This document shows, piece after piece, positions 1 to 64,000 of a stretch of 64,000 bases of DNA. The notes under the pieces were generated by a model. It ran no database searches. It saw nothing but the letters and a program-made list of their open reading frames with translations, and was not told where the DNA came from. Position numbers and translations under genes: made by a program. Source of the stretch: Utricularia gibba (Eukaryota; Plantae; Magnoliophyta); NCBI GenBank assembly GCA_002189035.1, contig CM007991.1, positions 558,001 to 622,000 on the forward strand. Direction: 5' to 3'. The stretch's first letter is position 1. Each line of letters opens with the position of its first letter.

Positions 1-643
1 TTTTTTCCCCTATGAAAACAGTGTACTTGTATGTGAATAAATTCCAGTCCACAGGCAATTGTATTGTGATTTGTGATGTTTGTTTGCCCAACCAAACCAC
101 TGGCCCCAGATCAAAAGTGTGACCCTTGGGAGCTCTTTTATAGGTAAAAAAAAGGACACCGTACATCTCTTGTTTAAGGGGCATTGTATTTGGTAAGTTT
201 TTGGTCATATTTGGACACGTATTGAAAACTATGTTTATTTATATAATAAACATGTTTTTTCATTACACTTTTTATTTGATTATTGAATAAAACTAATAAC
301 GAGCATGCGTCGTTATTAGTTTTTATTTTAGATTTCGGTTGTATTAATAGTGGAAATATTCTTTTACATATTCAATTGATTTTGCAATTTTGATTATACT
401 CTTTATTTTAATTATGAAATTCGATTCTAATAATAACGAGCATGCTTTATTATTGTTACCGAAATTATTGCCGTTTGGTGGTCGTAATTTGAAAATAAAA
501 AAGAAAATAAATTTGAAATTGTGTATGAAGGTGTAATGGGCACGTTCATAAGTGCATGCACTCCCCCTATTTTAATGCCTTTCAATATTCTCCCATTTCA
601 AATTTTCACCCCCCTCCGTACTCCCACTCCGCCGGAGAACTTG

Positions 644-1529
644 ATGAGCGCCAGGCTGAGAGTGAAGGGCTTGGCGTCCTGCTTTTACGGTTGCCGTTTT
701 CCGATGGGTGATTTAGTCTGCCTTTTTTGTTTCACGATCTCTAGGTCATGTTTATTGACAGTATGGTTGGCTGTCTTTGGTTTCAGAGGATGAACATGAG
801 ATCCTGCAACGGTCTCCGCCGCGGAATCCGGCCGTAGAAGGCGGCGGTGAAAAGGGAATTGGGAGAATGGGGAAGCGCAGCTTTAAGGAGCCGAGCCTGG
901 CTGAGGAGGATTACATTGTGTTCAGTTTCCGCGACGACGGGGCGATCGACGTCGTAAATGAAGGCGGTGCATACTCATCCGAAGAACACGGTGAGGACTC
1001 GGAAGCCCCCGCCGCCGAAGCCCCTCCGTCAAAAGTCGAAAGAAAAGTAAGCGATCATTTGTTTCCGGTTTCGCAGTTTTCACTACTCTGATTCTAGACT
1101 TTTGCCTGGTTTTGCAACTTTCACTGCGAAGAATGTCTCCGGGCGTCATCGGATTCCAACCCCCTTCCCCAGATTATTAAGGTTACAACTACCTGTCTCA
1201 ACACACTCCTCAGACCAATTAGTTATTGATTTTCTGAAGATCTAAGACACAGAAAAGCCCACTTTCAGGGGAGCATGCGCAAGGAGGTGGATGATGAAAA
1301 TGGGAGCAAAGTTGAGTCGTTCGAGTCATGTGATTCCACCCCCTCAGACACCACCAGCACAAGCTCTTTTGCCTTCCCAGTGTGAGTCTTCTCCCCGGTT
1401 TTCCAGAAAACAAAACAAGAGCCCACTTGTGATAATAACCTCGTGCCTGTGCGCAGATTGGGGCCGGAGTGGATCGGAAGTCCTGTTCAAATGCCGAGGC
1501 GAGACCAAGGGCCGGCAACAACAGGGTAG
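644..1529 (+). CDS. BASL: BREAKING OF ASYMMETRY IN THE STOMATAL LINEAGE (BASL) orthologue, 4 exons (approx. 644-708, 787-1046, 1240-1382, 1457-1529)
   Basis: Motifs RVKGLASCFYGCRFP, EEDYIVFSFRDDGAIDVVNEG, SSFAFPV and LGPEWIGSPVQMP correspond in order to the conserved BASL blocks (Arabidopsis RVRDWASCFLACKIP, FIVFCFDREDGGFDVVKEG, SFAFPILGVEWMGSP); GT-AG junctions join them. Confidence 0.85.
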
Positions 1530-2928
1530 TTGTTGCCCTGCCTGCTACTCTTAGACTGCTACTACTATATCTTTATACAGATACACAAAAAGTTTCTTCC
1601 CCACAGAACAGATTATATACCTTGATTACTGCTAATGACATGCATCCTTTTCGCTCTGCTTCCCTTTACATTGCACAATAACCTCGTCCTGCGTGATCGT
1701 TAACATCAAAACTACACTAGAATCAGCATGTAGAGTGTGAGGGCTCCGCCGCCGATGCTTTTTCCGGTAGTGTAGGAGGAGATCGGAAGTAGCCAAGGGT
1801 CCTTGAGAAGAGATTCAAGGAGGAGATGATTGATGCTCAGACAGAAAACAACGTTTTCTGTTACTATTTGGTGGTCACCGGTGTCCCAACTGGCCAGGTC
1901 AATCCTCCCATTGTTACAGTTATTTAAACCGGCGAGCGGTTAAAAGATTGGATGGGGCCCGCATGGCTAATTGGCACCGAGTTTTTAATAATTGATTTTA
2001 ATAATAATATTTTTATTAATATTTGATAATAAAATTATATCTGAAGTGTTTTTGGAGAAGCAGAGACTATTCTAAAGTAAACTGTAAATTATATCTAATA
2101 GCCAAAAATATTTTAAAATCATCAATTAATTTATTTTTATTAAATTAAAATAGATACTAATTTTTAGGAGTAAATATAATTAAAAATGAATGAAATTGAA
2201 TATTAATTCAATTTATTATAAATTAAAATTGATAAGATGGGGGCGGCTCCCACAGTGGGCCATAAACAGAGCCGAATGTTGAGTTGCTCAGAGGGCTATC
2301 TCAGTCTGGCCGGTCCGGCTCGTCGTAACCAATCAGAACTCGGCAGCTCAGCTCAAGCCGGTGAGGGTGGGCCCCACCACAAGTGGATCCATACAAACGT
2401 CAATCAGATTTCAGAATCCCACTGTTGAAATTGAGTGAGCGTGAGAACAATCATCCACCAGTGTGCGGCGCGTGCGTGCGTGCTTCATAAATTTAGCTTA
2501 TTTTTTAAAAAATATCAATCATAGCAATAACACTAATTTTTAGTAAAATAATTACATATAATTATATTTATTTAACATGATTTTCTATAACATTTAATGA
2601 ATTAATTATGAATTCATATCAATTTTATCAATAATAAATATTTAATTTCTAAACAAGACTAAAACCAGTGTTTTTGGAAGGTAATATTTTTTATGACAAG
2701 ATTTAATTGATTTCCGAAAAAGAACTGCGAGAACTCGTTGTGATTGGTCAGATTAAGAGGAGCAGGGGCAAAGTAGTCATTTCAGGCCCCACGAACGCAC
2801 ACAAACTACTACTGAGTGGAGGACGAGCGACGACGGACAAGAAAACCAAAACAGCGACGTGGAGACAGGAGTCATATACTTGTCTTGAAAGAAAATAATG
2901 TACAAAGAAATCAACTAAAAAATTGCAA

Positions 2929-3768
2929 TTAGGGAAGGAAATCAAGCGAAGGGGGATCGCTGCTGTATGTCCATTGATGATGACTCCAGTACGCAGTCGC
3001 TGCCGTTAGATCGATCAGCGCCCCCTCCTCCTCCACTCCGCCGCCGCTCATCCACTCCGTCGTCACGCGGCAGACGTCCTGGTTCATCCCTCCCTTGAGC
3101 TCGCGTCTCCCGAACGCGTCCGCGCAAAACGACGCCGCTTGGCTTTCTAGGCCTGCCGCTATGGGTGGTGGAATCAAGTTTTCTGAGCCGGTGATCACCG
3201 GCTGGGGGATGTGGCGTTCCGCGGTGGAGGGAGCCACCAGCGGCGGATGAGCATTGAAGCTGAAGAACTGGGAATCGGAGTAGCAAGTGTTACGATTGTT
3301 ATTAGTATCGTTATTGTTATACGAAACCGCGTCGGAGGAAACAGGGGACGTATAGGTGGCGGATTCGGTTGCGGTCTTGACCGCTGGGGGCTCGGAGGGA
3401 AGAACGGCGAAGGATCGGGTGTGAGCCTTTGAGATTATACGGCCTTTCATGTCCCCCGATTTGTGACTACCCCGCTTGTTCTTCCGGAAACCGCCCCCGA
3501 CGGGGACGTCGCGGAGGACGCCCCCCTTGGTCCAATACCGGCGGCAGCTCTTGCAGAAATGGCGCGGCTGGGAGAGGTTGTAATTGTTGTAGTAGCAGAA
3601 TTTGGTATTGACCGAGTCGCACCGTGGACACTTGAGCGCCGCCGACTGCTGCACATGGCTCTGAGGAGGGCGCGTCCGCCGATCTCGCCCGAAAAACCTC
3701 CCCCCGTCCCCGTCGCCTACTCCCCTGCCCACACCCGCCGCCTGTTGGGCGATATCTTGCAGCGGCAT
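2929..3768 (-). CDS. Dof zinc-finger transcription factor, OBP4/Dof5.4-like, single exon
   Basis: C2C2 Dof domain [38 protein letters not shown]-terminus (L)QDI...GGRFFG..DRR resembles Arabidopsis OBP4. Likely ATG at 3768 (ORF track extends to 3918). Confidence 0.92.
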
Positions 3769-6700
3769 TCCCTCCCCCAAAGAATAAAAAAGAAATTCGG
3801 TTTCCCAAGGAACTCTGAAACTCCTCGGGGGAGTCGGAGTGGAAGTGGAGTTTCCCCAAAGGAAGATCTCTCTTCGCTTCTCTCTGACAAACAAATCTCC
3901 CCCACCGAATCTTCTCATCCATTATTTCTACATCTCCATGATTCAACCATCGCCGTGACTCCTAGTCAAAGACCTAAATACCCTTGACCGGGATTCCCTT
4001 CTGGTGAGGCTCCTCGTGTACCCAAAAAGAAAAAAAAAGGATTTATTTACTTATGCACAGGACGAGTGCTGACGCAAGAGGAGAGGAGGGAGGGAACATG
4101 GGCAAGGGGTACAAAGGTAAATGTCTTCAGCCGACCTTCCAATAAAGAAACACAGAAGCCAGTTGAAGGGTCGCTGTCCGTGGGAGGGGGAAATACCGGG
4201 TTTGCCCTCGGGGGTCCATTTGATACATATGTATAATATTTTCTTTTTAATATAATAAAGTGGTGGGCGTGCCCCGACGGGATCCACAGCTTTCATCGTC
4301 CCCACGAATGCCGACGAGTTTTCACGGCGGGGCGCCCGACATGATCGCCGACTTCTCCGCCGATCTCTCCCTCTCCCGTCCCCTCACCTCGTCTTATCAT
4401 TTGTTTCCGCATTAATTTACTGATAATAAAATAAGATGAGCCAACTGCCAAGGTGTCATTATTTGTTTAAAATCTATTCTATTTTTCAAACAAAAATTTT
4501 AAAATTTATCAAAAAATATTGTAATAATATCACAAATCTAAAAATCATACTATTTCGAAGCTCGTTATATGTCGATCACATTGAGACATTAAAGACAAAT
4601 CAAAACTTTGGGAGTCAAAATATTGTCTTATGTTAACATTCAATTATGACATAAATTGATTAGGATGATAAGAATGATGCGATTTAGAATTCTTATTTTA
4701 AAGACCGATAAGATAATATGCATTGCTTTAAAGGTGTTCGGATCTATCGAAGGTCCTAAAACAAAACAATTTTTATTTAAAGATGTAGAATCTCAAAAAG
4801 TGTTCTTAAAAATTTTTAAAATTCATTTTTATTTTTTAAAAGTAAAAATAATTTTGTTTTAGAATACTTTTAATTGTAAAAATAATTCTATCAAAAACAC
4901 TTTTAAAATTATAATTATAAATTTATTTTTGGAAAGTAAAGAATTGATTACTTTTACTTTTTAAAATTATTTTTAAAAAATAAAAACAGATTTCAAAAAT
5001 TTTCCAAAACGGTACTTCAATTTCAATTTTATAAGAAGTATTTATAAAAAAAAACTACTTTAGATAAGTGAAATCAAGTAGATCTTAAAAATAAATCATG
5101 AGTGAAATTTGAAAAAAAATGCAAAAGAAGTTTATTTTGAAATTAAATAATAATACGAAGAAATGGAGTTGGTACTTGGGAGGGACAGAGCACATTGTTT
5201 GGGCGATGGGGTTGGTGATCGACGGGTAATTGTCCACATCCCTATGCCATGTTCGTGCAGGCAATCCGCCGATCCTTGGCCTGGTTGCATCGCTCCACGC
5301 CATAGCTCCAGAAGAAAGGAAGAACAGAATCTCCTCTAAAAGGTGTACGGCGCTCATCCTTTTCATGGGGATAAAAAGGGAACCATTGTCGACTCAACAA
5401 GGAGGGAGCTCATGTCGGTGCTGCTCTGTGCGCAAGTGGTAGCACATGAAAGAAAAGAGGTATTCTAAGGTGTTACTAAGGCGTGAGTACTACTTCAAAT
5501 ATTTCGTATTTACAATTCGTTTGTAATAAACGTTTTTGACGTAGATGTATGTTGATCTTATGATGCTATAATAACTATTATAGTTGCAAACTCTTCGAAT
5601 CTTATTACATTAATTTAATATTTAAAGATAACAAATACACTAATTAAGGGAAGAGAAGGGCAGACATCCTTACCTTTGAAACTAGGAGTTTTTAGGTGGG
5701 AGGAATTGGAATTTGGACAAAATTCTCCCCAGATGGTGTGACTCGGCCCATTTGCCGTCTCATCATGAACCACACACAACTCGACGACCGCTCGCCAGCC
5801 CGTTGTGATGCGTGCCAGGCCCGGCCCGGCCCGATCTCAGGCAGATAGCGTGGTACCATCCTGCACGTCCGCCGCGTCTGAGAGGAAAGAGGAGTTCCCA
5901 TGATGCATGCACCATGGGTTCGCGCGGTTGGGAATCGGAATCGGAATCGGATTTAGCGAATTAGTTTCAATGGATCTCATCGATAAACGATTGGCGGGAT
6001 CCCGAGAGAGGGAGGACGAATGATGACTTGGGATGGGGCTTGGGCATTTAATTACTCTGCGCGGATGGACCCGATCGCCACATGCTCCACTCAGACATTG
6101 CGCCCCTTTGAACGCCCAGCTGGCTCGACATTCGACTGCATCAGCATCATCCCCGCCGCCTGCACTCCCTCCTTACCTCATACATACTCCTACCACTCCA
6201 CAAATACAAAGTTGTAATGTAATACCTATCATCCAATCCAATTTCACGATATTGTTTACTTCAAATATTCAATTTTTACGATTTTATGTTCTTTCGTTTC
6301 TTAAAAATACTTCATGTAAAATTAGAAAAAATCTTTATATATAAATTGTTTAAAAATACTCCACTCATAACTATTGTGATATTCATTTAAATTCTTTATA
6401 CACCTCATTGGGTGGCGACGAAATTGTGGTTAAAAAGACAATTTTATAGTGAATTGTCGATAATGGAAATTAGATTAAATTTAAAAGATGAAGTATTTTG
6501 AATAAAAAATTATTTATATAAGCGATTCACAATTTTTTGATAATTTAAAATACTAGTAAATAATTCATTATAAAATGGTATTATTTCACTAACTTAACTC
6601 TCTTGAGAATCAATGACTACGGATCGAGATGTGAGAACGTATTAGTATTTCGAATTGGTAAGTGATCAATTTGTTTATTCAGTTTTGTATGATATTTGAA

Positions 6701-7551
6701 GTTTTTATATTATTAAAAGTAAAAAAAAATTATTTACTGATAAAAAAGTAATTAAACTCTCTTGATTATTAGAAATTGAATATATACCCATATTTTATTA
6801 AATAAACGATTGATTGTTAATAATTTATAGTAAGTCGCTTCATGGAATAATTAAAGGGTAAAAATAAAAGATGGTTGTGCATTAAATGTTGACGAGGGAG
6901 AACATGGTGATAAGATGGACCTTCCTGCAGAGGATCTGGTCCACCTATCGATCTCCGTTGATCTGAAAATGGGTCCGGGGGACTCGGCAGCACCTCCTCA
7001 TTCATGACAACCATTTTTCTCTTCTCTTCTCCTCGCTTCTGCTTCCATCCCTCCTTGTCTTCCCCTTCCTTTGCCTGGCTATTGCGAACCGCATTGCCTC
7101 TCTTTTCTCTCCCTTCTCCTCCGCGTTTCTCAACTTCCCGTCTGGGGGCGTATCGTTTTCTGCACCGGGTGCTTTCATTTTTCCGTGATTCATCCGAGAT
7201 CTCTGTCGCTGATGCTTATCGGTTCCTATTCTTGAATGCTTGTATAGTATTTTATTCAGGGATTGCTCAAGTTTAAGACTTTCTTTCTCTTCCTGCGATT
7301 TGAGGAAATTGTGCGCGTGCCCGGTGTGGATCAATCTCCTTGGATCTTCGCGAATCTTGGGTGCGGGTGGATTTGGAGTTTGCATATATTTCGATTCTTG
7401 CAATCGTTCGCGCGTTCCAGGGTTTAAGTCTGTAATGGGGTTCTCGTAGAATCCCGGCACAAGTCGTTAATTTTTGTGGTGGGAAGGATATGGGTTTCGG
7501 TTGGTATGCGCAGAATAACGAGACATAGAGAAGGGGACCAAGAGGGGCGTA

Positions 7552-9816
7552 ATGGGCTTGAAACCGGCAGCGTTTGGGAAGGAAAGATTGGAGAAGCTGA
7601 GGGGCAGCGGAGTGGTTTCACGCTCGGGAGTGAAGCTATGGATGATAAGAGCCACGACTTCGGTTTTGCTATGGACATGCGTTGTCCAGTTGACGGCATT
7701 GAGTGATACTTGGGGTTCTCGCGTCTTAAGGGGTTGGCCATCTTGTTTTCTGCAAGAATCCGCTGCAGTTGCTTTAGATGTTCGGTCATCGCGTGAGGTT
7801 TCTGTTAGAAGTCTTCCTCCCAAGAGTGAGAACTTCTTCTCCACGCTACGCATGATTAGTCTTCTTCCTGTATTGGGAAATTTTCATTGCATCAGTTGGT
7901 TCCCAACTTTTCCATCGTTTGTTTGGTTTTAGGAAATAGACGTCGTCTGCAATATCACGTGATCGGTTTTCTCTCTAAATTTATTTTAATCATTGTTTCT
8001 CGAAGTGGTATATGGTTCAATACGTTGTTCTTCACTGCCTGGGTTTTGTGGATTATTAAAATTTGGTTCTTGAGCCATGTCTTGTAGACAAATGGGTTTA
8101 TTCCAACATCTGATCTAAATTTTTGCGCCTGCAGGGGTATATAGGAACAATGGTTATCTGATGGTTTCGTGCAATGGAGGTTTGAATCAAATGCGAGCTG
8201 CGGTATGTCATTTTGGCAATGGATGTTCAGTTCATTGTTACGTTAGCGTGTAGATTCTTCATTTCTGAAATGGTTGTTGCACTTTTTTTCTCTACAGATA
8301 TGTGACATGGTGGCAATAGCTAGAAACCTAAATGTCACTTTGATCGTTCCTGACCTTGATAAGGCATCTTTTTGGAATGATCCAAGGTTTTGTCTTAAGC
8401 CTTTGTTTGTTCAGGATTTTGTCAAAATATTTTGTCTTATGAATGCAATCTCTGAAATTACTGCAGTGAGTTTGAACACATCTTTGATGTTGATCACTTT
8501 ATAACGTCCTTAAGAGATGAAGTTCGAATCCTCAAGGAGTTGCCTTCACGTGTCAAGAGACGCGTGGAGCTGGGGATGATCTATACAATGGCACCGATCA
8601 GTTGGTCTGATATCTCTTACTATCAGAATCAGGTAAGGAAAAGCTCACTTATCTCTGATGGTTGCTTGTGGATGCATAATCCAATTTCGTTGTGTGCAGA
8701 TTCTTCCTCTGATTCAGAAATATAAAGTTGTCCATCTCAACCGAACCGATGCTCGCCTTGCTAACAATGATCAGCCATTGGATATTCAAAGGCTTCGTTG
8801 TCGAGTGAATTTTAGTAGTTTGAAGTTTACTCCACAGATAGAAGAATTGGGTAGGAAAGTTATCAGAATACTGAAGCAAAATGGTCCTTTTTTAGTTCTC
8901 CATCTCAGATATGAAATGGACATGCTGGCATTTTCGGGGTGTACTCAGGGCTGCAACAGAGGGGAAGTGGAAGAACTAACAAGAATGAGGTAAGATTGTC
9001 TTGTATAAACTCACAACTTTACTTTTTTTTTTCCTTACTAATGTGCTGTTCCTTTCAAGATATGCTTACCCCTGGTGGAAGGAGAAGATAATCGATTCTG
9101 ACATGAAAAGGAAAGAAGGTCTATGCCCATTGACACCGGAAGAAACTGCACTCACTTTGCGTGCACTGAACATTGATCCAAATATTCAGATTTACATAGC
9201 TGCTGGAGAAATATATGGTGGGATGAGGAGGCTATCGAGTCTTATAGCATCCTATAGGAATACAGTAAGTTGACAGCAGAGAAAATGTTGCCTGAGTTTG
9301 TTGAAGTTCTGTAGCTGAAATGTGTCTGGTTTTGGCAGGTGAGAAAGGAAACACTATTAGCTCCTTCAGACCTTAGAGTCTTTCAGAACCACTCATCCCA
9401 AATGGCAGCTCTTGACTATCTTGTTTCTCTGGAGAGCGATATTTTTGTTCCAACATATGATGGCAACATGGCCAAAGTTGTAGAAGGACATCGCAGGTAT
9501 GTTTTTGCAAGAAAATTGTTTTCCTGTTTACCCTGTCAACATCATGTATCCATTTTGGTGTCATGCTCAGATATCTTGGATACAAGAAAACGATTTTGCT
9601 TGACAGAAGACTGCTAGTTGAATTGATAGACAAGTACAAATCAGGTTTGCTGAGTTGGGATGAGTTCTCTGCTGAGGTTAGACGTGTTCATGGGGACGAA
9701 TGGGAAACTCCACGAAACGTGTAGTGATTCCAGATCGGCCAAAAGAAGAAGACTACTTCTATGCTAACCCGGTTGAATGTTTGCCATTACAAAGCAGCAG
9801 CAGCAGCAGCATCTGA
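7552..9816 (+). CDS. O-fucosyltransferase family (DUF246/GT106) glycosyltransferase, rhamnogalacturonan-I rhamnosyltransferase (RRT)-like, multi-exon; apparent 1-nt deletion near 9697
   Basis: Exon translations [123 protein letters not shown]. Start codon uncertain. Confidence 0.9.
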
Positions 9817-11701
9817 ATTATCTTCTGTTGTCATTCCAACTGAAGAAAACCAGAAGCGTCTTGGCGATGAGTGGAACTCTCCACTCTCTTCCTGAAGATA
9901 GCCAGGTTTTGCGCCATGAAGATCCAACCTTCGGTTTACAGGAGCACAAGGTTAGTTAAATCCCGGATTGAAATGTTCTCTCCATGCCTACTTATCCAAA
10001 TGAATAATGCAATACAATTCACGTATAGAATTTGCCTCTGAAATCATCTCCTTCTCCCCAAGAGAATATGCCAACGTACCTTATGTGTTCATGATCTATC
10101 CTCGTTTTCTAGTCAACCATTTGTGTCAAGTGTTTGATGGGTTGGTAGCCCTCGTAATGATACAACATGGGAAGCAAAACCGTTGATGAGCAGATCCATG
10201 GATCGCTGAGGAAAAATGGTTGAATCTTGTTTCTCTCCCTTCAGTAACAGATTTACAACAATCTTCAACGAAAAGGTTCCTCCTTTTTTTTCCATATCTC
10301 TTACCTGGTAACACTGAACGGGGTACTAACTTGAACCATCATGAATTAGAGAGTTGAAACCTTAAAGCGCGTTGGAAAACGGTAAACCTGTCCAAATCCA
10401 TGTTTAAAATGAATGTAATGGGACAGCAGTTCTGTCCAAACAAGGAAGAACTGGAATTGCTCAAATTCATGCAGTAAAAGTCCTCTAGTCTTAATAGGAT
10501 TACATGGGGTTGCTGTAAACCTGTGAATCAATTGAGAAGCTGATGAGAGTTTTGATCCTTTTTATACAAAAGGAAGAAAGTGAAAGAGTAAGGCTTGTTC
10601 AGTGATATGATTTATGATGATGAGGTAAAGATTCATTTCCCTTTCTCACACCACCATTAATGATGAAGTAAACCCTCAGTAGTATGATTGGTTTTCACAA
10701 TGAAAATGGTTCGTCATATATCCAATTCAGGGCCTCCAGCACTGAAATTTTTGCAGATCGGACAGACTCCTCATTTTTGAGGCGAACAGAATTCCTTGGG
10801 ATTCATGATTAAATGTTGGATGCATCTCAATCAGGCGAGAAGGTTGTTTGTCTCCAGGATGCCTTCCTTTATTGCTCACTATTTTCCGAATCATCTGATC
10901 ATTTGAATAGAGAGTTGCTGGAGTGTCAAAAAACTATAAAGCTGTCATAATTCGAACTGTGATAGTCCTGGAAGAAGAGATGCACTTGCTTCTGATTTGT
11001 TGATGCTTATCTTGTGTCCTTTCTTCTCTCTCAGAGAAGTAGCTAGTTTGGTGCCGGGAGTTCAAGAATAGCATGATGCTATAATTCTGTTGACCCTTCT
11101 TTAACTACAGATCCTCGTGAAACCATAGTAATCAGCCACCTCTCACATAATGCTTCATTATTCTCACAAGCGAATTATTTTCTACCCATGTCTAGTGAAT
11201 GTGTACATTTTATTATGATAGACTCTGGAGCCTCTAATCCAATTATTTCGTCAATGTTCCGAGGCAGCAGCCAGTGGAGGTTACTACACAGCAATGTCTG
11301 CAGCAGATGAAATAGTATCAGAGAATCTTACCTTACCTGGTTCAGTCTGAGTTGTCACAGGTGAAACCTCTGAGTATCTCCTGCTTATAGTGGTTGAATA
11401 CTGACAGCCATTCCTTTACTGAAGCTACTATTCTTTGAGCTTTCATTTTGATGCAAGTTTTAAAGTCCAGAAGCTGCTACTGCAGGAAAACTCAACCTGC
11501 AGAAGCTTTATGAGTACATTGGCTTCAATGTCAAGGGGGAGATATGCCGAGTCCGTGTTTGATTTGCTGATGCTTCAGTTAAAAACTTAATAAACTAGAC
11601 ACTATGGATTCACCGGAGTGCTAATATTTCTTACTCCCAATGAGGAAATCGGTAAGAAACACACTGAAGTATTGCTGGTATACAAATTGCAGGGTACGGA
11701 T

Positions 11702-12682
11702 TCACCGGAGCGCACCAGTCTGACTACTACTGATCTTGTGGTTCTTGCCGGTAAGCAGTTGTGTGAATTCTTGATCCGTAGTCTTGAGCATCGACGGCAA
11801 TGGAACGAAGACTCCGCTCTCCGATACGGCAGCGTGCCGCGGCTTGATTCTTTTCTCTAAGCTGAACGCAAAGTACTGAGGAAACTCCTTCAGCTCCTCC
11901 AACTCGCCCCGTATCTGCTCCACGAAGTACTCAAACTTGGGTTTGAAATTATTCTCTATGCTGAAGGTGAACAGTCCCGGGCACCGGAGCACCATCCCCA
12001 CGGCCTCCATCCTCGAAAATCCAATGCTAACGAGATAATCAAGCTTCGGAATCAACGTCTTTTCGACGCTGGAGACGAGTAAAATGGGATCCCGGTAAGC
12101 CAAAGCGTGCAGGTCTTTGAACCCCAGTCTCTGGAGGAAGCACAAGGCAGGCTTCAATTGGTCTCTGGCGCTGGAAATGAGGAGCCTGGGGCATTTGTTG
12201 ACTACCCTTCTGAGATCGTGATCCGGGACCTTGAGTTCATGGTGAAGGAAATCAAAAACAGGGGCGAGGTCGGATTTGATGTCCGACGTCAGGATTTTGG
12301 GGCACATTCCCAATACCTTGGGCATGTCTTTTGAGTGAAGGCCTTTGGATTGGAGAAAGATGAGAATGTGATGGATGGATTGGAGCGATGCGGAGTGAAG
12401 CATCGGGTTCTGGGAGAGAGCGCGGCCGGAATCGACTCCCATTATTTCGAGGCAGAGGATTTTTTCTTTGAATTGGAGCGAGATGTTTGAGTGGAGAGTG
12501 GTCTGTTGGTAGAGAGGATTTTTGAGAAGAAGACTCCTGGGTTTCGCTGCGATCCTGCTGAAGCTGCCGTTGTCCAATTCTTCAAGAGACCGGGAGCCTT
12601 TCAGCGTTGCAGCCGCGGCGGCGGAGGTAGCAGCCGTCATGATTTTGGGTCCGGCGAACGTCTCGTTCTGCACCCGAGCCAT
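11702..12682 (-). CDS. Mitochondrial transcription termination factor (mTERF) family protein, plastid mTERF10-like, single exon
   Basis: 326-aa ORF with mTERF repeats (CPKILTSD, KCPRLLISS, RCPGLFTFSIENN, KEFPQYFAFSLEKRIKPRH) and a transit-peptide-like N-terminus. Start may be the ATG at 12640. Confidence 0.9.
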   Translation of the reverse strand: MARVQNETFAGPKIMTAATSAAAAATLKGSRSLEELDNGSFSRIAAKPRSLLLKNPLYQQTTLHSNISLQFKEKILCLEIMGVDSGRALSQNPMLHSASLQSIHHILIFLQSKGLHSKDMPKVLGMCPKILTSDIKSDLAPVFDFLHHELKVPDHDLRRVVNKCPRLLISSARDQLKPALCFLQRLGFKDLHALAYRDPILLVSSVEKTLIPKLDYLVSIGFSRMEAVGMVLRCPGLFTFSIENNFKPKFEYFVEQIRGELEELKEFPQYFAFSLEKRIKPRHAAVSESGVFVPLPSMLKTTDQEFTQLLTGKNHKISSSQTGALR

Positions 12683-13471
12683 TTGATTCAGCGGACGTCT
12701 TCATCCTATCCTCGACGCCACCTGTCAAGAGATAATTGGCTCATAATGGATACTGTCCGGGATTTTTTAAAAGTATTATTTTAATAGCCGCTAAATAAAA
12801 TAATCAATTGTAATTTTTGAATGAGTTACCCAAATTGATGATTAAATAATAATAATAATTAATATACGATTTTCCAAGATAATTAAATTCTTATTTAAAA
12901 CAAGTATTCTTTTTCGAAAAATATTCTAAAAATAATTTTATTATCAAATGTACATATAATCTTTTTAAAAAAGTCAAAACTTAAAGAAATTATTTTTAAA
13001 AAACTTCAAAAACTTTATTATAAATAGTTTTCGAGAAACGGAACCTAAAATATAATGACCAAAGCGTCCAAACCTCACCCCAAAACACAGGCCATCGGAG
13101 AAAAATGGCTCAGCATTGCTTCCTTTTCCACGCCATTTGGCCCTACTCTCACCTTCATTGAAACGATCATCCCTTCCACTGAAGATTCTTGCTACTGAAC
13201 TGAAGCAAATGCCCCAGATTGGTGCTCTCTATTCTCACCATTGATGCCTGAGATCTCAACATTTCAAGGTTTGTGAAACAGTGTAGTATTCAACCTCACA
13301 AGAACAGCGCCATGCTCCGAATGCCCTTGTGTTCTACCCAAGTGTCCAACGATTTCAGAAGAATAGCAGCACATGAAAACCCGGCCAGCACATCCGGAAG
13401 CTTAATGATCATCCTTGAAAGCTTCCCTGCATTCTGAAACGTATGCATGTCGCATGCTTCTTGGTCTTACT

Positions 13472-15952
13472 TCAGAAAGAAGAACTGTTTCTGAGCTCTC
13501 CTGATACAAGGATGTCGTAAGTGTCATCATTTGGCACAATGCCTAGCGCAAGCATTTCCTCGTGCAACCCAAAGGCCTCACTCAGATTCCCTTCCCTGAA
13601 GTAGCTAGCGATCAGTGCGTTATAGACATGTTCATTAGGAGTAACATTCCTTCTCCGCATCTCATCAAGAAGCATCCGAGCAGTCTCTGTTCTCTCTTTA
13701 CCGCAAAGGCCGCGAATCAGCACGGAGTAGGCAATGGTATCTGGAGAAACATCCTCTGAAACCATCTCCTTGTACAGTTCTAATGCACGCTCCATGCTCC
13801 CCACATTCACTAGCCCATCCACAAGTGTTGTGTAAGTTGCAAAATCACATTCAACGCCTTCTTCTTTCATTGTCTTGTGCAAGTCGAGCATTGCCTTCGT
13901 TTTCTGCAGGTCTCTGTATCCAGACATCATGGTATTATAAACAATACCATTAGGAGAAAGACCAGCTACTGGGATCTCATCAAAAAGCTCACGAGCTCTC
14001 CTCATATCATTCTTCCTGCAGAAGGTATTAATCAGAACATTATATGCAGCTAGGTCCATGTCAATGGCAGCAACTCTGGTCTGAATCCTCTCCTGCATCT
14101 TCAGTGCAAGATCTAAGTTTCCAGTTTTAGAGAACCCATGGATCAAAGTGGTATAAGTGACAACACTCGGTGAAATACCAACTTTCAGCATGTCACTATA
14201 AACAGCAAGTGCAAAGTTGACATGTCCTTCCTTCATAAAGCCATCAATCAGACTGTTATAGGTTATGACTGATGGATTGAACCCCATGGTAACAAAATGC
14301 ACCATTCTTTCCTTCGCTTCAGCAGCTTGGCCTGCTCTGGAGAGCCCGCTGATGATGGTATTGAATATAACATCGCTAGGAGAAACTCCATTGTCAAGCA
14401 TATGGCCAAAAAGGGCCAAAGCTTTCTCCACTTTCTGTGTTCTAAAGCATCCGTACATGAGTATACCATACGAAAAGACGGTCGGTTTAATCCCCTCGTC
14501 AAGCATTTTTTCCCAAACTGCAAAGGCAATCTCTAATCTTAGCTGTTGACAGAACCAGTGGAGTAGATGGTTGTAGGTGAAAACATTCACAGCACCAAGT
14601 TTAACAGCATCATTGAATAGCTCCATTGCCTCATCAATCAGATTAAATTTTAGATATCCCCTGATCAGAGAATTTACAATATAGAGAGATGGCTGAATAC
14701 CTTGAGATTTCATTTGCTCATATAATTCCCCAGCTACCTGCAAATTCCCATTCAAAAAGCAACCTTGTATGAGAACTGCATAGGTGACCTTATTCGGAAG
14801 ATGCCCACCTTCAACTATCTCATCAAACAATGCCAAAGAACTAAGAAGATCACCAGCCTGACAATACCCTTTCATCAAGCTAGTAGCAACCACCAAATTC
14901 ATGGAATGCCCACAAATGCTCATTTCGTCCTTAAGCTTCAATGCATCCATCATCTTCCTCTGCTTCACAAAAGCACATATCAAAACAGTATATGTGCCTT
15001 CAGAAGGAACCCAACCCCTTTCCTTCATCTCGCTCAGCAACCCAAATGCAATCCCAGTATCCATTTTCATACAAGCAGCACGAATTGCCGTAGCATAAAC
15101 AGGTGCATCGAGTTCAACTCCACTTTCTTTTGAGGCAATAAAATACTCAAAAGCATCTTCCACCTTGCCTTCTCTGAGGCTTGCGCACATCATCATGTAT
15201 ACAGAAGCACAGTCGTAAGGAAGTTTTCTCAAAAGTAAGTCTCGAAACAAACCATGGGCCTCTTGAAACATCCGAAACTTGAGCAATGCTTTCAATAAAA
15301 CATTCAAAATAGGGACACACTGCACTAATCCGCGAGAAATCAATGCATAAAAACAATCCTCTGCATCTTTATACCGTCCAGCTTTAACATAGCCACTCAA
15401 GAAGTAATGGTAAATGCTATGCTTCATTTCAAAACCGTATCTTTTAGAGTTCATAATCAAGCCATCAATCAATACATCACCTGAAGGAGCCGTGCCCCCA
15501 GATAAATAACCGTTGATCAAACGCCTCGCAGCACAGTGATGGTTACAGGATCTTACAAGTATGTGCAGCAGCACGAAGAAAGAGTCCCCAAAATTTCGCA
15601 TGAGCCCTAGCCGCTTCTCCGCCTCCTTGTAAAGCCGAAGAGCGGACATGGGGTCGTCAACGAAAGTCAAAAGCTTGTCCACAACGTATTTTTGGGAAAG
15701 TTGCATGTTGCCGCTGGTGGGTTTCAGAGACTTTTGAACCTGAAACGAGACTCGGATCTCCGGAGATGGGTTTTTCTCATCAAAATCACTGCTTCGGAAG
15801 TATGCATCGGCAATTCGATCAATGGAATCAGTGGGTGCAGATGACATAGACCTGGGAACATTGAACAAACGCAGAACCCTCGAAGAAACTAGAGGCGATA
15901 GGAAATGAGTATTCAGTCGGCTTTGTCCCCTCATCAGGACAATAAAACCCAT
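13472..15952 (-). CDS. P-class pentatricopeptide repeat protein, organelle-targeted (At3g54980/LOJ-like), single exon
   Basis: 826-aa ORF with many tandem ~35-aa repeats (e.g. PNKVTYAVLIQGCF, PSVITYNSLIDGFMK, PDTIAYSVLIRGLCG); no DYW motif. Confidence 0.95.
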   Translation of the reverse strand: MGFIVLMRGQSRLNTHFLSPLVSSRVLRLFNVPRSMSSAPTDSIDRIADAYFRSSDFDEKNPSPEIRVSFQVQKSLKPTSGNMQLSQKYVVDKLLTFVDDPMSALRLYKEAEKRLGLMRNFGDSFFVLLHILVRSCNHHCAARRLINGYLSGGTAPSGDVLIDGLIMNSKRYGFEMKHSIYHYFLSGYVKAGRYKDAEDCFYALISRGLVQCVPILNVLLKALLKFRMFQEAHGLFRDLLLRKLPYDCASVYMMMCASLREGKVEDAFEYFIASKESGVELDAPVYATAIRAACMKMDTGIAFGLLSEMKERGWVPSEGTYTVLICAFVKQRKMMDALKLKDEMSICGHSMNLVVATSLMKGYCQAGDLLSSLALFDEIVEGGHLPNKVTYAVLIQGCFLNGNLQVAGELYEQMKSQGIQPSLYIVNSLIRGYLKFNLIDEAMELFNDAVKLGAVNVFTYNHLLHWFCQQLRLEIAFAVWEKMLDEGIKPTVFSYGILMYGCFRTQKVEKALALFGHMLDNGVSPSDVIFNTIISGLSRAGQAAEAKERMVHFVTMGFNPSVITYNSLIDGFMKEGHVNFALAVYSDMLKVGISPSVVTYTTLIHGFSKTGNLDLALKMQERIQTRVAAIDMDLAAYNVLINTFCRKNDMRRARELFDEIPVAGLSPNGIVYNTMMSGYRDLQKTKAMLDLHKTMKEEGVECDFATYTTLVDGLVNVGSMERALELYKEMVSEDVSPDTIAYSVLIRGLCGKERTETARMLLDEMRRRNVTPNEHVYNALIASYFREGNLSEAFGLHEEMLALGIVPNDDTYDILVSGELRNSSSF

Positions 15953-16025
15953 AACGAGGAATCATCCGAATGGCTCTGGAATTTTTTCGTCTCAAAGTAA
16001 TGAATGATACAAGTAGTAGTGACAT

Positions 16026-16980
16026 TCAAAAGTTTTCAGGGCTGTCATCCAACTGCTTCTCATCTTCTATTTCCACCTCCAAGATTTCCTAAGAACCAGA
16101 GGAAGCAAAAATTTTATTGTAGACCTAAAAATGAAGATCTCAGAAGGGAGAAAGAGTAGATAAGACATTGCAAGCTCCCAACTTACAGGGATTCTTTGCT
16201 TCAAGTAATTTCCGAGCCTCGCCAAAACAGTAGAACGCTTGTGCCAGAATCTACCGCTGAGACTGATCTTTACATAAGGCCCATCTATCTCAGCCAGTTC
16301 TGCTCTTCCTGCAAGACAATGATAACCCAAACTTGATAAAAAGCAAGCGGGTGCTACATGTACCATCGGTTCACACCGAAAAATCTCGAATATTAATCAA
16401 ATAATCTGGAAATAACAACTACCATAAAGCTAAATCTCTTGATTTATGCTTCACAAAGCAACAGAACTATGTGCGAGTCCTTTTTATATCACCAAATCTT
16501 CTTCTTGATGCAATCTCATTGCAAACCCACCCCCCCTCCCCCGGATTTCAGCCTAATTACCACTTGAAAACAAACAAAAGATATCTTTTTTACACCCCCA
16601 TTCAACAACAAAAAACATTCCGATAACAAAGATGAACCCTTGAAGACAAATCACCTGTTATATTAACAGACGCATCGAAAAGTTGAGCCAACTGCACGAA
16701 AATACACAAGATGAGAGTTTGAATCAAGATTAATCCAAAAGGAGCCTTGACTGTACTTCACCTCAACTCGAGCATCAGACAAGACCTGCTTGATGTTGTC
16801 CTCTGTCAAGTCCAATGGCCTGATCGACGCCGAAATCATCCATCCACTCCCCCTTCTCTTCCAGTTCCCCAACTTCGCCGATCCGAAGTTTGCCTTCTGA
16901 CTGGGTCGAAAAGATAAACAGGAAGGAGCCGACCGAACAAGGCCGCGGAAGGGCTCAGAATGGGCAACTCCGAGCTGCAT
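16026..16980 (-). CDS. Plastid NifU/Nfu-like domain protein lacking CxxC, 4 exons (16980-16762, 16690-16654, 16309-16191, 16088-16026)
   Basis: Spliced translation ...PLDLTEDNIKQVLSDARVE/LAQLFDASVNITG/RAELAEIDGPYVKISLSGRFWHKRSTVLARLGNYLKQRIP/EILEVEIEDEKQLDDSPENF*, all GT-AG junctions. Confidence 0.8.
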
Positions 16981-17358
16981 AATTGTGACTACGATTCAGT
17001 GCCTAGGGTGGAACCGTTTATCATTATTTTTATTATTAAATATTATTTAGTTTTCTATATGTTTAAAAATAAAATAATCAAATATATTCAATAAATTAAT
17101 TATCCATTTATAACAATTTATATTATCAAATATTTTGATTGATCGTATTTATATTAATTCATAACTCACAAATGATATTTTTTGATAGTAATTTTCAATA
17201 ATAAATCTTTAATTTACTTAAAATATTTCTTATTTACAAATATATTAATTAAAAAAATAAATGGAAAAAACATTTATTTTTTTATAATTATCTTAATAAC
17301 ATAGTCACAAAACATACATTTACAAGCAGTTGCCAACCATAGCGCCACGTTGCGAATT

Positions 17359-19329
17359 TCAGAGCAGAAGCTTCAACGGTCGCATCATTTCATTGTCTTC
17401 ATGGTCAAGAATCTACAGGACAAAGAAAATGGGGGTCAGCATCAATTCACAGTTTTGAATCAGACGTTGAACAGTGGAAGCTCACATGGCAGTGGTAGAC
17501 GTATCCAGGCTCTGCAGTTGCATCAAAGGGATACCTTTGGTCCTTCTCCACCAGGTTGAACTTCACAACCACCGTAGTCACCGCCCCGCTCGCAATCTTG
17601 ACCACGTTTTTCCATGTTTTCTCGTGTGGGGGGATCTGATCGCCGGCCCCGGAGATGTAGGAGGAGATATTGCAAGCCACGGCTTCGTTCTTCTCCTCCA
17701 TACATGTCTTGAACTTGTCAACGGGGTCCAGAGTTCGCACTCTCATCGCCTGAAACACCGCCAAGTGAATGTGGAGAGGATGGTTGTCGTCCGTTAGATT
17801 TATCACTTCCCAGATTTCCGTCGACCCGCTTCGCGGCGTCTCTGTCACCGGATCGTTGAACCTCTTCCCGTTGATGTTGAGTCGCACCGGTTCCTCATTT
17901 TGTGTTTTCTCGTATAACGCGATGTATCTCTTCACGGTAGCTTTCCTGGAGGCTTCTTCCACGGACTCCAATGGATAAGCGCGCAATTTCTCGGGGATTG
18001 TTGAAGTGTCAGGGGTGGCCGGAGGTCCGTGATGAATGACGAACTTCATTATCTCCCTATTGAGCTCATCATCTGCAGAGTCCTCTGAAAAGGGATATGG
18101 AGCATTGTTGGTGAGAATGGATTCTCCGGTAGGGCACGCAGAGAAGTCTATCACAGCATCGACGGTCTCCGCCGGAGCCAGCAGTACACTAGTGGCTACT
18201 ACCGGGGCCTCCAAGTACGAGCCATCGGACCCGACTATTGTGAAGGAGAGGCCGTTCGTCAGCGAAAAGTTGAAGTGCCTCGCGTTGGAAGCGTTGGTAA
18301 TCCGGAATCTGTACTTCCGACGCTGAACCTTCAGGTACGGCCAAGCTTTCCCGTTAACAATAATAGCGTCACCAAAGTACTCTGGCTGCCACTGCTGATG
18401 GAGTTCAGGGATGTTTCCGGTGCGATTGATGTAGAGTGACCCATCGGCGTTGAAACTCCGATCGAACACCAGCAGGTGACGATCGAATCTGGGGCTGGAA
18501 GGAAGATTGAGTCTCGCATCAAGATTCGGATTCTTGATAACATATGGCGCGATCAAGCCGGCGAGGAGGTTTACTCTGGTCAACCCGAGGGCGTGGTCAT
18601 GGTACCACAGATTGCGAGAATTTTGAACATTGGGATACATGTATGTCGCTCCCGAATGCCCCCAATTGGGCCCTGTTTCGTTGAAGTTGGCTGTGAACCA
18701 TGAGAGGGCATTACCGTCGCTGGCCGGAGGTTGAACGCCCCCGTGGAGATGGACCACCGTCGGAACGCCGCCGAATTTCGGGGTAGCTACGGTGATGTTC
18801 GGGTCCGTCGGGAGAATGTGTTGTTGGGGTAAATGGTTTTCCCAAGTCACGTAAGTGGAAACCCCGTGCAGTGCCTCGATCAATGGCCCCGGCACGGTAG
18901 CCTCGCTCCGCGACGTGCCGTAGGCAAACACCTTCGTCGCCGGCAGATCACGGTGGAATTTCTGTGTATTGAATGGCACCACAACACAGTCATTCATCAA
19001 GTTTACGATGAAATGCTAAGTCTCGCCAAAGTTTACAGACTTCTGTATAAAAAAAAAAAAAAAAAAAAAAAAGTTACCCATTGAATTTGGTACATGCCGA
19101 TGGTAAGATTCCCGGGAGTGGGAGGTTCGCCACTGCGACTGGGCGAGTAGCCGAGGAGCCTCCGCGTATCCGGAAGCGGATCGACGAACTTCTTCAGCGA
19201 CACAGCAACTTCCCGAAGCTCATCTTCTGTAACTGGAGCCGGTCCCAGAAGACCATATGATTCACTTGGAAGTTGGAGGAGGAGGAGGAGAAAGATGGCT
19301 GGGGACACAGTGTTATGTGCTGGTTTCAT
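17359..19329 (-). CDS. LPR1: LPR1-type (CotA-like) multicopper oxidase, copy A, 3 exons (19329-19078, 18961-17486, 17412-17359)
   Basis: Signal peptide; copper ligands [28 protein letters not shown]; LPR motifs [26 protein letters not shown]. Confidence 0.95.
19049..19072. repeat. 24-nt A homopolymer (poly-T on the sense strand) in intron 1 of LPR copy A
   Basis: Read directly from the sequence. Confidence 0.9.
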
Positions 19330-22082
19330 CCTTCTTAGACCTGCAAATCAGATCATTAGAAGGCTTGAAACTCTTGGATTGAGGAACCAGAAGCATCTTA
19401 TCCTTTATAGACCATTGCTAAAGCACAAGGTAAAGTGGTGGCAGCACTAGACAGAGATAAAGAAACCCCACTTGCCTATTTCCAATAAAAAAATATTGCC
19501 GGGTTCCAGGGCCGGCTGGAGCTCTGCGAAGGCGACTTCCACTTATTTTGCGAGTTCGACCTTGCATCACTGGTGACGAGTCACGAGTCCCTGTTATTGT
19601 GATGCTGCTACTGGGGTGGAGCCCGTAGGAAGACCCGAAGAGGTCGTCTGTGAAATCTTTCTTGACCGATTCAATGAACCATCTGTAGTAAGCCCCACAT
19701 CCATTGCTGCGTGAAGCCTGATGTAATAACTGATTGACTTGTTTACCCACTTCTTGGGAGACTATAACTGCTTTCATTTTCTTTCTTCTTTTTTTTTCCG
19801 GAAAAGTCTCAAGTTCCAGCTTCACGACTGATGAAGTTCAGTGGGGTAAGCTCGTTTCTAATAATGTGAGTTTTCCGGTGCTGGCAATGCCTTCCTAGTT
19901 AATCGGAGAAGCCTGTAGCTGCTTTCTTGGATGTGAAGAGGATGCCAACCTCTTCACTTGAGGGCTAATGTTTATCAATCTCTTTGCCAAAAGGCATGCC
20001 AACATACTCAAATCTAACTATGTAACATGAGGCAGCAATACTCCAACAATTGGCAAAAACCCCATTACTAAGAGTTACAGCTTAACATGAGATTTAAAAA
20101 CCACACAGACGAGATTATAAGGTTCATCCACAAGGTAAACGGTCATAAACTACACTTAGGCATTTCATCAAGCATCTGGCATGCAACCTTGGAACATAGC
20201 AATTAATAGCACCAAACTCATAATAAAGCAGCACATTTGGCCTACCAACACCAACCACAACCATATATTTCATATAGTCCAAATCACCCTACTGCCCACG
20301 TAAAGATGACCAACACAAGTGAAGTGAGTGGCAATGCTGCTTACCTTTGGTATATGCACCTTTCTGTACGACTCATCATGCAACAAAAGAAAAGCATGTT
20401 TTCCGTCCATTTTACCAAGAAACCCAATTTGAGTTTCGCATATACCTATATGAGCTATCCGATCATACATTTCAAAATATTGGAGTTTGCATACGCTTCT
20501 AGAAAGCCAAGCTGTTTCAAAACCTCCTTTGTACACTTGTTCCCACAAATCCCTGTCTCCATGTCAAAACCCCATGGAGCCCATAGGAAGGCACGAAGAG
20601 GTCTTGTGTGAACGCCATTGTTGAAAGATTCAATGCATGATGGAACATGATCACGCGTGTCGCAGACCGTCCATGGGAGTTGTTAGGGTAATTTATTTGT
20701 GTGAAAAAATCCATCTTTTTTAATATATTTTATTTATTTAATATGTAAACAAAATGGAAAAATGGTAGGATTCATAAATTACCCGAAATTTTAAAGAAAG
20801 TGGGGGCTGTCTTTCGGTCTTCCAAATTTCAAGTTTGTGGGAACTGAATGCTACCTAATCATTGACTTGGTCATTTTCACGCGAATGGTCTTAATTAGTG
20901 AAACAGTACTCGGCGAAATTTTTATTTGTAAAATAATCCCATTTGATAAAAATTGACTAAATAATCTTATTTTTTAAAATAAATATTTTCTTTTTTATTA
21001 TGTATAATGATTGTATTTTTTGTAAAATACAGTTTTTTTTATTTGTTTAAAATCGTATTTTTTTTTAAAACAGATTTGTATAAACGAAAAAAAAATTTAC
21101 TCGATATTATTTGATTGATTAATGTTCCTAAAATATTATTAGGGTTGGATTAAATTGGAAAATATTTTTAAAGTAGAAAAAATAAATCATGATTAATTAT
21201 GATTGGATCATGATTTGGGATTTAATTAGTGAATTGATTTTGAAATCAATAAATTAACAAATGATTCAATTATGATTTGAATTTACCATTTTTGAATAAC
21301 TTAAAACAAAAGTACTAATGAAGTAATATAATATTCATATTCATTTTCGAAGATATTTAGATATGTTCTGTGTAACATATAATTATATATATATTATTTT
21401 TATTTCAAATTATTTAATTTTGCATTTTTTGAAAAATATATTATTTAATAAAATATATAAATTATCTTATTCTCATTTTACTCATTCTCATTCTTTATAA
21501 AATATTAATGTAAAATAAAGAAGGTAGGAATACCATACACTCACGTGCAGAGGCACCCCAACGCAGCAGCTCCAAAATTTGAGCCCATTTTTTTAGGTTG
21601 AGTTTTGATTCGAGTTGAAGAAAATGCAGAAGCAGTTGCAGGTGTGGTCTGTGTCGAGATGCTGGTGTTCTTAATGTCTTTAAATGTGTACAGGATGTTG
21701 ATTTGGTGTTGAGACGCGTTGTTCAAGTCAAATTCACCGCACGGGTTTTGGAAGAGAATCCTCTGTTATTTTGTTCGATCGCCATTGAAGAACCTGCAGG
21801 ATGAGAATGGAAGAGCAACCGTGAAATTGGCCTGTAATGTGAACGGAGTCGATTTCACTTTTTTGTTTCTACTACCAGATTGATGTCGACAGATTGTGTG
21901 GCTCGGATCTCTTTCATAGACGGGAATGATCCGATTACGGCCGGCAATTTTGTCACGCAATCAACAGCCTCCGTATGCAAAGCGTGGACAGATATGGGAG
22001 GAATCAATGGGAGAATAGTTTTGATTTTTCAATCCCGGGTTCCGCGTATCGTCTGTGTACTTGATTGCAATCTTTCTGCGCG

Positions 22083-23436
22083 ATGGAGCAGCTACCCTCA
22101 TCATCAATGGTGCCTCCTGGCGTTGATCCGTTGCTCAAAGATCTGTCCGAGAAGAAAGCGACCTTCCGCCGGAACATAGAGTCGTTAGTGGCGGAACTTG
22201 AGGAGGCGCGCCGTCGCGTTGCTTCTCAAGAGCAGTTTTTTGCGATTGAAGCCCGTAAAAGGCAGGTACGCCATGCAGTTTCTAGAAAATTGGTGGCTTT
22301 TATGGTTTCAAGTCAACGAGCTGTTGATTTGAAATGATTTTTGACGAGTTCTCATGACCGATTTCATGTTCTTTCATCTCGCTTTACAGGAGGCTGAAAC
22401 TAAAGTAAAGGTGATGGAGAAAGAGATGGAAGTACTGAACAAGAGTATAGATGAGAAAGATGAAAAGCTTCATGCTTCTGAATCTGCTGCTCAAATGGTT
22501 CGATATCCCATTTTGATTATGAGTTAGCATCATGGCCATCATTGGAACAATAATTTGTCTTGCAGTTGGTTGAAGAATTGGGAGATATGCGATTGCAGCT
22601 TTCAGCGACAAGGGCGATTGCTCATGCAACTGCACAATCTGCAGTTCTGCAGTGTTCCATACTCTTGAAAGAACTTGAAGATAAGAACCGCTATTTGGAA
22701 GAAAATGAGGCATGTATTGATAGGCTAGAAGAGCTATTATATCATTTTCATAATGTCAGTTGTGCTAGAGAATGTTCTGAATCGCATCTAAAAGATGAGA
22801 TCTCACAAACTGAAAAGACGATCATGCAAGCACTATATGAGGCCAGAGCAGATAGAGATAATGACCTCTGGAGAGTTTTAGATGCAGATTTCGTAGAAAA
22901 ACACTTTGATATTACGAAACAGATGAAGATACAGGATTGTGAAATAGCAAAGCTGAAAGATGTAGTGGATATGGCTGCCAATTGTAAGGTCAAAACTAGA
23001 GAGATCGAGTCTCAGGTTCATTCCCATTTTGTTCATCATGTGTTAGCAACTCCAGCTAGTTCGTTTTCATTTACTTGATAAGGGTATTTTTATTTTTCCT
23101 GTGCGCAGCTAGAAAAGCATTATAAGAAAAATCAAGAGTTGAAAAAGAAGGTTTTAAAGATGGATTTTTTGCTTCAAGAGCTACGTGCTCAAGCACGTAA
23201 ACTCAGAAGGGTAAGTTGGTACTGCAACAATCTTCCATAAATTATATGTTTCTGACTCCTAATGTTTTGCACAGAGGGAAGATATGAAAAATAAAACTAT
23301 TGAGGAAATGAGGAATCAGTTGGAAGCTCTACAGCATCCCACGCATATTTGTAAGAATCAGAACTTTTGGGGATCCGGTTTTAGGATTATTATTCCAATG
23401 TCGATGATCATCTTTGTATTGCTTTCAAAGCGATAA
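22083..23436 (+). CDS. NEAP: Nuclear envelope-associated protein (NEAP) coiled-coil protein, divergent, 5 exons
   Basis: VDPLLKDLSEKKATFRRN N-terminus, coiled-coil body, LKKKVLKMDFLLQELR, and C-terminal NFWGSGFRIIIPMSMIIFVLLSKR* transmembrane tail typical of NEAPs. Confidence 0.85.
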
Positions 23437-23465
23437 TTTTTTGATCAAGGGAAATCTTGGTGACT

Positions 23466-23487
23466 GTATATATATATATATATATAT
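23466..23487. repeat. (TA)n microsatellite in the NEAP 3' region
   Basis: Read directly from the sequence. Confidence 0.9.
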
Positions 23488-23908
23488 TTAGTGTGTAAGA
23501 ATGCTGAGTTTTGTCATGGATAAGAAAGTGGTAGGATTGAGTGGTCAGATTCCTTGTTTCTACATTTTATAGATATATTTTCTCTTCAGAATACCGCACA
23601 TTTGTTGTTCAGAAAATTGCGGATATTTCGTTTGGAAAAAGTATATCTCATGCTTCGAATGCTGATATGCTTCTACTGCAGCGACATGTCATTTGGCCTT
23701 TTGAGAAGGATATTGAATTTTGAACACTGTGCAGTTTTTGCTCATCTCTGTAAATCTGGATCTCATGCATTCCTTAAAAACAACTGTCCGCAGTTATTAG
23801 TGATGATTCAGAGAATGTAGTGGGGTATTCTATGGCTCAAGGGTGACTGATCATGAAACTCTTACACCTCACAGAAATTATCAACTTCTTGCACAGCGAT
23901 AGTCTGAT

Positions 23909-25046
23909 TCAGTATTTAGACGGTAGTATCCCCGAGTATCCCCATGCGGTGGTAGATATTACAACAAGCATACAACCGAGTACAGGTTGCAAGTGGGAGG
24001 ACTTGGAAGCCGAAGAGGTATCTGCATTTTCCGGAACTTGAGAAATACCTGTAGGGGTAGGGGTTCCTTGCTGATCAGGGTTGCTTGCATTTGCATATAT
24101 GGGTGAAGCACCTAAACCACTGAAAGTGAATACCGTAAATAAATTGAAAAAAAAATATGTGTGCATATTGATGATGAAGGTTTAGAAAAATGAGAATGAC
24201 AATGCAGTTCAGTTGCGATGTTTTTACCCTGTTGTGGCTCCAGTTGAAGAAGCAGTGGCTGCGGTTGGACTCACAGTGACTGGGGATGCAGGAGTCGGTG
24301 ATATTATGATAGGCCCAGTGGCAAAAATGCATGAACCAGAGCCTTCATCATCAGGAGTGATGTTATAATAACAGCCGTAGAGATTTCAATGATTCATTCT
24401 GCTGGAACTATTTGAGCATTCTTACTTGGATTCACATTCGTTAATGCAGCCATGCCTCCGAAGTCGCAGCTTCCCTGGTGTGGATTTCTCTGGTAGTAGC
24501 TATTAAATGCATATGAGGCATGACTCTGCAGCGTGTTGGGACTGTAGCAAGTTGCTCCTTGTTGAATATTTGAGCAATTTGCTCCTCCCATTCCACAAGC
24601 ATAATCCAGGGCTGCCTGAAGACTCGCCTCTGGCACTCCATTCCTTGCCACACACCAGCTCCCCTGTGGAGCCAATGGCGCACTTGCTGCAGTCAGAGGA
24701 GCCGTGATTGGATTTCCACCATTATTGACTCCGCCGATTGGGTTTGTGACAGTTGTTCTTGGGTTCAGTGTGATTGGACTGGACGAGGGGACAGTGACAA
24801 CTGCGCTGGAAGCGTCACCTGAGCCAGGGGCGCCAATGAGATTATCATTGAAGAACTTGATCATCAGTCGTCTACCCCCTGAAGCGTTTTCTGCACCTGA
24901 ACCAGATGAGCTGATCAAACACCATGAAAGGTAATGTAAGCATACATTTTCAGCCTTTGATCATATCAGATCTCACCGCAGGATAAGGCAATGCTGACAT
25001 ATAAGAGGAACATGAGAAGTATGGGATGACAAACCGCTGGTTGCAT
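23909..25046 (-). CDS. X8 (CBM43) carbohydrate-binding domain protein, PDCB-like, probably GPI-anchored, 4 exons
   Basis: Signal peptide ([23 protein letters not shown]), X8 motif WCVARNG...[44 protein letters not shown]...CDFGG, Ser/Thr/Pro-rich linker, hydrophobic C-terminus. Confidence 0.88.
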
Positions 25047-25458
25047 TCTTTTTTCTTCAGTGAAATGGTCAGTCCTTAACGCTTACTTGAACTGAATACT
25101 ATTACATTGCAGCTCTTTATAACACGTTACTCGCATGGAGATGGAAAAAGATTGGCATCATTGCTTAATCGGCAAGCATATAAAGATGAGAAAAAGTATA
25201 AAAGGCATGCTGAGGAAAGCAGAGAATTTATCTTCTATAAAAGGTGTAGTGGTCTCTGTAAAGTAGTATGAGAACATATTCATGTTCAAAGTATACTGAA
25301 AGAAGAAAAGTTGGTACATTTACGCTAGCAGTCGAAAGATGTGACCCCAGCTGACGACAACTTCAACCAATCGGGTCAACCCGGGTTGAAAGGATTGGAG
25401 CTCCAAGAATATTATGAGCTAATCCAAAAGTCTCTGTACAGGCAGATCAATATCAAAA

Positions 25459-28992
<3,534 letters not shown>

Positions 28993-30288
28993 TGCAAAAT
29001 TTTTGACAGGGAAACAAACCCGCACAGGTACTTTGATCAAATCCAGTCCACAGAAATCCTAATCATCAACAACAATCAGCCCATCATCCTGATCTTTTTT
29101 CTTTGAACCCCATTTTCGCTCATTGTCATTACTAAAACATGCACAAGACTCAGAGAAGTTATCATTGCCATCATTAACAACAGAAGATGATTGTCATTGA
29201 AACACACGACGAACCCCATCCGCCAATGTCCTCCCCCCATGTAACTGAACTCGAAAATGATAGCCGATGACACTCCTCAAAATTCTCCGAAATACGCGCG
29301 AGTCATTCGATACTCCTAAAAACAGGAAAAACCAAAGAATAGAAATCAAGATTTCAACATTCCCCTTCTCCCATAAGAACGATCAAAACTCGGAGATGAA
29401 ATCTTGTACCATTTTCTCTGACGATCAGCATTTGAAACTCGTAATAAAACCGTTACCCAATAGGAATTTATTGTTAATAAATTAAAACAAATATAATAAT
29501 TTGGGGTGGGCTGCATAACTTTATGGGCTGGCCGCGTGACTTGAAGGTTTAGGGCCACAGTCCAGTAGTGTTTTAAAATTCAAGATTTAATTCGGAAGCA
29601 AATCCATCAATTCGAATCCATAATTTTGATTTAATAATATTTATAAAAAAAATTAAGAATTATAACAATAATTATCATTTTTAAACCCAAAACTATGAAT
29701 AAATTAAAGAATGAGGCGAACTCAATTTCAAAATACTGATTGATATATTAGAACTCGATCGTGGTGGAACTCTTGATTATCGTATTTGATTGCGTTCTTA
29801 TGTTTGAAAAAATTCGATTGTAATGAGAAAAATGTGATAGGGATCAATGGAAGTTCACAAGTTTAAAGATCTTGATCGCCAAAAATAGAATTTCAGACAA
29901 AATACACTAGGGTTTATTACCATAGTGTGATAATAGGTTTTCATGTTGTAATTAGTACTCTATAAACGGAGGCCGATTAAGTTTCCCGAAAATTCTGAAA
30001 ATAGTAAAATATAAACTTCCAAGAAAATAAACTCAAATACTCAAAAAAGAAAACTCTCAAAAGTAAAGCAAAATGCTAAACAGTCAAATAGTAGCCCTAG
30101 CTGGTAGCGCCAGCATTTTTAAATACCTAATCAGAGGTTATTATTGCAAGAATCCGATCAACTCCATTGACCGGACCGTTTGAATTATCAGACAGGAGCA
30201 CATGGCAGCAGGTAGCCTTTCGAACTTGTTTTAATGAAGGCGACTGTTTAGCGTTGCAAGAAACGGTTCTCCTATTTCCAGAAAGGCG

Positions 30289-32207
30289 ATGAAACGAAAA
30301 CGCCTTCTACTGGTTCTGGTTTTTCTTCTGCTGCACGAATTCTGCTTGGGACGTTCGCCTCCTGTTTCCGATGAGGCGCTTAAACGTGTCGCGGCGTCGT
30401 TGCCAAAGTTCGTGGACCCTCTGCCACGAATCCCAAAGCTCTTGGGATACGCACCAGGCCTCCATGGTCGTCACCGTCCGGGAGCTCTCACCATCGGCAT
30501 GTATAAAACCAAATGGGTACTCGTATTCTCTCCGTAGTATTTCGTGCTCGTAGTGGAGTTTTGACTTTAATTAAATGATTCACGTGTGCATAGAAATTCC
30601 ATCGCGACTTCCCGGAGACGACGGTGTTCGCCTACGGTGCGTCTAGAAGGGAAGCCACCGTGCCGGGGCCATTGATCGAGGCACTTCGAGGAGTTCCCAC
30701 TTACGTTAGATGGGAGAATCATCTCCCAAAGAAGCATATTTTGCCATGGGATCCGACGATCTTAACGGCCAAGCCGAGATCCAATGGTGTTCCGACGGTG
30801 GTGCATTTGCACGGAGGCATTCACCCGCCGACGAGCGACGGCAATCCTCTTGCCTGGTTTACCTGTAACTTCTCCGAACGAGGGCCTGCGTGGACGCAAT
30901 CGACGTACATGTACCCGAATGCTCAACATGCCGGGAACTTATGGTACCATGATCATGCCCTAGGGTTAACTAGGGTTAACTTGCTCGCTGGCCTGTTTGC
31001 ACCATATCGCATTATAGACCCTGAACTTGAAGACAAATTCTATCTTCCGTCGGGCCCGGAGTTCGATCATAACTTGGTCGTGTTCGACCGGAGCTTCTAC
31101 GCCGACGGCTCTCTCTACATCAATCGTACCGGAAATGTCCCACATGTTCATCCGCAATGGCAGCCGGAGTACTTCGGTCATGCGATTATAGTAAACGGCA
31201 AGGCTTGGCCGTACTTGGAGGTCCGCCGTAGAAGATACAGGTTCCGGATTACGAATGCTTCCAACGCCAGGTACTTGAGCCTCTCATTGACGAACGGTCT
31301 CTCGTTTATCGTGATCGGCTCCGATGGGTCGTACTTGCCGAGGCCAGTCACCTCCTCCACCGTCCTGGTGGCTCCGGCGGAGACATTCGACGTTGTTATC
31401 AACTTCGGTTTGTCGGCTCATGGATCGTCCATTCTCACGAACGACGCTGCTTATCCCTTTCCATCAGGAGACCCCGTCGATGAGCTCAACAGCCAGATCA
31501 TGAAGTTTATCATAACAGAAGGGCCGTCGGGTATTCCGGACACCTCAACAGTTCCGAGACAACTACATACATACACCGGAGAATCCGCAGCCAAATCGGC
31601 AACGAAAGCTGCTAAGAGGAGATACATCGGACTGTACGAATACGCAAACTCCGACGGCGAGCCGTTGCGTCTCTACATCAACGGTAAGAGATTCTCGGAC
31701 GCGGTTACAGAAACGCCGCGAATAGGGTCAACTGAAATATGGGAGGTGATAAATCTCACTGAAGACAATCACCCCCTTCACATTCACCTGGCAGAGGTTC
31801 AAGCCGTCAAGGTTCAGAGCCTGAACGATCACGGCAAACGCTTCAAAAAGTGTATGACAGCGAAGTCAGACGCCGTCGCCTGTAATATTTCTTCCTATGC
31901 TACAGGAGGTTTGCATCGTGTCCCGGAGCAGGAGAAAACATGGAAAAATGTAGTGAAGATCGCCCCCGGCAACGTGACTACGGTGGTTGTGAAGTTCAAC
32001 ATGGTAGACGGTGATCGAGACTATCCATTTGACGCCACTCTTGATCCCGGCTACGTTTATCACTGCCATGTGAGTTGAAGATGAAGTAACTGCATATCAT
32101 TTGGGATCAACATTGATTAATATCATCTTCGTTTTCTTTGTCTTTTTGTGTAGATTTTGGACCATGAAGACAACCAGATGGTGCGCCCACTAAAGCTTCT
32201 GCATTAA
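30289..32207 (+). CDS. LPR1: LPR1-type multicopper oxidase, copy B, 3 exons (30289-30516, 30594-32069, 32154-32207)
   Basis: Signal peptide, all four copper-binding motifs, same two intron positions as the other copies, no lesion seen. Confidence 0.95.
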
Positions 32208-33550
32208 ATTGTTGGAACCGAAGAAGGTTTCGCTTTCAACTGTTGCATTTAGCTCAACAACTCTGTACCATATTCCTACTCAATTGTTTAATGCTAATAT
32301 GCGTATAAAAATAAAGCTTAGTCAATTCCACCTGATTTTGTTACCAGTTAGGTTTCAACTACACACAACTGCTGATTGATCATGGGGGTGAGCATTATTT
32401 CCCAATTGTGATTAAAAAATTAATTTTACCAAATAATTATTAAATCAAACAATCAATATAATAATTTAAAAATAAAATAATCAAATGTATAATAAATTAC
32501 ATATTAATAATAATTAATTAAGTCTAATCTTTTTTATGTAATTTATATTTCTTGTGTATTTGAATTTCATCCAGTCTATCAAATCTTAAATTTTAATATG
32601 GTATTAAATCATTTATTAAACACTATGCATAATAAAAAAATAAGTTTTAACTGAATTAAAAACTAGTTCGACTTGATGATGAATATTAGAATAAAAAATT
32701 ATATATCAAGATTTGAAAATAAAATATTTAATTATTTAAGAATCACAAATGATTAGTAATTGATTTAATTTAATTTTTTTAATGTGATTTACGTTTTTTT
32801 ATGTATTTGAGTTTTATGTATAATCACATAATACATGGTATACTCAAATTCAACAATATTAATTGTCATAAATGGAATTAACATCGATACTGTTTGAATA
32901 GTGAACCCTGATTGTGTAAGATGCTTTCTACTATGATTTCTTGTCATGTCATGTCATATGAGAGAACCTCATAAAAGATCAGAACTAATCAAATGCGAAA
33001 AAGACACGTTTTCGGATTATCACAACAATTGATGACAACATCCCGAGATTTTGCTGCACAAGATGTGCCACAACAACAAAATCATTTCATGGAAGAAACC
33101 CAACGAAAAGACAAACAAAGGCTTCGACAGGTAGGGGCTGGCAGAAAACAATGGGCGAATGCTGCTGCTGCTGCAATAAACAACTTTCGATGAAGACATG
33201 AAATGTGTTCGAAGCATGTGAACAAACGAACTGATGCATCGTTATCCATTACAGCTTCGAATTTTGGACAATACTCATTGAAGATAAACCTCGATTCAGT
33301 TTGCTCACTTGAGGAGCTAAACAGGATCGATCACATGCAGGGGCGAAAAGGACTTTTCCATACTGAAAAACGTTGAGAGTTGAAGCTTATCACAAGTATG
33401 AGGAGGGACATTTCCAAAAATAACTTGTGAATTTGAAGTCCTCAGGCCTTCTAACAAGTCATGTAGATGAACTTGTGATCCAATCGAATTCAATTCTTTT
33501 TTATTTGATTGATTGCATTTGATGATTTTTATAAAAAAAAATTGAAATTT

Positions 33551-33569
33551 TAAATAAATAAATAAATAA

Positions 33570-33614
<45 letters not shown>
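33551..33614. repeat. Compound microsatellite (TAAA)n(TA)n
   Basis: Read directly from the sequence between LPR copies B and C. Confidence 0.95.
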
Positions 33615-33620
<6 letters not shown>

Positions 33621-35238
33621 TTCGCTTTGATTATCCAATTCTGAGGATTTTATGTTTTCATCTTTTAGAAAAAAAATATTTAAGAGAATCATTCTATTTG
33701 AACATGTACAGTTATTCATTCGTAATCAATGGGATACCATCACAAGTCATATTATATAGATAATATTTAAAACAGTGGAAGGGACGAGTTGACCAAAGCA
33801 CAGGGCCATCCACTATTGAGAGCTCAAAAAAAAAATGAAGACACCAAAAATCCAATACCATCTCAAGAAGGCTTACTACAGTCTCAATGTGAAAACAACA
33901 TTTTTGCAATAAGATATCAATGCCAATTTCTTACATCTTTTTTATTGCAGTTTCACGTTTTTTTCTGAATAAAAGTATAATCAATACCATGGCACTGTGA
34001 ATTCACCATGGAGTGCAGTATTGGTGAACAGAAAAGTGGGGTATGTGAGTTCACAAGGTCACAATTTCTTTTCAAAATACCTGGTGCTGAATCCTATATC
34101 TTCATGTCTGGTCTATAAATAATGGCATTCTGTCAACTTCATTCTCAGATCTGCTCTCTAGTTTGCCTCCTCGTTTTCACAAGCCATGAAACGAGAGAAG
34201 AAATGTCTCGTTCTGGTTCTTTTACTGTGGGAATCATGCTTCAGGCTATGCCTCTCTCAGCAGCCGCCCGTCACTGATCAGGCACTTCAGCAGATTGCTG
34301 CGTCCTTGCAAATGTTCGTCGACCCTCTTCCCCAAATACCGAAACTGTTGGGCTACACTCCCGGCCGCGATGGCGAACCTCATGTTCCCGGAAAGCTCAC
34401 CGTCGGCATGTATCAAACCAAATGGGTATCTACAATCTCAAATTCAACTCATTTTTCTTTGTTTAATGCTTTTATTCTGATGTTCAAGTTTTTGAAAAAC
34501 TGTTTGCAGAAATTCCACCGTGATTTCCCACCAACTACTGTTTTTGCGTACGGAACCTCGCAAGCTCGAGCGACGGTGCCGGGGCCGGCGATCGAGGCCG
34601 TACAAGGAGTTCCAACTCACGTGACATGGGAAAACCATCTCCCCAAGGAACATATTCTTCCATGGGATCCAACAATCGCCGCGGCGATACCGAAATCCGG
34701 TGGCGTCCCCACGGCGGTGCATCTGCACGGTGGCATTCACCCACCATCAAGCGATGGCCACGCCCTTGCCTGGTTCACGGCCAACTTCGCTGAACGGGGA
34801 CCGACGTGGACCCAGTCCACGTACACTTACCCTAATCTTCAATCGGGTAATCTATGGTACCATGACCACGCCGTTGGGCTAACCAGGGTTAACCTCCTCG
34901 CCGGCCTTATAGCGCCGTATGTTATTAGAGACGAGGAGCTTGAGGAAAGGCTGAATCTCCCTTCCGGTCCCGAATTCGATCGCAACTTGTTCGTGTTCGA
35001 TCGGAGCTTCTATGCCGACGGCTCGCTTTACATCAACCGCACCGGAAATGTCCCAAAAGTTCATCCGCAATGGCAACCGGAATTCTTCGGTCATGTTATA
35101 CTTGTGAACGGGAAAGCTTGGCCTTTCTTGAAAGTTCACCGCCGGAAATACAGGTTCCGGATCACCAATGCTTCCAATGCGAGATACTTGAATCTTGCAC
35201 TGACGAATGGGCTTTCGTTTACTGTAATCGGTTCTGAT

Positions 35239-35628
35239 TGATGTCGAGTGAGGACGAATATGAGATAAACCAGCAGCAAACTGTGAGAAATGTGGAGGAC
35301 CCAGAACAGGAAAATACGAATGTGTTGAGAGATAACGGGAGGAAGAAGAAGAAGGTCTGTCAGCAACTCGGACTGATTATACTGGACAGCAAGATCAGAA
35401 GATGGGCCACCAACAAAGATCTTGCTACTCATCCACTTCAAGAAAATGGCCCAACATGATGATATGGCCCAACGTGCTGAAGTCAATATTGTTGGAAGTC
35501 GTAGTGAGCAACGGCTAATCCCTAGAAGTAGGCGACCGTTGCTAAAGAACTATAAATATGTGTACTCTTGCATAACATTAAAATATATCTGTTCTACAAC
35601 CCTCACACATCGATATAAACTGCTATCA
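35239..35628 (+). repeat. 5' LTR (390 bp)
   Basis: TGATGTCGAG...CTGCTATCA; by eye identical to 40196-40585; TATA-like CTATAAAT in its 3' part. Confidence 0.97.
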
Positions 35629-35646
35629 TGGTGAACCCGACGTGAA
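35629..35646 (+). other. Primer-binding site complementary to the 3' end of cytosolic tRNA-Trp
   Basis: TGGTGAACCCGACGTGAA directly follows the LTR; its reverse complement TTCACGTCGGGTTCACCA matches the plant tRNA-Trp(CCA) 3' end as recalled. Confidence 0.85.
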
Positions 35647-35760
35647 ACAAGCAGCTCAACATTGCTATCCTTCCAAACACGGTTTGCCACTCAAACACTA
35701 CATCTAAAGGCTTCTTACCTTACTCTATATTCTATCGCAGGTTCTCAAAAGAGTGTCATC

Positions 35761-38700
35761 ATGTCTGTAACAAACATATTACCTCCCATTTTTGACGGAA
35801 AGGAATACGATATTTGGGCGCCAAAAATGGAGATATATCTCCAACTTCATGGGCTCTGGAAAATAATAGCCACTGATCCAGTTTTTGAAGGAACACCTGA
35901 AGAAAAAACTGCAGCTGAAAAAGCTTATAGAGACAAAGAAATTCAGGCTGCAGCTGTGCTAGCCACAGCAGTGGTTGGAGATGCTTACAGGTGTATAACT
36001 CGAAGGTCTCCAAGAGAGGCGTGGCTTATGCTCGAGAAAACCTTTGAAGAAACAAAGGAAGACAAGCACAGGGAGATACAGAAACTATGGAATGAAGTTT
36101 ACAACTTCAAAATTAGAGATGGCGAGGTAGCCACCAATGCAGAACAACTTCTCAAAAACCTGGAAAAACTAAAGCGCCTTGGAGAAGAAGTTGACTCCCG
36201 TGAAGAGCGCAAGCTTAAGGCCAGGATCATTCATAGTGCTCCGGCAGATTATGATGCTGTCGTTGAATCCTTGGAAGCAACCGGATTTCTAGAAACTCTG
36301 AGTCTGCAGCAACTGCTCCAACACTTCAAAAATGTGGACAGCAGACGTAAATCTCGCAATGAAGAAAATCTATTAGAAGCTGCCTTCAAAGCATCACTTA
36401 CTATAGCAGGTCCTAAAGGAGAAAATGGGACACAACAATATTCTGCACCAAGTTTCCTACCTGTCAAGAAAGAGAAAAAGGGGCCACATCCTCCTTGCCC
36501 ATATTGCGCACAGAAAAACCACATTCCAACGAACTGTTTTTGGCATCCTGAGGCTCATTGCGCAATCTGTTCAACCAAAGGCCATGTGGAGCGTGTGTGT
36601 CCCACCAAGAAATCATATGCCTCTACTTATGTTGTTGCTGCATCTTCTGAACATTCAAAAAACAAATCAATTCATGTATCTCCTGATGATTCAAATATGA
36701 AAGTGAAGTCTTCAGTTTATATCTTGTGCAGCAAGACTACTCTCTCTGATTTCACTGATCTACGACACAACACAATCTGGTTCATTGATTGCGCCTGCAG
36801 TAATCACTTGACCAACAACAAGTCTATATTCACAACATATACCCCAATATCAGGAAAAACTCTCACCATTGCTGATGGAACGCTCATTGCAGTTGAAGGT
36901 GTTGGATCAATCTGTCTGGAAACTGAACAAAAACTCATCAAGATTACTAATGTATTCTATGTACCAAAGGCTTCTCACAACTTACTGAGTGCAGGACAAC
37001 TAGCAGAATGTGGATATGAGTTGAATATAGAGAACAATATGTGCTTGTTGAAGGATTATGCTCACAATATTGTACTAAAAGTGCCCATGGTAAATCGCCT
37101 CTTTCCAGTTAACTGCATGACAACTAATAGTAATTTCTGTCTTGCAGCTGTAAATACCTCTTTCCTATGGCACAAAAGATTAGGTCACTATCATGCAAGC
37201 CAACTCAGAACAGCGCAAACCCAAGGAGTTATACATGGCGTACCTCAATTAAAGGACTGGAATTTCCCGTGCAGCACCTGTCTATTTGGGAAAATGCACA
37301 AGAAGCCATTCAAGAATCGTACTGAAGTATCCGACTCTAAACTACAGCTAGTAGTCTCTGACGTATGCGGACCTATGCATGTTGAGACACCTGGTGGAAA
37401 GAAATTCTATGTCCTATTTATTGATGACTACACCAAGCATATGTGGGTATATTTTCTTAAGCAAAAGTCTGAAGTGACTAAATACTTCAAGCAGTTCAAG
37501 ATGATGGCAGAATTACAAAGCAATTGTAGAATACTTACTTTGCATTCAGACAATGGCGGGGAATACAAATCATCCGAACTCCGAGACATCTGCAATGCAA
37601 GTGGTATAGTTCATCGGTTTACCGTTCCATATACCCCTCAACAAAATGGTGTTTGTGAAAGGAAAAATCAAACGATTATGAATATGGCTCGTTGCTTGTT
37701 ATTGGAACACAACTTACCATTGCGCTTTTGGGGAGAAGCTGTTAACACAGCGGTATTCCTATTAAATCGACTTCCCACCAAAGGAATACCTGAAGGAAAA
37801 ACTCCACATGAACTGTGGTATGGAAAAGTCCCAGATCTACAGAATCTGAAAATCTTCGGATCCCTCTGCTATGTCCATATATCTAAAGAAAAACGCAGAA
37901 AGTTAGAGAATCATGCTCAAATGGGGGTCTTTATGGGATATTCGGACTCCTCTCAAATTTACAGAATATTTATTCCATCCAAACAATGTATAGAAGTTCA
38001 AAGATGTGCTGATGTTGTGGTTGAAGAAAGTCTGACCTATGACTGGCATAATATCTCTTCTACTCCTGAAAACGAAGCTGAATATTCCAGAGACATGCAA
38101 CTCCTATTTCCTATCAATGCATCTGAAAATCTTACTGAAATGCACGAAGAGAATCTTGTCAATGAACTTCCTGAAACTAATACCACTATTACGAATAATT
38201 CCAATCTTGTTGGTGCAGAAACAGAGGACAACAATTATTTCAGACATCACTCAGAAAGGAATCAAGACATGCAAAGTAATGATCATATGCCATATCCTAC
38301 TTCGTCGCAACAGCCTCAACATGGAGAAAGCAGAGAATCAGAATATCAATTCTCTTCATTACAAGAACAGGAGGAAAATACATCTCACTTCCAAAACTCT
38401 GAGCAAATTATATCTGAAAGACATGATAACACAGAAAATATCTCAGAAGATTCAGCAAACAACTACAATTCCTATACACATCACTTTATGCTGCAGTCAG
38501 CCGATCATCTCATAGATGAAGAGCCTGCTAGAGGTTACTGTCCTCTTACTGAAGTCTATGACAGATCGCTTATGATTTGTGAACCTACCTCTCCCTTCGA
38601 AGCTCTCAATGATCCTGCATGGAAAACCTCAATGGATAATGAGTTACAGGCCATAGCAGAGCATCAAGTGTGGACAGCGGTGGATAAACCTCTCAATATT

Positions 38701-40416
38701 AAACCGTTGGGATTAAAATGGATTTATCGCACAAAGCTAAATCCAGACGGCTCAGTAAATAAGTTAAAGTCTAGGCTGGTTGCAAAAGGATATCTTCAAA
38801 AGGAAGGTATAGACTACTGGGAGACTTTCGCACCGGTAGCTCGTCTGGATACAATAAAATTGATTATCGCATTAGCCGCCAGTCAAGGTTGGATCCTGCA
38901 CCATTTAGACATAAAGAATGCGTTTCTGAATGGAGACTTGAAAGAAGACATATATGTTGAAAATCCTCCCGGTTTTACACTAAAGGATGGCTCAAATAAG
39001 GTGTTAAAACTCCAAAAGGCTCTCTACGGGCTTAAACAAGCGCCCAAGGAATGGTATTCAACCATAGATTCATACTTTGGTCAAATGGGTTATATCAGAA
39101 GCAAGAACGACCCTACTCTATACACCCTCAACAATCAAACTGGAAAGGTCATCATATCTTTATACGTTGATGACATCTTACTAACAGGAAATAACGAGAC
39201 ATTGATAGCAGATCAAAAATCAAGGCTCAAACAACGGTTCGAATTGACTGATCTAGGGCCAGCAAGATATATTCTTGGACTAGAGATAATACAAGATCCC
39301 AATTTTATATTTCTCAGCCAGCAAAAATACACTGAAGACTTACTAAAAAAATTTGGGATGGACAATGCAAAAGAAGCAACTACGCCTTTCACTCCATACC
39401 TGAAGAACAAGGCAAACAACTATCTGAAAGAATTAAATTCTGCCGATTCAGGGCCACAAGATCCTCAAGAAAATTCAGTGAACATACGAGAATATCAGAA
39501 GACTGTTGGTGCCCTACTATACCTCACCTCAACTCGACCGGACATTACATTCGCTGTAACGTTTCTATCCAGGTTTATGCATCACCCTCTTGCTTTACAC
39601 CTTAGAATAGCTAAACAAATATTCAAATATCTGAATGCTACAAAAACTATGGGTTTATACTTCAAAAGGCATACTGACCTATCTCTTCAAGGGTTCGTAG
39701 ACTCTGATTTCGCAGGTGACGAATCTGATCTTAAATCCACCACTGGTTATTTGTTTACTCTGGGCTCTGCTGCATTTGCTTGGAACAGCAGAAAACAGAC
39801 CTTAGTAGCTCAATCCTCAGCCGAAGCAGAATACATGGCTGGAGCTTGTGCTGCAAATCACGCTCAATGGCTCCTGAAATTATGTGAAGATTTACAGATC
39901 AAGATTAACAAGCCACTCATTCTGAAAATTGACAGCAAATCAGCCATAAGTATAGCTCAAAATCCGGTCATGTTTGGGAAGACGAAGCATATCAAAATCA
40001 AATACCATGTTCTTAGGGAATACATCAAAGAAGGAAGCATAAAATTGGAGTATTTACCATCAGAAAGACAAGCCGCAGACATTCTCACCAAAGCCCTCTT
40101 TCCAAGTCATTTCTCTCAAATCCGTGAGCTATTAGGGCTGCGCAGAAATCCCTTGATTACTGCTGCCTCATCTCATGTTCTTCCTCAAGGAGGAATGATG
40201 TCGAGTGAGGACGAATATGAGATAAACCAGCAGCAAACTGTGAGAAATGTGGAGGACCCAGAACAGGAAAATACGAATGTGTTGAGAGATAACGGGAGGA
40301 AGAAGAAGAAGGTCTGTCAGCAACTCGGACTGATTATACTGGACAGCAAGATCAGAAGATGGGCCACCAACAAAGATCTTGCTACTCATCCACTTCAAGA
40401 AAATGGCCCAACATGA
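35761..40416 (+). CDS. Copia gag-pol polyprotein, uninterrupted
   Basis: Gag PIFDGKEYDIWAPKM; two CCHC knuckles (CPYCAQKNHIPTNC, CAICSTKGHVERVC); protease WFIDCACSNH; integrase WHKRLGH..CSTC, SDVCGP, SDNGGEY, NGVCERKN; RT RLVAKGY, LDIKNAFLNG, LYVDD; RNase H DSDFAGD, SSAEAEY, ADILTKAL. First ATG at 35761; the ORF track opens at TTG 35662. Confidence 0.97.
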   Translation: MSVTNILPPIFDGKEYDIWAPKMEIYLQLHGLWKIIATDPVFEGTPEEKTAAEKAYRDKEIQAAAVLATAVVGDAYRCITRRSPREAWLMLEKTFEETKEDKHREIQKLWNEVYNFKIRDGEVATNAEQLLKNLEKLKRLGEEVDSREERKLKARIIHSAPADYDAVVESLEATGFLETLSLQQLLQHFKNVDSRRKSRNEENLLEAAFKASLTIAGPKGENGTQQYSAPSFLPVKKEKKGPHPPCPYCAQKNHIPTNCFWHPEAHCAICSTKGHVERVCPTKKSYASTYVVAASSEHSKNKSIHVSPDDSNMKVKSSVYILCSKTTLSDFTDLRHNTIWFIDCACSNHLTNNKSIFTTYTPISGKTLTIADGTLIAVEGVGSICLETEQKLIKITNVFYVPKASHNLLSAGQLAECGYELNIENNMCLLKDYAHNIVLKVPMVNRLFPVNCMTTNSNFCLAAVNTSFLWHKRLGHYHASQLRTAQTQGVIHGVPQLKDWNFPCSTCLFGKMHKKPFKNRTEVSDSKLQLVVSDVCGPMHVETPGGKKFYVLFIDDYTKHMWVYFLKQKSEVTKYFKQFKMMAELQSNCRILTLHSDNGGEYKSSELRDICNASGIVHRFTVPYTPQQNGVCERKNQTIMNMARCLLLEHNLPLRFWGEAVNTAVFLLNRLPTKGIPEGKTPHELWYGKVPDLQNLKIFGSLCYVHISKEKRRKLENHAQMGVFMGYSDSSQIYRIFIPSKQCIEVQRCADVVVEESLTYDWHNISSTPENEAEYSRDMQLLFPINASENLTEMHEENLVNELPETNTTITNNSNLVGAETEDNNYFRHHSERNQDMQSNDHMPYPTSSQQPQHGESRESEYQFSSLQEQEENTSHFQNSEQIISERHDNTENISEDSANNYNSYTHHFMLQSADHLIDEEPARGYCPLTEVYDRSLMICEPTSPFEALNDPAWKTSMDNELQAIAEHQVWTAVDKPLNIKPLGLKWIYRTKLNPDGSVNKLKSRLVAKGYLQKEGIDYWETFAPVARLDTIKLIIALAASQGWILHHLDIKNAFLNGDLKEDIYVENPPGFTLKDGSNKVLKLQKALYGLKQAPKEWYSTIDSYFGQMGYIRSKNDPTLYTLNNQTGKVIISLYVDDILLTGNNETLIADQKSRLKQRFELTDLGPARYILGLEIIQDPNFIFLSQQKYTEDLLKKFGMDNAKEATTPFTPYLKNKANNYLKELNSADSGPQDPQENSVNIREYQKTVGALLYLTSTRPDITFAVTFLSRFMHHPLALHLRIAKQIFKYLNATKTMGLYFKRHTDLSLQGFVDSDFAGDESDLKSTTGYLFTLGSAAFAWNSRKQTLVAQSSAEAEYMAGACAANHAQWLLKLCEDLQIKINKPLILKIDSKSAISIAQNPVMFGKTKHIKIKYHVLREYIKEGSIKLEYLPSERQAADILTKALFPSHFSQIRELLGLRRNPLITAASSHVLPQGGMMSSEDEYEINQQQTVRNVEDPEQENTNVLRDNGRKKKKVCQQLGLIILDSKIRRWATNKDLATHPLQENGPT

Positions 40417-40585
40417 TGATATGGCCCAACGTGCTGAAGTCAATATTGTTGGAAGTCGTAGTGAGCAACGGCTAATCCCTAGAAGTAGGCGACCGTTGCT
40501 AAAGAACTATAAATATGTGTACTCTTGCATAACATTAAAATATATCTGTTCTACAACCCTCACACATCGATATAAACTGCTATCA
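40196..40585 (+). repeat. 3' LTR (390 bp)
   Basis: Direct repeat of 35239-35628, preceded by the PPT and followed by the TSD. Confidence 0.97.
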
Positions 40586-43500
40586 CTGATAACTCGTATT
40601 TGCCTTCTCCGGTGACGTCCTCCACCATCCTGTTGTCTACGGCGGAGACATTCGATGTCGTGATTGATTTCTCCCAATTCTCTGGCCGTGAATCAGTTCT
40701 CACGAACAACGCTCCTTACCCCTATCCCGCAGGGACTCCCGTCGATAAGCTCAACAGCCAAATAATGAAATTCCGTGTCCAAGGACCGCCACCCCGACCA
40801 GACACTTCGGTAATTCCGCGGTTCTTACAGAATCACCAGTCCGCGGCAGTGGCGGCCCAAAGGGCTTCTGTAAGGAGATACATCGGATTGTATGAGTACA
40901 CAAATTCAGCAAGCGAGCCACTGCACCTCTACATCAACGGGAAAAGATTCAGTGACCCGGTGACGGAGACGCCGCGAAGCGGGTCAACGGAAGTATGGGA
41001 GGTAATAAATCTCACCGGCGACAACCACCCTCTTCACATCCACCTTGCCGAGTTTCAAGCGATCAAAACCCAGAATCTAAACGATCCTAGAGGCGCTTTC
41101 GCTGACTGCATGAAGGTGAAAACGTATGCCATTGCTTGCAACGTTTCGTCTTACGCCACCGGGTCCGTGACTCCGATTCCGGCGTATGAGAAAACCTGGA
41201 AAAATGTAGTGAAGCTTCCACCAGGTACTGTGACTACGGTGGTTGTGAAATTCAACGTCGGGGACAACGACCAAAAGTATCCTTTCGATGCAACCGCCGA
41301 GCCCGGCTACGCGTATCACTGCCATGTTAGTTTTCTCAGCCACCTTCATGTTAAAGCAGGTGCATTTTGTCACTCTGTTGAATTACCATTAACATCTTCC
41401 TCCTTGTGCAGATCCTTGATCACGAAGACAACGAAATGATTCGTCCCTTGAAGCTCGTGCACTAAGCATCCCTTCTCCGATCGATCATGTTGTCGTCCAA
41501 ATGCATAATAAATGTGTTATGTTGAACCCAAATCAATCTTCCTGCGAGTCACATTTCAATAATCGATCACCCTGTTCCAGGATAACTCAGAAAACCGATT
41601 ACAACACTAAGATTTAACACCATTCTCCAAAAACACGACTCATCTGCTTTAAAATAAATATTAAAGAATATTAGAACAAGCAATCCAATTTTGGGTTTGA
41701 AAAATGAAAAGATTAAAAAAATTAGGTATAATTGATTACTTTTAATTTTTAATTTATTATATATTTGATTATTTTTATTTTCATTTTTGATTTGTAATTG
41801 TTTATTTTAATAATCACCTCCAAGTCAAACTTGTTTTTGGATACAGTTAAAACTTCTTTTTCTTGTGTATATTGTAGGTAAAACTTGTCTTTCGATCTAA
41901 TAAAGAAATACAACACACCTCATCATTTTGTACTGCATGACTGAAGATAAGCATAAAAGTCATATAATAATGCCTACAGAATTCCAGCCACGCACATGGC
42001 CTTAGGTACTGGTGGAGATGCCGCCTGCCGTTGGAAACAATTATATTTTACCTCTTCAAAAAAAATTAATACATTTGAGATTGAAATTTCATCAATTGAA
42101 TTTTATCTCCTTTTAATCAATTTCAAAATTTGAAATTGTTTTTGTTCCGGTTCAAAAGCTGCCCGTGATGGAACCTGCTTGAGATTACACCGCGCTGTAA
42201 AGGAGTGGAAATGACATTTTTAGATGTACTTTTGATTTTGGGTTTTCAAAATAGATGATATTTAAAAAGTATTTGTGAAATAGATGATGTTTTAGTTTTG
42301 ATTTGTAAAATAAATGAGTTTTGAAATAAAAACAATATGTTTAATTGGTAATGTTATTAATTATTATTTTCATATTATTTTAAAATAATGTAAGCTATTC
42401 AATATATATTCAAAAAAACTGTTTAATATAAATAAATTATTATTGCTATAATTTTTTTTATAAATAAGTCTATAATTGATATATTTAATTTATAAAATAT
42501 AAAAATAATCAATTTATTATATATAAACCATTTATTTAAATTTAAAATAAATGTAAAAAATCATTATTTGTTTTTTAATGATTTATAATATTATTATATT
42601 TATTTTAATAAGTTAATTTTATACTTTGTAATTTAATATTTTAATAACATAATCTATTTATCAAACCTCATCTATTTTGGACACGCAGTGGTTTCTTCTT
42701 TTGTTAAGAGTGTGGCAGACACGAGGCTTGTAGGCATTTTTTTGGACTTAGGCATGTCTGATATAATATTAAAAAAAATTTAAATTAAATAGCACATATC
42801 AATTGTCACATATAACATCATATATTAAATATATAGGGAATTTTATTATTATTTATAACGTAAACTCATCTTTTAATATTTTTTTAATTCTATGATTTAA
42901 AAACATTCTCACTCATTTTTATTAAAAATATTATAAGTAATATGTATATTTTGAAATTTTTTATATATTTAAATTTAATATCAAATATATAATAATTAAT
43001 CATCATTTAAATAAAAATCTCTAATAGAACATTCAAATTTTAACAATTTTTTAACGTTTTAAATGATTAATAACCGCAAGTTAATTGCATAACAATTCAA
43101 AAAAAAATCGATTGCCAATCAAAATATGATTGAATTGTGTTTTTTGTAAAAAAAGACATGAAATGATTAATAATTGAATCATGTTTAAACTTTTATTTAT
43201 TTATTATGTTTTAAAATAATTTAAATTTAACTAAATCCCTTATAAAACATAGAATTACATACAAATTAATTTCTTTCTATATCCACTTCTCTCCACCCAC
43301 CACCGCCAACAAATCGTTGGTTAGGTATGTGACGTGAATTTTTTAAAAAAAATTAGAAGAATGATTAAATTTTTCTTTTTTTTTTCAATTTTTTAATCTC
43401 TTAAAACAATAATTGTGTCTGTCTCATGATATTATTGTCCAACAATCGGGTTGTTGGCACAATCGGGAAAAACAATAACACTTTTTTTTCCGCCGATTAG

Positions 43501-44553
43501 CTGAGACATCAATTTCCGATACAGCTCAAAATTTTGCGCTGCATCGAGGAAGACAAAATGATAATAATAATTATTAATAATTACTTGAAATGTCGAAAAC
43601 GTACAGCCACACATCAAGGTCAAGATGTGTTTCATTTGGGTGATGCTTTTTCTTAACGCATGTATAAAATATTTCGATCAATTTACAAAAAAAATAAAAT
43701 AATATAAAAAACATCGTATTTCCGATACCTTAAATTTTGAAAACGCTGCATGTGATAAATATTATTGGACTAAATAAATGAAACAAAATCTCTCATGAAA
43801 TTCAACCAATAAAAAGAATTGTAAAAAAATGATAAATTTAGTTATTATGAAAAACAGATGATTTTCAAAATAAAATATAAATTTTATTCAGTTAATTTGG
43901 AATCTACGAATTCGTGTATTTTTGAGGATCAACATGTCTGACCGAGGTTATTCTAGTCATCTTATTGCCCTCTTAATCATTGTGTTCATGAGAACTGGAT
44001 CATTGAGCCCTAAAAATGCATCAAAATTAGGCTGATGCCCCGGACAAGTGAGTGCAATATATGTTGAACTTTAGGATTCAATGAATCGAATGATCATATG
44101 TAAAATGTAAATATACAAAAAATATATGTCACATTAAAAAAAATTAGAATAACTGATTATTATTTATATATAATTTCTTATATACTAGATTATTTTATTT
44201 CATTTTTCCATATATGATTTACTGTTCTAATATATCTGAAACTTCATCATCAATGATGAAGGTGTACTGTACGAACGCTATCATGGTTGAGTTTATAAAT
44301 AATAACGAACAAGTCGCGATGTGGGGTGTGTGTGTGTGTGTGACCTTAGGTCAGGGATTTCAAGCCAGCCCCCGCCTTGTCAACCAGCAATATGAACCTG
44401 TGACTGGAAGCGTCTCGTGTTTCCGGCAAGTGGGGCTTTGTTTTTGGTATACAGAATGCAATCCCGCAGTCCCATCTCACCTATAAATCATGACACCCCC
44501 TGCCCACTAGTCTGTCCCCTCACAGGTCTCCTGACCTTCTTCCTGGATAAGCC

Positions 44554-46804
44554 ATGGAAGGAGGAAGACTTCCAGTCTCGCTTCTTCTTCTTCTTCTGCA
44601 ATTGCTGTTGTTTTCCAACCTCTGCTTCGCCCAACAGCCGCCCATCACCGATCAGAGGCTTCAGCAGATCGCTGCGTCGTTGCAGAAGTTCGTCGATCCT
44701 CTCCCTCAAATCCCCACGCTTCTCGGCTACACGCCCCGCCGGCTCGGCGAACCTCACGGCGCCGGAAGTCTAACCATCGGCATGTATCAAACCACATGGG
44801 TACTCTACTAATTTTCCATCATCTTCATGAAATCTTATTATGTTTCTGCATTTATCTCATGCTACAGTTGAAAATAACAACAACATAATATATGTTTTCT
44901 TTAATTAATAATATATTTAAAATATTTTATTTATATTTAGTTAAACACGAATTATACATTTATAATGTAGATAATTAGTTTATAGTTTTCTTTTTTAGTT
45001 TCAATGGAGTGGGTGCTAAAAGGTCAACAAATTTGTTTTTGTATGGGTATCATAATGTAACATCACGTAGATGTCGCATGAGGATGTGGTTGATATCAAC
45101 ATTCTTCTATATTTTTGGATATATTAATAATTGTGGAATATTATTTATTAATATTAATATTAATATTAATATTAATATTATCGCTGATAATATTCATATG
45201 ACATTCTAGAAATTCCACCGTGACTTCCCACCGACCACCTTATTCGCGTACGGACCGTCTCAAGCACTAGCGACGGTGCCGGGGCCGGCCATCCATGCGG
45301 TGCGAGGAGTCCCAACGCACGTCACGTGGGAGAATCATCTTCCCAGAAGTCATATTCTTCCATGGGATCCAACCATCGCCACAGCGATACCCAGATCCGG
45401 CGGTGTACCCACGGTGGTGCATCTTCACGGCGGAATTCATCCGCCGTCTAGCGACGGGCACGCCTTCGCTTGGTTTACGGCGAACTTCGCCGAGAAGGGG
45501 TCGACGTGGGCGCAGGCCACTTACACGTATCCGAATGTGCAACCGGGGAACCTGTGGTACCATGATCATGCAGTTGGGTTAACTAGGGTTAACCTGCTTG
45601 CCGGGCTAATTGCGCCGTACGTTGTTAGGGATGAAGAGCTTGAGGAGAGATTGAATCTTCCCTCCGGCCCGGAGTTCGATCGGAGTCTGTTTGTGTTTGA
45701 TAGGAGCTTTTACGCTGATGGGTCGCTTTATATCAACCGCACAGGTAATGTCCCGGAAGTTCATCCGCAGTGGCAACCGGAGTACTTCGGCCATGCTATT
45801 ATCGTCAACGGAAAAGCTTGGCCGTTTTTGAATGTCCACCGCCGGAAGTATAGATTCCGAATCACCAACGCTTCCAATGCGAGGTACTTGAATCTTGCCT
45901 TGACGAATGGACTGTCGTTCACCGTGGTCGGCAGCGATGGATCGTATTTACCGTCACCGGTAACATCCTCAAGCATCTTGCTATCGCCGGCGGAGACATT
46001 TGATGTCGTCATTGATTTCTCCCAGTCTTCGAGCGGAGAATCAATTCTCAGTAACAGTGCGCCGTACCCTTTCCCGACAGGAACCCCCGTGGACAACCTC
46101 AACAGTCAGATAATGAAATTCATCATACAGCCAGGGCCGGCACCAGACAGTTTAACGGTCCCAAGAAGTTTAGTTAGTCATGAATCGGCGTCAGCGGCCG
46201 CCGAGAAAGCTACCGTGAAAAGATACATTGGATTGTACGAGTACCAGAACTCCGCATCCGAGCCCCTACACCTCTACATCAACGGCAAGAGATTCACCGA
46301 CCCCGTGACTGAGACACCAAAGAGCGGCTCTACGGAGGTTTGGGATGTGATAAATCTCACCGGCGACAACCACCCACTTCACATTCACCTTGCCGAGTTC
46401 CAAGCTATCAGGACTCAGGACCTGAATGATCCCAACAGCACCTTCACAAACTGCATGACGCAGAAGACCGACGCCATCGCTTGCAATATTTCTTCCTACG
46501 CCACCGGGCAGGTGACTCCGATCCCGGCACACGAACGAACATGGAAAAACGTTGTCAAAATAGCGCCAGGCACGGTGACCACGGTGGTGGTGAAATTCCA
46601 TCTGCTGATCAACGGCGGAAGTTACCCGTTTGATGCCACCGCGGAGCCTGGCTATGTCTACCACTGCCATGTTAGTTCCCGTTTCAACTCTCATGCTCAC
46701 TCGACTGCTTTGTCTCCTTCACGAGTACTAACATTTGGGCTCTTATGCAGATCCTTGATCATGAAGATAATGAGATGATCCGCCCCTTGAAGCTTCTTCC
46801 GTGA
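44554..46804 (+). CDS. LPR1: LPR1-type multicopper oxidase, copy D, 3 exons (44554-44799, 45210-46670, 46751-46804)
   Basis: Signal peptide, all copper ligands, conserved intron positions; closest in sequence to copy C; TATA-like CTATAAAT about 70 nt upstream, as in copy C. Confidence 0.95.
45147..45180. repeat. (ATTAAT)n microsatellite in intron 1 of LPR copy D
   Basis: ATTAATATTAATATTAATATTAATATTAATATTA read directly. Confidence 0.85.
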
Positions 46805-48308
46805 AATTCCATGCATCAGAGTTCCAATCTGAACAGAACAAATGTATACATCCATCCAAAGGCTGAAATCTGGGTTATCATTTGAGGCACAGGTATATCA
46901 ATCAATAACGAGTATCTTCCAATCCTGATTAATCCATCTGGGACCATAATTAACGATGGTGCCATATAATTAGTTTGCTAATCTCACAAGGGTTTTGTCA
47001 AAACAAACAATCAGCACATAACATACCCAATTGTAGTTAACTATTGGCGTAGATCAGCTGAAAAATAATATCATATTAAAAAATTAAGCTGATATGATAA
47101 AACATATGAAAGATTGTAGATAATGAATAATTGATTTTACTTAACTTTATTAAATATGAACTTTATTTATTGTATATTTGAACTTTATATATATAAATAC
47201 TCGACTCATCGAATTAATAATTTAAAAAATATAAAACAAAGCAAGCAAAACAGAGAGTAAATTTCAACATATGCATGCCATGTTCTTGATGGGGCACTTT
47301 AGTTAAAAGTTTAAAGCAACAAGTTGCCATGTTTGCAAACCCTAATTTGAATTTTCCCCCTTTTTTCATTGTAAACGAATCGGGCCTAGTGAACAACATT
47401 TTAATGGGCCTGCTTCAATTACTAATGAGCCCATTCGCTATGGCCTCCCGAACTAACGTTGACCTAACAAGTTGTGGGCCCCGCATTACAATACAGCATA
47501 CGTGTTACGAGATCCTTGGTTTATGAAGTAAAGTCAAATTGGATTCTCCACAAGTATGAACATAGTGCTGCCTAACCGACTGGTTTGTTTTACATTATTG
47601 AAATTAATGATTCGATGAATCTGAGTATTTATATGTGTAAAATTTAAATATACTATAAACGTAGATCATATTTAAAAAAAAAGTTAAATTAAATCAATTA
47701 TTCATAATCTATAATTTTTATACATTTAACCATATCAATTTTATTTTTTAATATGAAATTATTTGTCCTAATTTTATGGATCAATGTGTGGGGTGTATTG
47801 AAAAGTGGTCATTTTTCCTTAAACGTGTAATAAAATTGGTCACCGACGTATGTGTGCGAATAAACCCTAAACCATAAGCATGGGAGATTTGAAACCAGGC
47901 AGCATCCTTGTCTGTGTGCCCAAGACCATGCGAAACCCAAAACCATCTGCTTCCAAAACTATTAACCAAAATCACCTTTTTGTGTTTGTGAATTGTGATA
48001 TCCTCATCCACACTTTTCTTGTCGGTTCGTGATCGAACCGGATCAAGAATCGTAGAGCCAGGCCTGGTAATCGTGAATTTTTACCCTTTTAAGGAATAAT
48101 TGCATAAATAGTCAATTTGCCTCCAAAATATTAATATTTTATATCCATTATTTATAAATTGGATAAAATTGATTCCCGTAATCAAATCAAATTTCTACCC
48201 AAATTCCACGAATGACGGTGGCGTCCACAAGCCATCACACTCGCTCTACAGTCTACACCCACGTTGCCCCCCGTCACGTTGCGCCACTATTTACCTTGAC
48301 ATGCAGTC

Positions 48309-48638
48309 AATAATGAAATTTAATAAATCTCCATACGTAAAATAATAGAGGCTAATTATAAGAATAGAGGCTTAAACACGCCTTTTCTACAAAATAATGA
48401 AATTTAAGAAATCTCGATACGTTGAATAATAGAGACTAATTCTATAAAATAATGAAATTTAAGAAATCTAGATACGTAAAATAACAGAGACTAATTCCAT
48501 AAAATAATGAAATTTAAGAAATCTAGATACATATAATAAGAGAGACTAATTCCACAAAATAATGAAATTTAAGAAATCTCGATGCGTAAAATAATAGAGA
48601 TTAATTATACTAATAAACACTAAACGCGTCATTTCCAC
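48309..48638. repeat. AT-rich 55-bp minisatellite, about 5 diverged units
   Basis: Units AAAATAATGAAATTTAAGAAATCT(C/A)GATACG...AGAGACTAATT start at 48391, 48446, 48501 and 48556 (exact 55-nt spacing), with another copy near 48309. Confidence 0.9.
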
Positions 48639-49577
48639 AAAATATTAGATGACATTTTGATAAATAGCAGAGAGCCCCAATTCGTAATCGAAATGTAACG
48701 ACAACACCCACAATCAAAAAAAAAAAAAAAGGTTACAAAATTTTTACCTTTCTCGGTGCCGTTGACTTTATACCTTATCCTGTTGCGACCGCGTAACGGA
48801 AAGTGAAGGTTTCGATTCTACTGGTGAAGGCGCGTTCCCACTTGGGGGAAAAAAACATGCTCTCACTAAATTTCTACACCATACGCCAAAATACTAAAAA
48901 AATGAGATTATTACACAAAATTCATCTTTTATTTTTTAAAAAAATCTCGATTGTTTAGTATTTTTTAAAATTACAGGACATATGCTTTCATCTAGATCGA
49001 TTTGCTGCGACAAAATCTTATTAAAAAAATATTTTAATACGAAAATTCATCTTTTATATCGTAAATCGGGATAAAAACTTGTTTTGCGACAGTTTTTCTA
49101 AAGCCCAAGAGCATCTTTCATTGCTCATTGTTCACACAAGAGGGAATATAGACAACTTTTTAAAACAGAAGAGAAAATTACTTTTTGATTCTAAGGTAAA
49201 TAGTTTTGTTATTAATAGAATATACAATTTAATAATTATATTAATCATTAATCGTTTTTCTTCTAAGTTAAATTTAATTATTTTGTGGTTCCGTACCCTA
49301 ATTCCGTTTATTCTTTTTGTTTTTTTTTTTTCCATTTCGTGTCCAAGATAATTTATTATTATCATGCGAAGGTGTGCGATGAAATGAAAGGATAAGATTG
49401 GAAAAACAAAAATGTCAAAAGCGGGCCAAGTGTGAACTCAAGGGGAAGAGGTATCCCATCTCAAAGATGCTTTTTTTTTTGTCGAGTTGTGTTTCTATAA
49501 AGTGAAGGCGTGTGGCCGGCACACTTCACACAGCACACGGAAAACCCTAATTTTGTTCTTCTTTACTTCATTGATCC

Positions 49578-50213
49578 ATGGAGATGGCATCCACCAACCA
49601 GATTCAGGAAACCCGGGTTGATGTTGAGGGCCAGAATGGAATGGAAGTCGGCGTGGATTATTCGAAGCGTGCGCAGTGGCTGAGAGCTGCGATTCTCGGC
49701 GCCAATGACGGAATTCCCTCCATCGCTTCTCTGTTGATGGGAGTCGGGGCGGTGAATCGAGACACCAAGATCATGGTTCTCTCCGGACTCGCTGGTTTGA
49801 TCGCCGGATCCTTCAGTATGGGGATCGGGGAGCTGGTGTCCGTTTACTCTCAACGCGACATCGAGGTGGCGCAGATCGAGCGCGCGAAGCAATCTCCCAC
49901 CGGCGGCGATACGGAGAAGGACGAGGAGAGGCTGCCCAATCCGTTTCAGGCTGCGGGTGCCTCGGCCTTTGCCTTCGCCGTGGGAGCCATGATCCCGCTG
50001 CTGGCGGCGGCGTTTATAAAGTCATACCATGTTAGGTTGGGGGTAGTGGTAGCGGCTGTAACGCTGGCGCTTGTGGGCTTCGGGTGGGCCGGGGCGGTTC
50101 TCGGGAAGGTGCCGCCAGTGAGATCCACGGCGAGGGTGGTGATCGGAGGCTGGTTGGCGATGGGCATCACCTTCGGCCTGACCAAGGCCGTCGGCAACGC
50201 CGGCTTGGCCTGA
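49578..50213 (+). CDS. Vacuolar iron transporter homologue (VIT/CCC1 family, VTL/nodulin-21-like), single exon
   Basis: YSKRAQWLRAAILGANDG, GLAGLIAGSFSMGIGELVSVYSQRDIE, LPNPFQAAGASAFAF..GAMIPLL, RVVIGGWLAMGITFGL. Confidence 0.93.
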   Translation: MEMASTNQIQETRVDVEGQNGMEVGVDYSKRAQWLRAAILGANDGIPSIASLLMGVGAVNRDTKIMVLSGLAGLIAGSFSMGIGELVSVYSQRDIEVAQIERAKQSPTGGDTEKDEERLPNPFQAAGASAFAFAVGAMIPLLAAAFIKSYHVRLGVVVAAVTLALVGFGWAGAVLGKVPPVRSTARVVIGGWLAMGITFGLTKAVGNAGLA

Positions 50214-51793
50214 GCCTTTTTCCCGGCCCCGGCAGTCGCCCCTCCCCCTTCACTTCATGATATACATGTGTGAGGCTAGTGATATGTGCTACCATGTGTA
50301 GGACTCAATATTTTGGCCTATGCGTCAGAAGTTGTTGAAATATCTTGTATGTATGCGAGCGTGGGTGTCTTCTTCTGTAAAATAAATAACAAGAAGTTGT
50401 GTTTTTTCAGCTATTGAATCCCTTGAGTTTTCATTCATCCAGATCCGTGTTGCTGGTGGATGCGAATTCACGCCTTTAAAAATAGACATGTGTGATTGGA
50501 TCTGAACGAATTTCAAAACGGTATGTGTGAGAAATAGTGTAAAAAATGATCATCTTATATATAATTTTTTGACATTTACAATGTTTATAAATGGTGTTGA
50601 GTTGAGGCCTCGACTCTCTCTCTTATAAACAATTCCATCTTGATTTCCATTAATTAAGATAAATTTTACAAATATACATATAAAATAACATTATATTAAA
50701 AATAGGTTTAAAATAAATAAAAATAAATAAATATTAGTTAAGTAATTAAACTCGCATCAAATAAGAATTTCGAAAAAATACAGTTCTTAGGGATTATATA
50801 ATTATTTTACAAATCATATGCGTACTGAATGATATATCTATTAAATCCGCGTAATTCTCAATAAACTTATGTTCAAAATAACTTTACAATTTATTCATTA
50901 TATGAAGATGAAATAAGAGTATGGAGAGTCCACAGAAATGGAAGTTCCGGTGTACCCAACTTGTTTCGTTTACTTTGATTATATATATGCTGAATAAAAG
51001 AGGTTGACGGATAAGAGCCACACATAAAATAATTAAAAAATTGTGAAAAAAAAGTCCATTATGCCGTCAAACCAAACTAGTTGCAGCTGGTCGGTGGTAA
51101 CGTGTATTGTGTGCATGCTTGGTGCCATAAAGCCCAAGGCAACCACGGCGTTTTGGGTGTGCATCTGCTTGGCTAAATAACCCAAAATTATGTTCAGATA
51201 AAACAATTTCATATTAAAAAATTAAATTAAAATGATCAAATATATGATAAATTATAAATTATTAATAATTAATTAAATTTAATTTTTTAATGTAATTCAT
51301 ATTTATTATGTATTCGTCCAATCTCTAAAATCTTTAATTTCAATATAGAATTCTATATTGAGTGAATAAGATGGTGAATAGTTTAAAATGTTAATGAGAA
51401 TGTAATTTGAGCAAGGATAAATAATTTAATTAATTAAAATTTTTGAACTTGATGCATGAATGCGAATACAATTTACATTTAATGCACCGTGTTAGAACAA
51501 CATGTTTGGATGGAAATACTTAATAATGAAAGGACAACAACATACCATACGATGTTGGTTAGCTAGCCCTGCACGTGGGCTTTCTTTTATTGGGCCATTC
51601 TTGGGGTAAGAGAAAAGTTGCTATATCTGGTAAGTTCCATTTCCCCCCCATGGACTTGTCCGTGTATTTCGTTCTGTTGATGCCCAAAGGATACCCAAGA
51701 AACAAACTGGTCGTCGGAGAAACAGGTTTCAGACGGGAAATGAAGGCATTGTTGTTCCAGGCAACAACAACGAGGATTCGAATGACCGAATGA

Positions 51794-53814
51794 ATGGCTC
51801 CGAGCAAGATAAGGAAGGCCATCGGCGCCGTAAAGGACCAAACCAGCATCGGACTCGCCAAAGTCGGAAGCAGCGCCTCGTTGGCGGACCTGGACGTGGC
51901 CATCGTGAAGGCCACGCGCCACGAAGAGTACCCGCCGGACGAGCGCCACATCCGGGAGATACTCTGCCTCACGACGTACTCCCGCGCCTTCATCGGCGCC
52001 TGCGTCTCCACCATATCGCGCCGCCTGAGCAAGACCAGGAATTGGGTGGTGGCTCTCAAGGCGCTTATGTTGGTCCAGCGTTTGCTGGCGGAGGGGGACC
52101 CGGCCTACGAACAGGAGATCTTCTTCGCCACGCGCCGGGGAACGCGCCTCCTCAACTTGTCCGATTTTCGGGACACCTCCGGGAGGTCGAATGCGTGGGA
52201 CTACTCGGCCTTCGTCAGGACGTTCGCCTTGTATTTGGATGAGCAGCTCGAGTTTAGAATGCAGCGGAGACAGGGAAGACGGTGCGGGTATTACCCCAAT
52301 CATGTGGAGGACGACGGTGACCCGACGACGGACATCGTCGTGCGGGAAACGACGCTGTTGCATGAACTCAAGATCGACGGCGTCTTCGCGAGAGCTCATC
52401 ACCTCATGCAACTTCTTGAGCGGTTCTTGGCATGCAGACCAACAGGTATGAGCTTATTCAGTACTCAGATTTCATGCACAATATCCCTAAAGCTTGCTTT
52501 TGTTGTAGGGGCTTCCAGGGAGAACAGGATCGTGTTCGTGGCTCTATATCCAGTCGTAAAGGAAAGCTTCCAGCTTGTTTATCACATAACCGAGATTCTG
52601 GGTGACCTGATCGATCGTTTCATGGAGCTCAATGTTCCCGAAATGGTCAGGGTTCATGAAATCTTCAGTCGAGTAGCCAAGCAGTACGACGAACTTGATT
52701 CTTTCTACAGTTGGTGCAAAGCCGTGGGAATCGCACGATCCTCTGAGTATCCGGATGTTGAGAAAATATCCCAGAAAAAGCTCGAGATGATTCATGAATA
52801 TATCCGAGAGAAATCCGCCATGAACGCAGCAGGGGTTCCTCAGTATGCTGTTGTTGACGATCCCAGGATGGAAGAGGTAAAGGGAGTTACTTTTTTAGTA
52901 CAAAGGTTCATGGAACTCGAGAATTCCTCTGATATCTGAATTGCCCCAATCACAGGATGATATGTTAGAGTAATACTATCCTGATTATGTTCTGCATTTG
53001 TTGAGATGAATCTTGGCTGAGATTTCAAGGATCTCAGATTTGACATTTAACTGCTGCGCCACTGTAGGTGGAGGAAGACTTGAATCATATCAAGGCGTTG
53101 CCGCCGCCGGAGGGATTTGAAGAGGAGAAAGAAGAAGATAAGCAAGTTAATGAGGATGGGGAGCAGGAGGAGGAAATCGAGGTGGTGGAGGAGAAGCCTA
53201 AGGAGCAAGACGTGGGGGACTTGTTGAATTTAGGACAAGACGCCCCGACGGAAGAGGAGCAGGGCGAGAAGCTAACCTTAGCGTTATTCGACGGCGCTCC
53301 AGCCACCGCCGCATCGGAGAGCAACACAGCTTCCCCATGGGATGCGTTCAAGGAGTCCTCCGATTGGGAATCTGCCTTGGTCCAATCCACCAGCCACTTG
53401 TCCAACCAAACAGCATCCCTTCCCGGCGGATTCACCACGCTAATGCTCGACGGAATGTATCAGCAAGCTACGGTCGCGCAAGCCGCGGCAGCGTCGGGCG
53501 TGGTCACCACCGGAAGTGCGAGCAGCGTGGCGTTTGGTTCCGCCGGGAGACCGGCGATGCTAGCGCTGCCTGCGCCGCCGTCAGCTGATGCTCCATCGGT
53601 GAACAGTGATCCCTTCGCGGCGTCGTTGGGAGTAGCGCCGCCCGCGTACGTGCAGATGTCGGAGATGGAGAAGAAGCAGAGGCTGATGGCGGAGGAGCAG
53701 TTGATGTGGCAGCAGTATGCGAGAGACGGCATGCAAGGGCAAGTTGCTTTCGCCAAGGCCCAACAGCATCTCTATTACACTCACAATGGAGGAGCGTTTA
53801 CCAGAATGTATTAA
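51794..53814 (+). CDS. ANTH/ENTH-domain clathrin assembly protein (PICALM-like), 3 exons
   Basis: MAPSKIRKAIGAVKDQTSIGLAKV, DVAIVKATRHEE, KTRNWVVALKAL, WDYSAFVRTFALYLDE, ALPPP, DPFAASLGVAPPAYVQMSEMEKKQRL. Confidence 0.93.
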
Positions 53815-54787
53815 TCTAGTCGATTTTTGTGTCCATTTAAATTACATGTTATATTTTAATATTCCAGTGTTTTTTTAATGTAAAATGCTGATTTTATCAT
53901 ATTTTTAATATTAGAGTTGTTAAAATATTTTTGCATTTTCAAATCAATTATTTCTATTTTTTATTATAATTAAAGTGATTATTTATTTATTTTTTCAGCC
54001 GACAAAGGGACAGTTGGGTGTCCGTCCACCTGTTTTCTCCTAACTTCCAACCGCTATTTCGGCTACAGAACAAGGCAACGTGACCTACACACTAAAAGTA
54101 CGAATTAGTAAACCTAACACTCACCGCATATATTAAGTTTTAATTAATTCTATATTGATAAAGTATAATATCATTCTTATTATCTCCAAAAATTTTATTT
54201 CAATTATATAATATGTATATTTTAGTAATATTGTAAATAAATCTAATTAAATGAAATTTCCTTAACTTTACAAAATAAATTTATAAAACGAATCCTAAAA
54301 TATTGCAATAAAAATGGTATAAATATAGTCGTAATCTTCCTAATTAAACGTCATACAAGAAATTAATCTCTTTTTTTTCTACCGACATGGAAAACTTCAT
54401 GGGTATATTATTTTGTGAATTTTTTTGAAATATAAATATGAATGAAATAGAAAAAATAAAGGGAATATCCAAATCAAGTGGCGTGGGGTGGCCTGGGAGA
54501 TATCGAAATCCAGCAAAATGTGAAGTTTATCTCCATCTTATTCTGAACGAGTGGAAATAAGCCGGAATGGCGATTAGCCGCCGCGTGCTAATTATTATTA
54601 AAAAAAAAAGAGAAAACAAAAACCTATTTTATATCGGCGGGGAGCTGGCAGGCCCAGCCTCTCTCTTCTCTCTCTCTTCTGTCTAGTGAGAGAACGAGGA
54701 AGAGCAGAGCACTGCGCGATTCAATCCCTCGTTGATCTCGATACATACGCTTCTCCGCCGCTGGATCTCTCCTGGTCCTGGCATTCG

Positions 54788-57700
54788 ATGAAGCTCAAGC
54801 CCTCGCCGCAGGCTACCGCCGCGAAGTCTCTCTCCTCATCGGACACGAGGTTGCTGGTCCGGGAGTCGCTGCGCATTAGTGCTAACCTCGCCTTAGCGCC
54901 CCCCGTTTCTACAGAGGTTTCCGAACAAGAACGGCGGTTTACTAAAGAGACGCGTTTAGGCGGAGTAATCGAGGATCAGTTTCTTGATTCGAGTTTGAGG
55001 TTGATTTGCTGCGAGGAGATCGGGGGTAGACGGTGGCAGTATTTTGCCGAGGGTAATAATGCGGTCAGGAGCGGTGATTCCAGGGCATTGAAGAACTCGA
55101 TTCGTGGTGTTAGTTTGCAGAATTCGCAGGCTCCTGTTGATGTCAGCTTCTTCTTTTTTATTCAATTCTTTTATCCTCATTTCATGCATTTTTCACAATA
55201 AAAAAGCAGCTTTACTGGGACGGTCGGAATGACTGAATTTGTTAAGGCCTCTATACATTTTAGAATCAAACGGGTTTTCCTTACTATAATACATTGTTCT
55301 TCTGATTATTTTTCTTTATTTGGAAGGCTTTTGGATCTATGAAGTAAATGATTAGATCAATGAAAATTCTATTCATGCTGAAAATGAACAACTTTTTCTT
55401 GTTTTGCATATATCAGGAGTTGATTGGATTTATAAGGTCTTATGTTGTGCCTGAAGGTTTCCCCCACAGTGTTGCACCTTCTTATGTGCCTTACATGACA
55501 TGGAGAGCATTGAAGGTATCAGACCTTTTAATCTTTTCACAATGGCACCTAAAGATCCATTGATGCAATTTATATGCCACCTGATTGCTCCTAAACCCTG
55601 CACTGATAACTGGTTTTTGGCCACAGCACTTCTTTGGAGGAGCGATGGGTGTGTTCACAACACAAACTCTCCTTAGCTCACTAGGGGTGTCAAGAAACAA
55701 CTCTGGTGCTAGTGCTGTCGCAATTAATTGGATTCTGAAGGCATACTCATTTGGGCATTGACTTTTTTATTATTTGTATTGTGTATGATCATGGCATTAG
55801 TTATGCATTATATTCCCTGGGGGGCAGCAGCTTTGGCTTTAAGTTGTAGACGGTGAATTAGGAAGAAACATACTCAATGTGTGGTGATCCGTGTGACAGG
55901 ATGGTGCTGGGCGTGTTGGGAAGATGATGTTTTCTCGGGAAGGAAGGAAATTTGATTATGATCTAAAGCAGGTAAATAAATTGTTCGATCTGCTTTCTCT
56001 TTAAGATAATATCTCTCAAGCAGATGCATGAGATCTCATACAAATCCGTTCAGCTTAGGTTTTCGGGTGATTTATTAATGGAGTTGGGGGCTGGTATTGA
56101 GTTGGCGACAGCAGCCTTTCCAAGCCTATTCCTTCCATTGGCATGCGCTGCCAATGTTGCTAAGGTCTTTTTCTATTTCTCTTTTCATAGATGGCAAGAT
56201 TCCCTATATTCACACTGTACCAATTGTAGAATGTCTCTGCTGTGACATCAACATCAACCCGCACCCCAATTTACAAAGCTTTTGCTAAAGGGGAAAACAT
56301 TGGAGATGTTACTGCAAAGGGAGAATGTGTTGGAAACATTGCAGATCTGGTATGTGAAGCATCAGTGTAACCATTTTTTATTTTAATTTTCTGTCAACCT
56401 TTTCTTATAAATGTGAATGTGTTTAGATAATATTGAAGCTTCGAGATTATAATTTACTCATTTCCTTATCCCATTCAGCATCATGATTTTTGTAATTCGT
56501 TGGTAATTGCGTACACTTTTATTGCATTACTCTTGTTGGTTTTTCTTGTTCAAGGCATGTTAGATGTTATGTTTGAAAAAACAAGGTAGTGTCTTATAGT
56601 CATTCCATTCTTAGCTTGAATGTGCAGACTGATTAATCTTGCTCCCAGCAGCATATCCCTCTGTCATGATTATATCCCTATGGGAATCTCCTCTGTTTCT
56701 AACCTTTGCTTGGTTATATTTGTTCTTTCTATTCCAATGTAAAAGCTACTTAAAAATTTAGCTGAAATAGGAAGAAGTTTGCTGGTAGTGTAACTCGCTT
56801 AGTTGCAATGCCATATTAAGCTAATTGCTTTTCTGAGGATTGAATATAACCTGGTTCTTCGATTGTGAAATATACAAATGTCATTGGTGTTAGGTTAGTT
56901 TACTTGAGGTATCACGGCTTTTATTAAGTTCGTCTAATCTGATCCTAAAAAATGATTAGCAACGTCAGTCGCTTTATCATCACTGCTTTGAGACGAAACT
57001 CATCATTGGAAATGTTCTTTGTTAAGCTTGGAACTGGGCTCAGTATAATGATTTCGAAAAGAAATCCATCACTGTTCACCACCTTTGCTCTCCTCTCATG
57101 TGGTTATCTAATGAGCTCATATCAAGAGGTTAGATGATGTGAATGGCTGGTTCCTCCCTCATTTCTCATGTTAAATTTTTTTCCAAATTATGATTTTTTT
57201 GTTTCAGGTGAGATCTGTTGTTCTGCATACACTAAATCGTGCAAGATTCACAGTTGCTGTGGAATCTTACCTAAAGACAGGTATGTAGAGAAAGCATATT
57301 TTCTGATTAGAAAACCCTTCATCTTCGCTCTTTGATCTCCGAGGGATTCCTATATATATATTCCAAAGGCTTTGATGAGATGTGGGTTTTTTCACTTATA
57401 ATTGTAACTTGCATGATTTGTTAACTTCATATACCCCTTGCCAAAAAAGTTTTATTTATGCCGAATGTAATAAATTTGTATTATGTGGAGGACATGGCTC
57501 TTCAGTTTTATTGTGTGGTCCAACTTTCAGGTCGAGTCCCAAGCTTGCTGGACGGAAACTTGAAAGAAAATATTTTCAGTCCACCGTGGAAGAAAAACAG
57601 ACCTATTGTTCTTGGTAATTTTCTTAATCTCTCTATTTTCATTTGCATGAAAGCATTTGAATTCCTACATCATGCGGGGGATTACGAAATGAAGCAGACT

Positions 57701-58485
57701 AGGGTTTTATAAAGCATCTCTAATTCTCTCGCTTTTTTTTCCAGGGCCAAGATTCAAAGATGCATTCCAAGACCCTAATTCTTATCTTGCTTTGAAGCCA
57801 ATTTTTGAGGTATTCTAATATTCTCACCTTCTAGTGTATTCTATGCGTGTAGTTGTACTTGGTTTCTTGTAATTAAGTAAAACAAAAAATGACTCGGCGC
57901 ATAGCTGATATATGTTTCTGGTTGCAGAAAGAGCAATACCTTGTAACTTACAATCCTTCAAAGGGAAATGTCTACGCACTGTTCAAGGATCAAGCCAAGT
58001 CCGATGATATATTGAAAGCTGCATTCCATGTAAGACTGCAACAATTGTGATCTGTGATCGTATTCTCCGTTAATGCATCTGGCTAAATGTACATTGCATT
58101 TGCAGGCTCATTTGCTCCTTCACACCATCTGTACATCCGACAAGAAGGAGAATTCATCTCCCAAACGAGAACACGACCTTTCAGGAATCAAACTATCACC
58201 TAGAGACATCCAAATCCGCATCGCAGAGTCGTACAAGATGGTCTCAGCCTTGTATGGATCTTTCACGGATAAAGCCAGGGATCAGGTAATGTGAATCAAC
58301 AATCACTTTAAACAAAAGTTCATCCAATTCTGTGATGCATATTCACAAAATCTTTTGTGGATACTTCACTCCCAGGCAGACAACTGCCCTCGTCACTGCT
58401 GACAGTTTTCTTTCCACAGGGATGGGTTATGTCTGAAGCATTACTTAATCCGGGAAAAGCTCGACTTTGTGAACTGGGTGGGTGA
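54788..58485 (+). CDS. RUS6: ROOT UVB SENSITIVE family (DUF647) protein, RUS6-like, multi-exon
   Basis: LRLICCEEIGGRRW, RSYVVPEGFP..YMTWRALK/HFFGGAMGVFTT, AINWILK/DGAGRVGK, TSTSTRTPIYKAFAKGENIGDV, LHTLNRARF, GWVMSEALLNPGKARLC. Confidence 0.88.
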
Positions 58486-58809
58486 TACAGACTCTGAGTC
58501 CAAAAGATTGCAGAGAAAGTTTGTGGTGGTTGCCCCGGCAGATCACCAACTCCGTCAAGCCTTTTCTTTTACAATTAAATCCGAAGAGATAGTCGGTACT
58601 TTACTTCGTGCTGCTGTTTAAGGTGTGTTGCAGAATAAGCAGATGCGGGAAAGCGATGTGTGTGGTTTGTGCCCTTGCTGCTCATTTCTTCTCTGGGTTC
58701 AGTCCAATTGGCAATTGCTAGTGTAGTGCAGTATTTGTATCTAAATAACTCTTGTTTTAAGTTAACAAAATAGCTGGAGTATTTTAACATTCATAAGAAC
58801 CAGGAGCAA

Positions 58810-58847
58810 GAGCCCAATGGCCAAAGCCCATGAGGATTGGCCCGTGA
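58810..58847. promoter_or_regulatory. Cluster of TCP site II-like elements upstream of RPL35
   Basis: AGCCCAAT, AAGCCCAT and TGGCCC within 40 bp, about 70-100 nt upstream of the RPL35 ATG; typical of plant ribosomal-protein promoters. Confidence 0.55.
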
Positions 58848-58914
58848 AACGATCCATAAACGAGGGATTAGGGCTCCCTCCCTCCCTTCGTCGCCTACGC
58901 GAATCGAGAAGGAA

Positions 58915-59438
58915 ATGGGTAAGTAACCGCTGATGTGCTGGCTGGTGATTCCGTCTGATTGTTTTGTTGTTTTGTTGTTTTGCAGCTCGGATCAAGGTCC
59001 ACGAGCTCCGGCAGAAGAACAAGGCGGAGCTTCTGACGCAGCTGAAAGATCTGAAGGCGGAGTTATCTCTTCTCCGGGTGGCGAAAGTCACCGGCGGCGC
59101 GCCTAACAAGCTCGCGAAAATCAAGGTGGTTAGGCTGTCGATTGCTCAGGTGCTCACCGTGATTTCGCAGAAGCAGAAAGGCGCTCTCAGGGAAGCGTAC
59201 AAGAACAAAAAGTACTTGCCTCTGGATCTCCGCCCTAAGAAAACGCGAGCCATTCGCCGCCGTCTCACCAAGCATCAGGTGCTCTTTCGAATTCTCTTCT
59301 ACGGTCTGTGAATACATGAAATTCACGGATTCTGATGAAATTCTATTGCTGTGGATATGCCAGGCATCTTTGAAGACGGAGAAGCAGAAAAAGAAGGAAA
59401 TGTATTTCCCTGTAAGAAAGTACGCTCTCAAGGTTTGA
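58915..59438 (+). CDS. RPL35: 60S ribosomal protein L35 (uL29), 3 exons (58915-58918, 58986-59277, 59364-59438)
   Basis: [89 protein letters not shown]. Confidence 0.97.
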
Positions 59439-60534
59439 GTTGTCATATGCTGATACAACCTTTGCTTCATTCAGCATTGTCTCAGACAGATGTTTTGTCA
59501 CAAAGGAATCTAGCTTGAGAACTCTAGCGCCGTAACTCCATCCTTCATATTTGTGCTTGGACTCCGTAGTTTGTAAAAACTAGAAGCACAGACAGGCACT
59601 TCTTGTGTAGTTGACAGTTCAAGGTCAGGTATCCTGATGTGTACCAAGCTTCAGTAGATAGATAGATGCAAATGGATTTTGCGTACCAAGCTTCAATAGA
59701 TTAGATTTTCTGATGGGTGCTGCATCCATAGCTCCATCCTAATCCAACACAGCCGCTCCCTCCCTGCTGCTTTTGGCGAATACGGTAAGAAGGGTTATTC
59801 TACTACCCAAATTCGATAAACTTTTGTATTTCTGATTCTTTTTTCGAAATGAAATCTTTTCCAAATTTTTCAAAAATTTGATCACCTTTTCTTAAATTTA
59901 TTCGAAAATTTGTTGTTTGAATCGTATTCGAAATTCATGTATCACTTGTGTGATGCGTGGAGGATGATTCTTTTTTCTGAACCTTTAACCATCCCAGTTG
60001 TGTAAAAATAAAATATAAAATAAATTAGTAAATGGCCACCTGTTTCTTACCATCTATCCCGGGAGGAGCAGGTAGTAGGAAAAATGTGATAAAAATGTTT
60101 AATTTGTTTGAATTAATAATTAAAATATTAATGATTAAATAAACTTAGCGGGTAGTTATCACCATGTAATCGAGTTTATTTTCTGAAAATTACGGTGAGG
60201 TTCGATCTATGGGGACTAAACAAAATGCTGTCGATCTTGATTTTATTTTAACCCTTGAAATAAAAGTAACGTAATTTATCATTCTTATATTAAATTATCT
60301 TACAAAGAGCAGATGCTTTTTTTTCTTTTTTGTTTTGATGGGCCGTGGCCCATATTACAGAATCAGAAGCTTTCGAATCCATGTTATAACCGGCGTATCG
60401 CTCCATACCGACTCAGGACTGTTCTCCGGCGGCGGCCTCGTATGCCGCGGAGTGTCTCTTTATCACAATCGCTGTATCTAGCTACTGCGTAGGGAGCTCT
60501 TCACTTTGTTTTGGTTTTGTTTCTAGGAGTATTA

Positions 60535-62697
60535 ATGGGGAAAAAAGAAAAGAGGGGGAAGAAAGTGAAAGAGGAAGAGTTCGTGGAGGGGGAAGAGGGT
60601 GGAGGAGGGAGTCAAGGTGTTGCCAACTCACAAGAATCGGAGCCAGTGTCAGTGCAAATTAAGGTAGTTCGAGATAATCCGGAGAAGAAGGCCGCTCCCT
60701 TGATTGGCTATTTTCCATCTGGGTATGATCCTCTCAAGCAAGAGAAAAAGTCGGGTGATTATAGAGCCAAGATTTACAGAAACGAGAATCGGAACCAAAA
60801 GAACCCTAGGATGCAGGTGGTGGTGGGTGTCTCTGGATGTGGTGTGAATATGGTAGGAACAAGTTATTCTGGAGAGGCGGCAATGCCCCAGTTGTGCAAC
60901 TATGCGCTTGGAGTTTTCGATAAAGAGACTGGGGTTTTGAAGATGGTTCCTATTGCTGCGAACAAGGTGACATTTTTACTTTCGGAACCCATTCATAATT
61001 TCCGTTGTTGGGATAAGCATTCTGATTGATTTTATAGTTTTGGACCAACAACTCCTCTGTATGGTTCTTGTCACTGGAATTAGGATGATGAAAATGCTGA
61101 GTACGGATTGGTGATAGATAGTTGGTAAAGATTATGCCATTCTTCATTCACATCTAGTGTACAAGTTTCATTTGACGACGTAATTGGTGTTGAAATTTGA
61201 TTAATAAATATAGGCAACGTGGACTATGGGGAAATGAGAACATGAGCGTGGTTTGTGTTCAATCTGTTTGGTTAGAATGTTCGGTGTTTCACGTGCTTTC
61301 TCAATGTAGATATTCAGGCTGGACCCAAGGTTTGATGAGTCAGAGCCAATTGAGGAGCCGGAGGATGATGAACTTGAAGATAAAGCTAAGGTGAAATTGA
61401 GTCGGAGTGATTTGAAGGATTTCTTGTCAAAGAAAGTTATTCGACGGGTATGCTTATCTTCAACCAGAACTCTATGTGCCATACATTAGTGTTTACTAGA
61501 AAATGATATGAAGCTGTGTTTTTCTCTCTTTCTTTATATAACTGAAAGGCTGACATGGAAATTTACTGGATAAGTTATCGTTCTTTGATCATACAAAAAT
61601 TATTTTCCAATGTAGGATACCTGCTTTTTCTATCACCCACCCTCGAGTCGAACTGGCCTTGGCCTGGTTTAGCCTTGCTTTCTTTTGTTAAATCATTCTC
61701 TAGGTGGTGCTTGAAATGTAGTTTGATTTTTGCTACCTGAGTTTGTTTTTTTACCAAACCAATGGCCAAGCCCAACCTAAGGGGGCAAGGATCTTTTTCC
61801 AGCTTGATTTGCATGGTCGCCTTGATGTTTAACTTGAACCCCCTGCGATAATGGATGTCAGGATGAGAAGTTCAAAATGTTACGCCAGGCAGAAAACTCT
61901 GAGATGCAGGGAGGGTTAAATGAGAATTTGGATGGCTTCGAGATCAACAACGAGGCTCTTGATGCTATTAAATCTACTGTTGATGCTACAGACCGTCCTC
62001 CATTTGATCTGGAGGCCCATAAGCTTGACAGGGCATATCCACTTGAAAAGATAATTCTGCAAGGGGAGTGGAATCATCTTTTAGATATTTTTAATAGTTT
62101 GCAAACTGGATCCGAGACGAGTTTTGAAAACTACCCCAGCTTTGTCCGCAATAGGATCCATAAGCTGAAAATCATAAAGGTGGGATTTTTCACAATTTTT
62201 AAACCTCATTGAAATGCTGTTGTTTGCTCCTCGCACTGATTTTGTATTTTTCTGGGTTCTAATCTTGCCTTTCCGAATCTTAGGATGAGTCAGAGAGGAA
62301 AAAGATGGCCGCAATATTGTCTTACATCAACCATCTCATCCAATACAAGGATAAACACTCCATTGATGGTGTCTCATCCGCAAAGCATCACGTTCTGCCA
62401 TCCATCTTTGCACACAAGTTTGCCTCCAAGTTTGGTGCTCCCTCAAATTCAAGGGGAGGGCTTCCAAAAGCCGAGCTTCTCATAAATTACGCCCTGGTGC
62501 TCTCCCTGTTTGTGGACGACTTCCAAACCAATCCATCTGACATCTGCAAGGATCTGAGGATGGATCTCGTGAAATTGCGGCACCATTATCAGTACTTGGG
62601 TTGCAAGTTCATCCAAGAGAACCGTGTTTCCTATGCAACCCTGAAGGTTCCCCTGCAATTCCCAGCTCCAAATCCAAAAAGGAAACGTCGAAGGTAG
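60535..62697 (+). CDS. RPA49: RNA polymerase I subunit RPA49 / A49-like, 4 exons
   Basis: PLIGYFPSGYDP, VGTSYSGEAA..CNYALGVFDKETGVLKMVP, PPFDLEAHKLDRAYPLEKII, LINYALVLSLFVDDFQTNPSDICKDLRM..HYQYLGCKF..ATLKVPLQFP. Confidence 0.85.
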
Positions 62698-63480
62698 CAT
62701 CAGATCTTTGCACTTTGGGTTGTTCCTTGATGATGAGTTCCTTAGCTTTCTGGATTCCTTTCATGTTGTTGTACTTCTCTTTTGTGTTTATGACCCGGTT
62801 GAAACACTGTTGTTGACCCGGCAGTGGTGGGTTCATGTAGCCGGTTTCGATCCGAGTCATGAGATCAGTTTTGATGCCATCTTGCCCTTGAAAAAACGTT
62901 AGACTACAGTTTTAATTAAATAAGTTTTAATGTATTTTTTATATGTATTACAAATATGTACGTTAAATATTATATTATTATAAATATATATTTATTAAAT
63001 TTATAATATTTGAAAAAAATGAGTAATAACGTTGTACCCAAGGCCTTTTTTTTTCAAGCAATTATTTTAGAAATGAATTGGTTTGGTAAATATTTATTAG
63101 TGGAATGATTATCTATTAGTTGGCGTAATGATTGGCGCTTGATCATTTCCGCCAAAAAATTTGAAGTGGGCGCGCCATTTTTCTCCTCCAACAGTGCAGC
63201 CCTAGAAATCGAACGGGCGCCGTGGTATCTCTTCCATTCCCCGAGTGTTAAGAAGCTCTGGAGCATTCATTTAACCCCAAACATTGGGAATGGCGTGTGC
63301 ATTGATTGTGGATGAGTGAGATGTGCAGTTGCTGAGTCTGCTGTATGTTCTTCCTTATCGAAGCTCATTTCTAATTTGGTGGTTGCTTAGGTGTTGATCA
63401 GAAGCCTTTATGTAACTACGTCAAGTAGAAGGTCCTTCAAAGAACATCCTGCGTCTGCCATCACGACTTGAGTAGGTGAA

Positions 63481-64000
63481 ATGGGATCTATGAAAACTGT
63501 TGAAGGTAATTTGTCGTTATCCTTGCATTTCGCTTTCTTTTAGCACGTTTCTTGTTACATTTCTGGGTTGAAATACTCGAGAATGTATGGTTGTGGCTTC
63601 AGTGGCGCCTTTGAGGTTTACTCTTGCTTAGGCAGGAGTTCAAAACGCATGTTGATAGAATAGATTTTGTGTGTGTGTGGAAAACATCCGGCACTTAATG
63701 CGTTCGATGGTGTCTCCTGAAAATTTGATAATTCTGTTAGCTAGATACGAAACTAGTTTAAACCATGCGGAACTTTGGTATCCTTTTCTAGGGACTAGAA
63801 GTAAGAGGACTAAAGAGGCCTCTGCAACTGAGAAGCCTGGTGATACTGATCAAGTACATCTTAAAAGGTCTTCTTCCCAGGTTGATCAAACTGTCTGTAA
63901 GAAAAGGCCCAAGCGAGCTGCTGCTTGTGTCAATTTTAGACAAAAACATACTCCCATAGCAGAAAAGGACTCCTTGATTGAAATAAAAAAAGACAAACTT
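63481..64000 (+). CDS. MET1: DNA (cytosine-5)-methyltransferase MET1, 5' end only (63481-63505, 63792 to window end)
   Basis: Spliced frame MGSMKTVE/GTRSKRTKE...KKRPKRAAACVNFRQK...IEIKKDKL carries the MET1 N-terminal signature RPKRAAAC..F(K/R).K. The gene is cut by the window edge. Confidence 0.7.

Follow-up and report, generated by a model that had tools for sequence, protein, structure and literature searches.

Four genes for LPR-type multicopper oxidases were found as a tandem array in the window (the whole 64,000-nucleotide stretch of Utricularia gibba DNA that was analysed), and the array is probably an ordinary set of LPR ferroxidases in which a variable lid loop tunes Fe2+ affinity with the substrate class unchanged. 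Three of the LPR genes in the window are intact (copies A, B and D), and copy C is disrupted by a very recent insertion of a copia retrotransposon. The residue differences for which the array had been flagged are the usual and already catalogued state of the "LPR1 homolog 1-like" subfamily. The gene models are located in the window as follows:

17359-19329, minus strand: LPR copy A, 593 aa; exons 19329-19078, 18961-17486 and 17412-17359; splice sites read directly, with Pfam Cu-oxidase domains
30289-32207, plus strand: LPR copy B, 585 aa; exons 30289-30516, 30594-32069 and 32154-32207
34186-35238, plus strand: 5' part of LPR copy C; exon 1 at 34186-34425 and the initial 729 bp of exon 2 at 34510-35238, stopping at the retrotransposon
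40591-41465, plus strand: 3' part of LPR copy C; remaining exon 2 at 40591-41325 and exon 3 at 41412-41465
44554-46804, plus strand: LPR copy D, 586 aa; exons 44554-44799, 45210-46670 and 46751-46804

All four copies have three exons, with GT-AG phase-0 introns in common at W/KFHRD and HCH/ILDHEDN and a last exon of 54 bp, and intron 1 of copy D is an AT-rich sequence of 410 bp. The array is broken up by unrelated genes (X8 and a MAP kinase) and one of its members is inverted, and neither the Rfam scan nor the tRNA scan gave a match in the window. The encoded proteins are LPR-type, CotA-like, three-domain multicopper oxidases: Pfam Cu-oxidase, Cu-oxidase_2 and Cu-oxidase_3 were detected in copies A, B and D and across both halves of C, the best database homologues are named "multicopper oxidase LPR1 homolog" (the highest identity of any database protein to any copy being at most 71%), and the best solved relative is the Bacillus subtilis CotA laccase (E ~1e-90; PDB 1GSK, 4AKP), which is 38–39% identical and has the same copper sites. 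The motif set of LPR1-type proteins (HXHG, HXH, HXXHXH and HCHXXXHXXXXM) occurs in every copy, as HLHGG, WYHDH, HPLHIH and HCHILDHEDNxM with the axial Met included, and the 12 copper-site residues, reading frames and splice sites are all kept across the array, the copia insertion in C apart. The original prediction of four paralogues with two common intron positions, a complete set of copper ligands and the character of CotA-like LPR1-family oxidases is borne out by the gene models and the motif check, and the signal-peptide-like segments at the N-termini fit the predicted secretion. An AlphaFold model of copy D exon 2, which leaves out 82 residues at the start and 17 at the end, two T1-site ligands among them, matched CotA in Foldseek with TM 0.73–0.77; the model has a pTM of 0.82, is poor in domain 1 and the E269 segment, with pLDDT below 50 at model residues 184-192, and is confident in the lid around T370 (block means of 86–91).

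The element that interrupts copy C comprises the following features:

35239-40585, plus strand: Ty1/copia LTR retrotransposon, 5,347 bp, in exon 2 of copy C; recognised by LTR identity, target duplication and Pfam domains
35239-35628 and 40196-40585: the two LTRs, 390 bp, with TG...CA ends and 0 mismatches
35234-35238 and 40586-40590: 5-bp target-site duplication CTGAT
35662-40416: gag-pol ORF, single and intact, 1,584 aa

The interruption had been overlooked in the original prediction. The two LTRs, the target duplication and the order of gag, protease, integrase and reverse transcriptase are those of Ty1/copia elements, the Pfam domains of the ORF being arranged as Retrotran_gag_2, gag_pre-integrs, rve and RVT_2 with a beta-barrel domain as well. 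The element also has a primer-binding region starting with TGG, which differs from the textbook match to initiator tRNA-Met, and a purine-rich tract ahead of its 3' LTR. No second copy of the element was found in the window. The element looks intact and perhaps autonomous, and in this genome it may therefore have remained active. Within copy C it splits exon 2 between the D and N codons of GSD/NSY, with E269 on the 5' side and positions 370 and 462 on the 3' side of the insertion, and copy C minus the element and one CTGAT copy reads as 585 codons in frame, with no stop or frameshift. Since the LTRs are identical the insertion is very recent, and since the gene is disrupted copy C cannot act in this haplotype, which removes it from the oxidases earlier thought to act possibly on another metal or on phenolics. 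In practical terms the earlier account has to be corrected on this point, one gene of the array having been freshly knocked out by a retrotransposon.

The iron-site positions were assigned by MAFFT alignment of the copies with 155 homologues and numbered on an Arabidopsis suecica protein of 581 aa (P0149), in which E269, D370, E461, D462, H464, C563 and H568 stand at the exact AtLPR1 numbers. The residues concerned lie at the following places:

18062-18094, minus strand: copy A lid loop, PFSEDSADDEL, of the same length as the loops of the other copies
18079-18077, minus strand: copy A position 370, Ser, within the lid loop
31167-31169, 31470-31472, 31761-31763 and 31764-31766, plus strand: copy B codons for E269, D370 (GAC), E461 and D462
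35080-35082, 40735-40737, 41017-41019 and 41020-41022, plus strand: copy C codons for E269, T370 (ACT), G461 and D462
46083-46085, 46362-46364 and 46365-46367, plus strand: copy D codons for T370 (ACC), G461 and D462

All four copies have E269 and D462, in the contexts PQWQPEYFG and INLTxDNHP, and Asp at 370, which completes the triad, is found in copy B only, the alignment placing S, T and T there in copies A, C and D. Residue 461 is D in copy A, E in copy B and G in copies C and D, and in copies C and D the acidic residue near position 370 is D373. The linker corresponding to AtLPR1 residues 363-373 aligns with the AtLPR1 proxy without gaps in every copy; CotA needs a 3-residue gap. The earlier reading of these sites was accurate as to the residues at 269, 370, 461 and 462, the codon coordinates, the remodelled and more acidic loop of copy A and the triad given for AtLPR1, which is E269, D370 and D462 (Naumann et al. 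2022, PMC9168544). For copy B, named there as the likely ferroxidase, the residue part stands, its Fe site (E269, D370, E461, D462) being the closest to that of AtLPR1, and the activity is a prediction from these residues.

For the array proteins we infer ferroxidase chemistry, secretion and affinity tuning. Genes at this locus probably duplicated long ago, the copies branching as (A,(B,(C,D))), with copy C being knocked out very recently by the copia element, and the signal peptides would bring the proteins to the ER and cell wall, where AtLPR1 and rice LPR5 work. E269 and D462 would be the main residues of an acidic pocket that holds Fe2+ next to the T1 copper His; one electron would go to the T1 Cu and, by way of the Cys-His bridge, on to the trinuclear cluster, the site at which O2 would be reduced to water. 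Across the "LPR1 homolog 1-like" subfamily the naturally variable part of the pocket would consist of the lid loop (363-373) and residue 461, and their differences between the copies, together with expression differences, most likely tune Fe2+ affinity rather than switch the substrate.

Comparison with known LPR systems places the array among described proteins. The copies share with Arabidopsis LPR1/LPR2 (At1g23010 and its paralogue) the three CotA-like domains, the copper motifs with axial Met, E269, D462, the long 363-373 linker, the signal peptide and the 54-bp last exon, and copy B also D370 and E461; on the other hand, the array belongs to another angiosperm clade, copies A, C and D have no Asp370, copies C and D have G461, and the genes have three exons instead of the four of the Arabidopsis LPR genes. 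Rice carries five LPR genes in 65 kb (Cao et al. 2016, PMC5048653), and OsLPR1/3/4/5 resemble the array in belonging to the same broad clade, in tandem clustering, in having 2–3 exons with a long exon of ~1.45–1.55 kb and a 54-bp last exon, and in residue 370 (Q, T, A or P) and 461 (often G), although the monocot and the lamiid lineage each duplicated their LPR genes independently. Copy-number expansions and tandem arrays of LPR genes in Nelumbo and Acorus have also been covered (PMC9300462). Data S2A of PMC9168544 lists many angiosperm LPR-like proteins, 53–59% identical to AtLPR1, that are scored + for E269, ?/- for D370 and + for D462 and are still classed as LPR1-like, including those of Eucalyptus, Manihot, Ipomoea nil, Musa, Ananas and Sorghum and rice LPR1/3/4. 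The array copies, 55–56% identical to the AtLPR1 proxy, fall in this class, and members such as Ipomoea nil XP_019153641.1 and the Eucalyptus grandis paralogues agree with them in the triad and in an acidic residue that lies near, but not at, 370, the sole contrast of note being the loss of P367 and G369 in copy A. The set can hence not be called undescribed, as it had been, since such sequences are already catalogued there and tandem LPR arrays are published. A wheat TaMCO3 preprint was set aside as a comparison because it deals with an AtMCO3-like oxidase and not an LPR.

Trees were built with FastTree from 132 rows and with IQ-TREE from 63 rows, and residues were counted over 128 full-length homologues. 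Copies A–D form one clade (support 99), sister to Paulownia/Perilla (96–97), and this clade branches within a group of asterid "LPR1 homolog 1-like" proteins, that is, inside the plant LPR clade. D370 is present in 22 of 22 members of the AtLPR1-type clade and in only 27 of the 105 rows of the angiosperm "LPR1 homolog 1-like" clade to which all four copies belong (non-D in 78), with at least 13–16 changes between D and non-D over the whole tree. The nearest relatives (Paulownia, Perilla, Coffea and Ipomoea) as a rule combine N or T at 370 with G461, and therefore the D370/E461 of copy B looks derived; the polarity is opposite to that of the "diverged" triad originally described. A bolder reading of these sequences would be that the subfamily ancestor was non-D370/G461, that copy B independently re-evolved the full AtLPR1-type pocket (D370 and E461) and that copy A built a hyper-acidic lid, giving three versions of an Fe2+ lid with different metal affinity or specificity in one 30-kb array; this seems unlikely, and if it were true the versions would be directly swappable to define the role of the lid in LPR enzymes. 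The closest named homologue is the only LPR gene at its Paulownia locus, and no neighbour gene of the array recurs there within 10 kb on either side, so it gives no information on the age of the array. The next closest homologue was rejected for synteny, as it lies on 2-kb Logan contigs without gene context.

A functional split of the array, with copy B as an Fe2+ oxidase and the copies with T370/G461 (D, and C while it was still undisrupted), perhaps with A, oxidising another metal or organics, appears rather doubtful. Loss of E269 or D462 abolishes the activity of AtLPR1 (PMC9168544), and both essential residues are retained in all copies. The D370A variant of AtLPR1 complements lpr1 poorly and is inactive in vitro when purified, which favours a split, but in tobacco extracts its activity is wild-type-like with a Km raised ~4-fold, and D370, located in a variable linker, is deemed expendable for high-affinity Fe2+ binding by the authors (PMC9168544). 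Made in E. coli as a fusion protein, rice LPR3, whose PTGTP loop is that of copy D, lacked ferroxidase activity, unlike LPR5, and the authors of that study doubt a ferroxidase role (PMC9917114), although the construct was made without the signal peptide and N-terminal region. Rice LPR5, which has G461 and belongs to the same broad clade as the array, has ferroxidase activity and complements Atlpr1 in part (Ai et al. 2020, PMC7475252). Its use as an unambiguous example of an active enzyme lacking D370 was given up, as Naumann et al. score it '+' on account of a later Asp in its longer loop. CotA, without the acidic triad, is a laccase and bilirubin oxidase with a shorter linker (aa 321-326) and a site open to bulky substrates (PMC9168544), which would suit a change of substrate, but the lid loops of the array stay at the long AtLPR1 length with no CotA-like contraction; with this linker, E269 and D462 kept, an assignment of the array to the CotA-type laccases and bilirubin oxidases was rejected. 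In raw counts, an acidic residue 461 accompanies D370 in 30 of 52 rows and occurs in 2 of 76 rows without D370, which suggests two types of pocket; however, tests of 370 against 461 or 373 on independent pairs had only ~3 informative contrasts and no power (median p 0.5–1, and ~0.5 for 461), and residue 370 shows 28 switches between N, S, T, D and A in 63 related rows against a shuffled expectation of 35.8, as fits a weakly constrained site.

Tuning of Fe2+ affinity within an ordinary ferroxidase array is therefore the reading we prefer, and the array is one more case of tandem LPR expansion and no new kind of enzyme. LPR ferroxidases tie the iron redox chemistry of the cell wall to phosphate sensing and iron transport and, according to genome papers, to wet-habitat adaptation, and the natural lid variants of the array (D, T and acidic remodelled) in otherwise similar proteins are material to test the weight of the third triad residue.

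Copy A is the most diverged copy, with the longest terminal branch (0.42–0.52), and its lid loop carries the acidic residues E368, D369, D372, D373 and E374. The changes P367S and G369D fall on two positions that are conserved in 127 of 128 homologues, and no counterpart to this double loss was found among the 128 homologues checked. Copy A deviates at 8 of the 175 columns conserved at 95% or more, namely P367, G369 and six others, G191R falling on a column conserved in 128 of 128, and with these positions broken its pocket may behave differently. Together with the retrotransposon in copy C and the conserved-site substitutions V146A, Y270F (beside the retained E269) and D498Y of that copy, this divergence could be taken to mean that A and C are redundant duplicates turning into pseudogenes with degenerative noise in their loops, which is very improbable: pairwise dN/dS among the copies is 0.08–0.16 (0.13–0.16 for A and 0.08 for C against D) with dS of 1.4–2.0, indicating old duplicates kept by selection, long and strong purifying selection over saturated dS, while frames, splice sites and copper-site residues are as described above and the very recent copia insertion is the sole lesion of copy C. 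Two P1BS-like motifs (GNATATNC) were also observed upstream of copy A only, against ~0.3 expected, a signal too weak to carry an interpretation.

The four LPR-type genes of the window, designated copies A to D, were modelled by combining ORFs in all six frames, a tblastn search with the best homologue and junctions read directly, and are listed with the surrounding genes.

LPR array and neighbouring genes (window positions)
2929-3918, minus strand, Dof zinc finger
11702-12682, minus strand, mTERF
13472-15952, minus strand, PPR protein, 826 aa
19329-17359, minus strand, LPR copy A, three exons
24394-24918, minus strand, X8-domain protein
~26.6-28.7 kb, minus strand, MAP kinase, several exons
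30289-32207, plus strand, LPR copy B, three exons
34186-41465, plus strand, LPR copy C, three exons, exon 2 interrupted
44554-46804, plus strand, LPR copy D, three exons
49578-50213, plus strand, VIT-family gene, intronless, 211 aa, vacuolar iron transporter-like (Pfam VIT1, E 5e-39)
Starts 51794, plus strand, ANTH-domain protein
~60.5-62.7 kb, plus strand, RNA polymerase I A49-like protein

The array encodes CotA-like multicopper oxidases of the LPR type: three Cu-oxidase domains were matched (Pfam), among solved relatives Bacillus subtilis CotA matches best (E ~1e-90), exon 2 of copy D as modelled by AlphaFold reaches TM 0.73-0.77 against CotA structures, and the nearest database proteins, with at most 67-71% identity, come from plants (Paulownia, Perilla, Coffea, Ipomoea) under the name "multicopper oxidase LPR1 homolog 1-like". 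At this distance the source species, probably a lamiid asterid, is absent from that protein set. The two intron positions originally predicted to be common to the four paralogues were borne out by the splice junctions, with GT-AG phase-0 introns at identical sites, after the Trp of ...YxxxW/KFHRD and between HCH and ILDHEDN; the last exon is 54 bp in each copy, the length also reported for the LPR genes of Arabidopsis and for most of those of rice (PMC5048653). Copy A is set apart from the other three by the X8 and MAP kinase genes. The array resembles the rice cluster of five LPR genes in 65 kb (PMC5048653), and one window member is a retrotransposon knockout.

That member is copy C; the original prediction of four copies holds for the presence of the genes, but not for copy C as an unbroken one, as in its exon 2 GSD is separated from NSY by an element of 5,347 bp (35239-40585) with 390-bp LTRs (TG...CA, 0 mismatches between the two), a flanking 5-bp target-site duplication (CTGAT) and a single uninterrupted ORF of 1,584 aa carrying gag, pre-integrase, integrase and RVT_2 in Ty1/copia order. 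The copia element is complete and looks autonomous and very recently active; no further copy or solo LTR of it was found within the window. Without the element and one duplication copy, copy C reads as 585 in-frame codons with no other defect, which marks it as a functional gene knocked out only very recently. From the identical LTRs, and with plant substitution rates that we assume, the 95% upper bound of the insertion age is ~0.3-0.5 My.

Residues were numbered after AtLPR1 with P0149 (Arabidopsis suecica, 581 aa), taken as reference because E269, D370, E461, D462, H464, C563 and H568 sit at the exact published numbers, and the Fe2+ triad first named, E269/D370/D462, agrees with Naumann et al. 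2022 (PMC9168544). Aligned by MAFFT with 155 homologues, each of the four copies retains the axial Met, all four copper motifs and residues E269 and D462 (the insertion in copy C separating E269 from positions 370 and 462); the motifs and codon coordinates first reported were exact, and no Asp is placed at position 370 of copies A, C and D.

Residues at positions 370 and 461
Copy A, 370 S (TCT, 18079-18077), 461 D
Copy B, 370 D (GAC, 31470-31472), 461 E
Copy C, 370 T (ACT, 40735-40737), 461 G
Copy D, 370 T (ACC, 46083-46085), 461 G

Copy B also carries Asn at position 347 (31401-31403 region), in the VVIDFS strand directly before the lid loop (the 363-373 linker), where 128/128 homologues have Asp.

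Position 370 is Asp in 49 of the 120 closest homologues, with S in 22, T in 21 and N in 20. The gymnosperm-rooted tree of 132 full-length rows divides angiosperm LPRs into an AtLPR1/LPR2-type clade, with D370 in 22/22 rows, and a large clade of eudicots, monocots and magnoliids, where it is missing in 78/105 rows; at least 13-16 switches between D and non-D are required over this tree, and in a 63-row IQ-TREE analysis the residue changes 28 times versus 35.8 for shuffled labels, the behaviour of a weakly constrained site. Copies A-D group together with good support, as (A,(B,(C,D))); their sister group (Paulownia, Perilla and one more transcript) has N, N and T at 370 and G461 throughout, and both lie within an asterid group with mostly N or T at 370 together with G461. 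Because of these states across relatives, T370/G461 of copies C and D is the common state of the lineage rather than a diverged triad, and the AtLPR1-like D370/E461 pair of copy B was apparently acquired secondarily, an order resting on parsimony with sparse lamiid sampling. As raw counts among 128 homologues, acidic 461 occurs in 30/52 rows with D370 versus 2/76 without, and G461 in 35 non-D370 versus 4 D370 rows; a phylogenetically independent test offered too few contrasts to establish co-evolution.

The set is likewise not undescribed, the triad pattern of copies A, C and D being the subfamily norm: Data S2A of PMC9168544 tabulates many angiosperm LPR-like proteins (Ipomoea nil, Eucalyptus, Manihot, Sorghum, rice LPR1/3/4) with 53-59% identity to AtLPR1, E269 and D462 present, and D370 scored '-' or '?', the latter an acidic residue at a non-conserved position, a class into which copy A fits with its five acidic residues in 368-374, and copies C and D with D373. 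In AtLPR1, D370 sits in a variable linker and is termed "expendable for high-affinity Fe2+-binding"; D370A showed wild-type-like activity with ~4-fold higher Km in tobacco extracts, complemented lpr1 poorly and was inactive when purified (PMC9168544). We consider it probable that the array represents secreted ferroxidases with affinity modulated by the lid loop and residue 461. By analogy with AtLPR1 and OsLPR5, the proteins would enter the ER and cell wall and bind Fe2+ between E269 and D462, beside the T1 copper His, and the electron would pass via the Cys-His bridge to the trinuclear cluster, where O2 would be reduced. A split of substrates among the copies, as originally proposed, appears rather unlikely given how freely position 370 varies; rice LPR5 is an active ferroxidase partially complementing Atlpr1 (PMC7475252), whereas LPR3, whose lid loop PTGTP is that of copy D, was inactive when made as a fusion protein in E. 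coli (PMC9917114), so the possibility that LPR paralogues differ in function has already been published.

Besides the B pair and the copia element, which is intact and very young, interest remains in the unique acidic lid of copy A (PFSEDSADDEL, equal in length to that of B, C and D). At 175 columns conserved in at least 95% of rows, copy A deviates 8 times, C 3, B 2 and D 1; among its changes are two in the lid, P367S and G369D (either column conserved in 127/128 rows), G191R (128/128), P264Q adjoining the E269 motif, P51R, D498E, P530S and a deletion at Y421 at invariant or near-invariant sites, besides a two-residue insertion (WGHSGATY). Such changes, with the broken copy C, could be read as decay of some copies, which we regard as improbable: between pairs of copies dN/dS ranges over 0.08-0.16 while dS is saturated (1.4-2.0), and the duplicates are therefore old and kept under purifying selection, copy A itself having 0.13-0.16 against the others despite these changes. 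By its sequence, copy A is a real outlier of the array.

P1BS-like motifs (GNATATNC, PHR1 site class) lie at 20350 and 20438, ~1 kb upstream of copy A, and the 1.5 kb upstream of each of B, C and D has none (~0.3 expected per 1.5 kb). Intron 1 of copy D (44800-45209), 410 bp long where the other copies have 77-116 bp, holds an (ATTAAT)n-type microsatellite around 45140-45180; the C-D spacer (42001-44000) is very AT-rich (23% GC), and the surroundings (2929-16980, 21880-28690, 51794-62697) are gene-dense with short introns. Species with many close paralogues among the listed matches frequently live in water or wetlands (Nelumbo, Trapa, Typha, Acorus, Colocasia, Spirodela, Zizania, Zostera), in line with the elevated LPR copy number reported for such plants (PMC9300462). 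The VIT-family gene, 2.8 kb downstream of copy D, places an iron-handling gene beside the ferroxidase array, which may be coincidence.
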